Assembly: GCA_047617785.1 (NCBI GenBank)
Contig: JBLGBK010000002.1
Coordinates: 1 to 64,000 of the forward strand
Direction: 5' to 3'
DNA: 64,000 bases
From: Colwellia polaris
GTDB lineage: Archaea; Nanohalarchaeota; Nanosalinia; Nanosalinales; Nanosalinaceae
Positions 1 through 64,000 of the stretch are shown one piece after another; positions within the stretch are counted from its first letter, which is position 1; the number at the start of each line of letters is the position of its first letter. The translations under genes and the position numbers were made by a program. The notes beneath the pieces are model-generated. The model ran no database searches. It worked only from the letters and a program-made list of their open reading frames with translations, and was not told the origin of the DNA.

Positions 1-1
1 A

Positions 2-3000
2 TTAGTACCTACCACTAACTCCTTCAGAACAATTTCCTCAAATAGAATCGAAATAGTAACAACAAGCTACTCAACAACCACCTCCCAAATAAGCAACCTC
101 CTCAGAAACGAAATCCTACAAATAACCTCAAACCAACAAACAACAAGAAACACAAGAATCAATAGGCTTACCGAAGCTAGCCTGGAAATAATAACTGCCG
201 AAACAGGAGGATTCACAGGTTCAAGACTGATATCAGAGAACATACAGAGCCCTGAAAGCATAACCTCGTTCAGCAGCTTAATCAGAACACAGGAAACCTC
301 AAGCGTCTTCCTTGGAATCGCATCAAGATCAATCAGCGGAGACCGAATAATTTCAGAAATATTGCCTCTAGACATGCAAGCTAGCAGAGCAAGTAATTCA
401 GCAAGAGAGACTAACCTCGAGACAGAATTAAGCCAAAGCCTATCGCGTACAACGCTAAATCTAAGAGATAACATAGAGAGAATAATACTGGAGAGCGAGA
501 CCACCCGAGAAGCAGGCGTCGCAAGGATAATACAACAGCAAATAGTACCAGAAGACCAAGAAACCATAACCTCAACACTGGCTAGAATCACCAAAGAAAC
601 ATTTTCCCCCGGCATAACAACAGAAAGGTCAACAACACTAGATAGAATAAACACAATAACAACAAGCTACTCAACAACCACCTCCCAAATAAGCAACCTC
701 CTCAGAAACGAAATCCTACAAATAACCTCAAACCAACAAACAACAAGAAACACAAGAATTAGCAGAGTTATATTTGATAGAGTTACATCAGATACAACAG
801 AAATTAGAAACATTCTAATTCAGCGAGTAGATCAGGTTGGCGTTGAAAGTACAGTCCTTAATAGTCAAGAAGTAGTGAACATAAGAACAGTAACTGAAGC
901 TCTAGTCGGAGAGGAAGCCGTCAACACAGGATCAAATCTAGGTCGCCTATTTACATCAGAAATTAATACAGCTATAACCGGAAGCCGAACAGTCCTAGAT
1001 CAGAGAAATGTTCAAAACCAGATAACAGCTACGTCAAACACACTAACTGCTTTGGACGTATATAGAACCTTAAGCGAGTCATACACCTCAATAGATCGAA
1101 ACTTTTACAGAACATCAGTAGGCCGGACCATAGAACAACAATTAGAGTTCAATGAAAATATAGATATACAATCCTATGTTTCAAGATTAAACACTGATAC
1201 CTTTTCAGGATCAATCGCATCAAGCACGCTTCTAAGCCTCAATCGCGACGAATCCTTAGGACTCAGCTTAGAAGCTGACACCCTAAGCTCAAACATGCTA
1301 TCAAGGATTAAAGCAGAAAACCTGATGGTTCAAGGCGTCATTAGTACGGAAAGCAATCTCGACAGAGCGGTTACAGAAATTTTATCTGGAACAGACAACC
1401 TAATTACAGAAAGCTGGAACAAAAGATTCCAAAGCTTGAATCTAGGAGCAAATACCGCGACTAATAGAAATTCTGCTCTTCAAAGAATTGCTCCTCAGGG
1501 AATTACTGGCAGCTTCATATCTTCGCGAGCAGTTACCGTAGATCGCCTGCTAAATAACGATTTAAGCGTTGAAATGCCTGGTTACAGGAACTTATTACAA
1601 GATAGAACAGTTGATTCTGTTTTGAGCATCTCAGACACAAACACTGAAGCGCTTCAATACGGAAGAGTGATCAGAGATGCCATCATTCAAAACGATCAGA
1701 ACTTTGGCTCCTCATTCCTAGGCCGAACACTGGTGCAGACACTAAATCTAGGAGAAAATACAACTTCCGGTTCTGCCCTCAACAGAATAACCACAGAAAG
1801 TGTCGGAACAAGCACATCTATCTTTTCCTTTAGTAATATTTTCAGAACTGAAGAAACACCTATTTCGTCAAGAAACAGTATTATAACTAGTTCAGATCTA
1901 GTAAGATCCTTCGGCCAGAATATTTACTCTGCCTCTAAAGCCACGCAATCTGTAGCCTTCCCACGGATAGTAGAAGATCAAATAAGCTACTCTGCTGAGA
2001 TACTCTCAGACAACTTCATTAAAACAGTAGTAGAACTAGGAATAGAAGCAGGAACTTCAGATTCAAGACAATCATCAAGCTACAGACTGGTATCAGACCT
2101 AACAGGCATAAACGAGGAAATTTTCACGGCTTCAAATCTTAAAAGAGATCTTACACCTGAAATAGTCTCAGATATAACTTTTAACACTCAGATCTTCCAG
2201 ACTCGAGACATATTGACTGGTTTAAGCTTTAATGAGCAGTCTATTTCAACACCTCGGATAATTAGAAGCTTTGAGGAAACCTGGGAGATCAGTCGCTCCA
2301 TAAACCTCGAATCAGCTCTATCAAGAACTATAGGCGAAACATTAGAAGTTAACGAGGAAGAAATCGCATTCAGTAATCTAGCTCGCCTTACAACAGAACA
2401 AATCAACTCAGAAATAGTATCCCAGCAAACTATCGCGATAAGCAGAGATGTAACTACCTACCTAGAAAATACCTTCTCCACAGACGTAGTAAGCGATATC
2501 TCAAGAAATAGAGATATAAGCATTCAAGCTACAAGCAGGATCTTCTCTGAATCACTAGTCAACAGAAACCTTGTTACAGATGTTGATACGACATTTAACC
2601 TAGCCCGACAAGCTCTAAGGCCAAGAACGGTAGAAGATATAATCAGAACAACCAATGCCCAGCAAAGAACGATAGTCAATATTAGAGAAGTAACCCAAAT
2701 ACTGCAAGCAAACTCCAATATAGACCGATTAGAAAGAGTGAACAGATTGCTTACACAGGAAATAGAAAACAGTATACTATCACAGCAATCAACCAATCTA
2801 AACAGGTTATTAAGCCAAGACATAGGTGCTGAAAACCAGTTTAGCAGAAACCTAGTTACCGGAAGATTTTTGGCATCAAGTCTTCAAGCAACACCGGTTG
2901 AAGAGAGGAGTTTAGCTCTTGCCCGGTTCATGGAAAGCAATATAGAAACTGAAGCTATTACAGATCAGATTGTATCCGCAGAAAGAACAATTATGACCGG

Positions 3001-4693
3001 ATTAGATCTAGCCAGTTCAGAAGATAGCCTGTCAATATACCCTAGATCGCTAGAAGAAATTTTGAGGCCAAAAACCAGCACAGAGACGCAGTCAGCTTTA
3101 AGAAGGGCTTTATCTCAAGGATTAATCACAGAAGAGCAAAGCCTTACACAAGAGCTGCTTAAAAGAGTTACTAACGAGGAAATAGAGACTGAATCAAATA
3201 TGATTCAAGATCTATTGGCTCCAAGAGCTATTAATTCCAACATTGGATACGGAACCGGGCTTAGCTCAGGAATGACTCTCCAAAGACTAGTAATACAGAA
3301 TACAGGTTTAGTACCAGAACAATCAAGATCTTACAGCGGTGCCAGATACATTAGAACAGGAATAAGTATGGGCATAAGCGAGAGCAGCCGTTGGGGTTAT
3401 GAAATATTTGAAGCAGTAGTAAATACAGGAATAGAATTTAACCAAGACAATCAGAGAAGTATCTCCGTTCTCAGAGGAGTGACAGAGGAACTTGGCCTCG
3501 AATGGTTACTTGGCATCGCCACCCCAGGAACAGACGACGAAGAAAGCTCTGATGACGGGTCCAGCGGATCAGACGGAGACGGAGGATTCGGTGGCGGAAT
3601 AATAGATCCAGTAACAGGAAGCCCCGAGATATCTTTCACAGACGAAAGGTTAACATTCAAACTTTCACCTGGAGAATCCGCCTCCTCAGAGATAGAGCTT
3701 AGAAACACCGGAGATGCTGAAGCTGCAACCAACATAGAAATAGAGCGAGCTAATTCGCCTACAATAGATGCAATAAACTTACAGAAATATGAATACAATA
3801 TAGAGCCCGAGGGAACCATCCAACCAATAATAGACATAACAGTGCCCGAGTTCCTTGCCGACGAGAACCTTTCTGGCAGAGTTCTGGAGAGGAATATAAT
3901 AGCAACTTCAGGCGAAACAAGCGATGTCCTACCTGTTAACATCTTAGTTGAAGGAGAGGAAGAGGAGTTACTCGATGTTAGGATGAATATTCTAGATAAT
4001 ACAGTTACAGAGGGCGAAAACATAGATTACAACTTTGAAATTTTCAACCTAGGCCAAAGCGGAAGAGTAGATATACGACTCTACACTACTGTAACCAACA
4101 GTACCGGAAGCGTTATTCATGAAGAAAAGGAGGAAATTGCCGTCCAGACTTCAACATCAGTAGCAAGAAAACTAGATATTGATCTTGCTCCTGGACAGTA
4201 CAAGCTTGAAACAGAAGCTCGATATGCAGATAAGGACGCCTCGTCTTTCTCAACAATTACTGTAGAAGAGGCAGAAGAAGATCATAGCCTGCGGAATATT
4301 GCGGTAGCTCTTGGAATAGTGGTCCTTATGGTAGGATCAGCTATTATAGCCATCATAGGTTACCGTAGGAAAAGACGAACAGATTACGATAAGTTAATAC
4401 AGAGAAACGTTGATGAAATCAAGGAATACACAAAAGGTCATGAGATCAATTTCCGGAAGCTGCGTAAGGAAGAAGAAAAGCACAAAGACAGAACAGAACT
4501 AGAAGAGTGGGCTGCTAAGAGAGCACCATCTATGCAAACAGAGGAAGAAGATGAAGATAAATCCAGCGATAGTTCAAACTCTCACTCTCAAAATGAGAAA
4601 GAGAAAGACGTTCCAGATAATGTATGTGATGTCTGTGGCGAAGAATTTGAGAATGCCACAGGAGTGAGACTTCACAAACAGGCGATGCACTGA
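2..4693 (+). CDS. Large membrane-anchored surface protein (5' truncated by the window): 20-aa Arg-periodic repeat stalk, acidic/Gly linker, two Ig/CARDB-like domains, TM helix, cytoplasmic tail ending in a C2H2 zinc finger
   Basis: The frame is open from nt 2 (LVPTTNSFRTISSNRIEIV...), so the true start lies upstream of the window. TM IAVALGIVVLMVGSAIIAIIGY is followed by RRKRR; the C-terminus is CDVCGEEFENATGVRLHKQAMH. Confidence 0.85.
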   Translation, partial: LVPTTNSFRTISSNRIEIVTTSYSTTTSQISNLLRNEILQITSNQQTTRNTRINRLTEASLEIITAETGGFTGSRLISENIQSPESITSFSSLIRTQETSSVFLGIASRSISGDRIISEILPLDMQASRASNSARETNLETELSQSLSRTTLNLRDNIERIILESETTREAGVARIIQQQIVPEDQETITSTLARITKETFSPGITTERSTTLDRINTITTSYSTTTSQISNLLRNEILQITSNQQTTRNTRISRVIFDRVTSDTTEIRNILIQRVDQVGVESTVLNSQEVVNIRTVTEALVGEEAVNTGSNLGRLFTSEINTAITGSRTVLDQRNVQNQITATSNTLTALDVYRTLSESYTSIDRNFYRTSVGRTIEQQLEFNENIDIQSYVSRLNTDTFSGSIASSTLLSLNRDESLGLSLEADTLSSNMLSRIKAENLMVQGVISTESNLDRAVTEILSGTDNLITESWNKRFQSLNLGANTATNRNSALQRIAPQGITGSFISSRAVTVDRLLNNDLSVEMPGYRNLLQDRTVDSVLSISDTNTEALQYGRVIRDAIIQNDQNFGSSFLGRTLVQTLNLGENTTSGSALNRITTESVGTSTSIFSFSNIFRTEETPISSRNSIITSSDLVRSFGQNIYSASKATQSVAFPRIVEDQISYSAEILSDNFIKTVVELGIEAGTSDSRQSSSYRLVSDLTGINEEIFTASNLKRDLTPEIVSDITFNTQIFQTRDILTGLSFNEQSISTPRIIRSFEETWEISRSINLESALSRTIGETLEVNEEEIAFSNLARLTTEQINSEIVSQQTIAISRDVTTYLENTFSTDVVSDISRNRDISIQATSRIFSESLVNRNLVTDVDTTFNLARQALRPRTVEDIIRTTNAQQRTIVNIREVTQILQANSNIDRLERVNRLLTQEIENSILSQQSTNLNRLLSQDIGAENQFSRNLVTGRFLASSLQATPVEERSLALARFMESNIETEAITDQIVSAERTIMTGLDLASSEDSLSIYPRSLEEILRPKTSTETQSALRRALSQGLITEEQSLTQELLKRVTNEEIETESNMIQDLLAPRAINSNIGYGTGLSSGMTLQRLVIQNTGLVPEQSRSYSGARYIRTGISMGISESSRWGYEIFEAVVNTGIEFNQDNQRSISVLRGVTEELGLEWLLGIATPGTDDEESSDDGSSGSDGDGGFGGGIIDPVTGSPEISFTDERLTFKLSPGESASSEIELRNTGDAEAATNIEIERANSPTIDAINLQKYEYNIEPEGTIQPIIDITVPEFLADENLSGRVLERNIIATSGETSDVLPVNILVEGEEEELLDVRMNILDNTVTEGENIDYNFEIFNLGQSGRVDIRLYTTVTNSTGSVIHEEKEEIAVQTSTSVARKLDIDLAPGQYKLETEARYADKDASSFSTITVEEAEEDHSLRNIAVALGIVVLMVGSAIIAIIGYRRKRRTDYDKLIQRNVDEIKEYTKGHEINFRKLRKEEEKHKDRTELEEWAAKRAPSMQTEEEDEDKSSDSSNSHSQNEKEKDVPDNVCDVCGEEFENATGVRLHKQAMH
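57..759 (+). repeat. Exact 103-bp direct repeat (57-159 and 657-759), 600 bp apart, inside the surface-protein gene
   Basis: Identical sequence taacaacaagctac...cacaagaat in both copies; the offset equals 10 x 20-aa units. Confidence 0.95.
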
Positions 4694-4779
4694 ATAACAC
4701 CTCAAATAAACTTAGATACAACAGGATAGCGCATTTATACTGCAAAAAGATTAAATAAGAGCATAAATCATAATTAAAC

Positions 4780-5193
4780 GTGGAAAACAGGCTCGACGCA
4801 ATAGATTATGCAGTAGCATTAGCAATACTCCTTATATCAACTCTAGCAGGATTAATACACCATTTCACCCCTGTAAAGATACCAATTATATACATGGAAA
4901 TTACAGGCTTACTGATATTTCTAACTGGAGTAGGCATAATGTACCTGATAGCCAGAAAAGCCGAAAACAGGGTAGGCCGACACATAAAAGTAGTATGTAT
5001 AGGCGCTCTATTTTTCGTTATGGCCTGGAGCCACAGAATTGCAAAAGGACAATTAGAACTAGAAAACTACGGACTAACAGACAACGTTACTTCTTCATTC
5101 TTTGTCACTCTCGCTGTAGGAGGAATGATTCTTATGACCTACGGATTCTACATGGTGAAAGAAGAAGTACAGCTAGACAACAAAAACACGTAG
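4780..5193 (+). CDS. Small integral membrane protein (about 4 TM), unknown function
   Basis: 137 aa with four hydrophobic segments; GTG start after an AT-rich promoter-like stretch. Confidence 0.75.
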   Translation: MENRLDAIDYAVALAILLISTLAGLIHHFTPVKIPIIYMEITGLLIFLTGVGIMYLIARKAENRVGRHIKVVCIGALFFVMAWSHRIAKGQLELENYGLTDNVTSSFFVTLAVGGMILMTYGFYMVKEEVQLDNKNT

Positions 5194-5271
5194 AAATTTT
5201 AAGGAACTCACCGATATAGAATCAATGCCTGTTGCCTTCTCAATTATAACAAAGTCGGACAAGATAGATAG

Positions 5272-5345
5272 TGGACCCTCAGGGATTTGAACCCTGGGCC
5301 TTCCGCTTGCAAAGCGGACGTTCTGCCAGACTGAACTAAGGGCCC
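5272..5345 (-). tRNA. tRNA-Ala(TGC)
   Basis: Reverse complement folds as a cloverleaf: acceptor GGGCCCT/AGGGTCC, anticodon arm TCCGC-ttTGCaa-GCGGA, T arm GGTTCAAATCC; no encoded CCA. Confidence 0.96.
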
Positions 5346-5461
5346 GAAAAGTTGCGGGCTATGTAATTCTTTCTGTAGGTGTAATCTTTTAAAACAAAAC
5401 CTGCCGGATTTAACGTTTAAATCACGGTTGAACCCAGTTTCAGAATCGCAGCCCACCCACC

Positions 5462-5469
5462 TATATAAA
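5462..5469 (+). promoter_or_regulatory. Putative TATA box for the 23S rRNA transcript
   Basis: TATATAAA about 20-25 nt upstream of the structured leader that precedes 23S. Confidence 0.4.
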
Positions 5470-5683
5470 GTTTAGAGAAGTCTTTCTTGGTGTCGAGAAC
5501 AAAGGACCTTTTCCAGAGGATTTTACCTTCATGGTAGGATCCAATAAGGAGGGGGTTTTTAACCTTTAAGCTCGACCACATATTACACGAACCAAGGGGC
5601 GTCCCGAATATGAGGATGTCCTTAGCACGAACCCGTCACCTGAATCACATCATGTGGGTGACAGTAGTGCACACCAAAAAATA

Positions 5684-8853
<3,170 letters not shown>

Positions 8854-8935
8854 CTTTCTATAATGAATAAATTTTTCTCATTGATTGATGTTAGTGATAT
8901 AAGCTTTGTCATCGATTTCAATGTTTGTTAGAGGA

Positions 8936-9379
8936 TCACATCCTCCTTCACAGAGTTCAAGTTGAGCTGGTGTGACCTCTCTCGCCGGTTATGCGGTGAG
9001 GAAAGTCCCGACTCCGGGATAGTTGAACGTTCAATCGTTCAATGAGTGTGTGCAGCAGATGAACAGTCTGTCGTCTGAAAAGACGCGAACATACACGCGT
9101 TAACCAGTGTAATAATCTGGATAGCAGTATGTAACCTGCACAGGTATCAGAAACGATACGCCCTTACTGATATTTCCAGGTAAATGAGCAGTTTTGCGAG
9201 CCTTGAAATCAGTAAACAGGTGATGAAACGCGACCTGTCTTTGCATCCGGAGCAAGCAGTAACCAAACTGTGCAATGTACGCAGAAAAAACAGATAACTG
9301 CGCCAGAGTTAAATGTGGTCGTAGAAACAGAATCGGGCTTACTACCAACCGCTTGAAAACGGTTTGAAGGAGGATGTGA
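8936..9379 (+). ncRNA. rnpB: RNase P RNA
   Basis: CR-I GAGGAAAGTCC (8998-9008) and CR-V ACAGAATCGGGCTTA (9327-9341) with complementary P4 strands; internal AGAAAC, GATGAAAC and GGAGCAAG motifs; closed by a terminal helix. Confidence 0.92.
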
Positions 9380-9447
9380 CTGTAACCCTTTACTTCTATA
9401 AGTTTCGAACTATGGGTTTCAAAAAAGCTACAGTCAAGTGTTAATAT

Positions 9448-9624
9448 ATGGCAAAAGAAGAAGGTGGCATGCTTCCATCCTCACAGGGTGGACTGATGAT
9501 GTATACCGATGCAGACACCGGTTTTGATCTTGACCCTAAAATAGTTATTGGACTAGGTGTAGGCACAGGTGTAATAGCTATCTTAGGACACGCAAGACCT
9601 ATTTTAGCAGGAATCTTCCTATAA
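9448..9624 (+). CDS. secG: Preprotein translocase subunit Sec61-beta (archaeal SecG); absent from the ORF track
   Basis: 58 aa MAKEEGGMLPSSQGGLMMYTDADTGFDLDPKIVIGLGVGTGVIAILGH...; matches the PxSxxGL..Y..D...xDP + single TM pattern. Confidence 0.88.
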   Translation: MAKEEGGMLPSSQGGLMMYTDADTGFDLDPKIVIGLGVGTGVIAILGHARPILAGIFL

Positions 9625-9653
9625 AAAACTGATACTCTAACAGTACTTTTTAT

Positions 9654-9728
9654 GGGCCCGTAGCTCAGCCTGGACAGAGCAACCGGCTTCTAACCGGTAG
9701 GTCGAGGGTTCAAATCCCCCCGGGTCCG
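9654..9728 (+). tRNA. tRNA-Arg(TCT)
   Basis: Acceptor GGGCCCG/CGGGTCC, anticodon arm ACCGG-ctTCTaa-CCGGT, T arm GGTTCAAATCC. Confidence 0.96.
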
Positions 9729-9754
9729 TACACCTCATACATAAATGATAAGCT

Positions 9755-10363
9755 ATGGTTAAACAGGGAAAACTAGATTCCAGTATTTTAGAACAACGTT
9801 CTACTAAGGGTGCCGATATTGAAGAAGACTCATTATACTTTAAGCCTGCAGAATACCGGCAAATAATCGAACTTCCGGGCGGTTATACCACAGATATAGA
9901 AAACGAATACCAGGCCATGACTGAACTTCATGAAGTAGCTGAAGATCTTGTAGTTAAACCTTACTTTCTGACTGATGATCCAGAAGGCTACGTTATGGAG
10001 TATATTGAGGGAATTAGCCTGAATAAGGCATTAAATCAGGAAAGAGAGGTCTATAACTTTGAAGAAGTGATTGAAGACCTTCATAGCCTCGGCAAAACAA
10101 TAAGATCGGAAGGAATACCTCACGGCGATATCAGAAATAGAAACTTTATAGTGGAAGATTCTGGGAGCTTAAAGGCTATTGATGCCGCAGGTATACCTGA
10201 AGATGTTGAAAGTCCTGGAGTCGGGACTTTACGCGACCAAGCCGTCATCTGGGATATTGTAGATATAAACGACATAATTGATAAGATAGCAGATAAAACA
10301 AAGACCCGGATAGATGCCGGAGAATATCACATTGAGACCCCGGTTCAAAATATTACGCAATAA
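9755..10363 (+). CDS. Protein kinase-like fold protein (RIO/Bud32-like)
   Basis: YVMEYIEG hinge, PHGDIRNRNF catalytic loop, AIDAAG at the DFG-equivalent position. Confidence 0.75.
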   Translation: MVKQGKLDSSILEQRSTKGADIEEDSLYFKPAEYRQIIELPGGYTTDIENEYQAMTELHEVAEDLVVKPYFLTDDPEGYVMEYIEGISLNKALNQEREVYNFEEVIEDLHSLGKTIRSEGIPHGDIRNRNFIVEDSGSLKAIDAAGIPEDVESPGVGTLRDQAVIWDIVDINDIIDKIADKTKTRIDAGEYHIETPVQNITQ

Positions 10364-10407
10364 CGCAAAAGGAAAATTTTAACAGTAATAAACAGCTATA
10401 CCTACAT

Positions 10408-10611
10408 ATGAGCTTCTCTATAAAATCCGTTAAGAGGGATGCCGACAACCCGGATGATGTCCTGATAACTGAGGAAGCCTTGGATATACTGAGCAACATC
10501 CTTGAAGAGGAAGGTGTTAATATTCTTGAGAAAGCTACCGAAATAGCAGAAGAGAAAGATAAATCAACCGTAAAAGGAGAAGAGATCAGAAAAGCTTTCT
10601 TTGAAGGTTAG
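10408..10611 (+). CDS. Archaeal histone-fold protein, acidic
   Basis: 67 aa; ITEEALDILSNILEE...ILEKATEIAEEKDKSTVKGEEIRKA follows the HMf-type helix 2/L2/helix 3 pattern. Confidence 0.75.
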   Translation: MSFSIKSVKRDADNPDDVLITEEALDILSNILEEEGVNILEKATEIAEEKDKSTVKGEEIRKAFFEG

Positions 10612-10958
10612 TTGTCAAGACCTGATAGTTCATTTTGCAGATTCTGCAGTTCACTATTGAGCTGTGATACAGAGTCATCAAGTGAAACATCGCTGTGCAC
10701 TTCAGCTTTCGGAGGTTTACTTACCTCACCATCCTGTACCTCAGGCAATTTCTGATCAAGATCTGTCATTTTAGCGTTAAGACGGTCCAAGTTCTGGTTG
10801 ACCTTATTGATTGATTCCTGCTTTATGGAGTTCACACGCCGCAGAATATCTGTCGCTTCACGTATATTGGCTACAAGCTGGTCTATATCCTCAAGATCTT
10901 CCTGTAGATGTTGCTTGTTATCAAGTTTGACGTAAAGCTGTTCCTGATCAGGACTCAT
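10608..10958 (-). CDS. Coiled-coil hypothetical protein
   Basis: 116 aa with heptad pattern and acidic composition. Confidence 0.7.
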   Translation of the reverse strand: MSPDQEQLYVKLDNKQHLQEDLEDIDQLVANIREATDILRRVNSIKQESINKVNQNLDRLNAKMTDLDQKLPEVQDGEVSKPPKAEVHSDVSLDDSVSQLNSELQNLQNELSGLDN

Positions 10959-10995
10959 AACTAGTTATTTCTCAAAGCCTGTTATTAAAAATAAC

Positions 10996-12132
10996 TTAAG
11001 ATTTCAAACCTCGATACATCAACAATCCCGAAACAGTGACGCATACAGCTATTACACCGATAAATACCGGGGTTCCCAGATACTGAAGTACTATGCTTGT
11101 AACGGCTATCGGAAGCAAGAGGAAAGAGTTAAGGACTACATACTTCAGGAAGACCTTAGAGTCGTAAAGTTCCGAATTAGGATTTAAACCGGTTAGATAA
11201 GACACTAAGCTGAGAGAGACAAATGTTGAAGCATAAAGTGCGAGAAGAGAAAGCGCAAACTGGCCTGAATAAAAGTAAGCAGATACACCTAGAAATAGTG
11301 TGGTCAATGGAACCGATAGGAATACGAAAGCTCTAAACTTAGATTTAACCAGCATTTCCCTATTAATAGGTAAGTGGAGATAATCCTGTTCCTCGTCAAA
11401 TCTGTTAACCCAGTTATAAACTGAGATTGTGCTCATACCAAGCAGTACGCTGTATGTAATCAACGGATTCTGCATGAAGACCTTCTCGAAAGGGAGGTTA
11501 AGAACTGCAAGCCAGTAAACACCGGTAAGGAGTAGCAGCGTGAAGAAAATCTTGAGCAACCCTCCCGCAGACCTTGAAACATCTTCTATAGTCTTAGAAG
11601 TTAAAGCACCTCTCTCAGATACGTAAGATAGATTGAAAAGCGAAGGTGAATGCATACCTGTTCTAGAAAGGATAAAAGATACAACTGCGCCTCCCAGAAA
11701 GCCCGCAAATATTTTCAGAACCACTATAGGCATGAATACCATGTATGCTACACTAAATCCTGCGAAAATCGGTATTATGAACATCAGGCTGTAGTATATA
11801 GCATCATTCAATACGAAAAGACCTAATAGTTTGTTTTGAGATATTGGAAGCGTTCTAGAAGTATAGACCAGCAGACTTCTATCGCCGATAAGATTTTCTG
11901 CTTCATCACGAGAACTGAAACCCACCAACCCCGCAGCCAGACCTAGCAAAACACTGAAACCTGTCAGACCGAGAGTTACTTCTGTAGCTGCAAGCTCAGA
12001 ATAAATTCTGAATGGGTATAGAGTTACCAGCGTGATTGCAAACACAGTCAGAGGAAATAGCTTGAAGTACCGACCTTTATACATATCTGCTTGCATCCGG
12101 TACTGCTCTTTCAGCATTCGTTTCAGTATCAT
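10996..12132 (-). CDS. ABC transporter permease (exporter type)
   Basis: Many TM helices; overlaps the upstream ABC ATPase by 4 nt. Confidence 0.8.
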   Translation of the reverse strand: MILKRMLKEQYRMQADMYKGRYFKLFPLTVFAITLVTLYPFRIYSELAATEVTLGLTGFSVLLGLAAGLVGFSSRDEAENLIGDRSLLVYTSRTLPISQNKLLGLFVLNDAIYYSLMFIIPIFAGFSVAYMVFMPIVVLKIFAGFLGGAVVSFILSRTGMHSPSLFNLSYVSERGALTSKTIEDVSRSAGGLLKIFFTLLLLTGVYWLAVLNLPFEKVFMQNPLITYSVLLGMSTISVYNWVNRFDEEQDYLHLPINREMLVKSKFRAFVFLSVPLTTLFLGVSAYFYSGQFALSLLALYASTFVSLSLVSYLTGLNPNSELYDSKVFLKYVVLNSFLLLPIAVTSIVLQYLGTPVFIGVIAVCVTVSGLLMYRGLKS

Positions 12133-12806
12133 TGAGTAGCGAATAGATGTTTCTTCAAGTTTTCAACTTCAGATATATTTTCCTGTATTCTACCGTCATC
12201 TAGAAACAATACATTGTCACACATTTCTTCGGCTAGATCAAGTAAGTGAGTACAGAGGAAGATACTGCCAGTATTCTCTGCGTATTCTTTGAAGAGCTTC
12301 TTTGCCTCTTCCTGTATAAATGGATCCAAGTTGATCAATGGTTCGTCGATGAAGACAAGCTCTGGTTCGTGGAAAAAGGCCTGTATAATCATAAGTTTCT
12401 GTCTCTCTCCCTTAGATAACTCTTTGGTTGGTTTATCCATTTTACCTTCTAGATTGAACCTTTCTATCCATTTCTGTTTAACTATTTCTGTATCACGTAT
12501 ATCTGCGATGTACTGAAGATATTCATTACCAGTGAGAAAGCTTGGCGGATCTTCTCGTTCTGGTAGAACTCCCAGATGTTTTCTGAGCTCTACTGGATCG
12601 TCCCACGGGTCTCTTCCAAGAACTTCGACTTTTCCTTTATCTCTCTGAATCTGGCCTGTCAGTATCTGCACGGTTGTAGATTTACCTGCCCCGTTAGGCC
12701 CTATTAGGCCAGTTATGCTGTTTTCCTCCATCTCAAAGCTTAGGTCTTCTAGAACCGTATTGCCACCATAGGACTTGGAGAGATTATCTATTTCTATTAC
12801 AGACAT
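12129..12806 (-). CDS. ABC transporter ATP-binding protein
   Basis: GPNGAGKST, LSKGERQK, FIDEP, CTH motifs. Confidence 0.95.
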   Translation of the reverse strand: MSVIEIDNLSKSYGGNTVLEDLSFEMEENSITGLIGPNGAGKSTTVQILTGQIQRDKGKVEVLGRDPWDDPVELRKHLGVLPEREDPPSFLTGNEYLQYIADIRDTEIVKQKWIERFNLEGKMDKPTKELSKGERQKLMIIQAFFHEPELVFIDEPLINLDPFIQEEAKKLFKEYAENTGSIFLCTHLLDLAEEMCDNVLFLDDGRIQENISEVENLKKHLFATQ

Positions 12807-12884
12807 AAATCTTCTAAACTAAATTTGGTGTTCGCCGAATTAAATAGTAACTAACATAGACGTAACCGCGGCGGAAAAGGTAAA

Positions 12885-12985
12885 ATTAGAGTGGTTCAGA
12901 GGTGTTCAAAGTTTTCATCACCCAGGATTTTGTATCTCCCGTCAGAAACTTAGGTTCCTCATCATCACCGGAAAAACCATTTAAT
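12885..12985 (-). ncRNA. Box C/D methylation-guide sRNA, predicted target 23S A-loop G2553 (E. coli numbering)
   Basis: On the minus strand: box C RTGATGA (within 12959-12968), D' CTGA (12942-12945), stem CGGGA/TCCTG, C' GTGATGA (12915-12921), D CTGA (12896-12899), terminal stem TGGTT/AACCA. D guide TGAACACCT pairs with 23S 8414-8422. Confidence 0.85.
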
Positions 12986-12987
12986 AG

Positions 12988-13503
12988 CTATTCTTCGTGG
13001 TATACTCCGCTATAACCTTCTTCTGTCTCCCGAATCTTTTCAAAGACTATCTGATTCAAACGCGCATTCTCTTTAATCTCGACTCCTTCAGAATTGTCAA
13101 CTGAGATCTTGAAGCTGCCGGTACCTGTAAAACCCGAGTCCCATACTGCATTTTCAATAGTCACTCCCATGCGCAGAAGGGATGAGCGCGGATAGGCATA
13201 CCCTACAAGATTATTTGGTATGTCAACCTTCTCGTTCATCACAACCTTGTATGTTCCTTGTTCAAGCTCCCACCATCCATACTCGTCTTCTTGATTCTTT
13301 TTCTCTGGTTGAATAGGTGTTGACTCCGGTACCTCTCGTTCATCATTCGAGAAGTCCAGTTTACCAGAGTCTTCATATCTGTGGATTTCAGCTGCTGTAA
13401 GATCAAAACCTTGTGGCGTCAACTGTGTATCAAGATGGACATAGTTCTGTATCAGTCCTTGCTCTTCAATCAGTTCACGGAGCTGTTCTCGATTCAAAGT
13501 CAT
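12988..13503 (-). CDS. dut: Trimeric dUTPase / dCTP deaminase family
   Basis: GFDL, PRSSLLRMG, AVWDSGFTG, RLNQIVF and C-terminal YSGVY motifs. Confidence 0.88.
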   Translation of the reverse strand: MTLNREQLRELIEEQGLIQNYVHLDTQLTPQGFDLTAAEIHRYEDSGKLDFSNDEREVPESTPIQPEKKNQEDEYGWWELEQGTYKVVMNEKVDIPNNLVGYAYPRSSLLRMGVTIENAVWDSGFTGTGSFKISVDNSEGVEIKENARLNQIVFEKIRETEEGYSGVYHEE

Positions 13504-13611
13504 ACTGAAAAATAGTCTGCGGAAATGTATTAAGTTTTCCAGTGAAAAGTACGGAAGCGCATAAAAAACTGGCTTAAACAGTGATTGTATTGTAATACAG
13601 GTAATTCAAAA

Positions 13612-14922
13612 ATGATTGACAGAACATACACACACGATATAACACCGGAAGATGACGGTGAAACAGTCAGCGTAGCTGGCTGGGCACATGAAATCAGAGA
13701 CCTTGGAGGTCTAACGTTTGTAATTCTACGAGACCGAGAGGGGCAGATCCAGGTAACATTCAAAGAAGATGATAATGAAGAGCTTTTCGAGAAAGCGCAG
13801 GAAATAGGTAAAGAAGACCTTATTCACGTAACAGGTACTGTAGAGGAGACAGACCAAGCTCCAGGCAACAGAGAGCTTAAACCAGATTCTCTAGAAGTTA
13901 TCGGAGAAGCAGAAAGCCCACTACCTATGGACATCTCCAAAGATATCGATTCCGATCTATCAACACGACTCGATAATCGATTTATCGACCTTAGAAAGCC
14001 AGAAATTCACGCAATCTTCTCACTCAAATCCAAAGCAATGAACGCAATGGAAGACTGGTTTGAGGAAGACGGTTACATCAACATCGACACCCCTCTAATT
14101 TCAAAAGGAGGAGCAGAAGGAGGAGCAGAACTTTTCCCAGTAATCTACTATGAAGAAGAAGCCTTCCTATCCCAAAGCCCACAACTATACAAGCAGATGC
14201 TTATGGCTGCCGGATTCGACAAAGTCTACGAAACAGGAACAGCATTCAGAGCAGAAGACTTCGCAACTTCACGGCACGTCTCCGAGATCGCGATGTTCGA
14301 CGTAGAACTCGCATTCATAGAAGACCACCACGACGTAATGGACGTACACGAAGAAAGCCTGCGACACACACTAAGAGAAGTTAAGAAGAACGCAGCTGAT
14401 GAACTTGATATCCTGGACGTCGATCTAACAGTACCGGAAGAGGACTTCCCACGCATCACATTCGAGGAAGCACGTGAAATCCTGAAGGAAGAATACGATC
14501 ACGTTCCTGAGGACGAAGGCGATCTAGACACCAAAGGAGAGAAGCTTCTCGGAGAATACTTCGAGGAGAAAGGACATCCAGCATTCTTTGTCATCGGTTA
14601 TCCTGGCGAAAAGTTCTACTACATGCAGGAAATCGAAGGTGACGACGTAGCAAGCCGAAAGTTTGACCTGATCTACAAAGGGCAGGAACTATCCAGCGGA
14701 GGACAGAGACAGCACGACTTCGACACACTGGTTGAATGGATGGAGAAACAAGGCGTTGACAAGTCCAACTTCAGCTTCTATCTAGAAGCGTTCAAGTTCG
14801 GTATGCCTCCACACGGAGGATACGGAATGGGGATCGACAGACTGATCCAGAAGATCGCAGAACTGGACAACATCAAGGAAGCAATTCTATTCCCACGAGA
14901 TCCAGACAGACTAACGCCTTAA
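13612..14922 (+). CDS. aspS: Aspartate--tRNA ligase (archaeal type, probably non-discriminating)
   Basis: [10 protein letters not shown] fold, [42 protein letters not shown]; start placed at ATG 13612. Confidence 0.96.
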
Positions 14923-14943
14923 TCTCCTCTCTTACTTTCTTTT

Positions 14944-15273
14944 TTATTTCTCTTTTAGTTTCTTCCAGCAATACCTAACTAGCGCTCCGCCAAGAATCAG
15001 ATACGGTACAATTACCGAAATTACGAACACCCAGAACATTAGCACCAATATACCTAGCCCTGAAGAAGCAAGAAACACCATTAAAGTACCTAATACAGGA
15101 AATAGGGCGGCAACGCAAAGCGAATACTTTGAGCTACATTCAAATCCTTTGTAGTATGCGTAAGTTGAGATTGGCGGTAAGATAATTAGAGGCGAAACAA
15201 TATAGAGTACAAACCTCAGTTCTGGAGAACCTGACGATAAGTAGTAGAAAACCAGTAATGAGAACAGGCTCAA
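14944..15273 (-). CDS. Small membrane protein; start uncertain, possibly degenerate
   Basis: Hydrophobic 109 aa; the frame stays open about 25 codons upstream without an ATG. Confidence 0.5.
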   Translation of the reverse strand: MSLFSLLVFYYLSSGSPELRFVLYIVSPLIILPPISTYAYYKGFECSSKYSLCVAALFPVLGTLMVFLASSGLGILVLMFWVFVISVIVPYLILGGALVRYCWKKLKEK

Positions 15274-15487
15274 CGCAGCTTGAATAGAAAGAACAACTTT
15301 TCTGTCCGAAAGCCTGCTTTCTGAGAATTTACGTTTAAGTTTGTAACTTCAGAATAGATTACACCATTCCTCTACTTTTAATACCACGTTGAAAAATAGA
15401 GATATTTTCTGTCATCAAACCCTAACACTGTCTAGTTGAGTCACTTTCCCTGCCGTTTTTTAACCTACAGAACCATATCATAAATGC

Positions 15488-18037
15488 ATGGTAGAGCAGG
15501 AACTAGAGCAGAAAAGCGAGGAAGAGAATAATAGAGAAGCCAAGGGAAAGACCAAGATAAACAAGGTCACCTCCAAAGGATTCAAGTCTTTCCAGCGTAA
15601 AACAGCTGTACCATTCTACGAAGGACTTACCGCTATCGTTGGAGAGAACGGATCTGGTAAATCCAATATTATAGACGGCATGAGTTTTGTTTTCGGACGT
15701 AGAAGCTCCAAACTTCGTGCAGAAAAAATGGAGCAGCTTATTTTCAACGGCGGAGAATCACGTAGCGAAGCCGACTTTGCGCATGTAACCGTATATCTAG
15801 ACAATTCTTCCGGAATTTTTGATGAATTTTTGGACGAAGATGAAGAAGCTGAGGAAGTAACTGTCGGACGTAAGATCACACGTGCGGGATCCTCAATGTA
15901 TAAATTCCAAGGAACGAATTGCAAGCGAGAACTTATCGACAGATTAGCCAACAAAGCCGGCATAGACCCAGAAGGATACCACTTCGTACGACAGGGGAAG
16001 GTGACAGAAATCGTTGAGCAGAGCGCAGTCGAGAGAAGACAGGTTATAGACGAGCTTTCCGGAGTACAAGAGTTCGACGAGAAACGTGATGAGGCTCTAG
16101 ACGAACTTGAAGAAGTAGAGGACAAGCTACAGCAGAAAGAAATGGTTTTAGAGGAAAAAAAGAATCTTGTAGACAAACTAGAAGAGGATAAAGAACTTGC
16201 TATAAAATACAGAGAGCTTGAAGAACGGAAGAAGAAACTAGAAGCATCTATACTCGAAGTAAGAAAGAGGGCATTAAGCAACCAGCTAGCAAATATAAAT
16301 ACTGACGTATCCGAGCAGAAAGAGGAAATTGAAGAGCTTGAAAGCGATCTTGAAGAAATAGACGATAAGATAGACGAGAAAGAAGGTCGTATAGATGAAA
16401 TCGATGAAAAACAGAGCAACAGCGGAGATAACGACCTACAACACCTTGAGAACCGTATAGAGAAGAAGAAAGGAGAGCTTGAGAACAAGAGAGAAAAGAA
16501 AAGCGATCTTGAAGATACTCTTGAGAACCTGAAAAAGATGCAGAACAGCGGAGGTAACGCTTCAAGAGCAGTAAAAGCAGTCCTCAATATGGACAGCGAC
16601 AAAATATACGGAACTGTAGAAGGATTAATTTCAACAGAAAGCCGTTTCTCAACCGCAATACAGACAGCAGGCGGCAGCAGATTGAGCAGTATAGTTGTAG
16701 AAGATAAGAATACAGCTGTAGATGCAATCAACTATCTAAAAAGAAAAAATATCGGGAGAGCGCGTACATTGCCTCTCGACAAACTAAATACTAAGAGTAA
16801 GAGCGCTAAATCAAAGATAGCGAAGAAAAAGAAAGGGGTTATCGATTACGCCTCCGAACTGATAGAATATAACGGCAAGTATCAGAAAGCTATTGACAAC
16901 GTTTTCAGCGACACACTTATAGCAGAAGATCTTGACTCCGTGAAAAGTATTGACGGCGTCCGTGTCGTAACTCTAGACGGCGACATTATGAGCCGAGGAG
17001 GAGCTATGACCGGAGGAGCCAAGAAAAAAAAGAGTAGCAACAAATCTCTTTCCAAAAGCCTGAATCCTGAAGAGAAGAAAAAAGAGATTGAAGAGATAGA
17101 AGACGACATTACAGGCCTTCAGAAAGATATTGCCGAGCTCAAGCAAATGAAAGAAAGAAAAGAAGAGGAAGGAAGCACAGATGAAGATTTCTTAGAAGAG
17201 AAGCGAGAACTTAGAGACGAGCTTAGCGATCTGCGTGACGAAAGGCAAGATAAGTACAGCCGTATACAGAAGCTGAAAACTAAGATTGATGATGTAGGAA
17301 GTAAGAAGGCACGTTTCAAAGCTGAACTGGAAAATGTTAAGGAAGACGAGGAAGAGTACGAATACGATGAAGATGAGCTTATAGGCCTTGATTCAAGCCC
17401 TGAAGACTTGAAGAAGAAGAAAAAGAAGGTGCTTCGGAAGCAGAACTCGATGGGTCCTGTTAACATGCGTGCAATCGAAGAATACAAGGAGAAAAAAGAA
17501 GAATACAAGGAATTCAAAGACACCGTTTCCGAGATACGACAAGAGAAACTGGAGATCGAAGACTTTATTGACGAGGTAGAGCAGCAAAAGCGCGACAGAT
17601 TTATGGACACTCTTGTTGAAATACAAGACAACTTCAGCCGTATATTCGAACAGTTATTCGAAGGAGGAAAAGGAAAGCTCATACTCGAAGACGATAACAT
17701 TGAGAAAGGCTTGAAAATCCGTGCAGCACCCCCAAACAAAGAACCACACATAATCGATGCTCTTTCAGGAGGGGAAAAAACAATGACGGCGATCGCATTT
17801 GTATTCGCCATACTTGAATACGAAGAATCACCTTTCTACATCATGGACGAAATAGACGCAGCTCTAGACAAGACCAACTCAAAGAAGCTTTCAGAACTTC
17901 TGAAAGAGTATGCAGACGACAACCAATTCATCGTTATCAGCCATAACGACATTACGGTACGGCACGCAGAAAGAGCATACGGCGTATCAATGCGTGACGG
18001 CGTTTCAAAGATGCGAAGCATAGAACTCGATGCTTGA
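15488..18037 (+). CDS. smc: Chromosome segregation protein Smc (short-armed, 849 aa)
   Basis: GFKSF, GENGSGKSN, Q-loop RQG, hinge GRARTLPL/VTLDGD..GAMTGG, GPVNMRAIEEY, LSGGEK, MDEIDAALD, ISH. Confidence 0.95.
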   Translation: MVEQELEQKSEEENNREAKGKTKINKVTSKGFKSFQRKTAVPFYEGLTAIVGENGSGKSNIIDGMSFVFGRRSSKLRAEKMEQLIFNGGESRSEADFAHVTVYLDNSSGIFDEFLDEDEEAEEVTVGRKITRAGSSMYKFQGTNCKRELIDRLANKAGIDPEGYHFVRQGKVTEIVEQSAVERRQVIDELSGVQEFDEKRDEALDELEEVEDKLQQKEMVLEEKKNLVDKLEEDKELAIKYRELEERKKKLEASILEVRKRALSNQLANINTDVSEQKEEIEELESDLEEIDDKIDEKEGRIDEIDEKQSNSGDNDLQHLENRIEKKKGELENKREKKSDLEDTLENLKKMQNSGGNASRAVKAVLNMDSDKIYGTVEGLISTESRFSTAIQTAGGSRLSSIVVEDKNTAVDAINYLKRKNIGRARTLPLDKLNTKSKSAKSKIAKKKKGVIDYASELIEYNGKYQKAIDNVFSDTLIAEDLDSVKSIDGVRVVTLDGDIMSRGGAMTGGAKKKKSSNKSLSKSLNPEEKKKEIEEIEDDITGLQKDIAELKQMKERKEEEGSTDEDFLEEKRELRDELSDLRDERQDKYSRIQKLKTKIDDVGSKKARFKAELENVKEDEEEYEYDEDELIGLDSSPEDLKKKKKKVLRKQNSMGPVNMRAIEEYKEKKEEYKEFKDTVSEIRQEKLEIEDFIDEVEQQKRDRFMDTLVEIQDNFSRIFEQLFEGGKGKLILEDDNIEKGLKIRAAPPNKEPHIIDALSGGEKTMTAIAFVFAILEYEESPFYIMDEIDAALDKTNSKKLSELLKEYADDNQFIVISHNDITVRHAERAYGVSMRDGVSKMRSIELDA

Positions 18038-18142
18038 GATAACAGGTTAAATAAAAAACTCCAAAAACTTATTTAGTAATACAAAGGGTTGGGGGACCTA
18101 ATTACAGGGGAGTAAAGAACAGAGCTGAAAAAAAAAAGAATA

Positions 18143-18859
18143 ATGCAGGATTTCGAACCACAGGAAGTCAACCATCTTAACTGGGAAGAAACACTTGAGT
18201 TCCTGACCCAGGATATGCCCGCCGAAGAAATAGACATAGCAGTTCTAGCAGATAGGTACAGAGAATACATACAGGAAATGGAAAAATATGACCTGAAAGT
18301 GCCTGCGAAAGCAATACGTATTTGTTCAGCTCTACTCAATATGAAAACTGCAGTTCTTCTCATGGATGAAGATCAGAGAGAGGAGTCTGTAGAAGAAGTT
18401 GAAGAGGAACTTGAAGCAGAAATCGAAGGCGAGGAGGAGGAAGACTCAACTGTTGAAATAGAAGACCCTCCAGAACTCGACATACCTGTAAAACAGAAAC
18501 CAAAGCGACGAGTACATCTCAACGAACTGAAAGACTCTCTACGCGATGCTATGCAGGTAAAGGAACAACGAGAGCAGAGAGTCGAGAGACGTGAACAAAT
18601 CGACGAACAGTTCGAAATGGACGAAGACGATTTAGAATCCAAACTCAACAATCTTTTATCAAGTATTAAAGGTCTGGTAAGCAGCAAGACACGTCGAAAA
18701 ATAGATTTCAACAACCTCATAGAACAAAATGACAATGAAGAGAAAATCGAAAAGTTCAAACACATACTACACCTTGAAAACGACGAAAAAGTCGATATCA
18801 TACAGGAAGAATTCCTAGGCGATCTCGAAGTAAAACCGGACGAGGAGGCAGCATCATAA
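18143..18859 (+). CDS. scpA: Kleisin ScpA
   Basis: EIDIAVLADRY N-terminus, RRVHLNELKDSL, FKHILHLE..VDIIQEEFLGDL winged helix; follows smc. Confidence 0.9.
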   Translation: MQDFEPQEVNHLNWEETLEFLTQDMPAEEIDIAVLADRYREYIQEMEKYDLKVPAKAIRICSALLNMKTAVLLMDEDQREESVEEVEEELEAEIEGEEEEDSTVEIEDPPELDIPVKQKPKRRVHLNELKDSLRDAMQVKEQREQRVERREQIDEQFEMDEDDLESKLNNLLSSIKGLVSSKTRRKIDFNNLIEQNDNEEKIEKFKHILHLENDEKVDIIQEEFLGDLEVKPDEEAAS

Positions 18860-18860
18860 A

Positions 18861-19394
18861 ATGGAAGAGAAAAAAGCACTACTAGAATCAGCACTTTATC
18901 TAGCAGAAGAACCTGTGGACAAAGAAGAAATAGCGGATATCCTAAGCCTTGGAAGCATGGGATACGTCGACATGCTTATAGAAGAGTTCAGCGACGAACT
19001 AGAGGAAGAAAACCGGGGACTTGAATTAGTTGAAACCCCTCAAGGATACGAATTAAAGGTCAAAAACCAGCATATCGATAAGGTCGATCACCTGGCTCCT
19101 CATCAAGATCTAAGCAGTGCAGAAGTGCGTACGCTTAGCCTAATAGCCTACAATGCGCCGGTAGAACAAACAGACATAGTAGATATCCGTGGAAACCGTG
19201 CATATCAGCACATCAAAGAACTTGTAAACCGCGGATTCATTAACAAAGAAAAGGACGGCCGAACCGCCATCCTATCTACAACGGATCACTTTTTGGATTA
19301 TTTTGGTCTAGAGAGCACACAGCAATTCAAGCAAGAGTACGACAATGAAGAAGCTGGTAGAGAAGGAAACCAGCAAGGCGTTGACATGTTCTGA
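18861..19394 (+). CDS. scpB: Kite subunit ScpB
   Basis: LESALYL, TLSLIAYNAPV..DIVDIRG, TTDHFLDYFGL. Confidence 0.94.
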   Translation: MEEKKALLESALYLAEEPVDKEEIADILSLGSMGYVDMLIEEFSDELEEENRGLELVETPQGYELKVKNQHIDKVDHLAPHQDLSSAEVRTLSLIAYNAPVEQTDIVDIRGNRAYQHIKELVNRGFINKEKDGRTAILSTTDHFLDYFGLESTQQFKQEYDNEEAGREGNQQGVDMF

Positions 19395-19435
19395 TAAACA
19401 GGGTTTTTTGTAACTCACCGGTCCAATCTTCTAAC

Positions 19436-21334
19436 ATGGAACTGACAAGCCTGGATTTATCCATACAGATGGAAGATCTCCAGCAACTGGAAGGAGGGCA
19501 CGTCCAGAAAGCATATCAGAGAGAAAAAGAGCTATCTCTAGAGATTTATATCCCAGGTGACGGAAAGAAGCGATTGATAATCGGACCTAACTACACATTT
19601 ATATCTAAATACAAGCGGGACAATCCAACACGGCCTCCCGGCTTCTGCATGGAACTAAGAAAACACCTAGGCAAGATTACAAAAATTAGACAGGTCGGAT
19701 TTGATCGCATCCTCGAGATAGAGACTGGAGATACTAAACTAATATGCGAGATATATGGAAGAGGAAACTATGTACTAACTAAAGAAGATAAGATAATAGG
19801 AGCTCTGCGAGAGGAGATATGGCAGGATAGAGAAATTACAGTTGGTGAAAAATACGAATATCCTGACCCAACGCAAGATCCAAGAGAAATGGAGGACTAC
19901 GTCGGCAATCTAGATGAAGGAGACGTCGTAAGAAAGATTGCATCTAATCTCAGCCTCGGTGGAACGTACGCAGAAGAGATAATCAGTCGAACTGGGATCG
20001 ACAAGGAGAAGAATACCGAAGATCTTACTGAAGAGGAAAAAGAACGTTTGAACACAGAGATAAATACTCTTATCGAGGATGAACGTAGCGCAGTACTCTA
20101 CAAAGACGAACACGACTTCCCTGTAAGAGCCTCTCCTTTCCACCTGGAAACATATAGCGACAAGAAATCAGAGGAGTTTGAACAGTTCTCAGAGGCACTC
20201 GACGAATATTTCTACCGTAAAGAGCGTAAGAAGAAAGAGAAAAAGAAGAGAGAAGCATATCAGGAGAAACGTCAAGGACTGGAAGCTCAGAAAAACCAGC
20301 AGGAACATAAAATCGAAGGATTGAAGAAATCAGCCGAGCAGAAGCGCGAGGATGCCGAAGCTATTTACGAAAACTATCAACTTCTAAATCGTATCAAGAA
20401 TACTATTGAAGACGCTGTCAAAGAACACGGCTGGGACGAAACAAGAGAAACCATTCAAGACGCAGATAACGAAGAAGCAGAGCGAATCAACTCTTTAAAC
20501 GAGCAGAACAACTTTATATCAGTAGATGTAGGAAATCAAAACCTGAAAATTTATCTCAATCAGGATCTAGAAGCCACAGCATCACAATTCTACGATAAGG
20601 CTAAAAACTCAGAAGAAAAAATCGAGTCAGCGAAGAAAGCCCTAGAGAAGACAGAGGAACAGCTTGAAGACCTTGGAGAGGAAGACATACAGATCGAAGA
20701 CGTTATGGAAGACAAGACGCAGAAGAGAAGTAAAGAATGGTTTGAGAAGTACCGCTGGTTCTACAGCAGCGACAATCACTTAGTCATAATCGGTCGTGAT
20801 GCACAGACAAACGAGATGGCTGTGAAGAAGCACATGGAGCCTAATGACCTATACTTACACGCTGACTTTGATGGCGCACCAAGTGTTGTGATCAAAGACG
20901 GTCAAGATGCTCCAGAGGCTACACGAGAAGAGGCTGCGCAGGCAGGTCTAACCTTCACGAAGAACTGGAAAGCAGGGATTACCGCAGGAGACGTATACTA
21001 TGTGGATCCTGACCAGGTTACAAAGGAGCCGGAAAGTGGAGAGTACCTTACAAAAGGCGCCTTCGTCATCCGAGGAGACCGCGAATACATGCACAATGTG
21101 AAAGTCAACTGCGCAGTAGGAGCATACCAGATCGAAGACACGTGGGTGCCAATGGCCGGTCCCGAATCGGCAATAAAACAGAACTGCGAAGAACACATAG
21201 TTATCCAGCCAGGACACAAAAAGAAGTCGGAGATAGCGAAGAAAATCAACAAGCATTTCGAGGACTACAACCTGGACTTAGATTATATCATTAGAAGTCT
21301 TCCTCCCGGAAAGTCTGAAATTAAAAACAGTTGA
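19436..21334 (+). CDS. rqcH: Ribosome quality-control factor Rqc2/RqcH (NFACT/NEMF family)
   Basis: FCMELRKHL, QVGFDRI, WFEKYRWF, GRDAQTNE, HADFDGAP, GEYLTKGAFVIRG. Confidence 0.93.
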   Translation: MELTSLDLSIQMEDLQQLEGGHVQKAYQREKELSLEIYIPGDGKKRLIIGPNYTFISKYKRDNPTRPPGFCMELRKHLGKITKIRQVGFDRILEIETGDTKLICEIYGRGNYVLTKEDKIIGALREEIWQDREITVGEKYEYPDPTQDPREMEDYVGNLDEGDVVRKIASNLSLGGTYAEEIISRTGIDKEKNTEDLTEEEKERLNTEINTLIEDERSAVLYKDEHDFPVRASPFHLETYSDKKSEEFEQFSEALDEYFYRKERKKKEKKKREAYQEKRQGLEAQKNQQEHKIEGLKKSAEQKREDAEAIYENYQLLNRIKNTIEDAVKEHGWDETRETIQDADNEEAERINSLNEQNNFISVDVGNQNLKIYLNQDLEATASQFYDKAKNSEEKIESAKKALEKTEEQLEDLGEEDIQIEDVMEDKTQKRSKEWFEKYRWFYSSDNHLVIIGRDAQTNEMAVKKHMEPNDLYLHADFDGAPSVVIKDGQDAPEATREEAAQAGLTFTKNWKAGITAGDVYYVDPDQVTKEPESGEYLTKGAFVIRGDREYMHNVKVNCAVGAYQIEDTWVPMAGPESAIKQNCEEHIVIQPGHKKKSEIAKKINKHFEDYNLDLDYIIRSLPPGKSEIKNS

Positions 21335-21478
21335 AACCCAAGTGTGCAGACATGGAGGTCCATCAACCACTTCAAAATATCTGCAATAGTTTCACCAGTA
21401 TCTGTAGCCGCAAGTTTCGGTACCTCAAATACGCATCCTACCAAGAAGACGTAATAGAAGTCTAAACCAGATATACGT

Positions 21479-21551
21479 GGCGGGGTAGTTTAGCGGACTA
21501 TAATCGTACAGTGGGGCTGTACGGACCCGGGTTCAAATCCCGGCCCTGCCA
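21479..21551 (+). tRNA. tRNA-Pro(GGG)
   Basis: Acceptor GGCGGGG/CCCTGCC+A, anticodon arm GTACA-gtGGGgc-TGTAC, T arm CCGGGTTCAAATCCCGG. Confidence 0.85.
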
Positions 21552-21556
21552 ACCCT

Positions 21557-22195
21557 TCAGAAATCTTCTGCTTCTATCTCGTCTTGGAACTGACGTACTG
21601 CTTCCTGATACCTGATTAAACGCTTCTCAGCCACTTCTCGCGTCTTATCAAAGTTGAAGGTTTCTATTTCTTCAGCTCTTCGCGGTACAAGTTCTTCCCA
21701 GAAATAGCCTGGCAGTTCATCAATCTCTCTTTCCGTCTGTGAGGAGTAATGGATCATTCGCCAGAGATCATGGACCCCATAGCTGTAGAGATGGTCGGCA
21801 TCCTGCAATATTTTGCCTTCAAGAGTTTCTGGCTCAGAATGATGGTTTTGTATAAGTTTCTTTACTTTCTCAACCTTTTCTTTATCCAGAACATCGTCTA
21901 TGTATTCTGGCACTATTTCTGCACCCTGTTCATCGTGTCCTTCATGGTTTTCGAACGGGTCTAGAAATCCGTCTTCTATATCTTCTGAACGGCCAATATC
22001 GTGGAAAAGAGCTGCTGCTTCAAGCACCCTTATATCGACTTCTTCATCAACATTATCAGCCAGTTTCAAGGCGTATTTTCTGACAGAGGTAAGATGATGG
22101 TATCGGAAGTTTTTGCCCCCACCTTTCTCTATATAGTCAGAAAACTCTTTGCGTAGACGTTCTTTCAAGGTCTGCAGTTCTTCTCCAGTTAACAT
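21557..22195 (-). CDS. HD-domain phosphohydrolase
   Basis: H...AALFHDIGR...H...HH...LQDAD motif set. Confidence 0.9.
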   Translation of the reverse strand: MLTGEELQTLKERLRKEFSDYIEKGGGKNFRYHHLTSVRKYALKLADNVDEEVDIRVLEAAALFHDIGRSEDIEDGFLDPFENHEGHDEQGAEIVPEYIDDVLDKEKVEKVKKLIQNHHSEPETLEGKILQDADHLYSYGVHDLWRMIHYSSQTEREIDELPGYFWEELVPRRAEEIETFNFDKTREVAEKRLIRYQEAVRQFQDEIEAEDF

Positions 22196-22239
22196 TACAA
22201 TCTAGACTTGGTCGGTTAAATCCATAAGAATTTGGGCAA

Positions 22240-23184
22240 TCAAATCCAGATTCCCGCTATCTTTGCAACTGCAAAGCCAAGTACTATAGCGAGTATAAAC
22301 GCGCCAGTCCATGCTGCTACAGTTCTTGAAACTTTCTTTTTGTCAAAGTTGGATCTGCCTTCCACCATTCCTGAACCTATAACTGAGGCTATAATCGCTT
22401 CATTAAATGAAATCGGTACACCGAACTGTATTCCGATCTGTGCCAAGAAAGCTGCTGATAAAAGCGCGGCAATTGATCTTCGAGGTCCCATGTTCGCGTA
22501 GTCCACAGATACCGCCTTAATTATTCGTGGAGAATACATCCAACTTCCGATAAGTATTGCAAATCCTCCAAGCAGAAGCAATGCAGTCATCGATAGATCA
22601 AGCGATGTTAAAGGTCCTACTGCCAACCCTACTGAACCTGCTCCCGCAGTATATGCCATGTACGAACCTGAAGCAAGCATCAGCCATTTCAACAAGTTTT
22701 CAGATCCTTCTTCAGGAATGTACTTCTGAAGAGTTCTTGCTATTAGGTAGCCGAGACCTGCTGCCGGGAAAGGTATTAGGAGCCAGTAAAGCATTATCTT
22801 ACCCATCACTGCAGATGATATAGCGTAGTTAAATCCAATCCCAACCCCAAGAACCGCTCCTACAAGAGTGAAAGCAGTTGGCATCGGGTAATCGGTTAAA
22901 ACACTTGTAATAACTAGCGCACTCCCTATGAAAAGTACCATTACTGCCTCAACTACTGCCAGTTCGGCGCCTAGAATTCCACTTCCTACAGTACCGGTTA
23001 CGTTTGCTCCCTGTACAACCGATCCGATAAATGCGAATATCCCTGCTAGAAGTGCGGAACGCAGTATTGTTGCAGTTCCCGAAGAATTAACCGGCCCAAA
23101 GGCTGGTGCAACACTAGAAGCTCCTATCGATATGCCCATAAACATTGCGCCGATTATCGCCAGCGCAAATATGATGTCCAACAT
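22240..23184 (-). CDS. Inorganic phosphate transporter (PiT) family protein
   Basis: IGASSVAPAFG and GAGSVGLAVG (degenerate GAND motifs), GVPIS, about 10 TM. Confidence 0.85.
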   Translation of the reverse strand: MLDIIFALAIIGAMFMGISIGASSVAPAFGPVNSSGTATILRSALLAGIFAFIGSVVQGANVTGTVGSGILGAELAVVEAVMVLFIGSALVITSVLTDYPMPTAFTLVGAVLGVGIGFNYAISSAVMGKIMLYWLLIPFPAAGLGYLIARTLQKYIPEEGSENLLKWLMLASGSYMAYTAGAGSVGLAVGPLTSLDLSMTALLLLGGFAILIGSWMYSPRIIKAVSVDYANMGPRRSIAALLSAAFLAQIGIQFGVPISFNEAIIASVIGSGMVEGRSNFDKKKVSRTVAAWTGAFILAIVLGFAVAKIAGIWI

Positions 23185-23741
23185 TAGTTTTCTCTAAACC
23201 TCTCTTTCAGGTTCTCTCGAGCCTCATCCTTTGTAACGCTGACATCCATCTGGTATTCGCCTTTCTTCGAACTCCTCATATCTACCGCCAGATCCTGTGT
23301 ATCGTAGAAATAAGGATTAAAACGGAGCATAAAGCTGCGGTACATTCTCTGTTCTACACTCCGCATGTAGGAGGCTGATTTCATGACTATACCGCCTACA
23401 AAATGACGAATACCTTCTCTGAAATTATTTCTAGGTGACTCAAAGTTGGCTGCTTTCTCTCCAGCCCTGGCTAGCTCTTTTCCTGCTTTCTCTGTTTCAT
23501 TTACTATAGAAACATCTTCGCGCGGTACTTTTATAGCAGCTTTTTCTGCTGTTTTCTTCTTGATATCTTGTTCAGTTTCTTCTTCACGCGGCCGCCATTC
23601 GTTGTATTCTTTTACTTCAGATTCATCTAAATCGGAGTCTTTAACTGCATCTTCAACTTCACGGGCGAATTCTGCGATCTCATCCCAGTCTCCTTTTTTC
23701 TTGACTCCAGAATTTGTTTCCCGCGGTTCTTTACGTGACAT
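23184..23741 (-). CDS. Haloarchaeal DUF5828-like protein
   Basis: GDWDEI, EWRP, KTAEKA, PYFYD motifs recalled from this family; coupled to the PiT gene. Confidence 0.6.
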   Translation of the reverse strand: MSRKEPRETNSGVKKKGDWDEIAEFAREVEDAVKDSDLDESEVKEYNEWRPREEETEQDIKKKTAEKAAIKVPREDVSIVNETEKAGKELARAGEKAANFESPRNNFREGIRHFVGGIVMKSASYMRSVEQRMYRSFMLRFNPYFYDTQDLAVDMRSSKKGEYQMDVSVTKDEARENLKERFREN

Positions 23742-23790
23742 AAGCCACCTTGTAATACAGTGAATAGGCTTACCTGCTTAAAAAAGGTTT

Positions 23791-24531
23791 CTACTTGTCT
23801 AGAAGAGACTTTATCTCGTTTTTCAGATCTCCTTTGACCAGATCAATAGATCTTTCGCCATCAATAATTTTCCACCCTTCATAATCAGCTACTTTCCGGC
23901 CGTTCAGATTTGATTTCTTCATGTAAGAATCGTTAAGCTCGTGAATATCCTTGTCTTTGCCATCCATCCTTCTGAGAGCTTCTTCTGGACTTATATCCAG
24001 GTAGAAAACCTTGTCTGCATCCGGTAGATCGGCATCGATACTTTTGATATATGCAAGTTTCTTCTCCCATTCATCTTCAAATCCTACCAATTGATGGATA
24101 AGGTTAGCTTCTCTGTAGCGGTCGCAGACTATTATACCTCCTTTTTCCAGGTATTCAGCGATAAGTTCTTTGAACTGTTTCCTGTCAGCAGCGTAGATAT
24201 CTACTATAGTTTCCATCTCTAGGTTATCTCTGTTTCCAAGATCTCCGTTCAAGTATGCTTTGACTACGCGCCCTCCCGGCGTCTGACGGTAAGTAGGGAA
24301 TGATAGCTGCCACACGCCTTCTTTAATACTGTCCTCAACTTTCGGTTCGTTTTCCGGATCAGGGTAGCGGCCAGGCATTTTCTGGATTATTTTCTGTTCA
24401 ACAGTTGTGTTAATTTCCGAAAAGTCGGATTTACGTAGCCATTCTACCATGTTAGCTGCTTGTGTTTGTTTTCCTGAGGCATCAGGTCCCTCTATAACTA
24501 CAAATTTTCCGGAGCGTTCTTCAGTTCCCAC
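23791..24531 (-). CDS. tmk: Thymidylate kinase
   Basis: IEGPDASGKQTQ, SFP, YAADR, CDRY, FYLDISP, IDGERS. Confidence 0.92.
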   Translation of the reverse strand: MGTEERSGKFVVIEGPDASGKQTQAANMVEWLRKSDFSEINTTVEQKIIQKMPGRYPDPENEPKVEDSIKEGVWQLSFPTYRQTPGGRVVKAYLNGDLGNRDNLEMETIVDIYAADRKQFKELIAEYLEKGGIIVCDRYREANLIHQLVGFEDEWEKKLAYIKSIDADLPDADKVFYLDISPEEALRRMDGKDKDIHELNDSYMKKSNLNGRKVADYEGWKIIDGERSIDLVKGDLKNEIKSLLDK

Positions 24532-24603
24532 ACAGAATCTTGAGTTTTGAATTGTTTTGTATCTTGCCGCGAGCTTTTAACCTTCACGCGTTAATTAATC
24601 TTT

Positions 24604-25257
24604 ATGTTTCAAGACGGAGAGCTGAAGAGCCTTGGAATCGCAACAGGTTTGATAGCACTTAACATCATGGTAATGTGGATTTTCGCAGCCACACCACTAT
24701 CCACAATAAATAATATCCTATTTGGAGGTTTCTTCATAGTGGGAGTTATAGTCTACGGAATTATGCTCTCCGGCGGCCTTTATCTCGCCAGAAGAGGTAT
24801 TAAAAACGAAAACACAGGTTTAGCAATTGTCGGCACTGGTTTAATACAGCTAGCATACGGCATTTTCGGAGCAGGAATCATAAGCATACTTGTATCACCA
24901 GCTATGCAAGGAATCGCAATAGCAGCTACAGGAGTGCTCTCTGTACTGATAGCAGTCTTCTCAGGGATACTAGTATATGGGACAGATTACGATTTCTCAG
25001 CCTGGGGAAGATATGCCAACTACCTATTTCTCGGAGTACTGGGAATCTCTTTCATCGGAAGCTTCTCATCAATATTTACGCTGGTAGCTTTCACTCTGGC
25101 ACTAATCGGGTTCATAGTCTACCTTATTCACCAAATCTATATGGTAAAGACACAGCCAGGGAGACCATTCCTCAATGGTATTGGACTTTATACCGCATTC
25201 ATGGGAGTTTTCGTTGAAATCTTGCAGCTAGTCGTAAGAATGCTGGCAGATGAGTAA
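24604..25257 (+). CDS. 7-TM membrane protein, Bax inhibitor-1/YccA-like
   Basis: Seven hydrophobic helices; C-terminal GIGLYTAFMGVFVEILQL. Confidence 0.65.
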   Translation: MFQDGELKSLGIATGLIALNIMVMWIFAATPLSTINNILFGGFFIVGVIVYGIMLSGGLYLARRGIKNENTGLAIVGTGLIQLAYGIFGAGIISILVSPAMQGIAIAATGVLSVLIAVFSGILVYGTDYDFSAWGRYANYLFLGVLGISFIGSFSSIFTLVAFTLALIGFIVYLIHQIYMVKTQPGRPFLNGIGLYTAFMGVFVEILQLVVRMLADE

Positions 25258-25339
25258 AAAATCTAATTTTTTCTCCCAATCACCTTTAGATAAATAACCA
25301 GGGTAAAGTATAGGAGAGTTGATAGGCAAAAATTATTCT

Positions 25340-26602
25340 ATGGAAAATAAGGATCTCTCCGAAGCCGACCCCGAAGTCCACAAAGCCCTGAAAAACGAGA
25401 TAGAGAGGCAAGAAAGCGAGTCTCTGGAAATGATAGCCTCCGAGAACTTCATACCAAAACAGATTCTTCAGGCACAAGGATCGGTTCTTACTAACAAATA
25501 CGCAGAAGGATATCCGGGAAAAAGATACTACGCAGGCTGTGAATACCACGATAAAGTGGAAAACTTGGCACGAGAAAGAGCATGCGAAATATTCAATGCA
25601 GATCACGCTAACGTCCAGCCACACTCAGGTAGCCAGGCAAACTTCGCTGCTTACTTCTCAGTTCTGGAAGCCGGAGACAAGATCCTAGGTCCTGTACTCT
25701 CTCATGGCGGACATCTGACGCATGGCCACGGAGTTAACTTCTCAGGCGACCTCTTTGACTTCGCTACCTATGGCCTGAACAAGGAGACAGAAAGATTCGA
25801 GAAAGAAGATGTCATGGATGCAGCAAAAAAACACAATCCTGATCTGATTGTATGCGGCTACTCTGCCTATCCACGAGAAATCGACTTTGAAATGTTCAGA
25901 GATGTAGCAGATGAAGTCGACGCACTCCTCATGTGCGATATAGCTCATATCTCAGGTCTCGTAGCAGCAAGCGAACACGAGAGTCCGTTCCCACAGTGCG
26001 ATATAGTCACAACTACAACACACAAATCCATCAGAGGTGCAAGAGGAGGACTGATCTTATGTAAGGACGAATTTGCTGACGACGTTGATTCAGCAGTATT
26101 TCCATACAGCCAAGGAGGTCCATTGATGCACCAGATCGCTGGCAAAGCAGTATGCCTTAATGAAGCACAAAAAGAAGATTTCAAAGACTACGCAGCGCAG
26201 ATCAAGAATAATACCAAAGCACTAGCAGAAGGCTTAAGAAGCGAAGGATTAAATATGGTTTCCGGCGGTACCGACAATCATCTAGTGCTTGTAGATCTAC
26301 AGGAAGAAGATACCACTGGCAAAGAGGCAGAAAAATCTCTTGAAGATGCCAATATTGTAGTAAACAAGAACGCCGTACCTTACGATCCTGAACCGCCGAT
26401 GGTCACCTCAGGAATACGAATTGGAACACCAGCATTGACTACTCGAGGTATGGAAGAAGCAGAGCTTGAGGAGATAGGAGAGATGATCGGGCAAGTAGTG
26501 AAGAATCCGAAAGATGACGATATTAAAGACCGTGTTAGAGATAGAGTCTCCGAATTACTAGACGATTTTCCTCTGTATGAATTTTCAGATGTAGAAATCT
26601 AG
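25340..26602 (+). CDS. glyA: Serine hydroxymethyltransferase
   Basis: MIASEN, NKYAEGYPGKRYYAG, NVQPHSGSQAN, GGHLTH, TTTTHKS, GIRIGTPA. Confidence 0.97.
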   Translation: MENKDLSEADPEVHKALKNEIERQESESLEMIASENFIPKQILQAQGSVLTNKYAEGYPGKRYYAGCEYHDKVENLARERACEIFNADHANVQPHSGSQANFAAYFSVLEAGDKILGPVLSHGGHLTHGHGVNFSGDLFDFATYGLNKETERFEKEDVMDAAKKHNPDLIVCGYSAYPREIDFEMFRDVADEVDALLMCDIAHISGLVAASEHESPFPQCDIVTTTTHKSIRGARGGLILCKDEFADDVDSAVFPYSQGGPLMHQIAGKAVCLNEAQKEDFKDYAAQIKNNTKALAEGLRSEGLNMVSGGTDNHLVLVDLQEEDTTGKEAEKSLEDANIVVNKNAVPYDPEPPMVTSGIRIGTPALTTRGMEEAELEEIGEMIGQVVKNPKDDDIKDRVRDRVSELLDDFPLYEFSDVEI

Positions 26603-26721
26603 AAATAGGGCTTCAGAAACTCAATTTTCTCTATTTACCTGCTTTTATCTTCTTATCGAACTCGGATTTTTGATGTTGGAACCACTCTCAAAATATAAAA
26701 TAACTCCTCTCAAATCCGTGC

Positions 26722-28416
26722 TTGGAGGGGAAAGAATTTTTGACAGACTTTTCTGAAAGAGAGGAAAAAGCACTTTCAAACTTTGTAACTGATACAGAAT
26801 CGGATATTTACGCGGTGAAAAACCTGAGCCCAGAGATATTCGGTGCTTTCGGCTCATTCTTCTCCAGAAGTCCGAAAGACGTTAGAGAACACCTTGTAGA
26901 TGCTATAAAGGGAGAAGTCCGTGGCCATGAAATCGAAGGTGGCGATGAACGCGTTGAGAAACTTGCAAATACTGCTGAAGGCGAAGGCGAAAGATTCGAT
27001 CACCCTCAAAATGCTCTAGAAGCCGGTCTTGAGAAAGCTCAGAGTTTCTTCAATAAGTATTACGGAACATACGGTCATAAATCGATCGCTAATACTGTAT
27101 GGATACCTTTTGTAGCGAATGACGTTAGCCAATTGTTTGCTAGGAAGCTTGCAGAGGATCAGTTAGCCTTCTTCATCGAGCAGTCAACTCGTTACGTTGA
27201 ATTTGATAAGGAGAACTACTACAAGGATCCTGACTTAATGGAAAGCAAGCACAGAGATACATACACAGATACAATCGAACATATGACAGAAAACTATGAA
27301 GAATTTACAGAGATAGCTAAAGAATACTACATGAATAAACATCCGTTCGAAGAATGGATTAAAAAGCAGTCCGAAGAAGTTCAGAAGAAATCAGATAGCT
27401 ATCTGGAACGCAAATATGAAAGAGAGATTGATGGAAAAGCATTAGATATCGCCCGATTCCTACTCCCACAGGCCATCCAAACAAACATTGCCTGGGCCTT
27501 GGATGCGCGAAGCACCGAGTTCGATATCGCTTCATGGAAAGCAAGTCCTTTAGCCGAGATACAAAACTCAGCGGAGAAAATCGAGGAAGCAGGGGGCGAT
27601 ATTGCTCCTTCACTTTTGAAGTATACTGATGAAAGCGAGTATCGAAGCGACAAGCTCAACCTGTATAACAGCGACTTTGATGTAGAAAATAGCGAGAAAA
27701 TCAGGAAAGGAGTAGAGATAATTTCAAAACCAGAGGATATGCTGGAAAAAGTTATAGCTCATATTCTGAAGGAGAACAACTCTCTCAAGTTCTCGGATGC
27801 TCTGGAGAAATCTGAAGACATGAGTTATCAAGAAAAAGTAGAGATTCTTGAGAGAAAAGTTGAGAAACGTGAAGAATACGATGAATGGATTGGCGCCAAT
27901 GAAGAACTGGATATTGAGAAATTGACTTTCGAAATCAAAACCGATATCGGTGCCTTAAGAGACCTGAGAAGACATCAAAAGAACGACCGAGGCGAGAATA
28001 TCTACAGTCTAGATATGGGCTACTACCGACCGGACATAGTCGACGATATGCCGGAGAGAGCTCAAGAACTATTTGAAGACACCATGGCTATATCAAATGA
28101 AGCCGAGAAACAAATTCGGAGCGATTTCCCTCTTCAGGCTCAATACGTTCTTCCTATGGCAACTATGACAACTATCACAATGAGCATGGGTCTTGACCAG
28201 CTGCAATATTTCGTTAACCTGCGCTCCACGCCTGAAGGCAACTTCTCATATAGAATAGATGCACTAAATCTAGCAGAGGAAGTGGCAAAGGAGCTACCAT
28301 GGCTTCTCGGATATAAGAAGTACCCAGAAGAGAAAAACATACAGGAAGCATACAATGAAGCACCTCTGAAAGACTTTATGGAGATCCAGACGGAAGACAC
28401 TGGCTTCCACTCATAG
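26722..28416 (+). CDS. thyX: FAD-dependent thymidylate synthase, tandem two-domain form
   Basis: YGHKSIA, EQSTRY and ARFLLP in domain 1; RDLRRHQ, AQYVLP and FVNLRS in domain 2. Confidence 0.88.
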   Translation: MEGKEFLTDFSEREEKALSNFVTDTESDIYAVKNLSPEIFGAFGSFFSRSPKDVREHLVDAIKGEVRGHEIEGGDERVEKLANTAEGEGERFDHPQNALEAGLEKAQSFFNKYYGTYGHKSIANTVWIPFVANDVSQLFARKLAEDQLAFFIEQSTRYVEFDKENYYKDPDLMESKHRDTYTDTIEHMTENYEEFTEIAKEYYMNKHPFEEWIKKQSEEVQKKSDSYLERKYEREIDGKALDIARFLLPQAIQTNIAWALDARSTEFDIASWKASPLAEIQNSAEKIEEAGGDIAPSLLKYTDESEYRSDKLNLYNSDFDVENSEKIRKGVEIISKPEDMLEKVIAHILKENNSLKFSDALEKSEDMSYQEKVEILERKVEKREEYDEWIGANEELDIEKLTFEIKTDIGALRDLRRHQKNDRGENIYSLDMGYYRPDIVDDMPERAQELFEDTMAISNEAEKQIRSDFPLQAQYVLPMATMTTITMSMGLDQLQYFVNLRSTPEGNFSYRIDALNLAEEVAKELPWLLGYKKYPEEKNIQEAYNEAPLKDFMEIQTEDTGFHS

Positions 28417-28442
28417 TTATATTGCCGATCAGGAACTAAAAA

Positions 28443-29219
28443 TTGAAAAGACCCGAGACCTCGTTTTTTATCGTGCAGCTTCCGCACATATTCAAGTCGA
28501 GAGAGAAAGAGAAGAAGTTTCTGAAATGGATTTTCATAATAGCAATAATTTTCTCCACATCATACTTTCTAACTGAGCCATATCATTACTTAATGTACAA
28601 CGTAGAGGCGATGAGAGACTTTATACAGAGCTTTGGAGTATTTGCGCCTCTAGTCCTGATCTTTTTACAGGTCAGCCAGGTGATTGTAGCGCCTATTCCC
28701 GGCCCTGTTGTAGGAGCCGCAGCAGGATATGCATTTGGAGTTTTCTGGGGTACAATATACGGATTTATCGGGCTAGCAATCGGAAGCAGCCTCGCAATAC
28801 TTTTCGCAAAACGTTACGGTCGACCTTTTGTCGAAGATATAGTAGCAGACGAAACTATGGATAAGTTCGACTATCTGGCAGAGGAGCACGGCTTTCTACC
28901 CTTCTTCCTGCTCTTCCTGCTTCCAGGATTCCCTGACGATGCTATATGCTTTATTGCAGGGCTAACAGATATTGATACAAAGAAACTGCTCCTCATGGCA
29001 AGCTTTGGAAGAGTGCCTGGTTTATTATCACTGACCGTTTTCGGCAACAGCCTTGCCATTGGAAACATGTCTATAATGATCCTAACAGGCGCTATAGTTA
29101 TTTTAGTTAGTGCTGGCGCATGGTATATGAGAGAAAACGTAGTACAGCCAGGAGAAAAAATCAGGAACCCTCTAAAAGCCATCAAAAAGAAGTTGTACAG
29201 CTGGAAAGAACAGGCTTAA
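28443..29219 (+). CDS. TVP38/TMEM64 (DedA/VTT) membrane protein; true start may be downstream
   Basis: APIPG, AGYAFG..WG, KRYGRPFV, LLPGFPDDAICFIAGL. Confidence 0.9.
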   Translation: MKRPETSFFIVQLPHIFKSREKEKKFLKWIFIIAIIFSTSYFLTEPYHYLMYNVEAMRDFIQSFGVFAPLVLIFLQVSQVIVAPIPGPVVGAAAGYAFGVFWGTIYGFIGLAIGSSLAILFAKRYGRPFVEDIVADETMDKFDYLAEEHGFLPFFLLFLLPGFPDDAICFIAGLTDIDTKKLLLMASFGRVPGLLSLTVFGNSLAIGNMSIMILTGAIVILVSAGAWYMRENVVQPGEKIRNPLKAIKKKLYSWKEQA

Positions 29220-29530
29220 AGAGCTGAAGCGAAAGATTCTGCTTTCAACTCTTTAGGCTTGATTTTCTCAGGAATATCAAGTTCCGCCACCGAGCTATCA
29301 TCGTGATAGATCTTTTTGACTGTTTTCCTCGCCACACCGTAGGAGCCTTGTCCAACAATCTCCTTGTAAATCTCAACCAAGTCCGTTACTGTTTCTGAGT
29401 TGATTTCACCCGATACTTCGGCTTTTACTACTTCTAAGCCTTCAACCTTCCCTGCTTGAGTGTAGGCTACATCTCCAAGCATATCCTGATAACCTTCTAT
29501 CAGCCGTTTTACAAGTTCTTTGTAGTCCAT
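29216..29530 (-). CDS. Small helical cytoplasmic protein, co-oriented with the membrane-protein gene upstream
   Basis: 104 aa; two similar LI/LV..Y..M/I.G motifs; 8 nt downstream of the membrane-protein gene. Confidence 0.7.
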   Translation of the reverse strand: MDYKELVKRLIEGYQDMLGDVAYTQAGKVEGLEVVKAEVSGEINSETVTDLVEIYKEIVGQGSYGVARKTVKKIYHDDSSVAELDIPEKIKPKELKAESFASAL

Positions 29531-29538
29531 TTGACTTT

Positions 29539-30228
29539 TTAATCTCCTATAAGACTTTCATATTTTGCTTGGATTTTGTTCCAGTAAGCTACGGAAACAA
29601 ATATGGATATCCACACAAGATTAGTTATTTCTCCGGCAATCATATACCCCATATTGTTGAGAATAGATGCAACCACCAAACAAAGAACTGTTCCTAAGCC
29701 AATTAAAGAAAGCTTCTTCCTCGTCTCTCCTTCCGTAATATATGCAGAGTAGAAGCTGCTTCCTGCTATAAATAATGCAGATATGGCCATACCCGCAGGA
29801 ATCAACATACTCAGTCCAGATTCACCATAATCAAAACCTCCAGATGCCGCAATAGCAACTTCCGGCATATTCAATATTCCGTAAATGCCTATAAAGACGC
29901 CATAGGCGACGAAAACCCAGAAAAGATTCTGGAAACGAGGAAAGTTAATACTGCTCTGCACCTTCCATAAGTATCCTACAGCCGTAAAAGCAAATATATG
30001 CGGTATTACATAGGCTAGAGACATTATCATATTGTTTCCTAGATAATATCCAACGCCTAGACCGGTCGCCATCAAACCAAAGAAAGGTATAGACCACGTC
30101 AAGAAGAATAAATAGAAATTCTTGAGCATTTCAACTTCTTTTTCTTGGTATTTTCTGTAGATAGCATAAAAACACATGAAAATCAATGCAGCCCAAAAGA
30201 GATGGCTGTATACAAGTAGAGGGAACAT
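29539..30228 (-). CDS. About 7-TM membrane protein, sensor/receptor-like, divergent from the giant adhesin
   Basis: Seven hydrophobic segments with RKKLSLIGLG before TM6; start placed at ATG 30228. Confidence 0.7.
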   Translation of the reverse strand: MFPLLVYSHLFWAALIFMCFYAIYRKYQEKEVEMLKNFYLFFLTWSIPFFGLMATGLGVGYYLGNNMIMSLAYVIPHIFAFTAVGYLWKVQSSINFPRFQNLFWVFVAYGVFIGIYGILNMPEVAIAASGGFDYGESGLSMLIPAGMAISALFIAGSSFYSAYITEGETRKKLSLIGLGTVLCLVVASILNNMGYMIAGEITNLVWISIFVSVAYWNKIQAKYESLIGD

Positions 30229-30533
30229 ATGAAACCATTTACAGACGTTAATTAAATTAATTTCTAGTACAAAAATCAAAATTGTAAAATTAGGCAGGGA
30301 AAAAATTTTACGAAGACTTACTGCCAGAAATAGAGGATGCGATAAAACATGAATGACGGAACTGAACGAAATAAGAACAGCTGACTTTTGAGGTATTTTG
30401 CTTCATTTATTAGCCACAACAGAACTGTTTTATCAACCTATTTTAATGAGAAACCCGCATCTTTGTCCATGATTGCAGCCTTTAAAATCAGTATTAGCCC
30501 TTTTAACAAACTAAAAAACACGGCAGGTTCTAG

Positions 30534-33500
30534 ATGAAGGAGAAAAAAAGCCTAATTATAGCCCTGACCGGCATACTTATCATTCCTTTAGCCTTGACTG
30601 CTTCAACAACTCTATCTAAGCAATCAGACTGGCAAGAAGGAGTATTTAAACAATCTACAGTCGACAGAGAGGATAATTCAGGCATTCTAGGGATAGGATA
30701 CGAAAATGGGACCTTGGAAGACCGTCTGAAAGGTTTCTGGAGACTAGACAAAACAACAGGCGATGTCATAGATTACTCTGAAGAAGGAAACAGTGGAGAG
30801 GCATACGGAGCTGATAGAAGTACAGAAGGAATACTTGGAACAAAGGGAACCCGTTTTGAAGGTAGTGCAGATGAAATAGTAATACCCGACGACTCGTCAC
30901 TGGACCTGAGCGAAGGATTCACTATCAACACCTGGGTGCAGGGAAATGAGATACTCGAAGTCGAGCCTTCTATGAGCAGCAACCCTGAAATATTCAGCAA
31001 AGGGAATTCCTACCGCCTTACAATCCAGAACGAAAATTACATAGCTTTCTCACAGAATTCTAACCTCAAACTAATGAACTCAACTGGTCACATAACTAAC
31101 CTCGGAGTCGACACCAAGGTCATAGGACCTCTATCAGACTATGACCGGGACGGATTAATTGACATACCTTATGTGGACGGTTCAGGCAACCTTAAAATAA
31201 TCAACAAGAACGGAAACACACAGAACCTAGAATCAGGAGCTAAGACTTCAAGTTCAACACTAGGAACAGGAGATCTTGACAGGGATGGAAGGAAAGAAAT
31301 TTACTACATCGACTCGTCTACCTCCGAAATCACAGGTTACAACTTCTCTTCAGGCACATCATCCCCAGTAGGAGCCGGAATAAAGAGTACAGCTATCTCA
31401 GGAGTTGCAGACTACGATGGAGATGGAAACAAAGATCTCGTCTTCCTTGACTCAGCGCAAACAATCAACTGGTACGATGGATCATCCGTACAGAGTACCG
31501 GTCTATCGATCGCAGGATCAAGCAGCTATCAGTACTGGATAGGCGGAACAACAGGGCCCGGAGTAGGAAAATATGCAAGCTCATGGACAGACCTCTCAGG
31601 AGAAGCAAATTCACCAACAAACAGCATTTACTCAGGAACTTATAACGGAAAGGCCTATTACCTAGGAGGTGGAAGCGGAGAAGTAACACGATGGGACGGC
31701 AGCTTCACAGATATCAGTCCAAGCTCAAGCAACAGTATAAATGCCATTTCATCAAGATCCTCTGAGGTAATGGCTGTAGCAGGAACAGATATTTTTCTAT
31801 ACGACACAAGTCAGGGGAGCTGGACACAGCCAACAACAGTAGACGCATCTGTAGATTCAGCTTCGAACTCTTACAGCAGTACAAATATTGGCGATTTCTG
31901 GCTTCTAGGACATGGAAGGACGAATCAACCTGGCGGAGTAAAATCTTATGTCAGCACCTTCGACGGCAGTACTGTCAATTACATAGACGGGGGATTCAGC
32001 AGCACAGTTACCGCGATCGACTTCAATGGAAATAAATATCTGACAGGGAGCAACAACGGGAGGTTGGCAACATATGACGGAACAAACTGGAATCAAATTA
32101 ACCAGAATAGTATAGGAACAGTTCATTCTATCAAGTGGGGAACCATAAACGGCGACTCATTTTGGCTTGTAGGCGGATCAAACGGAAATGTTCTGAAGGT
32201 GCAAGAGGACGGTACCACGACCACACTCAGCACAGGATTTGGGAACTCGGTAAGCTCAATCGGTTACTCTGGAGATAACGAAAAATTCTTGCTAGGAGAT
32301 GGAAACGGCAATGTAGCAAATTACACCTCAAACGGCCTCCAACAGACAAGCCAGAACGTATTCAGCAACTCTATAAGAACAATGATGTACAACCCAGCCT
32401 CATCAAGAAAGAAGATGGGAGAACCTTCAGATCTAGACAACGACGACGAAGTAGAGGTCCCTATTGTAACAGAGGGATCAGACCTGGCTCTCATACCTAG
32501 CTCAGGTTCAACTAACGTAATAGACTCAAGCTACGGAAGTGCAAAGGCTTCACCTCTAGGCACTGTTGACTGGACTGGAAACCCTTCAGAGGAAATCATC
32601 CATATCAACACTAACTCCGACACACTATATCTTTCAGATATCAGCGGTAACGAACAATCAATAACCGACTCAGGAGAGAACCAAGTAACCGGAATAGAAC
32701 AATCAACAGGAATATCCTCAGGCTCGATGCCCCAAGGAATACCTGTCCTCCAGATAAACGGACAGAAAGTACTGAACACCGGGGGTCAACCGCTCAATCC
32801 AGACAACTGGACAATGATAACCGCCAAATATGACGCCTCAACAGAGTCGGCCGAACTTTACTTCAACTCGACACTCATTGACTCAAAGACCGTCAATCTG
32901 GGAACAGTAAACCCGAATTCAAAAGACTTCAAGATAGCCAACGGAAAGCTTAACGCCACCATAGACGAAGTAAGAGTCTATAACGAATCTGTGACTTCAA
33001 GCCAAATAGACCGGCTATTCTTCAACGGAACTGATGGACAGTTCGATGGTGCCTACAACTCTACTATAGTAAATCCTGAAGGAAAGAAATCCTGGAGCCA
33101 ATTTATGATAGATGCCAATGAATCACCTGGTACCTCCGTTTCAGGTACAGTCTACTCTTTAGATGATGCTAATAATATCCTGAATGCCCAATCTATTACT
33201 ATCAATGACGGTAAAACTAACTACAGTATTTCAACTCTCCCAAATTCGAAGAAAATCAAGTTCTCATTCGACGGTTACAGCTCAGATATACAGAAGACCT
33301 GGGAGATTTTTGAGACACGTATATACTATGAAGACTCTCTAAAAGCAGGTAATATCACCAGTAGTGACTACAAAAACAAGCACAAGTTTAACATCTCAGC
33401 TACAGCCCGAGAAGCTGATTCAAACAGCAATATAAACGGATGTTCTGCCTATTATACCACTGATTCTCTCGAAGGTTATTTCGCAGTAGACGGAACGACT

Positions 33501-36500
33501 CTAAACTTAAGCTTTGGAAACGATAACCACGTCTCCTGTAACGCAACCATTGGTCCTGATCTAACTACCGTAGGCTACGGAGGAAGTAATTCTCCTCAGG
33601 CGACATTTAAGTTCAATTTCACGGATAACGACGGTTACACTGTCGGAACCATAAACCAGACAGAAACACTTCCGAACAACCAGCCAATCATCCTGAAAAC
33701 TAACCAGGAGGGCTCCTCAACAGACCACAGCTTCAATTTCTCAGCAGTAGCGAAGGATCAAGATGGTTCAGGAGACATCACCTCTTGCACAGTATACGCA
33801 GAGGACAATGATGGAAACCAGTATACAGCAAGTAATCTCAACACCTCATATGGAACCAGCACACAGGCATCATGTAACGCAACTATTTCGAGCTCCATAA
33901 ACGGTCTGGAAGTGGGAGAAGACATTCAGATGTACGCAGATTTCACCGATGTAGCAGGTACAACCTCATCGACCGCCATCTACACGCAGTCAATCCCTAA
34001 TCACAATCCAGAAATCGAGAGCGGTCCTAATCTTGAGAAAGTTTCAGGAGAACATGCCTTCAGCGTCTCAGCTGTAGCTTCGGACACTGATTCTGGAAGT
34101 TCTGAAATCAACTCATGCACAGTATACGCAGAAGATGGAGACGGAAACACCAAGGTTTTCTCAGGTTCAGGCCTTGTAGATCAAAGCTACGGAACAACAG
34201 ACCAGGCAAGCTGCAATACCTCCATAAGTAATTCTATAGAGAACTTCACTGTAGGGGAATCTATCACTGTTGACGTCAGCTTCTCTGATAAGCACGGAGC
34301 ACAGACAACAAACAACACTGGTACGAAAACAATACCTAACACGGCTCCAAGCAAACCCACAAACCTAAACATGACATACTTCCTACAAAACAACGCAGAT
34401 ATAAACCACGTAATAGACCACACACCAAAGATAAACTGGACCAATCCAACAGACCCAGAAGGAGACGCTATTACGATTAAAGCCTATACCGAGTCTTCAG
34501 CTAATCCTAACCAGCTGGACAACCAAACTAATTCAAGTTCAAGGCTAACTCTCGGGCAGAACATAGGTCTTAACGATGGAACCAGCTACAATGTAAGCCT
34601 TAGAGCATGCGATCCTTACAGCTGCAGCAACTACACCAACAACACAGAATTCACAATGAATGAAGAACCTTCTATCGAATCAGTAAGTCTGAATTACTCA
34701 AGCGTGACGGGAAGCGACTCTGTCAAACTGCAGGCAAACATTACCGACACAGACGATATTGACTCGGCGAACTACACATTATACAACCAGAGCTCGGGCG
34801 ACTTGATATATTCCAACAGTGAAGGGACTCTATCAGACCAGCTCTGGAACTCTGACTCCTTCGAAGTGCTCGCAGGAAACACTTACAACTGGACATTAAA
34901 GACCTCAGACGGATACCAAACAAGTAGCACAACAGGAACTTTCAGCGTATCAAACAGTCCTCCAGAAATACTTGAACCTCTTAATACTAGTGAATACTCC
35001 AATGCACATAAATTCAACGTATCAGCAGTAGCCTACGAACCTGATGGAGAAGTAAATATCAACAAATTCAACATAACACTTAATGATGGAGACGGAAACC
35101 AAGTCACATTCACAGAAAACGTGACAAAAAGCTACGGAAACAGTAGCGAAGTTGCAGCAAACTTCTCAAACGTAAACAGCTCGATTACCAGTGGATTTGA
35201 AATAAACGAAGAAATCAGCGTATCTATCAAATTCATCGACAAAGGTGGTAAAACAGCCTCGACCTCCGGAAACCAGAGAATACCGAACCAAGTTCCCGAG
35301 GTACCTCAGAACTTAAACATGACATACTTCCTACAAAACAACGCAGATATAAACCACGTAATAGACCACACACCAAAGATAAACTGGACTAATCCAACAG
35401 ACCCCGAGAATGATTCCGTAACCATCAAGGCTTATACAGGTCAGTCATCCCGCCCTACATCACCAGACAACAGCCTGAACCTGGGAAGCAACTACAGCAA
35501 CTCAGCAAGTCTAGACTTAGGTAACAGTGTAAGTCTAAGTGATGGAACCAGCTACAATGTAACTTTGATCGCATGTGATGATTACGGATGCAGCTCCAGA
35601 TCTGAAAATATAGAGTTCCACATGAACGAGGAACCAAACATAGAGAATACAGCACTCAACGACTCAAGCCCAACAGGAAGCGACTTCGTCAAACTACTAT
35701 CAAATGTGACAGATAACGAAGATTCAATTTCAGATGTTGCGTTTACGGTCTGGAATACAGATTCGAACAACAAAATAATTTCAAAGGAGCAGGGAGAGAA
35801 AATTGAGGGAGAATGGAATTCAAAAGAGTTTGAAGTCTTCGCATCCACCTCTTACAACTGGACAGTCAACGCAACAGACGGATACCAATACACTCTAGAC
35901 ACCGGAACCTTCAATGTCCCGAACAGCGGGCCTTCGATGGTATCAGGACCAAGCTTCCAGGACTATCAAGAAGGGCATAAATTCAACGTATCAGCAGTCG
36001 CAAAAGACGTTGACGGACAGGAAAACCTCGCCAACTACACAATACAGCTGGACGACGGAGAACAAACATATGAATATACAAAAGACGTGACCAGAAACTT
36101 TGGTAGCTCCAATGAGGTCGCAGCAAACTTCTCAAACGTAAACACCTCAATAGAAGGATTTGAAGTTGGAGAAACAATCTTCGTAACCTTAATATTCCGA
36201 GATAAATCTGGAGAAACCGCACAGAACTTTGAAAGTAATACTATACCCAACCATAAGCCCTCTTCAGCCTCAGAAATCAACATGGTAGAGCTACTAGAGC
36301 CGGGTACAGATCTACAGCACGTGATCGATCAGCAGCCAGAGATAAAATTTACAGCGCCCTCAGACCCTGACAAAGATAATATCACCTTCAGCATCTTCAC
36401 CGAATCCTCCTCTAACCCCTCACAACTAGACCGAGAAGTACTGATAACAGAAAATAACTACAGTAAAAGCCAGGAGATCGAGATAGGAAACCAGGTAAAC

Positions 36501-39500
36501 CTCAACGATGGAATTAGCTACAACTTCTCAGTTCAGGCCTGCGATCAATTCGGAAGCTGCACAACGAAAAGAAACATACAGGAGTTCCACACAAATCAGG
36601 AACCAACATTCAACTCTGTGGAGCTCAACAAATCAAGTTCAAATCTTGCAGATGGCGATAAAGTCCATCTTAAAGCCAATATTTCAGATGCAGAATCAGA
36701 TAGTATCGACTGGGCAAACTTCACAGTATACAATCAGACTGACAACGACAGACTAATCGACTCACTTAATGGATCAATAAACCAGAACGGAACCTGGATA
36801 TCAGATACATGGACCGTATCCACAGGAACGACCTACAACTGGACAGTCAACGCAACAGACGGATATGAAACCTCAGATACCTCAGGAACCTTCAAAACAA
36901 ACAATTCAAACCCCGAGATAGTTTCAGGACCAAGCTTCGATAATCTAGAAGGTAGACATGCCTTCGATGTGTCCGCAGTGGTCAGCGACGCAGACGGAGA
37001 AACAGATCTTGCAGATTATACGCTCATCCTAGAAGACGGAGACGGGAACCAGAAAACAATCGAGAAATCCATAACCAACACCGGTTATGGAAACTCAAAC
37101 GAAGCCACAATAAATTATTCAAGCGTGAACACTTCGATAAGCAACTTCCAAGTCAACGATGAGATACAGGCCACAATCACGGTAAGAGATACCTCAGGGG
37201 CTTCAGCCCAGACGCCGACAGAATCAAATACGATACCTAACACAGCTCCAAGCAAACCCACAAACCTAAACATGACATACTTCCTACAAAACAACGCAGA
37301 TATAAACCACGTAATAGATCAAACTCCGGAGATAAACTGGACTAATCCAACAGACCCCGAGAATGATTCCGTAACCATCAAGGCTTACACAGGACCTTCT
37401 CTGACGCCCACAAATCTCGACAACAGCATCTCAGGAGACAACAAGCTTTCGCTTGGACAAGAAGTCGAGATATTGGATGGGGATACCTACAATGTAAGAC
37501 TTCAGGCATGCGACCCCTACGAATGCAGCAGCTATACCAGCAATATCGAGTTCACAATGAACCAGGAACCTTTCATTGAAAGCGTGAAAGCTAACACCTC
37601 TCAAATAACTGGTTCAGACCAGATAAAGCTCGAAGCGAATATAACAGACAATCAAGACAGCATCAAGTGGGCAAACTTCACAGTATACAATCAGACTTCA
37701 GGAGAACTACTATTCCAGAACAAGAAAGGAACTCTAAACTCCGAACTCTGGACCTCAGAATCTTGGGAGACAAGATCTGACACGACCTACAACTGGACAG
37801 TCAACGCAACAGACGGATATCAGACAACCTATACTACCGGAACAATCACAGTAAACAACCAGCAACCAGACATAACAGATCTTTCCACAGAAAATTACCA
37901 AAATGGTCACAAGTTTAACATCTCAGCTACAGCAACAGATGCAGACGGTGCGATAAACATAGATCAATTCAATATAACATTAAGTGACGGAGACGGAAAC
38001 CACGAGGATATAAGGGCCTCAGTAAACCGCGACTTCGGAACTGAAAATCAGGCCGCACTCAATTACTCCAATATCAACGCTTCATACTTCCCTGACTTCG
38101 AAGTCGAGGAGACTCTCAGCATAGATGTAGAGGTTATCGACAGATCAGGAAGCTCATCAACATCATCTACAGAGAGCGCAATACCTAACCACGCGCCTAA
38201 CCTACCACAGAACCTTGAACTTGAAGTCGGAAACAAGAATTACGTGGTAAACCACAGCTTCAAGATCAATTGGACCGCACCCTCCGACAGCGATAACGAC
38301 AACCTCACAGTAAGGGCACACCTTGGAACCGATCAAGACCCGCTCACAGTAGAAAACAGCACCTCAATTACGCCGGGTAACTATGGAGAGGTAGACGAAC
38401 TTATCCTAGGAGGTAACAATGTTAATCTCCAGGACAACCAGGATTACAATATAGATCTGGTTGCGTGCGATAATTGGAGCTGTACATCTAGAGACACGAA
38501 TGCATCATTCCACATGAACCAAGAACCAAGGGTAGAATCAGTAAGACTCAATGAATCAGTAACAGAAGAAGCAGAATGGATCAAACTAATAGCGAATGTA
38601 ACACCAACAGACAATCCTATAAACGCAGCATTCTACGAAATCTGGAATCAGAGCTCACCACAACAACTTGTAGATGAAAAAATAGGATCAAGCGATGGAA
38701 AAACTTGGAATTCATCTAATTTCTACGGTAAATCGCTGCAGACCTACAACTGGACTTTCACAGCGAGCGACAGCTACGAAAACACAACATTAATGGACGT
38801 ATTCGACGTAGGGAACGCAGATCCAGAAATAACGAGAAGCATACAAACCTCAGACTTGAGCGATGAACACGGCTTCAATATCTCTATGAAAGTGAGAGAC
38901 CTAAACGGAGACAACGATCTCGCCAACTACACAGTAATAGCAGATGATGGAAACGGCAATACTCACCGCTACAAAGGAACATTCGCAGAAAATGGAGACG
39001 AATATGCATGGGCTAATTATTCGAACATAAACTCGAGTATTCCAGATTTTGAAGTAGGAGAAACGATATCTGTACAGATAATCGCAAGAGACCAGCATAA
39101 TCTGAAAGCATATTCTTCAACAGTATCGAACACAATACCTAATAGACAGCCTGTAATAACAGATATCAAACTGAAACCAGATAATCCTACGACAGAAGAC
39201 ACCCTGAACATCACCTATAAGGCCGAGGATCCAGAAAACGACACAATTACCAACAGCTTCTACGAATGGACCTCCAACTCATCCACCGTGTCCTCAAAGA
39301 TAGTCTCACCGACAGAAACTTCAAAAGACCAGCACTGGAATCTGAGTCTTCAGATAGTAGACGAGTACAACACATTAAGCCAAGAAAACACTTCACAGGA
39401 AACACTTGTAATCCAGAACTCTCCACCAGAAATCGCAAGAGCTCAAGAAGTAGAAAATGTAAGCAGAGAACATGCATACACAGTTTCAGCAATAGTTCAG

Positions 39501-42500
39501 GATCCAAATGGGGAAACAGACCTCGATGCCAACTGCGAAGTAACCGTAGAACATGAGACAAACAGCACAACAGCAACAAAGGCTATAGATACATCTTACT
39601 CCGGATCAGAAAAAGCCAAATGCGCCTACACAGTAAGCGCAGAAGATAAAAGCTGGATAAAACCAGGAGAAAAAGTAAACACAACCTTCAAGTTCACCGA
39701 TCAGAGCTCAGGAACTACAAGCACCAGTAAGAAGTCTGCAGAAGTTCCTAACAGAAAACCAAAAGTAACAGAACTAACAGCGCCATCTAACAACTCAGAA
39801 ACCAACAAGACAGAACTCAAATTTGATTGGAAAGCTCAGGACCCTGAGAAAGACAACCTAGAATACAAACTGAAAATATTCAATGAAACAGAAAATATAA
39901 TTACAGAAAAAGGTCTCACAAAGTCAGAAAAAGCTATTAGCAGCCTTCAGAGCTCAAATATAAAATGGCAGGTCACAGCCACAGATATCTACGGTGGGGA
40001 AACACTTTCATCTAGCACCTCCGAAAACTCAACAGTAGTTGTAGACTCAAAAGCTCCAGAAATTGTTGAAGGTCCAGCCATAGAGGTTATAAACTCTTCC
40101 AGAGATTACCCGCAACAAAATCAATCTGTAAAATGCTACTCGCGATGGCAGGACAACTTTGAACTAGGTAGCGCAAAAATATACGAAAACGCTACAGAGA
40201 CCAACCACACCATAACATCTAGCGACTTCAGTTCAGGATGGGCGAACGTAACAATCGCTGCAGGAGATCTAGAGGCCGGCAAGATAAGCTGCACCACCTA
40301 TGCTTCAGATCATCTCGACAATAAAGCATCAGACAGCAACACCTTCGAGGTAGAGGACATAGAGAAACCAAATATGACCGACTTCGATTACAGCCCTAAG
40401 ACTCCTGAAAAACTCGACCCCCAGAACCCTGTGGAAGTCAGCGCAAAGATAACCGACAACCTGAAGATAGAAAATGTTTCTCTTCTCTACCGTAAAGAAA
40501 ACGAGGAGAGCTGGAACTACGGCAACATAACGAATTCTGGAGATCTCTACACAGGAAACTTCACTCCTCAAACAGATAGTGCGACATACGACTTCAGACT
40601 CAAAGCTGTTGATACATATAATAACACCGAGGTTAGGAAAGCCTCCGTTAATGTAAGCTGGGATTATACCTGGAGCGGCTCACCTTCCGAATACAGCGGT
40701 TCAAGCACACTACAGGATAATTTAGTTGATTATACGCCGATAAAGATAGAGAATACTGGCGATTTCCCTCTCAAATACAACATAACTGCCGATACCGAAT
40801 CTAACCTGAACCTTAATATAGGAGATAGAGAATTTATCATCCCCTCCTCCGAATCAAAATCAATAAGTGTTGAAGCAAGTTTAGAAGAGAACAACGCTGA
40901 TGACGAAGGTATATACTCCTTCGATATAACTGTAAACTCTGAAAACACAACTGCTAACCCTTCACAGGGAACTATAGAAAGTCAGGCAACTTTCACTCTA
41001 GATGCCCCGTTCCTATCAATGGAGAAAGCTTCAAAATTCCCACTATCAGCATCGCAGGGAACAACAGGCGTTGAACTTCCTGTAGATACCACCAACGTAG
41101 GTACACAGTCAGCAGAAGGAGGCAGCATAAGCTACGAAATCCCAACCTCCTGGGAATTAAGCAGCGGAAACCTCAACCAAGAACTTGGAGATATGAATGT
41201 TGACGAGACAGAAACCTCGAGCATCAGTGTCAACATACCCGGAGATACTTCTACAGGAACTAAACAAATAAACATGACTGCAACCACCACAAACAGAACC
41301 TTTAGTCAAAGCTTCCAGATAGATATCACAGAGAATGAGACAACCACAATTGTCGAAGACGGTGGTGGAGGAGGCTTCGGAGGAGGTTCCGGCCCGACTT
41401 CACAAGAACAGGTTGAACAACGTTCAGATCAGATTTTCAACACCAGCGAAAGCTTTGAAATTGTAAGAGGAGAAGACCAGAACTTCACAGTTCGTTTCCA
41501 GAACCCTACAAAATTCAACCTCACCAATATAACCGCAAACGTTGAGGGAATCCAGTCTCAATACCTCCAACTAGAAAACCCATATCTTGGAAGAGTGAAT
41601 ATAAACGAATCAAAGAACATCACCGTGAAGATAACCGCCCCAGAATACTTCCAAACCGGCAATTACAACTTGAATTTCAACATCACCGGAAAAGGCATCG
41701 ACGGACAAGGCGCATTTGCAGACCATTTCGGTTTCACACTGAACAAGGATATATCTCTCGGAGTAAGAGCTATTCCACGACAGAATGCCTCCACCTACCT
41801 TAATGAAACCAAAGAAATTCTCAATCAGATGAATAGAAGCAACCTAAGAACAAGCGAGATTGAAGAGCTTATCAGCGAGGCAGAGAACAATATCGAATCC
41901 GGAAACTATGCAGAAGTGCAGAAAAGCTATCAAGAAGCACAGTCAAGATACCAGACTGCCCAAGAAACACGCCAAGGCCTGACAGAGCTTGAAAGCCAGA
42001 TTAATTCAGCTGAAGCATCAGGACTCGATGTCGGACGCGCTCGACAGGTCGCAAGCCTAGCAGAGGCAGCCATGGAAAGAGGTGCGTACACAACAGCTGC
42101 CGATAGGCTGGAGGAAGCTCAGAACATCTACCAGTTGGAGACTGCGGGAGAAGTTAACTGGATCTATGAGATCCGGTCCAATTGGAAGAAGATACTATCC
42201 GGACTAATCATAATAGGAATAGCCGGATTCTTGGCGCGACTAAGGTATCGACTCTACAGAATCAGAAGCAGACTGAAAGATCTCAAGTCAAAGGAGAAGA
42301 ACATAGAAGACCTCAAAATACAGAAACAGAAGAAAGCATTCGAAGAGAAAGATATCTCGCTTTCAGAATACGAGGATAGCATAGAGGACTACAACAACCA
42401 GATTATCGAAATAATCGAAGAACGTGTCGCATTACAGGCGGAAGAAGCTAATATAAGCAACTTCAAGAGACGCAACAGCCTAGCGCAGGAGAGAGATCGT

Positions 42501-42722
42501 CTCAACGAACTTATCAGAGAGACACAACAAGACTATATCAAAGGAAATATCAGCGACACAGACGTATATGAGAAGAAAGTTGAAGAGTTAACCGGCCGGC
42601 TTTCAGAGATTGAAGGAGAAATAGCGGAGATAGATGCAGAGGCAGAAGTAAGATCAGAGAGCCGCCTAGGTCGGATAATGGAGAAAATACCGATAATTTC
42701 AACAGGAGGTAAAGTGCAGTGA
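30534..42722 (+). CDS. Giant (4062 aa) cell-surface adhesin-like glycoprotein: signal peptide, LamG/ConA-like and beta-propeller head, repeated Ig/FnIII-like modules, helical stalk, TM, cytoplasmic coiled coil
   Basis: N-terminal signal; FWRLD...FTINTWV...IDEVRVYN (LamG); DxDxDG Ca-binding loops; five ~320-aa modules with ACDxxxC; very many N-x-S/T sequons; TM ILSGLIIIGIAGFLA near 42190-42240. Confidence 0.88.
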   Translation: MKEKKSLIIALTGILIIPLALTASTTLSKQSDWQEGVFKQSTVDREDNSGILGIGYENGTLEDRLKGFWRLDKTTGDVIDYSEEGNSGEAYGADRSTEGILGTKGTRFEGSADEIVIPDDSSLDLSEGFTINTWVQGNEILEVEPSMSSNPEIFSKGNSYRLTIQNENYIAFSQNSNLKLMNSTGHITNLGVDTKVIGPLSDYDRDGLIDIPYVDGSGNLKIINKNGNTQNLESGAKTSSSTLGTGDLDRDGRKEIYYIDSSTSEITGYNFSSGTSSPVGAGIKSTAISGVADYDGDGNKDLVFLDSAQTINWYDGSSVQSTGLSIAGSSSYQYWIGGTTGPGVGKYASSWTDLSGEANSPTNSIYSGTYNGKAYYLGGGSGEVTRWDGSFTDISPSSSNSINAISSRSSEVMAVAGTDIFLYDTSQGSWTQPTTVDASVDSASNSYSSTNIGDFWLLGHGRTNQPGGVKSYVSTFDGSTVNYIDGGFSSTVTAIDFNGNKYLTGSNNGRLATYDGTNWNQINQNSIGTVHSIKWGTINGDSFWLVGGSNGNVLKVQEDGTTTTLSTGFGNSVSSIGYSGDNEKFLLGDGNGNVANYTSNGLQQTSQNVFSNSIRTMMYNPASSRKKMGEPSDLDNDDEVEVPIVTEGSDLALIPSSGSTNVIDSSYGSAKASPLGTVDWTGNPSEEIIHINTNSDTLYLSDISGNEQSITDSGENQVTGIEQSTGISSGSMPQGIPVLQINGQKVLNTGGQPLNPDNWTMITAKYDASTESAELYFNSTLIDSKTVNLGTVNPNSKDFKIANGKLNATIDEVRVYNESVTSSQIDRLFFNGTDGQFDGAYNSTIVNPEGKKSWSQFMIDANESPGTSVSGTVYSLDDANNILNAQSITINDGKTNYSISTLPNSKKIKFSFDGYSSDIQKTWEIFETRIYYEDSLKAGNITSSDYKNKHKFNISATAREADSNSNINGCSAYYTTDSLEGYFAVDGTTLNLSFGNDNHVSCNATIGPDLTTVGYGGSNSPQATFKFNFTDNDGYTVGTINQTETLPNNQPIILKTNQEGSSTDHSFNFSAVAKDQDGSGDITSCTVYAEDNDGNQYTASNLNTSYGTSTQASCNATISSSINGLEVGEDIQMYADFTDVAGTTSSTAIYTQSIPNHNPEIESGPNLEKVSGEHAFSVSAVASDTDSGSSEINSCTVYAEDGDGNTKVFSGSGLVDQSYGTTDQASCNTSISNSIENFTVGESITVDVSFSDKHGAQTTNNTGTKTIPNTAPSKPTNLNMTYFLQNNADINHVIDHTPKINWTNPTDPEGDAITIKAYTESSANPNQLDNQTNSSSRLTLGQNIGLNDGTSYNVSLRACDPYSCSNYTNNTEFTMNEEPSIESVSLNYSSVTGSDSVKLQANITDTDDIDSANYTLYNQSSGDLIYSNSEGTLSDQLWNSDSFEVLAGNTYNWTLKTSDGYQTSSTTGTFSVSNSPPEILEPLNTSEYSNAHKFNVSAVAYEPDGEVNINKFNITLNDGDGNQVTFTENVTKSYGNSSEVAANFSNVNSSITSGFEINEEISVSIKFIDKGGKTASTSGNQRIPNQVPEVPQNLNMTYFLQNNADINHVIDHTPKINWTNPTDPENDSVTIKAYTGQSSRPTSPDNSLNLGSNYSNSASLDLGNSVSLSDGTSYNVTLIACDDYGCSSRSENIEFHMNEEPNIENTALNDSSPTGSDFVKLLSNVTDNEDSISDVAFTVWNTDSNNKIISKEQGEKIEGEWNSKEFEVFASTSYNWTVNATDGYQYTLDTGTFNVPNSGPSMVSGPSFQDYQEGHKFNVSAVAKDVDGQENLANYTIQLDDGEQTYEYTKDVTRNFGSSNEVAANFSNVNTSIEGFEVGETIFVTLIFRDKSGETAQNFESNTIPNHKPSSASEINMVELLEPGTDLQHVIDQQPEIKFTAPSDPDKDNITFSIFTESSSNPSQLDREVLITENNYSKSQEIEIGNQVNLNDGISYNFSVQACDQFGSCTTKRNIQEFHTNQEPTFNSVELNKSSSNLADGDKVHLKANISDAESDSIDWANFTVYNQTDNDRLIDSLNGSINQNGTWISDTWTVSTGTTYNWTVNATDGYETSDTSGTFKTNNSNPEIVSGPSFDNLEGRHAFDVSAVVSDADGETDLADYTLILEDGDGNQKTIEKSITNTGYGNSNEATINYSSVNTSISNFQVNDEIQATITVRDTSGASAQTPTESNTIPNTAPSKPTNLNMTYFLQNNADINHVIDQTPEINWTNPTDPENDSVTIKAYTGPSLTPTNLDNSISGDNKLSLGQEVEILDGDTYNVRLQACDPYECSSYTSNIEFTMNQEPFIESVKANTSQITGSDQIKLEANITDNQDSIKWANFTVYNQTSGELLFQNKKGTLNSELWTSESWETRSDTTYNWTVNATDGYQTTYTTGTITVNNQQPDITDLSTENYQNGHKFNISATATDADGAINIDQFNITLSDGDGNHEDIRASVNRDFGTENQAALNYSNINASYFPDFEVEETLSIDVEVIDRSGSSSTSSTESAIPNHAPNLPQNLELEVGNKNYVVNHSFKINWTAPSDSDNDNLTVRAHLGTDQDPLTVENSTSITPGNYGEVDELILGGNNVNLQDNQDYNIDLVACDNWSCTSRDTNASFHMNQEPRVESVRLNESVTEEAEWIKLIANVTPTDNPINAAFYEIWNQSSPQQLVDEKIGSSDGKTWNSSNFYGKSLQTYNWTFTASDSYENTTLMDVFDVGNADPEITRSIQTSDLSDEHGFNISMKVRDLNGDNDLANYTVIADDGNGNTHRYKGTFAENGDEYAWANYSNINSSIPDFEVGETISVQIIARDQHNLKAYSSTVSNTIPNRQPVITDIKLKPDNPTTEDTLNITYKAEDPENDTITNSFYEWTSNSSTVSSKIVSPTETSKDQHWNLSLQIVDEYNTLSQENTSQETLVIQNSPPEIARAQEVENVSREHAYTVSAIVQDPNGETDLDANCEVTVEHETNSTTATKAIDTSYSGSEKAKCAYTVSAEDKSWIKPGEKVNTTFKFTDQSSGTTSTSKKSAEVPNRKPKVTELTAPSNNSETNKTELKFDWKAQDPEKDNLEYKLKIFNETENIITEKGLTKSEKAISSLQSSNIKWQVTATDIYGGETLSSSTSENSTVVVDSKAPEIVEGPAIEVINSSRDYPQQNQSVKCYSRWQDNFELGSAKIYENATETNHTITSSDFSSGWANVTIAAGDLEAGKISCTTYASDHLDNKASDSNTFEVEDIEKPNMTDFDYSPKTPEKLDPQNPVEVSAKITDNLKIENVSLLYRKENEESWNYGNITNSGDLYTGNFTPQTDSATYDFRLKAVDTYNNTEVRKASVNVSWDYTWSGSPSEYSGSSTLQDNLVDYTPIKIENTGDFPLKYNITADTESNLNLNIGDREFIIPSSESKSISVEASLEENNADDEGIYSFDITVNSENTTANPSQGTIESQATFTLDAPFLSMEKASKFPLSASQGTTGVELPVDTTNVGTQSAEGGSISYEIPTSWELSSGNLNQELGDMNVDETETSSISVNIPGDTSTGTKQINMTATTTNRTFSQSFQIDITENETTTIVEDGGGGGFGGGSGPTSQEQVEQRSDQIFNTSESFEIVRGEDQNFTVRFQNPTKFNLTNITANVEGIQSQYLQLENPYLGRVNINESKNITVKITAPEYFQTGNYNLNFNITGKGIDGQGAFADHFGFTLNKDISLGVRAIPRQNASTYLNETKEILNQMNRSNLRTSEIEELISEAENNIESGNYAEVQKSYQEAQSRYQTAQETRQGLTELESQINSAEASGLDVGRARQVASLAEAAMERGAYTTAADRLEEAQNIYQLETAGEVNWIYEIRSNWKKILSGLIIIGIAGFLARLRYRLYRIRSRLKDLKSKEKNIEDLKIQKQKKAFEEKDISLSEYEDSIEDYNNQIIEIIEERVALQAEEANISNFKRRNSLAQERDRLNELIRETQQDYIKGNISDTDVYEKKVEELTGRLSEIEGEIAEIDAEAEVRSESRLGRIMEKIPIISTGGKVQ
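34332..37387 (+). repeat. Near-exact DNA repeat patches among adhesin modules
   Basis: 34332-34417 vs 37233-37318 (1 mismatch); 34366-34441 = 35314-35389; 35378-35434 = 37331-37387. Confidence 0.9.
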
Positions 42723-44002
42723 AGAAGACAACAATTCTGCTGACACTTGTACTTTTCACAGGCTTAACAACAGCACAGTCAGCGAACGAAACACAGCAAG
42801 CACTTCAACAAGCTGAAAGCGACATCCAGTTGATGGAGGAAGAAGATATACCAACTGAACGAGTTACGAATCTCTTAGAAACAGCGAACAACTCCTATCT
42901 TGCGCAGAGAAACTTTGAGAATGAAGGAGGAACTGCAGATTACTCGCGCGTCAAGGAGCTTACCCAACAGATCAGCGATATACAGGAGAGAGCGATAAGA
43001 GTCTCCGACAGGATAAGCGCACTGGATATGAGATTGAAAGAGCTGGAAAACACAAGCGTCAACCTTTCATCAGCGGAAAACGAACTAAATGCTGCAAAAG
43101 ATGATTTCCAAAGCCAGAGATTTGAGGAGGCGGAGGGTCATGTCGAATCAGGCTATTCAGCGATATCCGAGGCACAGTCCGCACGTACACAGGTAGAGAG
43201 CTTTGCCGCAGCACAGCAGGAAGACATAGTGGCACAGATAAACATATTTATAGATTATCTGAGAGCAAATCCTACTAAAGTCGGCGGAAGCACAGCTCTC
43301 GGACTTCTAGCCATGATATCATTCTGGAAGGAGTTCAACACATATCGACTGATTAAACGAAGAAAGCGGAAAACCGTCAAAGAAGAAGTTCTGGAGCGTT
43401 TGATTACAGACAGCCAAAAAGAGTACTACATGCGGAAAGAAGGCTCACCTATACAGTTCAACACCAAGATGAACCGATTCGAGGATCTACGGAGAAACGT
43501 AGTCGAAGATATCGAAATAATAGATGGTAAACTGGAGAACCGGCACTCTCTACTCTTTGATCCGGAAGAACCTACGCAGGAAGAAGTCGAAATTGATGAA
43601 ACAATAGAAGAATCGGCAGAAACTGAAAAAGAAGAACAAGTGAAGAAAGAACAGGAGCAGCAAAAGCCCGTAGAAGTAATTGATACCGAAGACGAAACTG
43701 AAGATCAAACCGAGGAGGTCAGCGAAAGCAGCAAAAATGAAGAACAGGAAGAAGCTGAAGACACACAGGATATGGATAACGAAGAGAGTGAAGACAAGGA
43801 AGAGGAAAGTGAAGAGAACAACGAGCTAGTATGTGATGAATGTGGCGAAGAATTTGAAACAGAGCGCGGACTTAGCATCCACAGAGAAAGAACTCATGAT
43901 TCAGAGATTCAGGCCGAAGGCGTTGTATGTCCTGTATGCGGAGATGTTTTCGATACTGAAAGAGGCATGCATATCCACAGAGGAGAAGTTCACAAGGATT
44001 AG
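42719..44002 (+). CDS. Membrane protein resembling the adhesin anchor module, with an acidic tail and two C2H2 zinc fingers
   Basis: Signal peptide, helical ectodomain, TM, acidic linker, CDECGEEFETERGLSIHRERTH and CPVCGDVFDTERGMHIHRGEVH; GTGA start/stop overlap with the adhesin gene. Confidence 0.85.
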   Translation: MKKTTILLTLVLFTGLTTAQSANETQQALQQAESDIQLMEEEDIPTERVTNLLETANNSYLAQRNFENEGGTADYSRVKELTQQISDIQERAIRVSDRISALDMRLKELENTSVNLSSAENELNAAKDDFQSQRFEEAEGHVESGYSAISEAQSARTQVESFAAAQQEDIVAQINIFIDYLRANPTKVGGSTALGLLAMISFWKEFNTYRLIKRRKRKTVKEEVLERLITDSQKEYYMRKEGSPIQFNTKMNRFEDLRRNVVEDIEIIDGKLENRHSLLFDPEEPTQEEVEIDETIEESAETEKEEQVKKEQEQQKPVEVIDTEDETEDQTEEVSESSKNEEQEEAEDTQDMDNEESEDKEEESEENNELVCDECGEEFETERGLSIHRERTHDSEIQAEGVVCPVCGDVFDTERGMHIHRGEVHKD

Positions 44003-44994
44003 AACATTCCTCCGGAATCATCGTTTCCGCTTCCGAAGAAGTTGTCATTATGTCTGACATTTAATCCCAGTCCGCCTTCTATTGTCATTGGTGCGATCTT
44101 CTCTTCAAAGTTAGTACCACGCATCTTGTAAATCTGTATTCCGCGTGAGCTCTGCTGCTTGTACATAAGGATTACTCCATCAGCTAGGAACTCTGCATGG
44201 CCTGTTTCAGTAATCTGATCCGGTATAGTCTGAGATTCAGCAATTACAAAGGATGTAACACCAATATCGCGGAAGAGATCGAACAGTTCTCTAACATATA
44301 GCCTGTAGTTCTTGGACTTTTCTGAAAAGCCTGCTGAGATAGCTGATAGTGAGTCAACGATTACACGGTCGAAGGATTCTTCATCCTCATCTAGATCGCC
44401 AAACATCAGCGGTTTAGTATCGATTTCGAGCTCTCCGCTCTGTTTCTTGAACAACGCTTCTACTGTACGGGATACGTCGAACGGGTCGTACGTTTCAATT
44501 ACTAAATTGCCGTCATCAACGTGCTTCTGCCCGTCCCAGCCGAAGTCTTCCATGTGGCTAATTAAAGCGTCTGGCGATTCCTCGAAGCTCATGAATAGTA
44601 CTTTTTCGCCGTTTTCAGCAGCATGGTTGGCCATATGAAGGTTGAATATTGATTTACCCGATCCTGGGTTTCCTGCGATTAATGTAACGTTCCGCTTTCT
44701 TATTCCATCGCCGAAGAGATTATCGATTCCGTTTATACCTGTACGGAGATAGTTTTCTTTCTTGCCTGCTGATATTCCGTCGTCATCTTCCTCGGATGAG
44801 TTATCGCTTCCGTCGTCGTTGTTGAATTCTGACCATGGGTTCTCATCTTCAGAATCACTATCAACTTCTGAGTCTTCCTGCCATTCTCCGACTCTGTTCG
44901 GGTTAATATCTTCGTGTTTTGCGGAGACATGGGCTTTCAATGCTTTCAAAGTTGGAAAGTCATGGCCACATTTCTTACACTCCATGGTGTTCAT
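43999..44994 (-). CDS. KaiC/RAD55-like (COG0467) ATPase with an N-terminal C2H2 zinc finger
   Basis: CKKCGHDFPTLKALKAHVSAKH; TGINGIDNL, GNPGSGKS, SFEE, VIVDSL, ADGVI, KMRGT. Confidence 0.92.
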   Translation of the reverse strand: MNTMECKKCGHDFPTLKALKAHVSAKHEDINPNRVGEWQEDSEVDSDSEDENPWSEFNNDDGSDNSSEEDDDGISAGKKENYLRTGINGIDNLFGDGIRKRNVTLIAGNPGSGKSIFNLHMANHAAENGEKVLFMSFEESPDALISHMEDFGWDGQKHVDDGNLVIETYDPFDVSRTVEALFKKQSGELEIDTKPLMFGDLDEDEESFDRVIVDSLSAISAGFSEKSKNYRLYVRELFDLFRDIGVTSFVIAESQTIPDQITETGHAEFLADGVILMYKQQSSRGIQIYKMRGTNFEEKIAPMTIEGGLGLNVRHNDNFFGSGNDDSGGMF

Positions 44995-45101
44995 GATACA
45001 AATGCACCTGTTTCAAACTTAAAGTTTTCTTAAAACGGTTCAACAGCGCTTGAAACCAGAAAATTTAATAACAAGGAACTTACTGACTTCGTTATAGAAA
45101 C

Positions 45102-45656
45102 ATGGAATTTCCTGAAGAACTTGAAGAACTGGAAAGGGGAAAACCAGTATTTGTATCAACAGAGTCTCCTGATCTACGAGAACTTGTAAACACGCTTATA
45201 GAGAAAATTACAGAGGATGAAAAGCTTGTAGTGTATATAGGAAGTATTAAAACCAGTAAGAAAGTCAAAAGCATGCTGAAAGAAAGAGATATAGACCTGA
45301 AGAAGATTCTATTCTTCGACATGGCAACAAAGGTTACAGGCTCAGCTCCTGACGACGTGGAAAACACTGTATTCTTCGACCCTGAAGATATCAACCAGGT
45401 TAACATGCAACTCGACGACGCGGTAGACGCAGTACCAGAAGACCGAGAAGCCGTGATAGTATTCGACACAATATCAACACTGTCAATATACAACGATAAA
45501 GAAGTAATAATCAAGTTCTTGAAAAGCCTGAGTTCAAAGATGGATAACTGGGACGTATCCTCAGTTCTACTCGGAGTAGAGAGCGAAATGAGCGACGAAC
45601 TTACGGAGGCTGTGGAAGATTCTGTTGAAGAAACAATCGATGCAACCAGCGAATAG
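45102..45656 (+). CDS. Inactivated KaiC/RecA-fold protein (DUF835/DUF7504-like)
   Basis: Retains VVYI, ILFFD, VIVFDTISTL and IIKFL elements but has no Walker A; divergent from the KaiC-like gene. Confidence 0.7.
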   Translation: MEFPEELEELERGKPVFVSTESPDLRELVNTLIEKITEDEKLVVYIGSIKTSKKVKSMLKERDIDLKKILFFDMATKVTGSAPDDVENTVFFDPEDINQVNMQLDDAVDAVPEDREAVIVFDTISTLSIYNDKEVIIKFLKSLSSKMDNWDVSSVLLGVESEMSDELTEAVEDSVEETIDATSE

Positions 45657-45699
45657 AGAACCCGCTTTCTCAAAAGAATACACTGCAAAATAATTTCAT

Positions 45700-48600
45700 G
45701 TGAAAGTAGAAAACCTAGACCTACCTTCCAAGATAAAGGAAGACTACATAGATTCTGGCATAACTGAACTCAACCCTCCGCAGGAAAAGGCCGTAGACGC
45801 AGGGCTACTGGAAAATCAGGACATGATAGTTGCAGCGCCGACAGCATCCGGAAAGACATTTATCGCCGAGCTAGCAATGGTTGAGCAGGTTATCAAACAG
45901 AATAAAACAGCCGTCTACATCGTCCCACTGAAAGCACTTGCTTCCGAGAAGTATGAAGACTTCAAGGAAAGATACAGCAATCAAGAAGTCAAAATCTCAG
46001 TAGGAGACATGGACGACGAAGGAGAATACCTAGATACAGCAGATATCGTAGTAACCACTTCTGAAAAACTTGACTCAATGCTGAGACACAACCCTTCCTG
46101 GATCCACAACATCGGGCTAGTAGTAATCGACGAAATACATCTACTGACCTCACAGAACCGAGGTCCAACGCTCGAAGTAACAATAACGCGCCTACGAGAA
46201 CTTCTGGAATTCCAACTGCTTGGGCTCTCTGCCACCATATCAAATTCTGACGAACTTGCAAAATGGCTGAACGCAGAGCTAGTAGAGTCGGACTACCGAC
46301 CTGTAGAGCTGGAAGAAGCAGTATACGAAGGAAACGAACTCGAGTTCTACGACGAAGATGGCGGAGAGAAAGAGGTTTCCGATAGCTCTGATGAAAAGAT
46401 CGGAGCAGAAAAAAACGGAGACAGCGATATCAACTCCGCATTCCAGACCGGAACTGAAATGGCAGAAGAAGACGATGAAGAACGGTACGAACCTGTCAGA
46501 ACACAAGATATCCCGGATAAGCACAACAGCAAAGTTCAGAACATCCTGGCAGATACTTTAGAACAGGATAAACAGGGGATTGTATTCTGCTCCTCGCGTA
46601 AAGGCGCCGAAAAAAGCTCAGACCGCGTAGCTAAAGTAACAGAAGAGGATCTAACACGAGAGGAAAAAAGCAAATTAGACGAGTATGCAGAGATAATTGA
46701 AAACGTGCTTGGTTCTCCTACAGAACAATGCAAGCGATTAGCAGAGAACGTACGTAAAGGCTCAGCGTTCCACCACGCCGGACTTGTAAACCGCCAGCGA
46801 CAGGTGGTGGAGGAGGCATTCCGTGAAGGCTATATAAAATCTGTCTGCGCCACACCAACTCTCGCAGCCGGAGTAAACCTTCCCGCATTCAGAGTTATAA
46901 TACGCGACTTGAAGCGTTACACTGGCAACGGAATGGAGTTCATACCTGTCCTTGAATACGAGCAGATGTGTTTGCCGTATGATCAGAAAATCGTTTTGAG
47001 TGACGGTGAGAGGAGGAAAATTGGAGATATTGTTGAAGAGGAACAGGAGTTAGAGATTTTATCTTCTAATGATGGCGAAATTGAGTCCAAGAATATCACT
47101 GATTTCTTTTGTAGAGAAGCCGAGTTTTTGGAGATTAAGACGGAGACCGGCAGTGTAGAGGTTACCGAGAATCATCCTGTAAAGACTGACGAAGATTGGA
47201 AAGATGCTGGAGAACTGGAGGAAGGAGATAACTTGAAGCTGCTTCCAGATACCGTTAATTCAAGAAATCCTTTCTTCTTCGAACTGATGCCTGAAGAAGC
47301 CTATGTTAAAGATGCAGGAGGCATAATCGAAAAGTTCAAGAAGGAATTCGAGTTGACTGATGCAGAGGTTGCGGAAAAACTTGGCATCAGCAAATCAACC
47401 ATCTATCATTACAAAAAGAATAGGAAGGCCTGTCCTCTTGAAGGCGTACTGCAGGCCTGTGAAGAACTGGAGATAAGGAAATCTGAGATCGCCGATACCA
47501 TCAGCCTTGTGAAGAGCAGTTATGGGAATACTATTGATATACCAGAGAAGATTACGGAGAATTTCATGTGGCTTCTCGGGATAATTCTTACAGATGGAAA
47601 CCTGAACCGTACAGAAGACGGAAGAACAGGAAGCACTCACACAGCTATCCGTGTCTTCAACACTAATGAAGAGATTATAGAGAAAGCCAAATCAGCTTTC
47701 CGTGCTCTGGGACTTGAATGCTACGAAGAGGAAAGGGAAGAAGGAAAGTACAGGCTTGAAGTCGGGAACACCTTGCTCGCTCAGGTCATGAATGAAGTGT
47801 TCGATATACCTTACGGAGCAAAGTCCCAAGACACGAAGATTCCTGAGATAATCTTCAGCTTAAACGGTAATTTACAGGCAAGCTTCATAGAGGGACTTTT
47901 CGATGGAGATGGCTCATATTATGAAAATCAAGAGGAATACAAGCGTAGAATACATTTCTCCAGCTCCAGCGAGAAGTTTACAGAAGACCTACAGGAACTT
48001 CTGGCAGCTCACGGGGTAAAGTCCAGAATAGACTCTAAATTTGTAGAAAAAGTGGATTTCGGCGATGAAGAGTACGAAGTCAACAAAACCAGCTACTCGC
48101 TCAAAATCAGAAACAAAGACAGCGTTAACATACTGGCAGACTTGATTAACCCAGTAAAAGCAATTATAGAGCGGGAAGAATACAGCTCTTATCATAATTC
48201 AAACAATCACAGAAAAAAGGCTAAAGAACACACAGAAGTGCTGGAAATCCAGGAAAAAGGCAAAGAGAAAGTATATAATATCGAAGTAGAAGACAACCAC
48301 AACTACATAACCAGCAACAGAACATTGCTCCACAACTGCGGAAGAGCTGGAAGACCGAAATACGACGATAAAGGGGAAGCGATATCAATAGCAAAGAATC
48401 CTGGTATGACTTCTGAAATCGTCGACAGATATATTGCTGGCGAACCTGAGAGAATTCAGTCTAAGCTGGCTGTTGAACCGGTTCTAAGGATGCATACGCT
48501 GGCTTTGATCGCCTCCAATTTCTGTAATACGCATAAGGAGCTGCAGGATTTCTATAAGAAGACTTTCTACGCTCATCAGTACAGTGATATCGGTTCTGTG

Positions 48601-49365
48601 GAGCAGAAGATCAGCAAGGTAGTTGATCAGCTGAGAGAGTACGAGTTCCTGAAGGAGGAAAAGTTCGAGGCTACACCTCTCGGAAGACGTGTATCGGAGC
48701 TGTACATCGACCCTGATTCTGCTAACCTGATACTTGAATCGCTGGAGAAGGCTGAGGAGAAAAGTACGAAGCCGATATCCTACCTATTCATGATGTGTCA
48801 TACCAGCGAGCTGCAGCCTCGATTAAATGTGAACGCGAAAGAGGAGAGCGACTACGCTAAGGCTCTGGATGATGCAGAAGAGTATATTCTTGAGCAGGTA
48901 CCGAACGAATGGGATGTCGAGTATGAGATGTTCCTTGAAGTGATGAAGACTGCGATGATGTTGAACGCCTGGATTGATGAAAGCGATGAGCAGGAGATTG
49001 TGGATCGCTTCAACACGGCGCCGGGCGGCATCAGAGCGAAAGTCAGTAACGCCGACTGGTTGCTGTATGCCTCTAAGGAGTTAGCAAACATGAAGGAGCT
49101 GGAAACAGGTGAGATCGAGAAGCTTCGGGTACGTCTCAAGCACGGAATCAAAGAAGAACTTCTTTCACTTGTTCAATACGACCAGATCGGAAGAGTTAGA
49201 GCCCGAAAACTGCATGACTACGGCATTCGTGACGCCGAGAATATTCGAGAAACTGATTTCGAGAAGCTGAAGAAGTTGATCGGCGAGAAAACGGCACGTA
49301 AACTGAAGAAACAGGTAGGTCAGGAAAACATCTTCGATCGCGAAAACATCATGGATTATTTCTAG
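45700..49365 (+). CDS. hel308: Ski2-like SF2 helicase Hel308/Hjm, intein-containing
   Basis: APTASGKT, PLKALASEK, IDEIH, LSAT, HHAGL, TPTLAAGVNLP, QM|CGRAGRP, IGRVRARKL. Confidence 0.95.
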   Translation: MKVENLDLPSKIKEDYIDSGITELNPPQEKAVDAGLLENQDMIVAAPTASGKTFIAELAMVEQVIKQNKTAVYIVPLKALASEKYEDFKERYSNQEVKISVGDMDDEGEYLDTADIVVTTSEKLDSMLRHNPSWIHNIGLVVIDEIHLLTSQNRGPTLEVTITRLRELLEFQLLGLSATISNSDELAKWLNAELVESDYRPVELEEAVYEGNELEFYDEDGGEKEVSDSSDEKIGAEKNGDSDINSAFQTGTEMAEEDDEERYEPVRTQDIPDKHNSKVQNILADTLEQDKQGIVFCSSRKGAEKSSDRVAKVTEEDLTREEKSKLDEYAEIIENVLGSPTEQCKRLAENVRKGSAFHHAGLVNRQRQVVEEAFREGYIKSVCATPTLAAGVNLPAFRVIIRDLKRYTGNGMEFIPVLEYEQMCLPYDQKIVLSDGERRKIGDIVEEEQELEILSSNDGEIESKNITDFFCREAEFLEIKTETGSVEVTENHPVKTDEDWKDAGELEEGDNLKLLPDTVNSRNPFFFELMPEEAYVKDAGGIIEKFKKEFELTDAEVAEKLGISKSTIYHYKKNRKACPLEGVLQACEELEIRKSEIADTISLVKSSYGNTIDIPEKITENFMWLLGIILTDGNLNRTEDGRTGSTHTAIRVFNTNEEIIEKAKSAFRALGLECYEEEREEGKYRLEVGNTLLAQVMNEVFDIPYGAKSQDTKIPEIIFSLNGNLQASFIEGLFDGDGSYYENQEEYKRRIHFSSSSEKFTEDLQELLAAHGVKSRIDSKFVEKVDFGDEEYEVNKTSYSLKIRNKDSVNILADLINPVKAIIEREEYSSYHNSNNHRKKAKEHTEVLEIQEKGKEKVYNIEVEDNHNYITSNRTLLHNCGRAGRPKYDDKGEAISIAKNPGMTSEIVDRYIAGEPERIQSKLAVEPVLRMHTLALIASNFCNTHKELQDFYKKTFYAHQYSDIGSVEQKISKVVDQLREYEFLKEEKFEATPLGRRVSELYIDPDSANLILESLEKAEEKSTKPISYLFMMCHTSELQPRLNVNAKEESDYAKALDDAEEYILEQVPNEWDVEYEMFLEVMKTAMMLNAWIDESDEQEIVDRFNTAPGGIRAKVSNADWLLYASKELANMKELETGEIEKLRVRLKHGIKEELLSLVQYDQIGRVRARKLHDYGIRDAENIRETDFEKLKKLIGEKTARKLKKQVGQENIFDRENIMDYF
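46969..48336 (+). mobile_element. Intein (456 aa) with LAGLIDADG homing endonuclease and an HTH, inserted in helicase motif VI
   Basis: Starts CLPYD; block B VTENHP; LLGIILTDG and FIEGLFDGDG; block F VYNIEV; ends HN followed by Cys(+1). Confidence 0.96.
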
Positions 49366-49907
49366 TTCTGATTATCGAAGAGATATGCAGTATCACTAAA
49401 TGAACCAAAGTCCATATCGAATACTTCAGGTCTTCCAGGTGCATCAACTGCACCATAGAAAGAAGCCTTGTCAAGCAAGATATCCGCCTCAACTTCTTCC
49501 GGATGATCCCACCATTTACCTTCAGTTTCAAGACCCTCTTCGCTAATTTCTTTATGAGTAGGTATATCCTCCCCGTAATCAGGCGAGGCTTCGAAACCTA
49601 GAGCTACAAAAAGCGCATCACCTTCTACAGACTCATTTATCTCTGCTATAGAGTCATAATCTGCGACATGGTATGCCTCTCGGGAAGGAAGCCTGTCATA
49701 TACAGAATCTACACTCTCTTTCAGAGCATTCTCATATCTTTCAACGCCATAAGCAGCTACAACAATATCGTAATTATCAAGAACCTCTTGAGGAGTAGCC
49801 ATACCAGAATAAGAATCGTTTAGAGCATTTATAACCTCATCAAAGCTGCTAATCTCGTTTTCTATTCTTAGTTCATCGTCAGAGCCGGAAGGGGATGTTG
49901 AAGCCAC
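49362..49907 (-). CDS. Acidic hypothetical protein
   Basis: 181 aa with halophile-type composition; no recognised motif. Confidence 0.65.
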   Translation of the reverse strand: MASTSPSGSDDELRIENEISSFDEVINALNDSYSGMATPQEVLDNYDIVVAAYGVERYENALKESVDSVYDRLPSREAYHVADYDSIAEINESVEGDALFVALGFEASPDYGEDIPTHKEISEEGLETEGKWWDHPEEVEADILLDKASFYGAVDAPGRPEVFDMDFGSFSDTAYLFDNQN

Positions 49908-49954
49908 ATCTAAAACTGTGAAAAACTTTTTTAAAAATTTTCTGATTGGCAGAG

Positions 49955-50806
49955 TTATCCTTCTAGATGCGACTCAAGTCGTTCGATCAGTTCCCTGTTC
50001 CCTACATGTACAGGAGTTCTCTCATGTATATGCTCCGGTTCTTTCTCCAGAATAGATCTCTCGCCGTCAGAAGAAGCGCCTCCCGCATTATGGAATATGT
50101 GTGCCATCGGATTCGCCTCAAAGATAAGTCTCAGCTTTCCTTCCGGCCGCTCTTCTAGATGCGGATAGGAGAACATACCCCCATGCTTGAGTATCTGTTT
50201 TGTATCTCCTACAAACGCTCCTCCATACCTTAGCTTCATTTCTTGACGTATCTCATCCGCGAAAGAAGCGAAATCACTTGTCCAGCGATCATCACCGCCT
50301 CCAAAGCCGTAAACCTTTGGCTCCGGAAGCTCCAATCCCTCATTTAGAGTGTGAATCTTTACACCATCTCGATGATCTTCTATAACATGCTCATGGACTT
50401 GATCATCTTTTGAACGTATAGCTGTAGTTAAAGGACCATATACGATGTAGAATGCAGAGGTTATCGTATGCCCAGGTGCTGGAAGCTCTTCGTTGTATAT
50501 TGCGACTATTGTTCCGGTTAGATTGTTGGACTTGACGTTTGAGGATCCGTCGAGAGGATCAACAGTCACTGATACACCCTCCCCACATTCTATAACATCT
50601 TCTTCCTCTTCACTTGCAAACTGTCCAACACCTTCTAGAGCGGTCAGACGCTCTTTCAGAAGTCGGTTTGCGTGGAGATCGGCTTCCAGTTGTTCCTCTC
50701 CAGAAGAGTTTTCTTCACCTACTCCTTCTCGGCGTCTAAGCATGCCTGAAGAGATTTCCGGAGCAGTGCGTGCAACTTCCTCGAATATACGGTCCTCTAT
50801 AGTCAT
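49955..50806 (-). CDS. fbp: Fructose-1,6-bisphosphatase class I
   Basis: ASEEE, DPLDGSSN, LRYGGAFVGD, GKLRLIFEANPMA. Confidence 0.96.
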   Translation of the reverse strand: MTIEDRIFEEVARTAPEISSGMLRRREGVGEENSSGEEQLEADLHANRLLKERLTALEGVGQFASEEEEDVIECGEGVSVTVDPLDGSSNVKSNNLTGTIVAIYNEELPAPGHTITSAFYIVYGPLTTAIRSKDDQVHEHVIEDHRDGVKIHTLNEGLELPEPKVYGFGGGDDRWTSDFASFADEIRQEMKLRYGGAFVGDTKQILKHGGMFSYPHLEERPEGKLRLIFEANPMAHIFHNAGGASSDGERSILEKEPEHIHERTPVHVGNRELIERLESHLEG

Positions 50807-50810
50807 TTTT

Positions 50811-51623
50811 CTAAAGCACGTCTTCAGGACTCTGATCCTCGAAAATTACTTTGTTCAGCTTGTTAAGCAATTCTTCAGGGTTTTCTCTCTGGAAGATGTT
50901 TCTTCCTACAGCCAGCCCATTTCCTCCTGCCTGTACAACATCATGGACGTCCGAAAGGAAGTCTTTGTCGCTGGCTTTGCTTCCACCACTCATGATAGCT
51001 TTCATCTCACCAGTGACGTCCATAACCTGTTTCCAGCCTTCATGCGAACCAGGGTACTTGCATTTAACCATGTCTGCCCCCAGCTCCAAACCGATTCGTG
51101 CCGCATAGGATATCACACTAGGATCTGTATCTCCGCCATACTCCTGGTTACCTTCGATCCCATGACCTCTTGGATATGCCCACATTACTACAGGTACGCC
51201 GTATCGGTGTGCTTCTTCCTGTACTCTGCGGAATTCTTCTGCCATATCAGCCTCGTAGTCGCTACCCGCGTACATCGTGTAGCCTACTGCATCAGCTCCT
51301 AACTCCTCTACCGCATACTGTACTGAGCAGTTAAGAGGTGAGAAGTGATCCTGCGGCTCCCAAAGATTTGATGTCCCGTTCAGTTTTACGAGAAGGTTTA
51401 CTTCATCCTCATATTCCGGATAGTATGTTTCTGCTAGGCCTTTCTGTACTGCGACCGCAGTTACTGCATCGTGTTTCGCGACCTTGAATACATGTCTTGG
51501 GTCGGCACTTTTTGGCTGCGGTTCAAAGTCAGTTGGCCCATGCTCCAATCCATGGTCATATGCCACTATTAGTGAGTTTCCGTCTCGAGTTATAGAAGAA
51601 TCTTCTAGAGCTTTCTCTTTCAT
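50811..51623 (-). CDS. fbaB: Class I fructose-bisphosphate aldolase (DhnA/FbaB type)
   Basis: AYDHGLEHGP, WAYPRG, ELGADMVK, SGG, AVGRNIFQ. Confidence 0.95.
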   Translation of the reverse strand: MKEKALEDSSITRDGNSLIVAYDHGLEHGPTDFEPQPKSADPRHVFKVAKHDAVTAVAVQKGLAETYYPEYEDEVNLLVKLNGTSNLWEPQDHFSPLNCSVQYAVEELGADAVGYTMYAGSDYEADMAEEFRRVQEEAHRYGVPVVMWAYPRGHGIEGNQEYGGDTDPSVISYAARIGLELGADMVKCKYPGSHEGWKQVMDVTGEMKAIMSGGSKASDKDFLSDVHDVVQAGGNGLAVGRNIFQRENPEELLNKLNKVIFEDQSPEDVL

Positions 51624-51721
51624 ATTACGAAGTATTACCTTTCACAGTTTTTAACCTTCCGGCCGACAAAAAATGCTCACCCCGTTAAAGTAAAAACCAG
51701 AGGCACAGAATAGTCTCTTGT

Positions 51722-52216
51722 ATGAAACTGCAACTGAAGTACTTTCAGAATTTAGATCACACATGGTCTGAAAGACTTCATGACTTCGATCACAATCTAC
51801 TTCACAGTTTTTTCCAGGTGTACACCAATCTAGGTTCTCTACACTTCACAGCACTTCTATCCCTATTTATCGCGCATCTAGGGTACTTCACCCTCCTGAT
51901 AGATCTTCTTATTGCTGTAGGTATATCAGCCGGAGTTACAGAGATACTCAAATTAGTTTTCAAGAGGAAGCGGCCTGAAAATAGAGATCAAGATATTGTC
52001 GTATTGCAGAACCTTTCATTTCCCTCTGGACACTCGGCATATGCTTTTGCAACCAGTATAGCCCTCATGACAATCCCTAGCATGAGTGTTCTTCCGGTTC
52101 TTGTAGCCACACTTGTAGCGTTTTCAAGAGTATATCTTGGTCAGCATTACCTCTCCGATGTATTAGCTGGCGCCACCATTGGAACTCTTGTAAGTTACAT
52201 CGTAGTTGTTATGTAA
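51722..52216 (+). CDS. PAP2-family membrane phosphatase
   Basis: K..FKRKRP, SFPSGHS, SRVYLGQHYLSD. Confidence 0.93.
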   Translation: MKLQLKYFQNLDHTWSERLHDFDHNLLHSFFQVYTNLGSLHFTALLSLFIAHLGYFTLLIDLLIAVGISAGVTEILKLVFKRKRPENRDQDIVVLQNLSFPSGHSAYAFATSIALMTIPSMSVLPVLVATLVAFSRVYLGQHYLSDVLAGATIGTLVSYIVVVM

Positions 52217-52261
52217 ATGAGGAAAGGGTCAAAAGATTTCACGCCTGAAAACTGTAATATT

Positions 52262-52828
52262 ATGAGCAGAAAAGAATCTGACAGCAAACTGGAAATAGGC
52301 GACGACGCACCCGAATTCGAGCTTGAGGACTATAAGGGAGAACACGTTGCTTTAAGCGACTTGGAAAACTTTGACGGCGTGCTTGTAGTATTCATGTGCA
52401 ATCACTGTCCATACGTTCAGACACAGGTAAATGAAATCAAACAACTAGCAGAAGACTTCCCTTCACTTGCTATTGTGGGGGTAAACGCAAATGTAGAGAC
52501 ACACCCCATGGATAGCTTTGAGAAGATGAGTGATTTTATAGAAGGAAAAGAACTCGCTCTACCAAACTTCTACTATCTCGCAGACTCAGAACAGGAAGTA
52601 GCAGAAAGCTACGGCGCCAAATGCACACCTGACCCATTTCTACTCGACTACCGGCACAAGCTGTTCTACCATGGGAAACTAAACGATAAGGAAGGCTCAG
52701 AAGACGAACCAGAAGAACGCTACATGAAAGAAGCTGTACAGAAGATGCTGAAAAGAAAAGAACCGCCGACAGAGCAGCCACCAAGCGTCGGATGCAGCAT
52801 AAAATGGAAAGACACGGTGAGTAATTAA
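52262..52828 (+). CDS. Thioredoxin-fold redoxin (AhpC/TSA-like)
   Basis: APEFEL, FMCNHCPYV, YGAKCTPD, GCSIKW. Confidence 0.9.
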   Translation: MSRKESDSKLEIGDDAPEFELEDYKGEHVALSDLENFDGVLVVFMCNHCPYVQTQVNEIKQLAEDFPSLAIVGVNANVETHPMDSFEKMSDFIEGKELALPNFYYLADSEQEVAESYGAKCTPDPFLLDYRHKLFYHGKLNDKEGSEDEPEERYMKEAVQKMLKRKEPPTEQPPSVGCSIKWKDTVSN

Positions 52829-53388
52829 TGAATTTTCAAATAAAGCCTGATGAACACGATTTTAGAGATGCAAAAGATACTGTAGAAAGCACACTTGAAA
52901 CCTGCCAGTACACCCTTGAACGTGAAGAAAATTTCGAAGTAAATATAGGCTCCTATCCAGGAAAGCGGGGTGCCCGTGGGCTGGCTGAAGCTTTCAACTT
53001 GCAGATCTACTTCAACCCTGATGTTGAAGGTTGGCAGGATGAGCTTCGGCAGGTTGTACAGAATTACTATGCCAAATCCTGGTTTTACGAGAAGCATGAT
53101 CCTGCATTTTTCTGGGAAGAAGTTCTCGCCTCAAGTCTAGGATTAATGTTCTTGGAAGAAGCTGGTTTCGATCGGAAACCGGAAGAAGTTGAGTCAGCAC
53201 AGGCAGAATGGGAAGATAAGAAAGACCTACTTCCGGAAGAGGTTTTTAATGTTCGCACAGAGTTCTCCTGGCAGCTGAACTGGTTAATCGGCAAACAAAT
53301 ACTGGAAAAACACGATTTAGAAGATTTTGCCGAGTTAACGAAAAAGGATGTCGTCAAAGCCGGAGACAGTATAGGCGAGGTAATGTGA
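52828..53388 (+). CDS. Hypothetical protein, possibly an inactive DUF2268-like zincin
   Basis: Layout recalls DUF2268 (G..G, helix, E.V...GL..F, late W..G) but there is no HExxH. Confidence 0.5.
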   Translation: MNFQIKPDEHDFRDAKDTVESTLETCQYTLEREENFEVNIGSYPGKRGARGLAEAFNLQIYFNPDVEGWQDELRQVVQNYYAKSWFYEKHDPAFFWEEVLASSLGLMFLEEAGFDRKPEEVESAQAEWEDKKDLLPEEVFNVRTEFSWQLNWLIGKQILEKHDLEDFAELTKKDVVKAGDSIGEVM

Positions 53389-53933
53389 AAACGGTTTTCA
53401 TCGGTCGTTTCCAGCCGTTTCACCGCGGACACCACCAAGTAGTGGAGAAGTACAGCGAAGAGCATGAGCTACAGATCGCGATAGGAAGCTCGGAAGAGGA
53501 AGAAACCGAGAAGAACCCGTTAAGCTTTAAGGAACGTAAAAAACTGATCAGGGCTTGCCATTCCGATATAGAAATCACAGGTATAGCTGACGAGGATGAA
53601 AGCGAGGACGGAAACCAGAAATGGATCCAGAAAGTGAAGGAAAAAACCGGAGCCGAAGCAGTTATCTCGCAGAACCCTCTTGTCAAAGACATAGTTGCCA
53701 GAGATACCGAACTGAAACTAATTAAACAGGACCTCTACCAAGAAGAAATATATTCAGGAACCGAAGTCCGTAGGAGAGTAAGATCTGGTGAAGAATGGCG
53801 TTATCTTCTGCCAGACTGCTGCGAAAAACAGTTCGAAAAACTAAAAGACAAGATTAAGGAATCAGGGATACAGTACAATTTTGAACCCGGATGGAAGAAA
53901 GAGAACTCCTTTCACGACACGTTAGATAAATAA
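53385..53933 (+). CDS. nadM: Nicotinamide-nucleotide adenylyltransferase
   Basis: IGRFQPFHRGH, IGSS, NPLSFKER, SGTEVR. Confidence 0.92.
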   Translation: MKTVFIGRFQPFHRGHHQVVEKYSEEHELQIAIGSSEEEETEKNPLSFKERKKLIRACHSDIEITGIADEDESEDGNQKWIQKVKEKTGAEAVISQNPLVKDIVARDTELKLIKQDLYQEEIYSGTEVRRRVRSGEEWRYLLPDCCEKQFEKLKDKIKESGIQYNFEPGWKKENSFHDTLDK

Positions 53934-53940
53934 ATACAAT

Positions 53941-54723
53941 TTATAACTGGAAAAGAATTTTAGGAATCTCTTCTATCATATCTGTAGGTAGTGCGCCGTT
54001 ACCGTAAGCTTCAGCAGCTTTCTCTCCAGCCTTACCATTCAACCATACGCCTAGACGTGAGGCCTCAGTCAAACTCAATCCTTGTGAAATCAATGCGGCT
54101 ATAATTCCAGCCAACATATCTCCTGTACCTCCAACAGTCATCGCCGCGGAACCTGTACGGGAAGTATAGCGTTTTTCGGAATATATTTTATCGACTTTTC
54201 CTTTGACAACTACAACTCTGTCTTCAGTGGCGAAATCTTCTACAGAGCTGCTTCTATCTTCGATATGCTTCTTCTCGCCCTTGTGCGGAGCGAAAACAAC
54301 GTTGTCTCGATCTAGTTCAGCAGCCGGCTCTATCGCATCTGCATCAACTATAACAGGCGCATCTGTCTTTTCAAGAAGTTGTTTAACTGCTCCAGGTTCT
54401 GGTTGCGATAATCCTGGCCCTATAACCGCCGCATCACACCATTCCAGAAGCTCTTCCGCCTGATCAACGTCTTCTTCGGTAAAGTAGCCACCACTATAGC
54501 CTGATACAATCAAGTTTTCCGAGTATGACGCTACAGTATCCTGTATTTGCTCGGATGTAAGAATCTTCACTAAATCAGTTCCTGATCGGTAAGCCGCCTT
54601 TGCTGCTATCGCCGGCGCTCCCGTATAGTCTTTGCTTCCCGCGATTACTGCGACCTTTCCGTTTTCTCCTTTATGCGTATCTTTTTCGCGGTTGATTTTG
54701 CAGAGTATTTCCTCCATAGCCAA
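53941..54723 (-). CDS. nnrD: ADP-dependent NAD(P)H-hydrate dehydratase
   Basis: HKGENG, GSKDYTGA, IGPGL, VDADA, PHKGE, GGTGDMLAG. Confidence 0.94.
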   Translation of the reverse strand: MAMEEILCKINREKDTHKGENGKVAVIAGSKDYTGAPAIAAKAAYRSGTDLVKILTSEQIQDTVASYSENLIVSGYSGGYFTEEDVDQAEELLEWCDAAVIGPGLSQPEPGAVKQLLEKTDAPVIVDADAIEPAAELDRDNVVFAPHKGEKKHIEDRSSSVEDFATEDRVVVVKGKVDKIYSEKRYTSRTGSAAMTVGGTGDMLAGIIAALISQGLSLTEASRLGVWLNGKAGEKAAEAYGNGALPTDMIEEIPKILFQL

Positions 54724-54825
54724 TCATTTTATCTCCGGAGATAAAAAATAGGTCGAATTGAAGCCTTGATTGACCTCTACAGAATGTTTTTTATTCAAGT
54801 CAGGAGAATTGTATTACGTGATAAC

Positions 54826-55851
54826 ATGGTAAAAGTAGTTGTAAATGGAATCGGTACTATTGGAAAAAGAGTAGCAGAAGCAGTAAAACAGCAGGAAGAT
54901 ATGGAACTGTTCGGTATATCTGATGTATCCTCCAGCAGCGGAGTAAGAACGGAACTGAGCCCGAAAGGAGGGCTTCACGGAACAGATTTATATGCCTCCA
55001 ATGAAGACGGTCTTGAAACCCTGAAAGAAGAAGGAATGCATGTAGAAGGACTGCTAGAAGACGTCGCAGATCAGGTAGATGTTGTAGTTGACTGCACACC
55101 TCCTGGCGTAGACAAACTGAACAAGGAGAACCTCTACGAACCTCACAACATCAAGGCAATCTTTGAAGGAGGTTCCGACTCCGAAATTGCACCTGTATCG
55201 TTCAACGCAGATGCAAACTACGAAAAAGCAAGAGGAGAAGATTACGTAAGAGTTGTATCCTGCAACTCAACTTCTCTATCTCGAACTATGAGTGCACTAC
55301 GCGACAACTTTGGAGTAGAAGAAGCAGTTGCCAACCTGGTAAGACGGGGAGGAGACATCCCTCAGGATGGAAGAGGGCCTATAAACTCAACCGTCCCCGT
55401 ACCTGAAGTTCCAAGCCACCACGCGCCAGACGTGCAGGAAGTAATGCCTGAACTAGATCTCAAAACACTGGCAGTCAAAGTACCTGTGACCTACGGACAC
55501 GTACACATGGTTAACGCCGAACTGGAGCAGGAAGTGAGCGAAGAAGATCTCAAAGAAGCATTCCGCAATCAGCCACGAGTCAACCTGGTTTCAGCTGGCG
55601 AAGGATACGAATCAACAGGCAAGATCCACGAAAAGATGCGAGACTTAGGAAGAAAGAGAAGCGACATGCCTGAAGCAGCTATCTGGGAAGAAACAATCAA
55701 GGCAGAAGGAAGTAGCGTTTACTGGATCCACATGGTCCATCAGGAGGCAATAGTGGTTCCTGACAACATTGATGCAATCCGAGCGATGTTTGAGATGGAT
55801 GACAAAGAAACCAGCATCCAAAAGACCAACAACGCAATGAAAATTGAGTGA
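54826..55851 (+). CDS. gap: Type II (archaeal) glyceraldehyde-3-phosphate dehydrogenase
   Basis: [42 protein letters not shown]. Confidence 0.96.
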
Positions 55852-55852
55852 A

Positions 55853-56809
55853 TCAACCCTCCAATTTCTTTTTTCTCTTATCTCTAACTAATTCTGCCGA
55901 AAACTTCAATCCCTCTTTAAAAGCTGCTTCGTAATCATTTCCATCTAAAGAAAGATAGAATTCGCTGTAAATTTTTCTGAAACTATCTATCATATTTTCA
56001 TCATAGCCCTCATCAGATATTAGTTCTATATGCTTCAATACCCTATCAATCTGATCATCTAAATATCCAAACCTATGCAGAGACCAATAATAACTCATCG
56101 CCTCACCTTCCACCGACACTAGGCTATCTAAATCATCGGTTAATTTCTGCCTTTTACGTAGAACCTCCATATACCGATCTATTTCATGATCGTTTCTTTC
56201 TAGTTCCTCTTCTAAAAACTCTCTACATTCTTGCTGAGGCCTGTTTCTAAGATTACTTATCTCCGATTTCACTTCATTAAGCCTTTGATTTAGCTCTTTA
56301 GCTCTCTGATCATTTGGGTCGTCGATATCCACATTCTCCTCCAGCATCTTCTGATGAATCTTTTCTCCTTTGCGTTCTAGCTTTTCAAGTTCTTTCTCAG
56401 GAACTTTAAATTCAGGGTGATCTTCTACCAGCTCTATATACGCTAGAAGGAGCTTAAAAAACTTTATTTCTTTGATCTCGGACGGATAAGACGGCAATCG
56501 CATATTTGCCTGGGAGAAAAATTTCCGAGCGTTATCGTAATTTTCTGCGATCATGTTTATGGCTTTAGATAGCCGAGACCAAGAAGCTCCTTGATCATAT
56601 TGCCATTTATGTAGTAGTTCATGCTCCAATGAGACTAACTCTTCATCAGAAAAAGATCCTGAAGTATCTATAACGATAGTATCCGATAATGGCATATACT
56701 TGCCCCCCACCTTATCTTGAAGTTCTCTATATTCAACACGTGCAGGCCTTCTGATATCAAAACCATAGTCTCTCAAATTGTCGATTGCCTCCTTGACAGG
56801 ATCATTCAT
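55853..56809 (-). CDS. Putative zincin metallopeptidase with a coiled-coil insert
   Basis: GKY...I.ID, LEHELLHKWQ and a distal VEGEA. Confidence 0.6.
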   Translation of the reverse strand: MNDPVKEAIDNLRDYGFDIRRPARVEYRELQDKVGGKYMPLSDTIVIDTSGSFSDEELVSLEHELLHKWQYDQGASWSRLSKAINMIAENYDNARKFFSQANMRLPSYPSEIKEIKFFKLLLAYIELVEDHPEFKVPEKELEKLERKGEKIHQKMLEENVDIDDPNDQRAKELNQRLNEVKSEISNLRNRPQQECREFLEEELERNDHEIDRYMEVLRKRQKLTDDLDSLVSVEGEAMSYYWSLHRFGYLDDQIDRVLKHIELISDEGYDENMIDSFRKIYSEFYLSLDGNDYEAAFKEGLKFSAELVRDKRKKKLEG

Positions 56810-56920
56810 AGTAAATGTCAGCTTACAATCGGGTTTAAAGTTTTGTTCTATAGAACCACATGCCCTCTCACAAACCGCACTAACAGAAACATAAAACAGT
56901 TCTAAATCAAAATGTAACCT

Positions 56921-57967
56921 GTGAGAAAGAAAATCCTTCTAACTGGATGGGGTCACCCTCCGAAAATCGACGGCGGTCTGGACATACATGTTTACCACTT
57001 GTTTCAGGAACTGCAGAAGGAAGATGATCTGGAAGTAAAGCTAGCAATACCAAAAGAAAACGCTCCAGAAAAAGAAGATATCATCCCTTTAGAAACAGGA
57101 GAAGGCGACATGATCTGGAAATCCCGGAAGATGAGCTCCGAAGTCGCAAAGATATCAGAAGACTTCGATATAATTCATACACACGACTGGTTCGGAGCCG
57201 AAGCAGGCTATAAAGCCGCTAAATACTCAGATACGAAATGGGTATCAACTCTGCATTCTCTGACCTCCTCAAGAATCCGCGGCACGTCAGAAAAGATACA
57301 GCAGATGGAGGAAGTAGGAGTGAAAGAGCCCGATAGGCTTATCGCAGTCAGTGAAGGCCTGAAAAATGATATAGAAAAAGAGTTCGGGACAAAAGCAGAA
57401 GTAGTGTACAACGGGTTTTCACATCCTAGCTCAACAGGCAAAGAAGTAAAAGAAGAACGCGGTATCAAAAACGACATGATCTTCTTTGTAGGACGTCATG
57501 CCGAGCAGAAAGGAATTGAACATCTGCTTTACGGCTTCAAGAAGTTCTTAGACCAAGATAAGGACGCCTCGCTTGTTATAGGAGGGGATGGGCATATGAG
57601 ACAGGCTCTAGAAAACTTCACATCAATACTTGGAATTGAGGATAAGGTTTACTTTACAGGTTTTATACCTTCTGAAGAACTTGGAGACTACTATAGAGAA
57701 GCGGAAGCGTTCATATCTCCTTCAATCAACGAGCCTTTCGGCCTCACTATCACAGAAGCTCTAGAATCTGGCACTCCAGTACTTGCAACTGAAAGCGGAG
57801 TAAATGAGCTTATATCGACCAGTGCAATAACCGATATACAGCCAGAATCCGATTCTATAGCTGAAGGTTTGAAAGAGGCTCTGGCAAAGGATTCTCCGCC
57901 AGATTTTGATTCAAGGAGCTGGGAAGAAATGGCTGAAGACTATATGACTATTTACAGAGAGCTTTAG
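56921..57967 (+). CDS. GT4 glycosyltransferase (glycogen-synthase-like)
   Basis: PPKIDGGL, HTHDW, FVGR..QKG, EPFGLTITEA. Confidence 0.9.
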   Translation: MRKKILLTGWGHPPKIDGGLDIHVYHLFQELQKEDDLEVKLAIPKENAPEKEDIIPLETGEGDMIWKSRKMSSEVAKISEDFDIIHTHDWFGAEAGYKAAKYSDTKWVSTLHSLTSSRIRGTSEKIQQMEEVGVKEPDRLIAVSEGLKNDIEKEFGTKAEVVYNGFSHPSSTGKEVKEERGIKNDMIFFVGRHAEQKGIEHLLYGFKKFLDQDKDASLVIGGDGHMRQALENFTSILGIEDKVYFTGFIPSEELGDYYREAEAFISPSINEPFGLTITEALESGTPVLATESGVNELISTSAITDIQPESDSIAEGLKEALAKDSPPDFDSRSWEEMAEDYMTIYREL

Positions 57968-58194
57968 CCTAGAATCTTTATTTCATCAGGTTCTTCGTTG
58001 TGTAGGACCGCGTAACCATTTTCCGTCGAGGATAGAAATGTTGGATCTTCGTTATAGTACGTGGAGTCACTTCCCCCTTGTCCTGGAAGATAGATTCGTT
58101 CTCCGTTTCCGGAGTAGACTGCCAGTGCTACCTCTCGACTGGTTTCTAACTGGATAAGGTAACCGTTTTCTTTCTCAGTGATTTTGGTTTCCAT
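57964..58194 (-). CDS. Small acidic hypothetical protein
   Basis: 76 aa, ATG start, halophile-type composition (GERIYLP). Confidence 0.6.
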   Translation of the reverse strand: METKITEKENGYLIQLETSREVALAVYSGNGERIYLPGQGGSDSTYYNEDPTFLSSTENGYAVLHNEEPDEIKILG

Positions 58195-58300
58195 ATTATT
58201 AGTTGGTTACCGAGAGACTTTTAATCTTGTCAACGAAGCTTCTTTTCCCTCTAGCGTGGCAACATGCCGTGTTATAAATCAGGACTGGAAAAAAGGTTTT

Positions 58301-59515
58301 ATGGCTCCTATAACCCTGAGCTTCGAAGTTCATCAGCCTCACCGGTTGAGAGTCGATGGAGTCAACAAGGATGCCGATGACCTTTATGATCGCTACTTTG
58401 ACGATGAGATGAATGAACACTTCTTCAAAGACGTAGCTGAGAACTGCTACTTCCCTGCAACAGAGCGACTGTTGCGAAATGCGAAGAAGTTTCAGGACGA
58501 AGATCGACCGTTCAAAGTAAACTTTTCCATCTCAACTAGCTGGCTCGAACAGGCGCAAAAATACCATCCGGAACTTATAGATATGCTGAAGCAGTTTCCT
58601 GACAATACTATCGACTTCATCGGCCAGGCGCATTACCACAGTCTTGCAGGCCTTTTCCATGACAAGGAGGAGTTCAGAAATCAACTTCAGAAGCACAGAG
58701 AAATGATAAAAGACATCTTCGGCGTGGAAACCAAAGTAATGACCAATACCGAGCTTATTTACCATAACGAGATAGGAAAAGTTGCTTCGGAGGAAGGTTT
58801 TGACGGGATATTTACAGAAGGCGTTCCACGAGTCTTAGGATGGCGCTCACCGAACCATAATTATACACAGCCCGATTTCGTCACGGAAGAGGGTAACAGC
58901 ATCATGCTACGTAACCGTAAGCTGACAGATGACGTAGGATACCGCTTCTCTGCAGAATGGTGGGATGAATACCCTCTTACAGCTGAAAAATACGCTATGT
59001 GGCTTTCAGCCGAGGAAGGTGATGTAATAAATCTCTTCATGGACTATGAGACTTTCGGAGAGCATCACTGGGAAGGAACTGGCATCTTATGGTTCCTAGA
59101 GGATCTCCCGAAGAAAATACTTGAACATGACAACATGGAGTTCATGAAGGTGCGTGAAGCCGCTCAGAAAGAGCCGGTCGGAGATTTCGATGCTTTCGAA
59201 TACAACACAGTTTCGTGGGCAGATGAGGAGATGGATGCCTCTGCCTGGCTCGGAAATCCTGTGCAGAAGAAAATGTTCCAGAAGCTCCAGGAGCTAGAGC
59301 CTAAAGTGAAAGAGCTAGATGACGAAGAGGTACTGGAAGTATGGAGAAAATTCCTGACCTCCGACCATCTGCATCATATCGCGACAAAGACTATGGACGA
59401 CGGCTCTGTTCACAACTATTTCTCATACTTCGATCATCCGCATCAAGGTTTCGCAGTTATCATGGATCACCTTATGGACTTCCAGGTTCAGGTAGAAAAA
59501 CGGTTAAGAAGTTGA
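58301..59515 (+). CDS. GH57 alpha-amylase-like glycoside hydrolase
   Basis: FEVHQPHRL, YHSLA, NTELIY, DYETFGEH, SWAD, TSDH. Confidence 0.94.
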   Translation: MAPITLSFEVHQPHRLRVDGVNKDADDLYDRYFDDEMNEHFFKDVAENCYFPATERLLRNAKKFQDEDRPFKVNFSISTSWLEQAQKYHPELIDMLKQFPDNTIDFIGQAHYHSLAGLFHDKEEFRNQLQKHREMIKDIFGVETKVMTNTELIYHNEIGKVASEEGFDGIFTEGVPRVLGWRSPNHNYTQPDFVTEEGNSIMLRNRKLTDDVGYRFSAEWWDEYPLTAEKYAMWLSAEEGDVINLFMDYETFGEHHWEGTGILWFLEDLPKKILEHDNMEFMKVREAAQKEPVGDFDAFEYNTVSWADEEMDASAWLGNPVQKKMFQKLQELEPKVKELDDEEVLEVWRKFLTSDHLHHIATKTMDDGSVHNYFSYFDHPHQGFAVIMDHLMDFQVQVEKRLRS

Positions 59516-59535
59516 GCGAGTGTTGAATTTCTTGG

Positions 59536-60480
59536 ATGGAAACAGAGAAAGTTGAGAAATGGCTGAAAGATAATTCAGAAGCTACGGGTCTTAAAGAATT
59601 CCATATAGAGGATTTAAGGCAAGGAGAGTCCAACCACAACTTTATAATTAATTCAGAAGGGAAAAAGTATGTTTTCAGAATTTCTAGAGAGATATCTCGG
59701 CGCAATAGGTTGAAAAACGAGTATAAATCTCTCAAGCTGCTGAAGAAAGCTGGCATGGAGAATGTGCCCGAGCAAATTTTCTTCAGTCCCGATACCCAAT
59801 TTGGCGCGGTACTTATCGAAAGCTTTGTCGGCGACAGCGATCTAGATAGAGCTGGAGAGCTAGAAAGCTTACAGATCAAAAAACTATCACAGCTCATGTC
59901 AAAAGCACATAAGATAAAACCCGAAGATTACAACCAGGTTTTCTCAAAGTCCAAAAGTAGCGAAAGAAGTCTGAAAGAGATCTACAGAGATGAATTTGAC
60001 ACATGGTCACGAAAACCGTACAAAGAATATCTGGATATAGCCGAAGACCCTATAGAAGAACTTGAACACTACTTCAATAAACAGAAGAAGCTAGTCAACA
60101 GTTTCGAAGATGAGAAAGTCGATCAAAGATTTATACACTCTGATCTCGGCTTTAACATTCGTGCCAGCGATGATGAAGTGTTTATAGTCGACTGGGAATA
60201 CGGTACTGTAGGTTACCCAGGCCATGATATTATGATACTGTTTGAGCACGGCAAGTTCACCGAAATTCAGAGAGAAGAATTCTTGGCCGAGTACCGAAAA
60301 CACCGGGATCTAGGAGACAAGTTTGAGAAGGTTAGAAAACTGCATCCAGGCTTCCTGGCATTTCACGATGCGGTCTGGGCAGCAAAGAGAGTTGAGCGAG
60401 AGGTGGAAAGAGAAGATCGTAGAAAGATGCTGGAGCGAAAGATGGAGAAACTGGAAACATTCTATAAAAACAGGACGTGA
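59536..60480 (+). CDS. Aminoglycoside/choline kinase (APH) family phosphotransferase
   Basis: GESNHNF, YVFR, FIHSDL, IVDWEY. Confidence 0.88.
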   Translation: METEKVEKWLKDNSEATGLKEFHIEDLRQGESNHNFIINSEGKKYVFRISREISRRNRLKNEYKSLKLLKKAGMENVPEQIFFSPDTQFGAVLIESFVGDSDLDRAGELESLQIKKLSQLMSKAHKIKPEDYNQVFSKSKSSERSLKEIYRDEFDTWSRKPYKEYLDIAEDPIEELEHYFNKQKKLVNSFEDEKVDQRFIHSDLGFNIRASDDEVFIVDWEYGTVGYPGHDIMILFEHGKFTEIQREEFLAEYRKHRDLGDKFEKVRKLHPGFLAFHDAVWAAKRVEREVEREDRRKMLERKMEKLETFYKNRT

Positions 60481-60490
60481 ATAAGTACCC

Positions 60491-61195
60491 ATGGCAGAAA
60501 AATTTATCGAAGTTGAAGATGGAGAAAAAGTTTCTGTAGCACATCATAAAGCAGATTCTGAAGAATGGATATTTTTCTGCCACGGTTATGGAACAGATAA
60601 AGAAGGTAGCTACGAGAAAAGAGCTGAAAGAGCAGCAGAAGAAGGTTTTAATGCAGTAAGATTTACTTTCCGAGGAAACGGAGATTCTGACGGAGATTTC
60701 ATTGACCAAAACTTGAGCTCTAGACTCCGAGATCTAAAATCAGTAATAGACTACTACCAGCCAGAAAAAATTATCCTCTTCGGAATGAGCTTCGGCGGCA
60801 AAGTTGTATTGCATGCGTTAGAAGACTTAGAAGTTGAATCAGTTGTTTTCAAGTCCCCCGTACTCTATAATTCCGAGATGGACAAGTTCAAAGAAGTCGT
60901 TGAAGAAAAAGGAAAGTACACTCATTTTGACGACAAAACTATTGACAAAAGATTCTTTGAGGATTTCGATAACTATTCTTTTCAAGAAGCCATCGAATCG
61001 ATAGATATGCCTGTTGCCCTATTCCACGGAGGCGATGACTCCACAGTCAAGTTCAAGAACACAGCAGACGCTGTGAAACACATGGATGCCGAAATCATGT
61101 TGAGAAAGTTCAAAGGAGAAACTCATTTCATGACCGCAGAAGCGGAAGAAAAACTTCTTGACGAAATGATGACTTGGCTGAAAAACCAAAACTAA
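60491..61195 (+). CDS. Alpha/beta hydrolase
   Basis: CHGY, RGNGDS, GMSFGG, HGGDD, ETH. Confidence 0.92.
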   Translation: MAEKFIEVEDGEKVSVAHHKADSEEWIFFCHGYGTDKEGSYEKRAERAAEEGFNAVRFTFRGNGDSDGDFIDQNLSSRLRDLKSVIDYYQPEKIILFGMSFGGKVVLHALEDLEVESVVFKSPVLYNSEMDKFKEVVEEKGKYTHFDDKTIDKRFFEDFDNYSFQEAIESIDMPVALFHGGDDSTVKFKNTADAVKHMDAEIMLRKFKGETHFMTAEAEEKLLDEMMTWLKNQN

Positions 61196-62344
61196 TTATT
61201 CTATACCTAGTGCTCGCTTGTAGATGCCTGTCGTCCATGCGGAGATCTGTTCCCATCGGAAGTTGTCCTCTACACGTTCACGAGCATTGTCTCCTAGCCA
61301 TTCTGTCCATTCCGGATCGTTCAGGCTTCTGGAGACCTGATGTTCAATTGAGGTAGAGTCAGCAGGGTACGTATGTAGACCTGTGTATTCATGAACTATT
61401 GTATCCTTCATACCTCCAACATAACTTCCTACCGTGGCGGTTTCGCATGCTGCGGCTTCAAGAGGTACAATTCCGAATGGCTCGTATACTGATGGCGCGA
61501 CAGTCATCTTGGCATTCTTCATCAAACCTATTAGGTCTTCATCAGATACGTAACCAGGGAAGTGAACTTTGTCGCCGACCTTGTTCTTTGCTATTCCTTT
61601 ATAGTGTTCCGTGGCCCCGCTCCCCACCATTACAAACTTGGCTTCCGGATTATTATCTAGTATCTGTGGCATTGCTTCAATTAAATGTCCCGGACCTTTC
61701 TGAGGATACATACGGCCTACAAAAAGCACAATATTTTCCCAGTCCAGGGCATAGTCCCCTCGGTTGAGGTTCGCACTATGATTGTCGAATTTCTCCAGAT
61801 CTACACCGTTCGGTATATAGTTCAGCTTATCATCAGGCACTTCAAATGTATGTCTTACCTCTTCAGAAAAATCGCGTCCGACTGTTATTATCTGATCTGC
61901 CTGATATGTACCATACCATTCCAGATTGTGGATAGTCGACTGGTACTCCGAGTCGATTCCATCTCGTCCTTTCTGAGTTGAGTGAACCGTGAAAACCATC
62001 GGAAGATCTAAAGTATTCTTTATTCCTACAGAAGCAGGTACTGTCATCCAGTCGTGCGCATGCACTAAATCGAAGTCTTGATTCTTGGAGATTTCTATCG
62101 CTTTCTTCTCCATTTCATGCCCAAGATGCATCGACCAAGAAATAGTGTTGTCTGCTCTATCAGTACCTGTCAAACGGTGTATTTCCACGCCATCACGATA
62201 CTCTACCCCATCTTCAGTTCCATAAGTGATAACTACAGGGTCATGCCCCTGACTGGCCATAGTCGTAGCTAGGTCTTCACAGTGTGCAGCTATTCCTCCA
62301 GCCTTGATCGGCGGGTATTCCCAAGTAATGAAAAGCGGACGCAT
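61196..62344 (-). CDS. GT4 glycosyltransferase (glycogen-synthase-like)
   Basis: WEYPP..GGI, HAHDW, IPNGVD, FVGR..QKG, YEPFGIVPLEA. Confidence 0.93.
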   Translation of the reverse strand: MRPLFITWEYPPIKAGGIAAHCEDLATTMASQGHDPVVITYGTEDGVEYRDGVEIHRLTGTDRADNTISWSMHLGHEMEKKAIEISKNQDFDLVHAHDWMTVPASVGIKNTLDLPMVFTVHSTQKGRDGIDSEYQSTIHNLEWYGTYQADQIITVGRDFSEEVRHTFEVPDDKLNYIPNGVDLEKFDNHSANLNRGDYALDWENIVLFVGRMYPQKGPGHLIEAMPQILDNNPEAKFVMVGSGATEHYKGIAKNKVGDKVHFPGYVSDEDLIGLMKNAKMTVAPSVYEPFGIVPLEAAACETATVGSYVGGMKDTIVHEYTGLHTYPADSTSIEHQVSRSLNDPEWTEWLGDNARERVEDNFRWEQISAWTTGIYKRALGIE

Positions 62345-62356
62345 AGTATTAACCAG

Positions 62357-62959
62357 TCAATTCTCTAGTTTTTTCTCTTGTTTAACAAGTTTTTTGTACT
62401 GATTTAAAACGTTTTTCTGCCATTCATCGGCGTAAGGGTCTATAACCTCGACTTTTTCATCTGGAGCATCCAAGTCAAACAACACCGAGTTTTTAGCGTC
62501 CTCTCCAGTAGTAATGACTTTATCGGCTTCATAGGCGCCTTGCCACTCTAGCTCAGAGATCATTTCGGAGAAATCCTCATTGAACCCTCGCATATTTTCC
62601 GTTGAATGTATTGTCAGTACGAGAGGTTTCTCAAATCTTTTTGCAAGCGTTACTCCTCCACTAACGGTTGTCCAGTCATGAACGTGTATAAGATCAAATT
62701 CACTCTCTCCAAGTTCCGTTGCCGGTTTCTTTAACTCATTGTTAAGTATCATAGACCAATTATAGATGTTGTCCCCCTCAAAATGTACTGGCACTCGTAT
62801 AACATCTACATCATCGTGTATACTGTAGTATGATCCGTCTTCAAACGATATTATCGTAGCTTCATGACCTTTCTCTACTAAATATTCCGCAAGATGCTTG
62901 ACGTGTTCCGATACATCTTCACCATCACGGAAATCTTTCGAGAGAAACAGTACTTTCAC
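62357..62959 (-). CDS. GT4 N-terminal-domain-only protein
   Basis: IHVHDW, LTIHSTE and LEWQG match the neighbouring GT4 N-domain; no FVGR/EPFG C-domain. Confidence 0.8.
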   Translation of the reverse strand: MKVLFLSKDFRDGEDVSEHVKHLAEYLVEKGHEATIISFEDGSYYSIHDDVDVIRVPVHFEGDNIYNWSMILNNELKKPATELGESEFDLIHVHDWTTVSGGVTLAKRFEKPLVLTIHSTENMRGFNEDFSEMISELEWQGAYEADKVITTGEDAKNSVLFDLDAPDEKVEVIDPYADEWQKNVLNQYKKLVKQEKKLEN

Positions 62960-63999
62960 TCTAAATCACCTTTTTCAAATCTGTTTTGTAGCCCAAGCTT
63001 CTTGCTTGTTTCGACATCAGGCTGATTGAAAGGATTTACCTCTCGCAGCTCAGCTGACCTAACTGCCATCAATTGCAGGAAGGCAGTTAACTGGCCTGCT
63101 TCTTCTAGGCCCAACGAATCTAGCTCTAGATTAATATACGGCATTTTATGCTCCTCCAAAGCCTGTCTAACACCCTCATATTCCGATTTCAGCGCAGATT
63201 CGTAATCTCTGCCTTCCCCAAGTTCACCGAGCTTTCTATCCCGTATATCAACTTCTTTCAAATCTTCCGGCACCCTCATCTCAGCATGTTTGTGGCTTGA
63301 GAGGTTGACGAACAGAGGTATTACGTTCTTCTTACCCCCAAACAATCTCTGATTTGTGTGATGCTGATATTCTGGCGCTAGGTCTCCATAAACTGTCTGT
63401 CCCTGCTTATCCTTGCAGACTGTTTCATGCATTAGCTGTACTAGAAGCGGATAATATCCGAAAAGCCGGGTAGAGTAAAAAGGTGTCAGAATTTCATTAT
63501 AGCCGTTGTTTTCAGCTCGGTAAAGTGTTTTTGCGGCTCGATAGGGTTTCTCCGGATCAGCATATACTTTTTCTGCGCCTTTTCTAATTGGCTCTATGTC
63601 GATCCCTGCGAAATATACTGGCGTAAGAGCTGTTTCTACAGCGCCGGTAAATCTTCCTCCTATATCTGGATGTTCAACGAACTCTTTATCTCGTTCTTCT
63701 GCTATTTGGCGTAATGCGCCATCATTATCTGATGTAACAGGAAGGAAGTCGTAGTCTCTGTCAAGAAAGTATAGAAGAGATTCGATTACGCCAACAGTTT
63801 GACCAGATTTGCTTATCGGCATCACCAGCGTATCTTTCTTAGATGTTGCTTGATCTAGTCTTTCCAGATAGTCAGGATCCATCGTGGTTACTATATGCAC
63901 GTTTACATCAGTTTCATCGATGAATGCATAGTAGTAGGCTCGGAAAGACGTTATTGAGCCGCCGTTACCTATAACAACGAGATTATCAAACTCTCGACC
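62956..63999 (-). CDS. pgi: Glucose-6-phosphate isomerase (SIS fold), 5' truncated by the window
   Basis: Frame open to the window edge and includes VVIGNGGS; also ISKSG, IGGRF, NPFNQPDVETSK. Confidence 0.9.
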   Translation of the reverse strand, partial: GREFDNLVVIGNGGSITSFRAYYYAFIDETDVNVHIVTTMDPDYLERLDQATSKKDTLVMPISKSGQTVGVIESLLYFLDRDYDFLPVTSDNDGALRQIAEERDKEFVEHPDIGGRFTGAVETALTPVYFAGIDIEPIRKGAEKVYADPEKPYRAAKTLYRAENNGYNEILTPFYSTRLFGYYPLLVQLMHETVCKDKQGQTVYGDLAPEYQHHTNQRLFGGKKNVIPLFVNLSSHKHAEMRVPEDLKEVDIRDRKLGELGEGRDYESALKSEYEGVRQALEEHKMPYINLELDSLGLEEAGQLTAFLQLMAVRSAELREVNPFNQPDVETSKKLGLQNRFEKGDLE

Positions 64000-64000
64000 T

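Follow-up and report, generated by a model that had tools for sequence, protein, structure and literature searches.

The question raised by this locus is what a strictly periodic protein would build on the surface of a nanohaloarchaeon, and what end its periodicity would serve. The DNA analyzed (the window, 64,000 nucleotides) opens inside a forward-strand frame (2..4693) that encodes 1563 aa and is open at its 5′ end. The features of this frame are:

2..3361, forward strand: 56 tandem 20-residue units (aa 1–1120), from the column profile, shuffles, and profile matches throughout
57..159, forward strand: first copy of a 103-nt stretch identical to 657–759, from self-comparison at offset 600
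657..759, forward strand: second copy, identical to 57–159, from self-comparison and a Logan contig
3362..3517, forward strand: degenerate final units that have lost the Arg register (aa 1121–1172), a possible C-terminal cap
3524..3598, forward strand: Asp/Ser/Gly-rich linker, presumed flexible from its sequence (aa 1175–1199)
3599..4282, forward strand: two putative membrane-proximal Ig-like beta-sandwich domains, from weak Pfam matches and homologues
4295..4363, forward strand: single predicted transmembrane (TM) helix, followed by RRKRR
4364..4693, forward strand: Lys/Glu-rich, putatively cytoplasmic tail ending in C-x2-C-x12-H-x4-H

When aa 1–1120 are split into rows of 20 residues, column 15 is Arg in 55 of the 56 rows, compared to a mean of 8.8 and a maximum of 17 for the best single Arg column in 2000 composition-preserving shuffles. 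Arg-Arg autocorrelation across the window repeats is 62, 60, and 58 at lags 20, 40, and 60, respectively, and 0–20 at all other lags. The sole exception (nt 1982–2041) has a Lys at column 14 and a Thr at column 15. A preliminary description of this DNA had proposed an exact, indel-free 20-residue register with a near-invariant Arg, and no indel interrupts the part of the protein encoded in the window. The hydrophobic residue it placed six positions after the Arg is likewise present, at column 1 of 50/56 units (I22, L20, V4, F2, Y1, W1), and a weaker second Arg occurs at column 9 (20/56 units). All window columns except Arg 15 and the aliphatic column 1 are highly diverged, mostly carrying <0.7 bit of information, and the coils share ~20% identity. 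Tandem Repeats Finder detected no 60-nt array in the window DNA, and therefore the periodicity is maintained at the protein level only. The compositional remarks of the same description also hold, with Cys absent (0/1120), Lys scarce (8/1120), and less Asp and Glu in the repeats (11.9%) than in the 475 ORFs ≥200 aa of the genome (17.9%), though the stretch is still acidic (pI 4.8, compared to a median of 4.7).

The frame extends upstream onto a second contig (C15), whose minus-strand end shares an exact 127-nt overlap with the start of the window. The joined protein has ~2,780 aa and ~93 repeat units, a count that may be in error by one or more sets of 10, since a cassette repeat is where the assembly broke; the window holds the C-terminal 56, such that an earlier estimate of at least 56 units was correct and too low. 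C15 adds 27 units in the same register, bringing the column-15 Arg to 82 of 83 consecutive units, and 10 more units further upstream are offset by one residue through a single 21-residue unit. Contigs from three public runs have C15-type sequence continuing into window nt 1–86, the full-length orthologue P0003 (2687 aa) is collinear with both halves, and the repeat is present genome-wide at just these two contig ends. Retrieval of the upstream sequence also located, on C15, the N-terminal head that had been postulated unseen. A 103-nt Logan contig maps to both copies of the duplicated stretch at about twice the flanking depth, and blocks 600 nt apart share 39% protein identity. This 103-nt identity marks the recent portion of a duplicated 600-nt (10-unit) cassette, and the duplicate likely caused the contig break.

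From N to C terminus the protein consists of a signal peptide, a Gly-rich head, Ig-like domains, the repeats, an acidic Gly/Ser linker, two further Ig-like domains, the TM helix, and the C2H2-pattern tail. For the head, a language model offers a lead, and a lead only, to mostly viral Gly_rich_2/ALK_LTK_GRD clusters (score 0.89). Homologues in G012, G039, and G042, other nanohaloarchaeal genomes, have poly-Gly or Gly-rich linkers at the equivalent place. The membrane-proximal Ig-like region matches HYDIN_VesB_CFA65-like_Ig (E 0.0014) and DUF11 (E 0.096), all under the curated Pfam cut-offs; it shares 41% identity with the G012 protein, and the homologous region in G042 matches CARDB (E 3.4e-4). 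The RRKRR motif after the TM helix would, by the positive-inside rule, place the C terminus in the cytoplasm. There the C-x2-C-x12-H-x4-H pattern (nt 4625–4690) directly precedes the stop codon; Pfam recognizes no zinc finger in it at E ≤ 0.1, and the two C2H2 copies of the G012 orthologue both pass zf-C2H2_6 (Pfam, E 5e-11). The gene is followed 3′ by a 137-aa membrane protein, a tRNA, and the 23S rRNA gene.

We assign a probability of roughly 55% to the reading in which the window encodes the C-terminal 1563 aa of one nanohaloarchaeal type-I membrane protein of ~2,780 aa, a membrane-anchored stalk protein whose repeat forms a beta-solenoid and acts as a host-directed spacer. Each unit would be one coil of a flattened solenoid, with strands at columns 17–3 and 7–13, aliphatic odd positions packed between two sheets, and small Ser/Thr/Ala even positions on the faces. 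One turn would center on column 5, an Asp across the wider family, and the other on the invariant Arg of column 15; with all units equally long, the Arg residues would stack at ~4.8 Å intervals down one edge of the rod. Given the usual rise of 4.8 Å per coil, 93 coils would yield a rod of ~45 nm, its length possibly tuned through the gain and loss of the 10-unit (600-nt) cassettes. Such a rod could act as a rigid, glycan-free spacer holding the head past the symbiont envelope and towards the host haloarchaeon. For a tiny, symbiotic halophilic archaeon, a long rigid rod would probably keep the head, perhaps sticky, off its own cell.

The fold is probably a two-strand-per-coil beta-solenoid, based on a low-confidence AF2 model, alternating Ser/Thr/Ala, and i,i+2 covariation. 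A first AF2 run (16 rows) reached pLDDT 31 with differing strands of 13 residues, and a second with an 86-row alignment reached a mean pLDDT of 48 and pTM of 0.38 (the other four of five models were lower), with strands of 6–7 residues every 10 residues (residues 119–193, pLDDT 55–69). Of the beta-solenoid stalk in the preliminary description, the length-locked, beta-rich folded unit stands, with a beta-solenoid as its simplest form, and the structural evidence is weak at this best mean pLDDT. An internal, buried Arg ladder is unsupported because the invariant Arg of the AF2 model (pLDDT 48) lies outside the strands, at the turn that joins the two strands of each coil. A search of 48,161 PDB chains that did not use Foldseek returned as its 50 best, at Z 8.6–11.6, chains that we take to be mostly parallel beta-helices or solenoids (SufB/D-type proteins, pectate and alginate lyases, phage tailspikes and fibres, NosD), and with this tool Z of 9–12 may reflect just an arrangement common in repeats; Foldseek against the PDB gave no match at E ≤ 0.001. 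In a study of random perfect 20-residue repeats, AF2 rendered 36/50 as beta-solenoids (PMC11795689). Unlike those, the repeats here are far from perfect.

The Ser/Thr/Ala fraction is 0.45–0.69 in eight even columns compared to 0.01–0.29 in the odd columns, and the top within-protein covarying pairs (9–13, 17–19, 11–13, and 9–11) rank ahead of a series of i,i+2 pairs. Where column 9 has neither Arg nor Lys, a basic residue is found more often at column 11 (22% vs 9%) and column 13 (8% vs 2%); these compensating positions lie on the strand face of column 9. Gly, Pro, Asn, and Asp are enriched at columns 2–6 and 12–14. The hydrophobicity spectrum of the unit has most of its power at periods 5 and 3.3 and little at period 2, because four odd positions are charged. 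Regular strands would have Arg 9 and Asp/Glu 19 facing the core, and columns 9 and 19 showed no covariation. The cross-core strand pairs expected of a solenoid are not prominent, and a beta-hairpin meander would account for these data as well. Low AF2 confidence and a composition of 13% Ser, 12% Thr, and 7% Asn could describe a largely unstructured tether, in which the periodic Arg serves some other purpose, such as processing or charge spacing. Such a tether has only the slightest probability given the exact unit length over 83 units and in 148/150 of the best-scoring family proteins, the conserved aliphatic columns (1, 3, 13, and 17, in the window and family), the scarcity of Pro (17/1120), and the within-unit covariation and positional compensation.

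The repeat is a member of a large protein family that so far has no name. Sequence searches of Pfam, NCBIfam, and the PDB returned no match, in agreement with the earlier failure to recognize a named family, and a profile of the repeat (A3) matched 1,153 cluster representatives at E ≤ 1e-3 (356 at ≤ 1e-10 and 25 at ≤ 1e-30), so the window protein is not unique. Among the 150 best matches, 148 have an Arg autocorrelation peak at lag 20, and their 2387 units contain Arg 15 in 2196, Arg 9 in 1584, and Asp 5 in 1328, with a consensus across columns 1–20 of L-T-L-S-D-S-V-T-R-x-L-T-L-x-R-T-L-S-D/E-T and opposite charges in the two turns (Asp 5 and Arg 15). Named members include Pacearchaeota and Bathyarchaeia, which we take not to be brine lineages, and the retention of the Arg across the family makes stabilization by brine anions an unlikely reason for it. 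In a phage database, MetMV was the only match and lacks the Arg period.

Other nanohaloarchaea carry the same repeat in 6 to ~130 units with different heads and different cytoplasmic tails, and the repeat is thus a module reused between them. G012 has ~130 units, another head, and a tail of two C2H2 fingers and a long terminal coiled-coil-like segment; G042 has ~20 units and yet another head; G055 has an FG-GAP head; and G039 has repeat proteins of 6 and 20 units. One-residue insertions in G012 and C15 fall near columns 1–2. This variation fits a length-adjustable stalk.

The 6-unit G039 protein continues, in one frame, through a PGF-pre-PGF domain and a TM helix into a HerA/DUF87/FtsK-like P-loop ATPase domain (its best NCBIfam rows, CedD DNA-translocating ATPase and TraD, fall well short of their cut-offs). 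This could point to a symbiont-host conduit or track, either a multi-chain tube or an Arg ridge, with its invariant Arg every 4.8 Å, that would guide a polyanion such as DNA to a membrane translocase. Reva et al. 2023 (PMC10266531) propose nanohaloarchaeal giant proteins with VirB4/TraG-like domains as secretion channels, and a conduit here would echo the 'straw' proposed for SPEARE proteins. We regard a conduit as very unlikely, as the window protein, G012, and P0003 are without the ATPase, no ATPase gene adjoins the window gene, and most family members are short with lectin-type heads (a Laminin_G_3 domain in 15 of 51 short members).

The spacer reading is also informed by N-glycosylation sequons. 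The window repeats contain a single N-x-S/T in 1120 aa, compared to 20.9 ± 3.6 expected (1000 within-column shuffles, minimum 9), and the C15 repeats contain none in 520 aa (12.1 ± 2.6 expected). Seventeen sequons fall in the N-terminal 480 aa, the Ig-like domains upstream of the repeats are dense in them, and P0002 and P0003 have the same contrast. We propose that the stalk may be glycan-free. Glycan-free faces would suit a binding surface, and even columns with 45–69% Ser/Thr/Ala in register across dozens of coils could be functional in themselves, ordering water or binding a regular lattice (the host S-layer, for instance, or a glycan) in the manner of ice-binding and ice-nucleating solenoids, such that the repeat would be an adhesin and not just a spacer. 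In ice-nucleation proteins, 65 tandem coils of 16 residues present Thr arrays outward (PMC9418140). A functional face is highly improbable here, with the low information content of the window columns, unlike the near-identical motifs of ice nucleators, and unit numbers that range from 6 to ~130 among relatives.

Sequon avoidance extends over all columns, which suggests no glycan-tolerant face and could indicate a repeat that cannot fold without oligomerizing. Several chains would in that case make up the stalk fibre, as a trimeric beta-helix or beta-spiral of the kind in phage tail fibres and spikes, or as a bundle in which the Arg-15 edge of each chain pairs with the Asp-5 edge of its neighbor. 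Low monomer confidence is frequent for obligate oligomers, and the AF2 confidence is low even with 86 rows; several of the top structural neighbors are tailspikes and tail fibres of phages, the opposite turn charges are kept in the wider family, the G012 tail ends coiled-coil-like, and HerA-type ATPases, to which the G039 homologue is fused, function as rings. Against this, Asp 5 is poorly conserved in the window protein (D5, E8 of 56 units), the repeat has no conserved Gly/Pro turn, a feature of adenovirus or reovirus triple beta-spirals, and one TM helix per chain with a hydrophobic odd-position core makes a self-sufficient monomer model. An obligate oligomer is a credible but unlikely alternative to the single-chain solenoid.

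Among known systems, bacterial ice-nucleation proteins (InaZ/InaK) share surface exposure, dozens of tandem short units of one exact length, and a predicted beta-solenoid with one coil per unit and flat Ser/Thr-rich faces; their C-terminal coils carry Arg. They differ in period (16, not 20), consensus, location (the bacterial outer membrane), and near-identical coils without an invariant Arg in each, and no sequence match to the repeat was found. The functional amyloids CsgA (curli) and FapC also have units of ~20 residues. Each unit is predicted to form a strand-turn-strand coil in a solenoid of two sheets, where identical polar residues line up as ladders, but these proteins have few units per subunit, polymerize intermolecularly, and build their ladders from Gln, Asn, or Ser instead of Arg; the repeat has no curli/FapC Pfam match. 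Pentapeptide-repeat proteins share 20 residues per beta-helix coil, but their A(D/N)LXX five-residue sub-repeat and four equal faces are missing from the repeat consensus, each unit of the AF2 model contains two strands of 7 residues, and no Pentapeptide Pfam match was found in the repeat. Phage tailspike and fibre shafts and pectate-lyase-like proteins are the best structural neighbors of the low-confidence model (Z 9–11), and share the logic of a head on a shaft; their coils are three-sided, uneven in length, and not sequence-periodic, and no sequence relation to any of these was found. SPEARE proteins, giant surface proteins such as SVXNc_0300, are described (PMC10266531) as having an ectodomain of ~75 Ig-like domains of 100 aa and beta-propellers in contrast to the 20-residue repeat, and the window protein has a C2H2-type pattern in place of their ATPase. 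The HerA/VirB4-like P-loop domain after the TM helix of the G039 homologue is a SPEARE-like trait by the same account, and the window protein shares with SPEARE the phylum Nanohaloarchaeota, a signal peptide, a very long ectodomain, a single TM helix with a cytoplasmic C-terminal module, and a proposed interaction with the host.

The plus-strand frame from nt 2, open at its 5' end where the window starts, encodes 1563 aa up to a stop codon at 4691–4693. When aa 1–1120 are set out in 20-residue rows, arginine occupies column 15 in 55 of 56 rows, the sole exception being the row at nt 1982–2041, where columns 14 and 15 are Lys and Thr, while shuffles that left the residues unchanged (n = 2000) placed a mean of 8.8 and a maximum of 17 arginines in the fullest column. 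I/L/V/F/Y/W fills column 1 in 50 of these rows, most residues in columns 13 and 17 are aliphatic, Arg recurs at column 9 in 20 and Ser at column 11 in 22, and the other columns each carry <0.7 bit. The repeats have no Cys and only 8 Lys in 1120 residues; their Asp and Glu content is 11.9%, compared to 17.9% in 475 long ORFs of the same genome, though they are nonetheless acidic (pI 4.8). The preliminary description of a 20-residue register with a near-invariant arginine, a hydrophobic residue at a fixed spacing, absent Cys, scarce Lys and reduced acidity was correct. Tandem Repeats Finder detected no 60-nt array in the repeat DNA of the window, and the units are therefore old and diverged. The repeat is real, longer than first reported, and belongs to a large unnamed family.

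The genome comprises 787 kb in 22 contigs, and a six-frame scan of all of them found the Arg period only at the start of contig C2, whose first 64 kb are the window, and at the start of contig C15 (minus strand). The final 127 nt of the C15 reverse complement are an exact match to the first 127 nt of C2, contigs of three public runs carry C15-type sequence onward into window nt 1–86, and an orthologue of 2687 aa from another nanohaloarchaeal genome (P0003, genome G068) is collinear with both halves at 30–33% identity. Joined, the C15 and window parts are one protein of ~2,780 aa. Of the 37 repeat units on C15, 27 share the window register, so that Arg 15 is present in 82 of 83 consecutive units, and the remaining 10 lie upstream of one 21-residue unit. 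The break between the contigs coincides with the duplication of a 600-nt (10-unit) cassette, the youngest portion of which is 103 nt, identical at window 57–159 and 657–759 and at double depth in public runs; as a result, the true number of units could be off by multiples of ten. No joint marking a 600-nt length variant was present in the contigs of four public runs. Single-base differences from the window occur in contigs of four public runs, at 128, 605, 610, 728, 773, 1592 and 1771, and a public protein of 1297 aa is 99.5% identical to window aa 267–1563, which indicates that close strain variants exist. Among the public runs listed for the sequence, none is of RNA. The parts of the joined protein, from N to C terminus, are:

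C15, minus strand: start codon and hydrophobic signal sequence, glycine-rich region of ~200 aa, Ig-like domains, 37 repeat units
Window, plus strand, aa 1–1120: 56 rows of the repeat
Directly C-terminal of the window repeats: two degenerate units, then an Asp/Ser/Gly linker
C-terminal of the linker: two Ig-like domains, with weak Pfam matches only
Window nt 4295–4363: single transmembrane (TM) helix, then RRKRR
Window protein aa 1542–1563: C-x2-C-x12-H-x4-H, the end of a Lys/Glu-rich tail

The glycine-rich region on C15 is the N-terminal head expected in the preliminary description. It had no match in a Pfam hmmscan at E ≤ 0.1 or in a phmmer search of PDB sequences at E ≤ 10, and the nearest clusters in an Atlas feature search, which serve as a lead only, carry Gly_rich_2 (PF21722) and ALK_LTK_GRD (PF12810) at 0.89 with 181–183 shared features. 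At the other end of the protein, the C2H2 pattern, of the general form C-x2-4-C-x12-H-x3-5-H, matched nothing in Pfam at E ≤ 0.1, the tail of the orthologue in genome G012 passes zf-C2H2_6 (E 5e-11), and no P-loop domain was found in the window protein.

The repeat unit also occurs well beyond this genome. A profile of 100 positions built from 40 repeat blocks was searched against 1.84 billion cluster representatives and matched 1,153 proteins with E ≤ 1e-3, among them 356 with E ≤ 1e-10 and 25 with E ≤ 1e-30; in 148 of the best 150 matches the Arg autocorrelation peaks at lag 20. A word-index search with the window repeats had returned only a 99.5%-identical copy (P0001) at near lengths and none among longer proteins, a limit of sensitivity that the profile search later revealed. 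In agreement with the preliminary description, no named family covers the repeat: in the window, C15, G012 and G039 proteins the repeats match no family in the 2025 copy of Pfam-A or in NCBIfam 20.0, PDB sequences yield nothing against the repeat profile at E ≤ 1, and PHROGs have no match for the window, C15 and G039 proteins, with phrog_23524 (unknown function) matched by two other family members. Nor does a curated family cover the repeat in 10, and then 51 further, family members. Among the 51, which are short, Laminin_G_3 (lectin-type) occurs in 15 and fn3, Gp77 and DUF2341 in one each; judging by the tables for two of the proteins, these would belong to flanking domains or be chance matches. 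The named organisms among 20 family proteins looked up were Nanohaloarchaea, Pacearchaeota and Bathyarchaeia, with 'hypothetical' as the annotation throughout, and 37 further relatives had no informative name except for two automatic domain or enzyme labels. A literature search of main texts on nanohaloarchaeal and DPANN surface proteins, 20-residue repeats, solenoids and Arg ladders found no description of the repeat.

In the phylum sample, the repeat reaches E ≤ 1e-6 in 7 of the 69 other genomes; these 7 do not include the genus's two further genomes, which are 74% and 89% complete. The relatives retain the unit in different architectures:

G012 protein, 3573 aa on one contig: ~130 units (114 steps of 20 residues, 6 of 21); on the outside, an N-terminal domain unlike that of the window protein, with linker, Ig-like pair and TM helix in common; on the inside, two C2H2 fingers that pass in Pfam, then a coiled-coil-like terminus
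G039 first protein, L004 (G039:C121) 3–2456, minus strand: Ig-like domains, 6 units, poly-Gly, PGF-pre-PGF, Cys-rich segment, TM helix and the first part of a DUF87/HerA-type ATPase, within which the contig ends, all in one open frame
G039 second protein: 20 units in exact register (L007 nt 711–1910) and poly-Gly, after which the frame leaves the contig end
G042 protein: ~20 units and another head
G055 protein: degenerate repeats and an FG-GAP head

The P-loop domain of the first G039 protein matches DUF87/HerA at E 2.3e-11, and the best NCBIfam rows for its ATPase part are CedD and TraD, both far under their cut-offs.

The anatomy of the unit was derived from 2387 gap-free units in the best 150 family proteins. 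The consensus is L1 T2 L3 S4 D5 S6 V7 T8 R9 x L11 T12 L13 x R15 T16 L17 S18 D/E19 T20, with Arg at column 15 in 2196 units (and Lys in 116), at column 9 in 1584, and Asp at column 5 in 1328. Eight even columns have an S/T/A fraction of 0.45–0.69, and the odd columns are aliphatic except for the charged 5, 9, 15 and 19. The strongest couplings under within-protein shuffling are 9–13, 17–19, 11–13 and 9–11, with a series of i,i+2 pairs next in rank; where column 9 has no basic residue, one tends to turn up at column 11 or 13. Turn-formers are concentrated at columns 2–6 and 12–14. Together, these patterns suggest that each unit has two beta strands and turns near columns 5 and 15. An apparent dominance of same-column pairs in the mutual information between adjacent units was confounded by protein-specific consensus, no adjacent-unit pair exceeding z 3.7 after within-protein shuffling. 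An alpha-helical reading, suggested by a peak in hydrophobicity power at periods of 3.3–5, was dropped in view of the AF2 strands, the i,i+2 covariation and the recurrence of S/T/A at period 2.

AF2 reached a pLDDT of 31 for 300 aa with 16 self-derived rows, and a mean pLDDT of 48 (pTM 0.38) for 240 aa with 86 rows. Residues 120–200 of the latter, at pLDDT 55–69, form strands of 6–7 residues every 10 residues, corresponding to columns 17/19–3/4 and 7–13, which in this low-confidence model places Arg 15 in a turn. Foldseek returned nothing from the PDB at E ≤ 0.001, and a Foldseek-independent structure search returned mostly parallel beta-helix proteins at Z 8.6–11.6, a range that is common for repeats. 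Additionally, AF2 makes solenoids of 36 of 50 random perfect 20-residue repeats, as reported in PMC11795689. Due to this bias and the common Z range, the solenoid agrees with the models but is not proven by them. We consider a beta-solenoid the most likely fold of the repeat, with a probability of about 0.6. The main rival is an oligomeric fibre, in which several chains would build the stalk together; a trimer prediction with three copies of the 240 aa scored 0.00 with the fold uncertain, which weighs neither for nor against such a fibre. Should the repeat be a solenoid, 93 coils at 4.8 Å would form a rod of ~45 nm. Both the solenoid fold class and the stalk role of the preliminary description remain reasonable, short of proof, and nothing found here supports a buried Arg ladder or a role for brine anions. 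The unit marks more than 1,000 sequence clusters, at present all annotated 'hypothetical' and absent from Pfam, NCBIfam and the PDB, so that one structure would annotate a large family. For such work G039 offers handy constructs in its natural versions of 6 and 20 units.

The stalk also differs from the head in its potential for glycosylation. The window repeats (nt 2–3361) contain one N-x-S/T sequon, compared to 20.9 ± 3.6 expected from within-column shuffles (n = 1000, minimum 9), and the C15 repeats (L001 127–1686) contain none, compared to 12.1 ± 2.6 expected; Asn accounts for 7% of the residues and Ser plus Thr for 26%. The first 480 aa of the joined protein hold 17 sequons, and in two orthologues (P0002 and P0003) the stalk is likewise empty beside a sequon-dense N-terminal region. 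Selection has evidently kept the stalk clear of N-glycans, judging from these counts, either because a glycan on the unfolded chain would block the stacking of coils or because packing or binding requires bare faces. A sequon-poor stalk beside a sequon-laden head offers a clean, testable case of selection shaping glycosylation sites on an archaeal surface protein.

Searches among viruses provided no bona fide phage with the repeat. Querying the Atlas with 400 aa of repeats gave only viral clusters that lack annotation (0.90–0.91, low recognition), which is not usable evidence. A viral scan with a related protein (P0093) matched one IMG/VR contig (L014 8052–10277), which has only the N-terminal domain of P0093 in common (44% identity), and the only phage-database match, a hypothetical protein of the Methanosarcina virus MetMV, was rejected as a family member as it has no Arg period. 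The L014 protein carries a different, Arg-free repeat of ~20 residues (...TQAAETLSA...), and genes for a head protease and a tape measure occur elsewhere on that contig.

The surroundings of the giant gene include the following:

L001 (C15) 3943–4566 and 4599–4934, minus strand: a pair of small genes immediately 5' of the giant gene
L013 (G012) 3743–4360 and 3410–3718, plus strand: the two small genes upstream of the G012 giant gene
L001 (C15) 5275–7321, upstream of the locus in divergent orientation: sulfatase and family-2 glycosyltransferase genes
Window 4780–5193, directly 3' of the giant gene: predicted multi-pass membrane protein of 137 aa without a family match
Window 5272–5345 and 9654–9728, a short way 3' of the giant gene: two tRNA genes
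Window 5798–8752, likewise 3' of it: archaeal 23S rRNA gene
L013 15412–19500, 3' of the G012 orthologue: second very large gene (>1363 aa) with Laminin_G_3, continuing beyond the stretch covered

The rRNA and tRNA genes explain the rise in G+C at 6–8 kb and the spurious ORFs at 5749–6120. The two small upstream genes, one with a 207-aa product whose hydrophobic N-terminal segment ends in ...SFGAGAAFDNG and the other encoding a membrane protein of 111 aa, match no Pfam or NCBIfam family; they are 69% and 60% identical between the window genome and G012, where the giant gene is only ~30–40% identical, and may be part of the same unit as the giant gene. They are immediately preceded in G012 by a weak archaeal signal-peptidase-I-like gene, an arrangement that may resemble that of SipW/TasA.

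The architecture combines an export signal, one C-terminal anchor and a flexible linker, the heads vary between relatives, the number of units ranges from 6 to ~130 with growth in 10-unit cassettes, and the distribution among close relatives is patchy. These features would reasonably be expected of a spacer presenting a variable binding head, where the organism lives attached to a host, a mode of life that PMC10266531 describes. A reading of the protein as a conduit has a low probability and is kept alive by the fusion to a HerA-type ATPase in G039. The most far-reaching proposal, which appears improbable, is that the 20-residue Arg/Asp repeat represents a widespread, unrecognized class of beta-solenoid rods free of glycans, in which two edges of opposite charge would zip several chains laterally into hollow or sheet-like fibres, forming in nanohaloarchaea a symbiont–host bridge of 45–65 nm, with the G039 fusion as the extracellular part of a transfer conduit. 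Were a multi-chain conduit true, the 'straw' idea for DPANN giant proteins would gain a concrete structural element.

The repeat can be distinguished from known 20-residue and related periodicities. Pentapeptide repeats have a five-residue A(D/N)LXX sub-period and four faces per 20-residue coil, whereas the family consensus lacks such a sub-repeat, AF2 gives two strands per unit (at low confidence), and no Pentapeptide Pfam match occurs in the window or family proteins. Ice-nucleation protein repeats have a period of 16 rather than 20. With the SPEARE giant surface proteins of nanohaloarchaea the window protein shares an N-terminal hydrophobic signal (on C15), a TM helix and a great length (~2,780 aa). 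SPEARE ectodomains consist of tandem Ig-like domains and are joined to a cytoplasmic VirB4/TraG-like ATPase, according to PMC10266531; in contrast, the ectodomain of the window protein is mostly 20-residue repeat and a P-loop domain was not found. The DUF87/HerA domain in the G039 homologue is a SPEARE-like trait, and this fusion links the repeat module to the SPEARE-like class. Candidates for host attachment among the DPANN have so far been Ig-domain giants, such as SPEARE, and pili, and the mechanism in symbionts with tiny genomes is an open question. To these the locus would add a third, modular solution: a length-tunable rod of 20-residue units with interchangeable outer heads and inner tails.

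Follow-up and report, generated by a model that had tools for sequence, protein, structure and literature searches.

G2553 of 23S rRNA pairs with C75 of the A-site tRNA. In the loop of helix 92, the A-loop, the first base is numbered U2552 and the fifth C2556 (PMC4644070). In the 23S rRNA of Haloarcula marismortui a UmGm tandem was mapped at U2552 and G2553, and for haloarchaea the authors of that study, who found no guide, proposed RlmE as the enzyme for both Um2587 and Gm2588 (PMC2584109). In yeast the guide RNA snR52 directs the formation of Um2921, and the stand-alone Rossmann-fold enzyme Spb1 makes Gm2922 (PMC2584109; PMC9380741). The background that an earlier note on this DNA had given for Gm2588, Gm2922 and Spb1 agrees with these two papers. 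Gm2553 is also made by the SPOUT enzymes RlmP in B. subtilis and MRM3 in human mitochondria (PMC9380741; PMC12123411). Among the archaea, sR25 of Pyrococcus abyssi is a C/D sRNA with a predicted guide for the equivalent of U2552 (PMC2584109), and A-loop guides were predicted in hyperthermophilic archaea for U2552 in five species and for C2556 in two (PMC4644070). In Haloferax the intron of tRNA-Trp is a C/D sRNA that guides methylation of its own tRNA (PMC2584109, PMC7994747).

The sRNA described here resembles sR25 and the guides of the hyperthermophiles in being an archaeal C/D sRNA with a predicted role in 2'-O-methylation of the 23S A-loop. In contrast to these guides, which aim at U2552 or C2556, it is predicted to aim at G2553; it differs from them also by a hairpin of 13-20 nt between the D' and C' boxes and by a score below the threshold of every Rfam family. 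With the yeast system it shares the two adjacent A-loop bases and the involvement of an RNA guide in the tandem, but yeast uses a guide for the U only, whereas here a guide is predicted for the G and, in relatives, for both bases. RlmP and MRM3 have the same predicted product, Gm2553, but both consist of protein alone and have an L30-like domain at the N terminus (for RlmP, PMC12123411). Unlike the Haloferax sRNA, the RNA in question lies outside any intron. In the literature outside subscription journals and supplements we found neither an RNA guide for Gm2553 nor C/D sRNAs of this lineage; Gm2553 is assigned there to the protein enzymes Spb1, RlmP and MRM3 only, and as far as this literature goes the target base is new for a guide. 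Judged from the sequence comparisons presented below, we put the probability at roughly 80% that the locus is a genuine archaeal C/D sRNA gene, guiding the predicted methylation of G2553 in place of stand-alone enzymes.

The window, i.e. the whole stretch of 64,000 nucleotides that was analysed, belongs to an assembly of 787,359 bases in 22 contigs (G000) that is 96.5% complete. A canonical box C/D sRNA is located on the minus strand at about 12973-12888, enclosed by positions 12885-12985. The features of the sRNA, of the neighbouring gene and of the 23S target are as follows (class A is defined further below):

12967..12969, minus strand: 5' half of the terminal stem, GGU, pairing with ACC at 12895-12893 in the predicted fold
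12959..12965, minus strand: box C, AUGAUGA; an alternative GUGAUGA overlaps it at 12968-12962
12946..12958, minus strand: D' guide region, GGAACCUAAGUUU, a C-D' spacer of 13 nt; orphan guide
12942..12945, minus strand: box D', CUGA, exact consensus, invariant in class-A copies
12922..12941, minus strand: D'-C' hairpin linker, CGGGA...UCCUG, 20 nt, forming a hairpin of 5 pairs in the predicted fold
12915..12921, minus strand: box C', GUGAUGA, exact consensus
12900..12914, minus strand: C'-D spacer, 15 nt; its final 9 nt (12908-12900, UGAACACCU) are the D guide
12896..12899, minus strand: box D, CUGA, a consensus match
12893..12895, minus strand: 3' half of the terminal stem, ACC, pairing with GGU
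12875..12885, minus strand: U-runs at 12885-12882 and at 12878-12875, probably an archaeal transcription stop
12988..13503, minus strand: dCTP-deaminase-like gene (Pfam DCD 73 bits; dUTPase weaker, 38 bits)
8414..8422, plus strand: 23S target stretch in helix 92, GGGUGUUCA, predicted methylated base G8418
5798..8752, plus strand: 23S rRNA gene (Rfam LSU_rRNA_archaea, 2565.8 bits)

The C, D', C' and D boxes and the internal and terminal stems described in the earlier note were all found where it had placed them, on the minus strand. The same note had located the RNA directly downstream of dut on the same strand. Position and strand are right, and the match of the sRNA model starts 17 nt past the stop codon (UAG, 12990-12988) of the open reading frame 12988-13503; the name dut is only approximate, because the DCD family is the better Pfam match, and the gene is called dcd in the following. 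The open reading frame downstream of the sRNA (12129-12806, minus strand) is similar to an ABC-transporter ATPase by its sequence motifs and is conserved beside the sRNA only in the two genus relatives.

Using a strict four-box pattern, a single match was obtained in both strands of the whole 787,359-base assembly, and 40 Markov-1 random genomes of equal size contained none. A relaxed scan with one mismatch allowed in C' and in D' gave four matches at three loci of the same genome; the other two loci resemble GAT/GAA-rich coding sequence. At the gathering thresholds of Rfam only the 23S gene and two tRNAs are recognized in the window, which leaves the sRNA unannotated, and none of the curated C/D families (sR5, sR3, snoPyro_CD and others) reaches its threshold, the best being sR5 with 18.1 bits compared with a cut-off of 40. 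With the Rfam thresholds relaxed there are eight weak matches, every one of them to a C/D family and on the minus strand. The minimum-free-energy fold of the sRNA is no better than that of shuffled sequences (z = -0.53), as is usual for C/D RNAs. The lack of an Rfam family at threshold and the non-significant fold energy would both fit a chance cluster of motifs behind dcd, in its 3' untranslated region, with no sRNA gene at this place. Against the empty random genomes and the distribution of the RNA in related organisms, this explanation is highly improbable.

A DNA search showed that both relatives within the genus match at 82-84% identity and that this similarity is confined to the sRNA (query 32-123), ending at its edges; short matches over C', the guide and box D were obtained in many other genera. 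From an alignment of 14 copies (A1) we built the covariance model R1, which scores the sRNA of the window at 74.7 bits and the next match in the same genome at 16.2 bits. The order searched comprises 70 genomes, which is the whole phylum in the genome library. R1 has matches in 53 of these 70 genomes and in 46 of the 49 other genomes of the family to which the window belongs. One match of 28 bits in another genome (G035, contig C90) is without boxes and was taken as false.

Of the R1 matches, 72 were combined in a second alignment (A2). Counted in this alignment, which was fitted to R1 and leans toward the hypothesis both in its pair counts and in its guide conservation because R1 contains the guide, 83.0% of the cells of the two helices are paired compared with 45.2% in shuffles, 247 cells are changed on both sides compared with 81.9 in shuffles, and 35 of the 72 copies have in common the guide core GAACACCU, 8 nt beside box D, but not their spacers, loops and D' guides. 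When the partners were slid against each other, 35-50% of the cells were paired. In the terminal stem (helix 1) 78.6% of the cells are paired and all four pairs are changed on both sides; in the D'-C' hairpin (helix 2) the corresponding values are 86.7% and all five pairs. Conservation of the family and these compensatory changes in both stems already contradict a chance cluster of motifs.

The D guide UGAACACCU pairs with the 23S stretch GGGUGUUCA by eight Watson-Crick pairs and one terminal G-U, and position 5 of the guide is paired with G8418; both the pairing and the register are as the earlier note had claimed. Among the targets examined, which were the 23S rRNA, the 16S rRNA and 26 tRNAs found with ARAGORN in the same genome, this A-loop match is the best. 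In an alignment to an annotated E. coli 23S rRNA, G8418 occupies the second position of the UGUUC loop in helix 92. The E. coli record labels this base 2555; its numbering runs at +2 relative to the standard one, and the base is thus G2553, the assignment that had been proposed. The guide fits the loop-flanking bases of its own genome as well (G...A; Haloarcula has U...G and E. coli C...G), which bears out a further claim of that note. In this assembly the 16S gene is located on contig C15 and the 23S gene on another contig, and linkage of the two was not seen.

A match of nine pairs is by itself weak evidence, as 552 of 3000 random 12-mers have a partner stretch in the rRNAs or tRNAs with nine or more pairs, of which no more than one is G-U. 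None of the 3000 landed on the two A-loop bases. The stretch GGGUGUUCACC is identical in the 23S rRNA of 29 of 29 relatives, the locus of a thirtieth being cut, and only the pair 8413/8425 varies. Since the target is invariant across the phylum, there is no covariation of guide and target behind the pairing. The frequency of nine-pair matches among random guides leaves room for a real C/D sRNA with another RNA as its true target and a coincidental A-loop match, as does the composition of the target set, which consists of the rRNAs and the 26 ARAGORN tRNAs, 5S rRNA not having been found in the assembly with RF00001. We consider such a coincidence very unlikely: the A-loop bases were reached by none of the random guides, the 8-nt core beside box D has been preserved in many genera in an otherwise variable RNA, the guide fits the helix-92 flanks of this lineage but neither the Haloarcula nor the E. 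coli ones, and a sister guide shifted by one base meets the neighbouring known site.

For the D' guide GGAACCUAAGUUU no credible target was found in the 23S rRNA, the 16S rRNA and the 26 tRNAs of the same genome; the best match has nine pairs including two G-U at 23S position 74, and this guide is not conserved even inside the genus. A different D' guide, GACAUCGU before CUGA, occurs in 34 of 51 genomes and is complementary to CGAUGUC of the peptidyl-transferase ring of 23S rRNA. Its position 5 lies on the equivalent of E. coli U2504; in the window the target is 8366-8372 and the predicted base U8369. The target CGAUGUC is present in the 23S loci of 25 of 30 relatives, and the class-A sRNA of the genus studied here has lost this D' guide.

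The copies of the family fall into two guide registers that are one base apart. Class A, with 35 of the 72 copies and scores of about 51-82 bits, ends with GAACACCU before CUGA and has position 5 on G2553. It includes the copy of the window, and five of the seven columns of box C are invariant among its 35 members. Class B, with scores of 30-57 bits, ends with (A)ACACCC plus A or G before CUGA; its guide, AACACCCA beside CUGA, has the same A-loop complement displaced by one base, so that position 5 falls on U2552. Examples of class B are L135 (G002, contig C11, 5631-5716), L127 (G001), L104, L105, L110 and L113. We tallied the registers in the 51 genomes from which the R1 matches were retrieved, with our own motif rules. 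A guide for G2553 was present in 40 genomes and one for U2552 in 37; 29 genomes have both, 11 only that for G2553, among them the genome of the window, 8 only that for U2552, and 3 neither. These last three genomes have odd D boxes. In six genomes both guides are combined in one sRNA, the D' guide aiming at G2553 and the D guide at U2552 in five of them (G010, G013, G016, G025, G027) and the reverse in the sixth (G034). The single sRNAs with one A-loop guide before D' and the other before D are L119, L129, L130, L132, L141 and L047.

The syntenic, dcd-linked class-A sRNA of one genus has an extra C before box D in three genomes (L039, L052 and L096 in G065, G033 and G064) and reads GAACACCUC before CUGA. 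With this C the predicted target becomes U2552 in place of G2553, apparently a switch of register by insertion of a single base. Guides offset by one base and covering both bases of a tandem point to the A-loop as the target and indicate that the register matters. The one-base offset, which matches the UmGm tandem of Haloarcula, is the strongest evidence for the predicted A-loop target.

Some members of the family deviate in their boxes or in their location. Four A-loop guide RNAs, L144 and the three loci L122, L124 and L133 of a single genus in another family, combine a terminal stem of seven pairs with non-canonical boxes, the C box being GAUGAAGA and the D box UUUA or CCGA. The locus L145 (G044, contig C7, 12862-13032) is a tRNA with an intron of about 91 nt in the anticodon loop, which was found with Rfam (48.3 bits) and not with ARAGORN. 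Within this intron, about 0.9 kb downstream of dcd, is a C/D-like sRNA whose guide, GUGAACACCCU, precedes a CCGA box and has the U2552 register. It shares with the Haloferax guide the position of a C/D sRNA in a tRNA intron, but is a guide for the 23S A-loop.

An sRNA that is real and binds helix 92 could also act chiefly as a folding chaperone, or could direct the methyl group to U2552 and not to G2553. Pairing of the guide takes in the 5' strand of the helix-92 stem, which would keep this stem open. A separate guide for U2552 was not found in the assembly, which is 96.5% complete, by motif searches, by R1 at E values up to 10 or by the relaxed box scan, and the place syntenic to the U2552 copy of a genus relative (contig C15, 13431-14667) contains no guide. 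Spacers of about 12 nt between the boxes are the norm and the optimum in archaeal C/D sRNPs. The C-D' spacer of the sRNA is 13 nt long and its C'-D spacer 15 nt, a length seen in only 4 of 69 parsed copies of the family; 12 nt were counted in 32, 13 nt in 23 and 14 nt in 10 copies, and the mode of 12-13 nt accounts for 55 of the 69. The longer spacer could loosen the ruler. However, relatives maintain two distinct registers that differ by one base, and often do so within one genome or even one RNA, which would be pointless unless the register sets the site. The fifth-nucleotide rule, which is well established, is moreover measured from box D. A chaperone role or a methyl group on U2552 is therefore unlikely, and methylation of G2553 remains the favoured prediction.

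The position of the sRNA behind dcd is shared by many relatives. Positions of dcd homologues were compared with the R1 matches, and a tblastn analysis of the loci agrees with the result. In 23 of the 53 genomes having dcd the sRNA lies at most 50 nt past the dcd stop on the same strand; in one genome the distance is 178 nt, and another seven, some of them from two other families, have the sRNA 640-1100 nt downstream. The copies examined from relatives likewise have a T-run, 8-15 nt behind box D. The linkage to dcd together with the T-run suggests that the sRNA is transcribed with or just behind dcd and that transcription terminates at the U-runs.

The proteins of the C/D RNP are encoded in the same genome. 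Fibrillarin (236.4 bits), Nop5 (163.3 bits) and L7Ae (92.1 bits) all score above their cut-offs and have open frames without internal stops, which settles a check that the earlier note had recommended. Fibrillarin and Nop5 are adjacent on contig 3, and L7Ae is 15 kb away. RlmE/FtsJ (haloarchaeal homologue HVO_0180) is likewise an A-loop 2'-O-methyltransferase, RlmE acting on U2552, but the 70 genomes of the phylum yielded no credible protein of this type, 38 bits being the highest FtsJ score. The two top FtsJ matches that were scanned are RsmB/F m5C methyltransferases, and the match in the genome of the window (18.1 bits) is KsgA (RrnaAD, 138 bits). The sole SpoU-type protein of this genome has 191 amino acids and is TrmJ-like; its best NCBIfam match is TrmJ/YjtD with 120.7 bits, under the cut-off of that model. 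A Pfam scan of this protein for the RlmP/MRM3 type gave the SpoU domain only, without an L30-like N-terminal domain. The protein-only routes to A-loop methylation thus look absent by these profile searches, and the RNA-guided system appears to replace stand-alone RlmE, Spb1 and RlmP/MRM3 in this lineage.

The following sequence of events is the most likely one for the favoured G2553 guide; transcription, RNP assembly and methylation are inferred from the established mechanism of C/D RNPs. The RNA would arise together with the dcd transcript or directly behind it and would end at the U-runs past box D. The boxes C/D and C'/D' would fold into kink-turns that bind L7Ae, and a Nop5 dimer would then recruit two fibrillarin subunits. 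The nine nucleotides before box D would pair with the 5' strand and the loop of helix 92 in the nascent 23S rRNA, so that fibrillarin would move the methyl group of SAM to the 2'-OH of the base opposite the fifth guide nucleotide, G8418 (E. coli G2553).

An exact-pattern scan of about 186,000 species genomes yielded at least 119 loci. Among the matches listed, 20 have C and D' boxes upstream; nine of these 20 come from genomes titled Nanohaloarchaea, Nanosalina or Nanohalobium, and six more are the same four-box sRNA. Four bacterial loci (L163, L185, L229, L237) share one motif, presumably secA, and were taken as coding; this motif holds box-like words and the guide word, and the 18-base pattern alone gives many chance matches. 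The last of the 20 is a compact sRNA of about 60 nt in a Nanoarchaeia genome (G074; L173 / L267, contig C27, 11867-11936). It has a terminal stem of five pairs and a 12-nt D guide, GGGUGAACACCU, which is in the G2553 register and extends the A-loop complement; the 23S rRNA of this organism was not found in its assembly. In the order of G074, R1 has matches in 14 of 121 genomes, several with D' guides in the U2552 register. These matches indicate that A-loop guides are not confined to the phylum of the window.

Retention of RNA-guided A-loop modification in a reduced genome, as the earlier note had put it, is one interpretation, and gain of the guide would be the alternative. The maker of Gm2588 in haloarchaea is not answered by our results because the helix-92 sequence of haloarchaea differs.

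For the lineage as a whole we lean slightly toward a wider interpretation, in which Um2552 and Gm2553 are both written by paralogous guides one nucleotide apart that replace RlmE, Spb1 and SPOUT enzymes, and in which indels beside box D switch the targets. The genome of the window, with its G2553 guide only, would then have ribosomes with Gm2553 and without Um2552, as in B. subtilis. Two unrelated protein families have so far been credited with Gm2553, Spb1 with a Rossmann fold and RlmP/MRM3 of the SPOUT type, and the RNA route, if true, would be the first RNA-guided solution for this modification and a third, convergent one. An RNA-guided Gm2553 would parallel the neighbouring Um2552, as described in the 2025 RlmR paper (PMC12123411). 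The model R1 detects, in 53 of 70 genomes, a family of sRNAs that Rfam misses, and the guide pairs of the relatives, with their offset of one base, offer a natural experiment in the evolution of guide registers. For the organism itself, this sRNA would be one concrete reason why a genome of 0.79 Mb keeps fibrillarin, Nop5 and L7Ae: with one canonical guide found in the assembly, the entire RNP seems to be maintained in a very small genome for the sake of very few guides.

Follow-up and report, generated by a model that had tools for sequence, protein, structure and literature searches.

The locus described here raises the question of whether a short intergenic stretch in the genome of a nanohaloarchaeon encodes a box C/D sRNA and, if so, whether that RNA directs ribose methylation within the A-loop of 23S rRNA. 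G2553 of the A-loop (E. coli numbering) forms a base pair with C75 of tRNA in the A site, and is ribose methylated in haloarchaea and eukaryotes. Three ribose methylations have been mapped in the 23S rRNA of H. marismortui, and the one at G2553 is among them (PMC2584109). Pattern and Snoscan searches for a guide to U2587/G2588 in H. volcanii failed (Grosjean et al. 2008, PMC2584109), 'RlmE?' was proposed for both Um2587 and Gm2588 in haloarchaea, and the activity responsible for haloarchaeal Gm2588 was left open after those searches in 2008 (PMC2584109). Guides to the neighbouring nucleotide have been described: sR25 of Pyrococcus abyssi is a box C/D sRNA predicted for Um2552 (PMC2584109), and U2552 is a predicted guided site in five species, with C2556 the only other A-loop site named in the accessible text (Dennis et al. 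2015, PMC4644070). In the accessible main text of the archaeal literature no guide RNA is credited with G2553, although supplementary tables may hold one; a review mentions G2553, in its accessible text, only as a modified site (PMC7994747), and nanohaloarchaea and guide RNAs were not found combined among the matches listed in our literature searches.

The window, that is, the whole 64,000-nt stretch of DNA that was analysed, belongs to a genome assembly of 787,359 bp that is 96.55% complete. A sequence-only reading of the window had proposed consensus C, D', C' and D boxes with internal and terminal stems, directly downstream of dut on the same strand. We found each of these boxes and stems on the minus strand, and the upstream neighbour, on that strand as well, is indeed an ORF with Pfam DCD and dUTPase matches. 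The features are as follows.

12988-13503, minus strand: dcd/dut-family ORF, directly upstream of the sRNA (Pfam DCD, 73 bits; dUTPase, 38 bits)
12893..12969, minus strand: the complete box C/D sRNA at its minimal length, bounded by the two arms of the terminal stem, as read from the sequence
12969-12967, minus strand: 5' arm of the terminal stem, GGU, pairing with ACC at 12893-12895 (3 bp)
12966, minus strand: G12966, the single base between GGU and box C, first base of the K-turn loop
12965-12959, minus strand: box C, AUGAUGA, invariant in eight homologues
12958-12946, minus strand: D' spacer and guide, GGAACCUAAGUUU, 13 nt
12945-12942, minus strand: box D', CUGA, invariant in alignment A1 (described below)
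12923..12941, minus strand: internal stem-loop between boxes D' and C', CGGGA (12941-12937) pairing with UCCUG (12927-12923), 5 bp with a 9-nt loop
12921-12915, minus strand: box C', GUGAUGA, of which UGAUG is invariant in A1
12914-12900, minus strand: D spacer, AAACUUUGAACACCU, 15 nt
12908-12900, minus strand: D guide, UGAACACCU, the last nine bases of the spacer; C12904 is the fifth base 5' of box D
12899-12896, minus strand: box D, CUGA, invariant in eight homologues
12895-12893, minus strand: 3' arm of the terminal stem, ACC, followed by the U-rich CUCUAAUUUUACCUUUUCC
12129-12806, minus strand: ABC ATPase ORF, on the other side of the gap

The sRNA occupies part of a 181-nt gap between the dcd/dut-family and ABC ATPase ORFs, both on the minus strand, and no ORF of at least 40 amino acids overlaps it. 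Box C lies within two overlapping UGAUGA motifs, the second of which was taken as the box because the GGU/ACC stem then abuts box D; a K-turn requires the terminal stem to stand directly against box D. This stem is short, with only 3 bp. Both stems were recovered by ViennaRNA, and the stability of the whole fold was at the level of shuffled sequences (z = -1.0), as would be expected of an RNA whose guides must stay single-stranded. The spacers, 13 nt between boxes C and D' and 15 nt between C' and D, compare with a canonical length of 12 nt in archaeal box C/D sRNAs. Only 18 nt separate the stop codon of the dcd/dut gene from the terminal stem, and a dcd homologue was found upstream of the sRNA, on its strand, at 21 of the 30 loci examined, within about 50 nt in 18 of those. 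This closeness suggests co-transcription and processing; the sRNA may thus share a transcript with dcd/dut, perhaps as a 3' extension of its mRNA. Runs of U follow box D in the window sRNA and in the copies of relatives. The 18 public sequencing runs listed for the locus are all of the DNA type.

One explanation to be weighed at this stage is that short motifs have come together by chance in an intergenic region, the boxes being only 4-7 nt long and no Rfam match exceeding its threshold. At the gathering level, Rfam returned no C/D family in the 64-kb window, the matches being the 23S rRNA and two tRNAs only; below threshold (E up to 10), we obtained sR5 with 18.1 bits (gathering score 40), snoR116 with 16 (47) and snoR1 with 14.6 (49). 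The best-scoring family, RF01304 (sR5), has a match that spans the four boxes of the window sRNA, but membership was rejected because its 18.1 bits fall short of the gathering score (40) and nothing outside the four boxes aligns. Against a chance arrangement, a strict four-box pattern matched once in the 787,359-bp genome and not at all in each of 20 Markov-simulated genomes, and a looser pattern that included the terminal stem gave the same single match and none in each of 10 simulated genomes. Homologues reaching E = 6e-18 across genera, with two covarying stems, are likewise hard to reconcile with chance, and this conservation already refutes it; we regard the probability of such an arrangement as negligible.

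The conservation was seen at several levels. BLAST of the locus against 40 relatives identified same-genus homologues with E values of 1e-20 and 1e-18, together with homologues in three other genera. A covariance model, R1, was built from eight copies (alignment A1), all of the type that would select G2553, and scored 82.4 bits on the window locus (12888-12976). R1 matched 51 of the 70 genomes of the order (which are all the genomes searched of the phylum), including 46 from the window's own nanohaloarchaeal family, which has 49 other members in the set, and matched 24 of the 28 genomes with a completeness of 90% or more, although A-loop targeting by every match is partly built into the search, as R1 includes the guide itself. 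Completeness is 72-81% for the three family genomes that R1 did not match. Among 74 match positions, 70 were examined as the homologue set, leaving out four weaker second matches, and 67 of these 70 hold a four-box RNA; the remaining three, which represent other families of the order, show a divergent sequence with no CUGA box D. Two loci from another family of the order, L083 and L104 (genomes G026 and G037), show a divergent scaffold with a 5-bp terminal stem (CCUGC/GCAGG), GAUGAAGA-type boxes, a guide GUGAACACCC, and UUUUA where box D CUGA would be expected.

Both stems of the family covary, as judged from these homologues. Terminal stems of the 67 RNAs average 3.0 contiguous pairs; swapping the flanks among the sequences brings this mean down to 0.76 (1.22 at most in 1000 shuffles). 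The stem sequences are diverse, for example UUUC/GAAA, GGC/GCC, UCGA/UCGA and GGUA/UACC. For the internal stem (66 homologues), 89.4% of cells are paired versus 49.4% after shuffling, and the covariation score is 0.867 versus 0.204, a value reached by none of 500 shuffles, in an alignment that was fitted to the same structure and that consists of related sequences. All five internal pairs have changed on both sides, and shifting the partner by one column lowers pairing to 51-64%. While the 5' part of the spacer, the loops, the stems and the D' guide vary, GAACACCU followed by CUGA is kept, GAACACCUCUGA is invariant in the eight sequences of A1, and the core of the D guide is kept across at least 20 genera. 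By this comparison, the guide core is held constant while its surroundings drift.

We then consider what this guide could pair with. The sequence-only reading had given the D guide a duplex with 23S rRNA and a register on the G of the A-loop. Recomputing the pairing gave the same duplex, and the fifth-base count and the A-loop alignment agree on that G. The relevant features are as follows.

5798-8752: 23S rRNA gene, containing the predicted A-loop target
8414..8422, plus strand: predicted target GGGUGUUCA in 23S helix 92 (the A-loop), with G8418, corresponding to E. coli G2553, as the predicted site of 2'-O-methylation

The guide at 12908-12900 and 23S positions 8414-8422 form eight Watson-Crick pairs and one G-U pair (G8414-U12900). 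By the fifth-nucleotide rule from box D, C12904 stands opposite G8418, the G of UGUUC. The E. coli number of G8418 was assigned by alignment with the H. marismortui A-loop and from the equivalence of its UmGm 2587/2588 to 2552/2553 (PMC2584109); by the same A-loop alignment, U8417-G8418 is the tandem U2552/G2553 of E. coli and Um2587/Gm2588 of H. marismortui. As for the surroundings of the target, the 23S gene is the only rRNA gene that Rfam found in the 64 kb, which hold neither a 5S nor a 16S match, and it has a tRNA gene on either side, at 5272-5345 (minus strand) and at 9654-9728 (plus strand); the 16S gene lies on another contig (C15:7518-8994), so that the rRNA genes appear to be unlinked in this genome.

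Taken alone, the 9-bp match is weak evidence and is not significant, since 450 of 5000 shuffled guides (9%) reach some 8-bp Watson-Crick site in the rRNA and tRNA of the genome (7,212 nt). The evidential weight comes instead from where the match lands and from its conservation. A real C/D sRNA with another target, such as an mRNA or an RNA outside the assembly, and with a coincidental A-loop match would fit the shortness of an 8-9 bp match and the 46 runs of at least 8 bp that the D guide finds across the whole genome (both strands, up to two G-U pairs). Among stable RNAs (23S, 16S and 32 tRNAs; 7,212 nt), however, the A-loop is the only site offering the D guide eight contiguous pairs from position -2; at least 20 genera share the guide core, and no other target could be as invariant across them; and a paralogue meets the same loop one base over. 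We therefore hold another target to be very improbable. The target core, GGGUGUUCACC, was identical in all 28 of the 23S fragments fetched from relatives; with a target this invariant, covariation between guide and target cannot be shown.

The paralogue in relatives carries a D guide, AACACCCA followed by CUGA, that is shifted by one base and selects U2552. Examples are L085-L103, such as G024:C6:2454-2533 and G002:C11:5631-5717. On the 23S rRNA of the window genome, the U2552-type register falls at position 2620 and the G2553-type at 2621. The 67 four-box RNAs have D guides as follows.

D guide ...AACACC-N followed by CUGA, selecting G2553: 35 of 67 RNAs
D guide ...ACACCC-N followed by CUGA, selecting U2552: 29 of 67 RNAs
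D guide GAACACCUC followed by CUGA, the G2553-type with a one-base insertion, selecting U2552: 3 of 67 RNAs

The U2552-type RNAs were recovered by a model made only from G2553-type copies. Pattern scans for either guide beside a GAUG box gave the following counts.

G2553-type: 46 of 70 genomes, 41 of the 49 other family genomes, 5 hits with the reversed-pattern control
U2552-type: 34 of 70 genomes, 34 of the 49 other family genomes, 2 hits with the reversed-pattern control

The three one-base-insertion copies, L041, L046 and L065, are from a single genus (G056, G054 and G055), and the pattern scan detected no separate U2552 paralogue in these three genomes. In addition, the two A-loop guides are combined in each of six single RNAs, namely L074-L078 (G052, G050, G013, G016 and G010) and L044 (G046); five of them have the G2553 guide at D' and the U2552 guide at D, and one has the reverse order. 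Rearrangement of the two A-loop guides within a single scaffold has evidently occurred repeatedly. Offset-by-one paralogues, dual-guide RNAs and insertion variants together indicate that the guide register is under selection.

These data also bear on the possibility that the element is a real A-loop C/D sRNA under which U2552, or both U2552 and G2553, becomes methylated, a 15-nt spacer shifting or relaxing the ruler. The C'-D spacer is 15 nt in the window sRNA and 13-14 nt in most G2553-type RNAs; among the 29 U2552-type D guides, 27 have a spacer of precisely 12 nt. Spacer length affects both the efficiency and the precision of archaeal sRNPs, and this too speaks for a displaced site, as does the finding that no U2552 paralogue was detected in the window assembly. 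However, relatives maintain a pair of guides that differ in register by exactly one base, and both are present in six RNAs, an arrangement hard to understand if register were irrelevant; moreover, the fifth-base rule counted from box D is established (PMC2584109). A site other than, or additional to, G2553 is thus unlikely.

As to the missing paralogue, neither ACACCC-N-CUGA (the U2552 guide) nor GACAUCG-N-CUGA (a guide for U2504, described below) occurs anywhere in the window-genome assembly. In the same-genus genome G002, the U2552 paralogue lies just past a tRNA, and contig C15 of the window genome ends (14656-14667) inside that tRNA, with no other contig overlapping. Because the expected place of the paralogue is beyond the end of C15, the missing U2552 guide was not taken as a true absence. 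The broken tRNA is apparently a tRNA-His, from comparison with G002, and no tRNA-His was found elsewhere in the assembly.

The D' guides tell more about the family than about the window copy. In 46 of the 67 RNAs, the D' guide is GACAUCG-N followed by CUGA, which is complementary to CGAUGUC in 23S and thereby selects U2504, in the peptidyl-transferase ring; the target corresponds to 8365-8371 of the window (CGAUGUC), 48-49 nt upstream of the A-loop targets, a stretch that we take to be the U2504 region of E. coli. No report of a 2'-O-methyl group at U2504 was found in the accessible literature. For the relatives' D' guides classed as 'other', no convincing conserved target emerged with the rRNA of the window genome as a proxy. 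In the window copy, the D' guide GGAACCUAAGUUU has no run of at least eight contiguous base pairs from position -2 in the 23S, 16S and 32 tRNAs of the genome, and in the predicted fold it can fold back onto box D'. It is also unlike the corresponding guides in G001 and G002, two genomes from the same genus, and is thus probably an orphan or decaying.

An orphan D' guide that can fold back on box D' would suit an RNA that serves as a folding chaperone for helix 92 in 50S assembly without methylating it, or a functionless, decaying relic. Double guides binding sites within 100 nt have been read as chaperones (PMC6009581), and the D' and D targets in relatives (U2504, and U2552 or G2553), being 48-49 nt apart, are within this range. 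On the other side, the four boxes keep their consensus, the catalytic machinery is intact (see below), and the exact one-base registers of both paralogues are conserved, which would be needless for a chaperone. A chaperone or relic accordingly seems to us quite improbable, and methylation of G2553 remains the preferred reading. Since the relatives carry a U2552 guide, and often a U2504 D' guide, on the same scaffold, the role of the family would be modification of the A-loop and the peptidyl-transferase centre, and the family appears to be the lineage's RNA-guided route to both.

The proteins expected of such a route were found. Presence of fibrillarin, Nop5 and L7Ae had been named as a check on the initial proposal, and all three genes are in the window genome, with matches of 236, 163 and 92 bits, respectively, each above its Pfam cut-off; the genes for Nop5 and fibrillarin are direct neighbours on contig C3, which also carries the L7Ae gene. 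As for the stand-alone enzyme, Pfam FtsJ matched above cut-off in 14 of 14 control genomes, including Haloferax volcanii; in the window genome, the only match, of 18 bits, was to KsgA (RrnaAD, 138 bits). RlmE/FtsJ was not detected in the 70 nanohaloarchaeal genomes of the phylum, 28 of them at least 90% complete, in which the best FtsJ match was at most 38 bits. FtsJ matches above the Pfam cut-off in 42 of the 70 genomes were rejected as RlmE, all being partial and at most 38 bits; of the three inspected, the two best were RsmB/F (160 and 180 bits to PF01189) and the other was KsgA (138 bits to PF00398). A search with TIGR00438 (rrmJ) also gave nothing real in the window genome and four closed relatives.

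We conclude that the window element is a genuine, conserved box C/D sRNA belonging to an uncatalogued family, and consider it probable that it guides the formation of Gm2553. In the proposed mechanism, the sRNA would assemble with L7Ae, Nop5 and fibrillarin into an sRNP and would bind by base pairing, through the nine guide bases 5' of box D, to helix 92 in nascent 23S rRNA. Opposite the fifth guide base lies G8418 (E. coli G2553), and this is the nucleotide to which fibrillarin would add a 2'-O-methyl group. The window guide, the one-base-shifted paralogue and the failure to find RlmE in the lineage together suggest that, in these halophiles with reduced genomes, the A-loop methylations have passed to an RNA-guided system. 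On balance, we lean somewhat towards a wider model in which this family has dispensed with the near-universal RlmE and both Um2552 and Gm2553 are made by fibrillarin through two paralogous guides offset by one base, sometimes fused; the sRNA of the window would then be the first archaeal guide with G2553 as its assigned site. The earlier statement that RNA-guided modification of the A-loop is retained in a reduced halophilic genome holds as regards the presence of such a guide, but 'retained' does not follow, as acquisition of the guide may have accompanied, or followed, the loss of RlmE in the lineage.

If this model is true, protein-only and RNA-guided routes would be interchangeable for the most conserved rRNA ribose methylations, and Gm2553 could depend on fibrillarin. 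It would also explain why a whole fibrillarin/Nop5/L7Ae set is kept for very few guides in DPANN-type genomes of about 0.8 Mb. The pair of A-loop guides offers a small, well-defined system for the study of single-nucleotide register control in C/D sRNPs. In addition, a helix-92-complementary guide (the complement of GGUUGUUCG) would provide a template in searching for the origin of haloarchaeal Gm2588. The helix 92 sequence of H. marismortui and Natrialba magadii is GGUUGUUCGCC. A metagenome scan for TGATGA, 3-9 bases and CGAACAAC-N-CTGA returned at least 120 stretches, with a four-box arrangement in none of 80 loci among the matches listed; the loci among the matches listed were mostly from non-saline samples.

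The kind of system described here is well known, and what is new is the target, the paired-register arrangement and the lineage. The sR25-type guides for Um2552 resemble the window sRNA in using the same RNP, in addressing helix 92, and in having the guide upstream of box D and following the fifth-base rule. The window sRNA differs from them in that it targets the neighbouring G2553 and has a D'-C' stem-loop (14-21 nt) and spacers longer than 12 nt, and there is no sequence-family relationship between the two, the Rfam matches being sub-threshold only. The C/D guides of H. volcanii, comprising the pre-tRNA-Trp intron, the guide for Cm34 of tRNA-Met and a Gm1950 candidate, likewise belong to a halophile with a small and possibly non-canonical repertoire, but have different targets (PMC2584109). 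With regard to introns, a tRNA-Met(CAU) gene is predicted outside the window at C3:41215-41380, with a 91-nt intron holding two GAUGA motifs, each with CUGG or CAGA 13-15 nt later; the arrangement may be due to chance, or the intron may hold a degenerate C/D-like guide comparable to that of haloarchaeal pre-tRNA-Trp. RlmE/FtsJ (RrmJ), the stand-alone Um2552 enzyme, acts on the same loop and makes the same 2'-O-methylation as predicted here, but is protein-only. In yeast, snR52 guides Um2921 and Spb1 makes Gm2922, the equivalent of G2553 (PMC2584109, PMC11542601), the human enzyme being FTSJ3 (PMC11542601). Yeast and the nanohaloarchaea would thus be alike in having a tandem A-loop UmGm with at least one of the two methyl groups RNA-guided (as predicted for the latter); whereas the G in yeast is served by a stand-alone FtsJ-family enzyme, in the lineage of the window, in which no FtsJ-family A-loop enzyme was found, the G is itself the predicted RNA-guided site.

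Follow-up and report, generated by a model that had tools for sequence, protein, structure and literature searches.

The DNA analysed here (the window) comprises 64,000 nt of contig JBLGBK010000002.1 (GCA_047617785.1), positions 1 to 64,000 of the forward strand. It derives from a tiny, salt-loving symbiotic archaeon, whose genome is designated G000 and contains 1793 ORFs. Six genes situated at 29216-45656 are the subject of this report. The genes and the features within them are listed below, with the basis of each assignment in parentheses.

29216..29530, − strand: small acidic protein, 104 aa (ORF)
29539..30279, − strand: 7-TM membrane protein, 246 aa as listed (hydropathy)
30534..42722, + strand: giant surface protein, 4062 aa (ORF, translation)
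41730..42722, + strand: stalk-TM-tail module at the C-terminus of the giant, final ~330 aa (profile-profile match to anchors, tail sequences)
42719..44002, + strand: headless anchor paralogue, 427 aa (ORF, Pfam, hhalign, AF2)
43832..43993, + strand: two C2H2 fingers of the anchor, residues 372-393 and 404-425 (Pfam, regex)
43999..44994, − strand: single-domain KaiC-like ATPase, 331 aa (PF06745, motif alignment)
44914..44979, − strand: N-terminal C2H2 finger of the KaiC-like ATPase, residues 6-27 (pattern C-x2-C-x12-H-x4-H)
45102..45656, + strand: inactive KaiC-fold protein (iKaiC), 184 aa (AF2 and Foldseek, alignment)

The sequence-only reading of this DNA had described a giant adhesin divergent from a small protein and a ~7-TM protein, an anchor paralogue translationally coupled to the giant and bearing two cytoplasmic C2H2 fingers, a convergent KaiC-like ATPase with a finger of its own, and a RecA-fold protein lacking Walker A. 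It is apparent that this inventory was accurate. Each of the six ORFs is uninterrupted at the coordinates listed, the giant lies on the opposite strand (+ vs −) from the 7-TM/small-protein pair, and the remaining particulars were each recovered in the analyses presented below.

From the N- to the C-terminus, the giant comprises a signal-like segment, an FG-GAP/propeller-like region, a LamG-like region, five super-repeats of Ig-like modules (~320 aa each, at a spacing of 311-330 aa), a NEW3 domain, a Gly-rich linker and the stalk-TM-tail module. FG-GAP_3 and NPCBM_assoc (NEW3) were its sole Pfam matches, and 139 N-x-S/T sequons were counted. The stalk-TM-tail module consists of a helical ectodomain, a TM helix at residues 3888-3906 and a 156-aa cytoplasmic tail predicted to form a coiled coil. 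A hairpin motif, Q-x2-Y-[YF/L]...G-x-[IL]-[ST], is present in the tail in two copies. The counterpart of the giant in genome G008 is 64% identical to it across the full length.

The anchor gene is translationally coupled to that of the giant. Its GTG start codon overlaps the TGA stop codon of the giant (GTGA), and a GGAGG sequence lies 10 nt upstream. The protein has a hydrophobic N-terminal segment, a five-helix ectodomain of ~160 aa and a TM helix running into a cytoplasmic helical hairpin, followed by a ~90-aa acidic disordered linker and the two C2H2 fingers. Residues 22-160 of the AF2 model had pLDDT values of ~90-96. A Foldseek comparison of that model with the PDB gave no match at E<=0.001, and no HAMP, kinase or MCP signalling domain was detected in the Pfam search. 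No significant match between anchor and giant was obtained by BLASTP; the proposed relationship of the anchor to the giant's C-terminus is backed by profile-profile comparison. When nine anchors were compared with six giant C-termini using hhalign, the probability was 98.9% and the E value 2.5e-17, over 216 collinear columns that included the TM helix. The anchor gene encodes only the stalk-TM-tail module of the giant.

Among 12 aligned anchors, Q233 was invariant and Y236 nearly so. The cytoplasmic hairpin motif, Q-x2-Y-[YF]-x2-G-x-[IL]-[ST]-x3-[YF], ranks with the best-conserved parts of giant and anchor, proteins that otherwise evolve fast. A scan of the 1793 ORFs of G000 with the module HMMs recovered the giant and the anchor only, plus one marginal match (E 0.0019); the HMM built on the giant's C-terminal module matched, apart from that marginal hit, just the giant itself. 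More broadly, a threshold of E<=1e-3 assigned 1,938 representatives, out of 1.84 billion, to the module; the stricter E<=1e-30 left 726. No Pfam family covers the module, whether in the anchor or at the C-terminus of the giant. The present analysis defines a stalk-TM-tail family of ~1,900 representatives that lacks a Pfam model and whose members are named only 'hypothetical'.

The KaiC-like ATPase is convergent with the anchor, their 3′ ends overlapping by 4 nt, and it is transcribed separately from the giant-anchor pair. PF06745 (COG0467) matched residues 84-314 at 142.7 bits (cut-off 26.6). Walker A (GNPGSGKS, residues 108-115), E138/E139 and the Walker B residue D214 were invariant across 26 aligned relatives, and the catalytic motifs are, by sequence, intact. 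An acidic linker lies behind the N-terminal finger. The finger itself scored weakly in Pfam (E 0.014, 16.5 bits); its pattern is nevertheless present, and was seen in every full-length orthologue of the class. Of the 70 genomes of the class, 9 carry an orthologue of this ATPase (ZnF-KaiC).

Identity of the ATPase with established members of the family was also considered. Clock KaiC proper, which has duplicated CI and CII domains and KaiA/KaiB as partners, was rejected, there being a single RecA-like domain in the 331 aa and no KaiB-like thioredoxin-fold neighbour among the genes examined. ArlH/FlaH was rejected as well; no ArlI/ArlJ-type genes were found at 23.8-51.6 kb, where the neighbours are SHMT, ThyX, VTT, Hel308, FBPase and DeoC. 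The same is true of GvpD, for which the GvpD_P-loop profile scored 19.9 bits vs a cut-off of 24, and no gvp genes were found nearby.

The iKaiC gene is divergent from that of the ATPase, with a gap of 107 nt between their starts. Its product has no P-loop, and a Walker-B-like residue, Asp122, is retained. In an alignment of 18 homologues, G-x4-GK[ST] occurred in none (the aligned region was read by eye), and D73, D122 and F139 were the sole invariant residues. The AF2 model (pLDDT 90.4) has a KaiC/RecA fold, its best PDB matches in Foldseek being 2dr3, 2w0m and 4yds (E about 1e-6, TM 0.63-0.75), which represent the archaeal KaiC/RecA-like proteins PH0284, SSO2452 and FlaH; the FlaH structures 4yds and 4wia were both among the top fold matches. 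Pfam scores of iKaiC fell below the cut-offs (in parentheses) for KaiC, 22.5 (26.6), DUF7504, 23.3 (27), and DUF835, 22.9 (33.1). A homologue at locus L069 exceeded them for DUF7504 (30.1) and KaiC (29.0). Homologues of iKaiC were present at 14 of 26 non-redundant loci.

All six genes had been read as one module, for which conserved linkage in related genomes was the proposed check. That check was run, and linkage was observed, within and outside the class, for the giant, the anchor, KaiC and iKaiC; the 7-TM and small proteins behaved as an independent pair. Eleven genomes of the class possess a stand-alone anchor; in 9 of these, ZnF-KaiC lies at most one gene away. Across family f1 the entire surroundings are syntenic (Hel308, FBPase, DeoC, VTT, SHMT), so that linkage in f1 is by itself of little weight. 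Anchor and KaiC also occur together in three quite different flanks, namely LemA/M48 (G026), PolB/IS605 (G039) and LeuRS (G025). The G039 locus lacks the giant, and iKaiC was not found adjoining KaiC in any of these three genomes. In G037 the genes have decayed together, a single locus retaining stubs of ZnF-KaiC (87 aa) and of the anchor (210 aa), with the giant gone. In genome G040 (69% complete) giant and anchor are present, and KaiC was detected neither within 3.3 kb of them nor elsewhere.

Linkage was also seen in MAGs labelled Woesearchaeota, Nanoarchaeota, Aenigmatarchaeota and Thermoplasmatota. When 23 loci outside the class were located via KaiC alone, the module HMMs matched a neighbour in 11, and in two others a related large protein was cut off at the end of the locus; iKaiC was present in 12 of the 23. 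A single ORF joins the giant module to a full anchor module at L074, L083 and L084. At L086, KaiC, giant, anchor, a receiver domain (REC) protein and iKaiC form a same-strand array whose gaps or overlaps measure 4-240 nt.

These data bear on the possibility that the genes have no functional tie, and are neighbours through inherited synteny or through hitch-hiking on a mobile island. The syntenic housekeeping flanks of f1, the patchy distribution of the module (14/70 genomes of the class and 9/81 of a Woesearchaeota-labelled order) and the IS605-type transposase adjoining the G039 copy accord with such an explanation. The association, however, outlasts complete replacement of the flanks and rearrangement of the genes across phyla, and the fusions and the same-strand array are likewise difficult to reconcile with it. 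In a reverse test, the anchor family was sought in the Woesearchaeota-labelled order, and in 8 of the 9 genomes possessing it the genome's best KaiC lay within about 6 kb of the anchor on the same contig, against roughly 1% per genome expected by chance (a 12-kb span in about 1.3 Mb). Mere neighbourhood is accordingly regarded as highly improbable. Because the set recurs in many distant archaea, the giant, the anchor, KaiC and iKaiC are read as one working unit; they very probably constitute a single surface-to-cytoplasm unit, from which the 7-TM and small proteins are excluded.

C2H2 fingers are present on both the anchor and the ATPase. The anchor fingers were confirmed (zf-C2H2_4, 27.9 bits vs a cut-off of 27; classical C2H2 pattern matched), but they occur in G000 and G002 only, and are absent from G001, G008, G024, G026, G039, G025 and genus g7. 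Moreover, seven membrane proteins of the G000 genome carry cytoplasmic C2H2 tails. Such tails recur on membrane proteins throughout G000, and the anchor and KaiC fingers are therefore not a module-specific matched pair.

In relatives outside the class, for example those labelled Woesearchaeota, a winged helix (wHTH) replaces the KaiC finger. L071 has a double wHTH; in L072, L075, L076 and L079, wHTH-like segments were recognised by visual inspection only. That such a head, C2H2 or wHTH, binds DNA is an assumption based solely on its domain type. No C2H2 head on KaiC was described in the literature searched. It might be supposed from these heads that KaiC is a local transcription factor only, regulating the adjacent giant/anchor operon, kept with it in cis and never touching the membrane proteins. 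Its separate transcription in the window would be in keeping with such a role, as would the occurrence of the KaiC type beside a pilus at L088 and L090, where a general regulator of surface structures might be expected. On the other hand, the KaiC proteins of L083, L084, L086, L087 and L088 begin with only a short basic segment, in which no DNA-binding domain can be recognised. This explanation also leaves unaccounted for both the strong conservation of the cytoplasmic hairpin motif and the retention of a second, headless stalk-TM-tail copy, and it is considered unlikely.

The interpretation favoured here is that of a four-gene surface-to-cytoplasm module, with an unrelated two-gene cassette alongside. 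Giant and headless anchor would join through their helical stalks, giving a hetero-oligomeric membrane anchor that displays several conserved cytoplasmic helical hairpins. KaiC and iKaiC would form a cytoplasmic hub that docks on the hairpins of the giant and anchor tails. The condition of the surface protein, assembled or engaged, would then be linked to an output through the hub's ATPase or phosphorylation state. That output would most likely be gene expression, the head of the ATPase being of a nucleic-acid-binding type (C2H2 here, winged helix in Woesearchaeota-labelled relatives). Additional components of the distant loci, i.e. receiver domains (6 of 26), a dCache_3-HAMP protein between KaiC and iKaiC (L081) and a ParA/MinD-like ATPase between anchor and giant (L069, L070), would be expected of a signalling or positioning hub. 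At L088 and L090 the KaiC+iKaiC pair adjoins a type IV pilus locus in the absence of giant and anchor, so the hub does not serve the giant surface protein exclusively. As the best explanation of the locus, mechanism included, this account is held with slightly better than even confidence.

Makarova, Galperin & Koonin are said to have described KaiC-like ATPases and iKaiC as archaeal signalling hubs in 2017. To our knowledge, the idea that KaiC/iKaiC is the main archaeal signalling hub has been proposed and hardly tested. ArlH, GvpD and KaiC are known as regulators or scaffolds rather than as translocases. The hub proposal is summarised in the available portions of PMC5847659 and PMC4858521, the latter also proposing T4P-linked KaiC ATPases as regulators of surface structures. 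The present locus resembles such hubs in having a single-domain KaiC ATPase and a P-loop-less partner beside cell-surface genes, with variable REC and HTH domains in relatives. It differs in that the partner is a giant LamG/Ig-like/NEW3 protein with an unnamed stalk-TM-tail module and a headless copy. No such partner of KaiC was described in the literature searched, although Makarova, Galperin & Koonin 2017 and its supplements may list neighbourhoods of this kind. As with ArlH (FlaH) and ArlX/ArlCDE and ArlI, a KaiC-fold protein would work on the cytoplasmic side of surface machinery, beside a membrane-anchored coiled-coil protein; unlike in the archaellum motor, the membrane partner carries a large ectodomain, and most of its coiled coil is extracellular. 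GvpD, too, is a KaiC-family P-loop protein within a structural gene cluster, where it is understood to be a regulator. The topology of the anchor is reminiscent of chemoreceptors and sensor kinases, TM receptors whose periplasmic part is a helical bundle, and one relative locus has the dCache-HAMP protein; the anchor differs from these receptors in its lack of signalling domains and of PDB matches, as noted above.

Hamm et al. reportedly described SPEARE-type giant membrane-anchored proteins of Nanohaloarchaeota in 2019. According to the available part of Reva/La Cono et al. 2023 (PMC10266531), these are 5,000-9,400 aa in length and include, at the cytoplasmic C-terminus of the polypeptide itself, a VirB4/TraG-like ATPase domain; a VirB4-like gene lies downstream. 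Both they and the present giant are strain-variable surface proteins with a C-terminal TM helix, a cytoplasmic coiled-coil end, an associated P-loop ATPase and presumed host contact. Here, however, the ATPase partner is a separate KaiC-family gene, and that part of PMC10266531 describes no headless paralogue for SPEARE. SPEARE-type identity was rejected for the giant, which has no ATPase domain in Pfam, ends in the 156-aa coiled-coil tail and is followed by the anchor gene.

That other nanohaloarchaeal giants carry or adjoin cytoplasmic P-loop ATPases raises the possibility of an inside-out motor, in which KaiC/iKaiC would serve in assembly, insertion, positioning or turnover of the giant, and not in signalling. 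It would then act on the cytoplasmic tails as chaperone, extractor or positioner. The ParA/MinD-like ATPase of L069 and L070 and the intact ATPase motifs accord with this. The regulatory or scaffolding roles of known KaiC-family members do not, and the receiver, dCache-HAMP and DNA-binding domains of relatives point to signalling; the giant's signal-like N-terminus suggests ordinary Sec export. A motor is considered decidedly unlikely.

A further reading is outside-in adhesion signalling, with an integrin-like logic. Giant adhesin and headless paralogue would make up a hetero-oligomeric stalk, engagement of a host cell would be transmitted through the TM helices to the conserved cytoplasmic hairpins, the hairpins would hold or release KaiC/iKaiC, and the head would reprogramme transcription. 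This is offered as speculative and rather doubtful. Were it true, DPANN symbionts would gain their first proposed contact-sensing pathway, one that draws on a large unnamed protein family. DPANN archaea live attached to host cells, and we know of no account of how they sense or regulate attachment. The locus ties a strain-variable giant surface protein to a KaiC/iKaiC system. Since this link extends across several phyla, it provides a concrete experimental target, comprising a tail motif, a headless partner and an ATPase with a swappable head; cultivated nanohaloarchaeon-host pairs exist.

The 7-TM and small proteins form a self-contained, conserved two-gene cassette outside the module. The pair is present without the module in G005 and missing beside the giant in G008. 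No Pfam match was obtained for the small protein. Seven non-overlapping hydrophobic 19-mers span residues 19-231 of the 7-TM protein. Alignments with its homologues begin at residue 16-19, which makes a true start near M17 probable. Its structural neighbours in the Atlas (TM 0.65-0.74), the 7TM input modules of sensor proteins, serve as a lead only. The 7-TM protein was found in 7 of 70 genomes and, wherever both genes were present, that of the small protein was always directly downstream.

Each of the six ORFs claimed in the sequence-only reading is open at the following coordinates of the window.

29216-29530, reverse strand: small protein, 104 aa
29539-30279, reverse strand: 7-TM protein, 246 aa
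30534-42722, forward strand: giant surface protein, 4062 aa
42719-44002, forward strand: anchor, a headless paralogue of the giant's C-terminus, 427 aa
43999-44994, reverse strand: zinc-finger KaiC-like ATPase (ZnF-KaiC), 331 aa
45102-45656, forward strand: divergent KaiC-fold protein (iKaiC), 184 aa

The last four of these are referred to as the module. Housekeeping genes flank the six: on the left those for SHMT, ThyX and a VTT-domain protein, and on the right those for a Hel308-type helicase (with an intein), FBPase and DeoC. The G+C content of the window (0.42-0.45) is unremarkable. The source genome, G000, is assembled in 22 contigs (787 kb), and the stretch is contained in 18 DNA sequencing runs and in no listed RNA run.

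The giant protein has a signal-like N-terminus, Pfam matches to FG-GAP and NEW3, five super-repeats of Ig-like modules (approximately 320 aa each) and 139 N-x-S/T sequons. A single TM helix, at residues 3888-3906, is followed by a 156-aa cytoplasmic coiled-coil tail. The size of the protein differs widely among close relatives: a giant from the same genus (L024:216-6857) is 2213 aa in length, with 30-44% identity in parts, and one from another genus is 4057 aa in length, with 64% identity to that of the window. This variation fits modular gain and loss of the Ig-like super-repeats.

The description of the anchor as a translationally coupled paralogue of the giant was borne out. Its GTG start overlaps the giant's stop codon, with a GGAGG motif upstream of the start. 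BLASTP of the anchor against the giant gave no significant match, a result superseded by a profile-profile comparison of nine anchors with six giant C-termini, which matched with 98.9% probability (E value 2.5e-17) over 216 collinear columns, the TM helix included. Given this match, the anchor is regarded as a free-standing copy of approximately the last 330 residues of the giant. Its AF2 model contains a confident five-helix ectodomain (pLDDT approximately 90-96) and a TM helix that continues as a cytoplasmic helix; after a tight turn (residues 238-243) the chain runs back in a return helix. The conserved part of the family lies in the region of this turn (Q233 invariant and Y236 near-invariant among 12 anchors), and the hairpin is present twice in giant-type tails. 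C-terminal to the hairpin, the anchor has an acidic disordered linker of approximately 90 residues and two C2H2 fingers.

Foldseek comparison of the anchor model with the PDB returned nothing at E≤0.001, the sole confident local match being that of a zinc finger to the fingers of CTCF/ZFAT. No family was found when the tails and three distant anchors were scanned against Pfam at E≤10, and a SHOCT-like reading of the tail motif was without support in that scan. The arrangement common to the anchor and the giant's C-terminus (helical ectodomain, TM helix and cytoplasmic hairpin tail, here termed stalk-TM-tail) defines a family whose representatives number 1,938 at E≤1e-3 and 726 at E≤1e-30; Pfam contains no model of it, and its members are named 'hypothetical' at most.

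The KaiC-like ATPase consists of an N-terminal C2H2 finger and a single RecA-like domain, in which Walker A, the EE pair and the Walker B Asp are all invariant. The neighbouring divergent protein had been claimed to be of RecA fold and to lack Walker A, and this was confirmed: its AF2 model (pLDDT 90.4) has a KaiC/RecA fold, with PH0284, SSO2452 and FlaH as the best PDB matches, and the P-loop is missing. Such P-loop-less proteins of KaiC fold have been termed iKaiC (PMC5847659). In genus g7, two small membrane proteins of about 105-110 aa are encoded in the KaiC-iKaiC interval, on the strand of iKaiC (L026:3579-4232, forward; L066:7184-7819, with matching ORFs of 101 and 108 aa). They match no Pfam family and are missing from the 107-nt KaiC-iKaiC gap of the window.

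A ZnF-KaiC orthologue (E≤1e-35) was found in nine of the 70 genomes of the class, representing six of its 32 genera. The order giant-anchor-KaiC-iKaiC is retained in G001 and G002, which belong to the genus of G000, and in G008 and G024, of genus g7. By itself this order is weak evidence, since the housekeeping flanks are retained as well. The informative cases are three genomes from other families. In G026, an anchor-like gene and then a giant-like gene (1771 aa) are convergent with ZnF-KaiC, and the locus is flanked by LemA/M48 and an InlB-repeat protein. In G039 the giant is missing; the anchor is convergent with ZnF-KaiC and adjoins PolB and an IS605-type gene. The same convergent pair adjoins LeuRS in G025, where an upstream giant cannot be judged because the anchor begins at contig base 32.

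A search with the anchor alignment placed the anchor family in 14 of the 70 genomes. A stand-alone anchor is present in 11 genomes, one of which (G057) has a locus that stops at a contig edge, and ZnF-KaiC lies at most one gene away in nine of the 11. No ZnF-KaiC was found within 3.3 kb of the anchor, or elsewhere in the genome, in G040 (69% complete). A decayed locus in G037 (L095:9371-10149) retains overlapping stubs of ZnF-KaiC (87 aa) and anchor (210 aa); the giant is gone, and the LemA/M48 and InlB-repeat flanks are as in G026.

The KaiC protein was also scanned against one genome per species, giving 29 loci. Six were nanohaloarchaeal and repeated places already seen; the other 23, of which four span less than 5 kb, derive from MAGs whose labels read Woesearchaeota, Nanoarchaeota, Aenigmatarchaeota, Thermoplasmatota, 'Methanosarcinales' or 'archaeon'. 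Across the best-matching segment, the KaiC domains of the 23 share 35-50% identity with the query. In 11 of these loci, a neighbouring protein was matched by HMMs of the anchor and giant C-terminus; two further loci were recognized by BLAST clustering, their large protein being cut off at the locus end. Homologues of iKaiC are present in 12 of the 23. As a control, the HMMs were run against all 1793 ORFs (70 aa or longer) of G000, and matched the giant and the anchor only, apart from one marginal match (E value 0.0019). The distant large proteins have a common architecture, LamG followed by NEW3 and stalk-TM-tail. In three loci (L074, L083 and L084) the giant's module and then a complete anchor module occur in one polypeptide, and in L086 the genes for KaiC, giant, anchor, a receiver domain and iKaiC all lie on one strand.

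The reverse test covered an order built around a Woesearchaeota-labelled genome. Of the 81 genomes, nine contain the anchor family, in each case with both an anchor and a large protein. In eight of the nine, the genome's best hit with the KaiC alignment (E≤1e-100) lay within about 6 kb of the anchor, on the same contig; in the ninth, G144, it was on a different contig. A second anchor locus in G073 likewise has its own KaiC. A metagenome scan with a four-sequence anchor alignment matched only its own source locus. It is apparent that the four genes of the module share a real and old association, and mere synteny is a highly improbable explanation of it. The linkage claimed for all six genes thus stands for these four and fails for the 7-TM and small proteins, which are considered below.

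The head of KaiC differs between these groups. Within the class, every full-length orthologue carries the finger; outside the class KaiC lacks it, and the N-terminus is a winged helix with a Lys-rich linker, or a short basic stretch. The winged helix is Pfam-supported in L071 and was identified by eye in L072, L075, L076 and L079. The anchor's two fingers occur in G000 and G002 only. A classical C2H2 finger was found in eight of the 1793 ORFs of G000, and seven of these encode membrane proteins in which an acidic linker joins the finger to a TM helix, on the side predicted to be cytoplasmic: a 1443-aa protein (window 362-4693, forward strand), an 891-aa CARDB protein, two DsbA-like proteins, two small tail- or head-anchored proteins and the anchor. 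Two of them are large surface proteins. The ORFs outside the window are C7:37525-40200, C2:102666-103043, C2:104515-105420, C2:114895-115728 and C6:34821-35243. KaiC is the sole soluble protein of the eight. Because seven membrane proteins across the genome bear them, the fingers represent a lineage habit and not a locus-specific matched pair, and the idea that the anchor's fingers are the specific partner of the KaiC finger was abandoned. They look like a lineage-wide cytoplasmic 'tag'. No paper on C2H2 fingers in nanohaloarchaea was found.

What the ATPase and its partner do may be considered in the light of their neighbours. Stand-alone receiver domains or a CheB-like protein occur in six of the 26 non-redundant loci, and a dCache_3-HAMP membrane protein lies between KaiC and iKaiC in L081. 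In L069 and L070 a ParA/MinD-like ATPase separates anchor from giant, and in L088 and L090, where a giant is lacking, the KaiC-iKaiC pair adjoins a type IV pilus locus. That KaiC and iKaiC form hubs beside surface structures has been predicted in print (PMC4858521; PMC5847659). Given the head-domain swap, the signalling neighbours and the known behaviour of the family, the reading that we favour, and hold to be somewhat probable, is that KaiC and iKaiC form a signalling hub on the tails of giant and anchor. Their docking sites would be the conserved hairpins of a hetero-oligomer of giant and anchor, and their action would pass through the putative DNA-binding head or, in relatives, through receiver domains. 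A complex prediction with KaiC (residues 75-331), iKaiC and the anchor tail (residues 205-290) gave a score of 0.00 (mark 0.32), which counts neither for nor against such docking. With such a head, KaiC could also be a cis-acting regulator that makes no contact with the tails, which we consider unlikely. Less likely again is that KaiC and iKaiC constitute an ATPase for assembly, positioning or turnover, a role that the invariant catalytic residues would suit and against which the signalling neighbours speak. No paper tying KaiC to LamG or giant surface proteins was found among the literature searched. PMC5898192 (Makarova 2015) concerns a different system, MoxR/vWA, and the word KaiC is absent from it.

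The 7-TM protein, with its seven hydrophobic segments, and the small protein constitute a separate, tightly linked pair in G002, G024 and G005. The pair of G024 is found in the syntenic stretch that also holds it in the window; in G008, of the same genus as G024, its place is occupied by DHFR, an unknown ORF and ThyA. In G005 the pair is present with no giant or ZnF-KaiC orthologue nearby. Being absent from this place in G008 and apart from the module in G005, the two proteins are not counted in the module. The Atlas places the 7-TM protein structurally beside 7TM input modules from histidine kinases, GGDEF proteins and GerE proteins (TM 0.65-0.74), which offers a lead, and no more, to a possible sensor role of its own. 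The Atlas feature clusters nearest to it consist of unnamed proteins from archaea, most often Promethearchaeota.

Some further observations concern the flanks and the remainder of the genome. A swap of thymidylate synthases is seen at one syntenic site (window 26722-28416, forward strand, versus L022:13621-16011 and L058:1397-4884), which holds a 564-aa ThyX in G000 and G002 and DHFR plus ThyA in G008; in G024 it is occupied by ORFs of matching size. The Hel308-type helicase (window 45700-49365, forward strand) carries, after residue ~424, an intein of approximately 455 aa with a LAGLIDADG domain and an HTH. This intein is missing in the G001 and G002 orthologues (760-761 aa), and a diverged insert occupies the same place in G008. 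A second, divergent pair of KaiC and KaiC-like (DUF7504) proteins is found in G000 (L092, C7:6082-9334), followed by an Arf/Ras-like small GTPase and a Roadblock/LC7 protein; it is a separate KaiC hub within this genome.

Follow-up and report, generated by a model that had tools for sequence, protein, structure and literature searches.

Classical C2H2 zinc fingers are usually treated as a domain of eukaryotic transcription factors, and nucleic acid is their commonest partner. In the membrane regulators ToxR and CadC, for which DNA binding has been shown, a single membrane helix joins a cytoplasmic N-terminal winged helix domain to an outer sensor. Bacterial RadA/Sms combines an N-terminal C4 finger and a RecA-like ATPase with a Lon-like domain, and circadian KaiC proper consists of two tandem ATPase domains in about 500 aa. 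Nanohaloarchaea possess giant membrane-anchored surface proteins, the SPEAREs, and the main text of the paper on them names a 4,057-aa protein of SG9 SPEARE 2 (Hamm et al., 2019; PMC6642349). A preprint on CdpC of Haloferax volcanii describes a protein that binds the membrane at one end and, beyond a long disordered linker, terminates in a zinc ribbon to which FtsZ1 binds (bioRxiv 10.64898/2026.07.16.738847), and haloarchaeal zinc-finger work concerns C(P)XCG micro-proteins (PMC11241148).

The window analysed here, the first 64,000 nucleotides of contig JBLGBK010000002.1, bears four C2H2 fingers, on the tails of two membrane proteins and on a KaiC-like ATPase; our literature searches returned no description of such finger tags. 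With classical TFIIIA/Zif268-type fingers (the Pfam clan of PF00096 and PF13894) the nanohaloarchaeal fingers share the C-x2-C-x12-H-x4-H spacing, a Phe and Leu core, a predicted beta-beta-alpha fold and profile matches, but they are single or double rather than in arrays, lack TGEKP linkers and end their proteins on acidic tethers, mostly on membrane proteins, in an archaeal phylum. Their layout appears analogous to that described for CdpC, in which a long disordered linker separates the membrane attachment from a small terminal zinc domain that docks a cytoplasmic protein; CdpC differs in its zinc ribbons (C3H and C4), its amphipathic-helix membrane binding and in being a single protein, whereas here a C2H2 tag occurs on many carriers. 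The ToxR/CadC order of cytoplasmic nucleic-acid-type domain, helix and outer domain recurs in 22 of 37 membrane carriers, with the difference that the winged helix is replaced by a single C2H2 finger on an acidic linker, whose binding is putative.

Four C2H2 fingers in the window

The initial annotation had placed four fingers of the pattern C-x2-C-x3-F-x5-[LVM]-x2-H-x4-H in the window, each on an acidic low-complexity linker; all four fit the pattern exactly where they had been placed, and reading the sequences bears out the linkers. The finger CDVCGEEFENATGVRLHKQAMH (4625-4690, forward strand; 50.3 bits, E 3e-13 with our own finger profile) forms the last 22 residues of an open frame (2..4693, forward) that runs off the window start and encodes the final 1563 residues of a very large surface protein, here called the fibre, and its last zinc-binding His is the end of the protein. 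Two more, CDECGEEFETERGLSIHRERTH (43832-43897; 54.5 bits with the same profile) and CPVCGDVFDTERGMHIHRGEVH (43928-43993; 57.5 bits), lie on the forward strand in the ORF of a protein that we call the anchor (42719..44002), and the fourth, CKKCGHDFPTLKALKAHVSAKH (44914-44979, reverse strand; 51.5 bits), comprises residues 6-27 of a KaiC-like ATPase (ORF 43999..44994). Chance alone would yield 2e-5 matches to the pattern in the crude proteome of 862 ORFs (Cys 0.65%) and 0.007 over all six frames of the 787-kb genome, against ten observed, and the C-x2-C-x12-H-x4-H spacing is present in all four window fingers and all ten of the genome; the four are real, far beyond chance.

Several lines of evidence agree that these are classical C2H2 zinc fingers with a predicted beta-beta-alpha fold: besides the pattern and the chance estimate, the Pfam model zf-C2H2_4 recognises the anchor (27.9 bits against a cut-off of 27; the other eight carriers of the genome fall below it or have no match), and a profile of the ten genome fingers matched classical fingers in the PDB (Aart at E 1e-15, SALL4, PRDM9 and 1MEY). 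AlphaFold models the anchor tail as two beta-beta-alpha units, with pLDDT in 10-residue blocks of 81-89 over the fingers, except for 70 in the block (residues 51-60) where finger 1 gives way to the inter-finger spacer, and of about 60 in the acidic lead-in. In the KaiC model, finger residues 1-28 are beta-beta-alpha with pLDDT about 70. All top Foldseek matches were C2H2 arrays (best E 2e-3, probability 1.0), and the nearest solved structures are the DNA-bound fingers of CTCF, SALL4 and Zif268. The hydrophobic core is kept across 67 fingers, of which 97% have Phe at position 8 and 95% have L/M/V at position 14.

Surface proteins, anchor and KaiC-like ATPase

The C-terminal region of the fibre runs from a membrane helix (4298..4348, forward; residues 1433-1449 of the open frame, predicted by hydropathy scan) through a mixed basic, then acidic tail to the finger, and a 3574-aa orthologue in another genome (G012) has the same C-terminal region with two degenerate fingers in its tail. 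A 4062-aa giant surface protein (30534..42722, forward) with FG-GAP_3 and NPCBM_assoc matches has its membrane helix at the C-terminal end, followed by a coiled-coil tail in the cytoplasm, and carries no finger. Its C-terminal part is homologous to a giant ORF that adjoins anchor and KaiC in genome SG9 and that we infer, from size and organism, to be SPEARE 2, and its order of outside part, helix and cytoplasmic tail is the SPEARE layout. The main text of the SPEARE paper (PMC6642349) contains neither 'zinc' nor 'KaiC' and describes none of the three: finger tags, anchor or ATPase.

The 427-aa anchor consists of a signal peptide, a helical ectodomain, a membrane helix, conserved juxtamembrane helices, an acidic low-complexity linker and the two fingers. 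No transmembrane helix exceeds the hydropathy threshold used; the likely one, VGGSTALGLLAMISFW (43283..43330, forward), then followed by KEFNTYRLIKRRKRK, lies below it. The linker (43571..43831, forward; about residues 285-371, pLDDT about 60) is variable in an alignment of eight anchor orthologues. The ATPase gene is convergent with that of the anchor, their 3' ends overlapping by 4 bases, and encodes a 331-aa single-domain KaiC-like protein (PF06745, 142.7 bits against a cut-off of 26.6) in which the N-terminal finger is followed by an acidic linker (44758..44910, reverse; residues 29-79, pLDDT <50) with a conserved NPWS[DE]FN stretch and by a KaiC/RecA-like ATPase domain (44053..44745, reverse; residues 84-314) whose Walker A motif, GNPGSGKS, is invariant in the alignment of its orthologues (A1). 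An identity as circadian KaiC proper was rejected on its one domain, its length and a score of 112 against a cut-off of 408 for the NCBIfam KaiC models. The order of N-terminal zinc finger and RecA-like ATPase is that of RadA/Sms, and residues 5-141 match the RadA/Sms model weakly (TIGR00416, 34 bits, far below the NCBIfam cut-off of 403), but unlike RadA/Sms the protein in the window consists of one KaiC-family domain. Its finger is kept in 18 of the 18 nanohaloarchaeal orthologues listed; the Lys-rich character that had been ascribed to it holds in this genus but not beyond, net charge ranging from about +4 to -3 in orthologues (counted by eye). A 184-aa degenerate KaiC-like protein (45102..45656, forward; weak KaiC, DUF835 and DUF7504 matches, all below cut-off) is a conserved neighbour, with a homologue beyond KaiC, away from the anchor, in G002, G001 and G008 (two small ORFs between).

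The anchor adjoins KaiC in the window and in six nanohaloarchaeal loci. The KaiC-anchor cluster is present in 8 of 41 relatives, and KaiC (E <1e-40) and the anchor ectodomain (E <1e-29) co-occur exactly in these eight. Among 80 loci of KaiC homologues in DPANN and other archaea, 34 (5 nanohaloarchaeal) have an anchor-like ORF no more than 4 kb away, a count limited by contig ends, and 18 of the 34 have a second match to the anchor alignment. The window ATPase belongs to an older module, found across DPANN, that combines a giant surface protein with a headless anchor and KaiC, and among the members of that module only the nanohaloarchaeal ones bear the finger: none of 74 outgroup loci (L043-L116) has a true finger at the cluster. 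KaiC homologues from outside the phylum show weak, sub-threshold HTH-type matches at the N-terminus in 4 of 11 long ones. The two fingers of the anchor are confined to one genus, in which G000 and G002 have them and G001 does not (n = 3 genomes).

Finger carriers across Nanohaloarchaeota

The tag had been noted at two loci about 39 kb apart, and a census of the whole genome finds it at more: ten fingers occur on nine ORFs at eight places. Seven carriers are membrane proteins, among them two DsbA-like oxidoreductases, small proteins of one or two helices and an 891-aa surface protein (contig C7) that ends with a finger near-identical to that of the fibre; the other two are the KaiC-like ATPase and a stand-alone finger of 27 residues. 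All but one of the nine have a single finger. In relatives the finger is also carried by ATP synthase subunit D, by a MinD/ParA ATPase and by wHTH-like and coiled-coil proteins, and further fingers stand alone (27-34 residues). A C2HC motif on contig C3, considered as an eleventh finger, is of a different type and lies on a primase-like ORF.

Our finger profile matches 68 of 70 Nanohaloarchaeota genomes and one of the five other DPANN genomes that served as its outgroup, and the fingers are present in all 41 relatives; a genome of about 1 Mb has between 1 and 10 of them. PF13894 found matches in 2 of 14 control genomes, none above cut-off. Ten genomes yielded 59 distinct finger ORFs, a set that leaves aside three soluble carriers with looser fingers and one C4 ribbon match; the finger is N-terminal to a membrane helix in 22, C-terminal in 15, and 22 have no helix. 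Fingers stand at the extreme N- or C-terminus of their carriers, on a disordered acidic tether in the window carriers and many others. The finger is a small portable end-module spread over the phylum Nanohaloarchaeota, which agrees with the initial view of one shared tethered module on proteins other than classical multi-finger transcription factors. The proposed enrichment on membrane and surface proteins is likewise found: seven of the nine finger ORFs here and 37 of the 59 from the ten genomes count as membrane proteins, compared with 32% of the 862 crude ORFs, although these figures come from a crude hydropathy scan and crude gene calls, and the related genomes are non-independent samples. 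Scattering over many unrelated proteins had been named as an argument against a shared code if enrichment were lacking; the scattering is there, and so is the enrichment.

Conserved residues and side of the membrane

In 41 DsbA-type orthologues, conservation is 0.73 over the finger columns, 0.69 over the thioredoxin domain and 0.36 over the linker, and the consensus F-D-[ST]-E-R-G-L-H-[IV]-H recurs on unrelated carriers. Over 67 fingers, the helix positions that make base contacts in Zif268 are S/T (-1, 87%), G (+3, 73%) and I/V/L (+6, 79%), residues unsuited to Zif268-type contacts. Given these positions, the single finger of most carriers and the absence of TGEKP-type linkers from them, canonical DNA reading is unlikely, and the fingers are probably not sequence-specific DNA readers.

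The charge around the helices points to one side of the membrane. Of 39 helix rows, 35 have more K/R on the finger side, three have fewer and one is tied; one of the three is the window anchor, for which the script had taken the signal peptide as the helix. Around the likely anchor helix there are 8 K/R in the 15 residues after it, on the finger side, and 2 in the 13 before, and the fibre helix has 6 K/R in 15 residues on the finger side and 1 on the other. DsbA-type ectodomains, moreover, must face outward. From this topology and the K/R bias, by the positive-inside rule, the finger side of the membrane carriers is presumably cytoplasmic; outward-facing fingers, which we also considered, are contradicted by both.

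Possible partners of the fingers

The explanation we favour, with a probability of about 0.45, is that the fingers are a phylum-wide end-module for cytoplasmic docking or address with one common putative ligand. The finger would bring the cytoplasmic end of its carrier to this ligand, with the fibre and the anchor bearing the tag on their inner tails and the KaiC-like ATPase a diverged copy at its N-terminus; we think a protein or ribonucleoprotein hub a more likely ligand than a specific DNA sequence. The conservation of exposed finger residues across unrelated carriers fits a common ligand, even if such residues could instead serve folding or zinc affinity, and docking is supported by the precedent of CdpC and by the interchange of the finger with another module on homologous carriers (see below). 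The soluble DNA-linked carriers (wHTH-like, MinD/ParA) and the basic helix after one DsbA-type finger speak against docking, and charge arguments are weak at molar intracellular salt. KaiC itself was rejected as the common hub on its presence in only 8 of 41 relatives.

Nucleic-acid binding by the finger, which is what the fold does most often and what the nearest solved structures show, is possible but doubtful. The proteins with an N-terminal finger and a single helix would then be ToxR-like membrane regulators, with the outer domain, often of a thiol-redox fold, as sensor, and surface-protein tails would hold DNA or RNA close to the membrane. Such binding would account for the fusions to wHTH-like proteins and MinD/ParA and for the conserved basic helix directly after the DsbA type B finger; it is also consistent with the HTH-type matches at outgroup KaiC N-termini, with some fingers passing the dsRNA-type models zf-C2H2_jaz and zf-met (L143), and with the ribosomal proteins that end in the alternative module, itself weakly similar to a helix of eL6. 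The residues at the base-contact positions and the mostly single fingers on a strongly acidic tether argue against it, as do carriers without obvious need of DNA, such as ATP synthase subunit D, and we know of no target sites for the fingers. The finger might also have no ligand and act as a fast-folding zinc knob that stabilises or caps the acidic tail, or as a topology plug against pull-through. Acidic tails are prone to export under the membrane potential, the finger is always terminal and presumably cytoplasmic, an acidic stretch precedes it in the window carriers and many others, and the anchor dispenses with its fingers in close relatives. We nevertheless consider this quite improbable, as 22 of the 59 carriers have no membrane helix, stand-alone fingers exist, and residues exposed on the helix match a catalytic domain in their degree of conservation.

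The initial annotation had inferred a shared docking or localisation code, or a tether for nucleic acid; taken as a code private to attachment, it would have the fibre and anchor fingers dock to the KaiC encoded next to the anchor, or to its finger. The convergent neighbourhood of anchor and finger-bearing KaiC, their exact co-occurrence and their adjacency in six loci are what such a code would predict, and the shared module on which it was built stands. The code as a locus-specific device, however, is very unlikely: its carriers are varied, the anchor fingers are absent from six genomes that keep the cluster (G001, G008, G024, G039, G026 and G025), outgroup clusters have none, and the fingers are universal among relatives of which only eight have KaiC orthologues, with five complete finger-bearing genomes lacking a KaiC orthologue at E 1e-20.

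The C2H2 domain is in any case a routine building block of an archaeal phylum, placed mostly on envelope proteins, at what is presumably their inner end; among these are the giant surface proteins to which a part in host contact is ascribed. If one ligand is shared, its identity would reveal how the symbionts connect their surface machinery, secretory folding enzymes and possibly ribosomes in the cytoplasm, and would give the oldest known zinc-finger fold a role other than with DNA.

A second terminal module

On homologous carriers a helical module of about 48 residues, which we call KNRK, stands in the place of the finger; such swaps were found on anchor tails (G008 and G024) and on a wHTH coiled-coil protein. 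Finger and KNRK could together form a phylum-specific address system of two modules on acidic tethers, binding each other or the same hub and so physically tying ribosomes and machines of the cytoplasm to the inside of the envelope in these ultra-small cells, although we hold this to be unlikely. The proteins so marked would be membrane proteins, secretory oxidoreductases, giant adhesins, ATPases (KaiC, MinD and ATP synthase subunit D), eL31 and eS24. KNRK matched no Pfam family, and its comparison with the PDB returned only the C-terminal helix of eL6, weakly (E 0.019), while that with the Atlas gave a weak lead to DUF8129 (score 0.78). In this genome the module ends the ribosomal proteins eL31 and eS24, and in some proteins finger and KNRK occur together.

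Classical C2H2 Fingers in the Window and Its Genome

Four fingers in the window had been assigned the pattern C-x2-C-x3-F-x5-[LVM]-x2-H-x4-H, and all four fit it exactly at the positions reported: one at the C-terminus of the giant surface protein, or fibre (ORF 2..4693 (+); finger 4625-4690), two at the C-terminus of the anchor (ORF 42719..44002 (+); 43832-43897 and 43928-43993), and one at the N-terminus of a single-domain KaiC-like ATPase (ORF 43999..44994 (-); 44914-44979). Across the genome, a regular expression and our own finger profile agree on an identical set of ten fingers on nine ORFs; chance alone would produce the pattern 2e-5 times in the crude proteome and, over six frames of the genome, 0.007 times. 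The other carriers are an 891-aa surface protein on C7 (CarboxypepD_reg, with CARDB below cut-off), whose C-terminal finger is near-identical to that of the fibre; two DsbA/Thioredoxin_4 proteins, types A and B, each with an N-terminal finger upstream of a membrane helix; a 125-aa protein with an N-terminal finger and a C-terminal membrane helix; a 131-aa protein with two membrane helices and a C-terminal finger; and a 27-aa protein that is a stand-alone finger. A C2HC motif, CPYCGKEYSDENQWYKKHVRSC (G000:C3:29643-29708 (-)), was rejected as an eleventh finger, being of a different zinc-finger type; it forms the C-terminus of a soluble 468-aa ORF that appears, by eye, primase-like.

Pfam zf-C2H2_4 recognizes the anchor (27.9 bits, cut-off 27) and scores the remaining carriers in this genome below threshold or not at all. 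When the PDB was searched with a profile of the ten fingers, classical fingers were matched: Aart (1e-15), SALL4, PRDM9, ZNF568, and 1MEY. AlphaFold models the anchor tail (pTM 0.36) as two independent beta-beta-alpha units with pLDDT of 81-89 per 10-residue block, except for residues 51-60 (70), and the KaiC finger as beta-beta-alpha (pLDDT about 70), followed by a disordered linker (residues 29-79, below 50). The top Foldseek matches in the PDB were CTCF, SALL4, Aart, Tramtrack, and Zif268 (best E 2e-3).

Spread of the Finger and Its Side of the Membrane

PF13894 matches occur in all 41 genomes of the order (seven over the cut-off) and in two of 14 control genomes (none over it). Of 70 genomes from the phylum, 68 were matched by our own profile at E 1e-4 or better, including all 28 of high quality (1-10 matches each); five other DPANN genomes gave one match.

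Each fetched match was read in ten genomes: that of the window (G000), the single-contig G008, G012, G016, and G019, and G026, G028, G029, G031, and G032 from three other families. After removal of duplicate rows (L135 = L127, L136 = L129), there were 59 finger ORFs. Left outside this count were one soluble coiled-coil protein with an N-terminal finger, two soluble proteins with atypical H-x8-H spacing, one C4 ribbon, and the pair of degenerate fingers in the G012 giant. In this fibre orthologue (3574 aa; L016, G012:C1:929500-946000) the two tail fingers, whose second His is displaced or missing, are followed by a basic coiled coil.

A membrane-like helix is present in 37 of the 59, compared with 32% of 862 crude ORFs of the window's genome at the identical threshold (binomial p 1e-6, a value inflated by the relatedness of the genomes). 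By hand count, the finger precedes the helix (N-terminal side) in 22 ORFs and follows it (C-terminal side) in 15. K/R are more numerous on the finger side of the helix in 35 of 39 rows and less numerous there in three, with one tie; the window's anchor is among the three, the script having picked its signal peptide as the helix, and its likely helix has eight K/R on the finger side and two on the other.

The finger is retained in recurrent orthologous groups: DsbA type A, DsbA type B (with a conserved basic helix directly after the finger), the two-helix protein of ~130 aa, the 890-990-aa surface protein, the giant fibre, and the stand-alone finger. Carriers in relatives include ATP synthase subunit D, with its finger at the C-terminus (L118:1501-2235, G031; PF01813, 190 bits), a MinD/ParA-type ATPase carrying a C-terminal pair of fingers (L143:727-1599, G029), wHTH-like proteins of ~145 aa in which the finger is at one end or the other, wHTH coiled-coil proteins, PLDc_N proteins with a zinc ribbon, and proteins with thioredoxin/glutaredoxin ectodomains. 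Thiol-redox ectodomains (the two DsbA types, and thioredoxin plus glutaredoxin) are common among membrane proteins with N-terminal fingers (for example L001:4515-5417, L001:14904-15725, L127:187-1710, and relatives), which may point to a connection of the tag with the folding of secretory proteins.

The Giant-Anchor-KaiC Cluster

The giant surface protein, the anchor, the convergent KaiC, and a degenerate KaiC-like protein (45102..45656 (+)) occur in the same or mirrored order in G002, G001, G008, and G024; in G039 and G025, anchor and KaiC are likewise convergent neighbours. Eight of 41 relatives have a KaiC orthologue (E below 1e-40), and the same eight have a match to the anchor ectodomain (E below 1e-29); in five complete genomes no KaiC orthologue was found at E 1e-20. 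Among 80 KaiC-homologue loci (from nanohaloarchaea, Woesearchaeota, Aenigmatarchaeota, Nanoarchaeota, and others), the anchor HMM detected an anchor-like ORF at most 4 kb from the KaiC homologue in 34, with a second match to the anchor alignment in 18 of these.

Every one of the 18 listed nanohaloarchaeal orthologues keeps the KaiC finger, which is absent from the 102 remaining homologues, and none of 74 outgroup KaiC loci has a true C2H2 finger. The outgroup homologues have a Lys-rich N-extension (P0058) or one with weak HTH-type matches (4/11). Of the 14 orthologues shown in the KaiC alignment with at least 67% identity, 10 conserve the sequence NPWS[DE]FN within the otherwise variable acidic linker (44758-44910 (-)), and this may be a linear binding motif. 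The anchor tail ends in two fingers in G000 and G002, in nothing in G001 of the same genus or in G039, G026, and G025, and in two copies of a different module, KNRK, in G008 and G024.

A Second Portable Module

The KNRK module, ~48 helical residues on acidic tethers (GT[IV]xExK..V....D[FY]..LL..E...KNRKTLK.FL), forms the end of eL31, eS24, more weakly uS3, and a 354-aa wHTH coiled-coil protein in this genome (L154, C17:2743-3165; L155, C4:37688-38128; L156, C1:87650-88735; L153, C5:23055-24116); further sites are L012:6018-6350 and L028:2087-2428. It stands in place of the fingers on the anchor tails of another genus, and the G031 and G032 homologues of the 354-aa protein terminate in a finger instead (BLASTP E 2e-22 and 8e-13). 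A finger and the KNRK module coexist in L144, a protein of 119 aa, and in the N-extension of the G025 KaiC. The module is found in 40 of 41 relatives with 1-11 matches each (4-11 outside the 61%-complete G025), and gave one weak match in five other DPANN genomes. A Pfam search assigned it to no family; it has a weak likeness to the C-terminal helix of eL6 (9eho_E, E 0.019).

Sequence Constraint and the Likely Ligand

Among homologues of DsbA type A, 41 of 95 have the N-terminal finger; nearly all of these match most of the query's length, and those named are nanohaloarchaeal. The mean top-residue frequency in the 41 is 0.73 for the finger, 0.36 for the linker, and 0.69 for the thioredoxin domain. 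The anatomy and the spread of the finger are direct observations. From its portability, terminal placement on tethers, conserved exposed residues, and interchange with a second portable module, we infer a docking tag for which all carriers would share a single ligand. A protein or ribonucleoprotein is our leading candidate for that ligand (probability about 0.45).

That the finger instead binds nucleic acid seems rather unlikely, although classical fingers are its closest structural matches. The bases contacted by C2H2 fingers follow established recognition rules for helix positions -1, +3, and +6. The logo from 67 fingers, C-[DEP]-x-C-G-[EK]-[ES]-F-D-[ST]-E-R-G-L-[HK]-[IVL]-H-x4-H, places S/T, G, and I/V/L at these positions (Zif268 numbering), which, judged from sequence by those rules, is a poor base-reading set. 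A finger with no ligand is improbable, given the conserved exposed residues. Least probable of all is a code private to particular loci: the initial annotation had the tag used at two loci, as a shared docking or localisation code, and the genome-wide census yields further carriers, so that its use extends beyond those two. Seven of the nine carriers in the genome are membrane proteins. Literature searches turned up no publication describing C2H2 fingers on membrane proteins of nanohaloarchaea or of archaea, and the main text of Hamm et al., 2019 (PMC6642349) contains neither 'zinc' nor 'KaiC'.

Other Features of the Window and Genome

The genome comprises 787 kb in 22 contigs (GC 43%; Asp+Glu 17.8% and Cys 0.65% of residues), the window being C2:1-64000; among named organisms, those closest to it are Candidatus Nanohaloarchaea MAGs, 'Nanohaloarchaea archaeon SG9', and Ca. 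Nanohalobium. The 23S rRNA gene (5798-8752 (+)) is complete and lies between two tRNA genes (5272-5345 (-) and 9654-9728 (+)), and 16S and 5S rRNA had no match within the 64 kb. Downstream of the cluster, a 1221-aa helicase ORF (45700-49365 (+)) has, by eye, an apparent large insertion whose ends seem intein-like and whose sequence seems homing-endonuclease-like.
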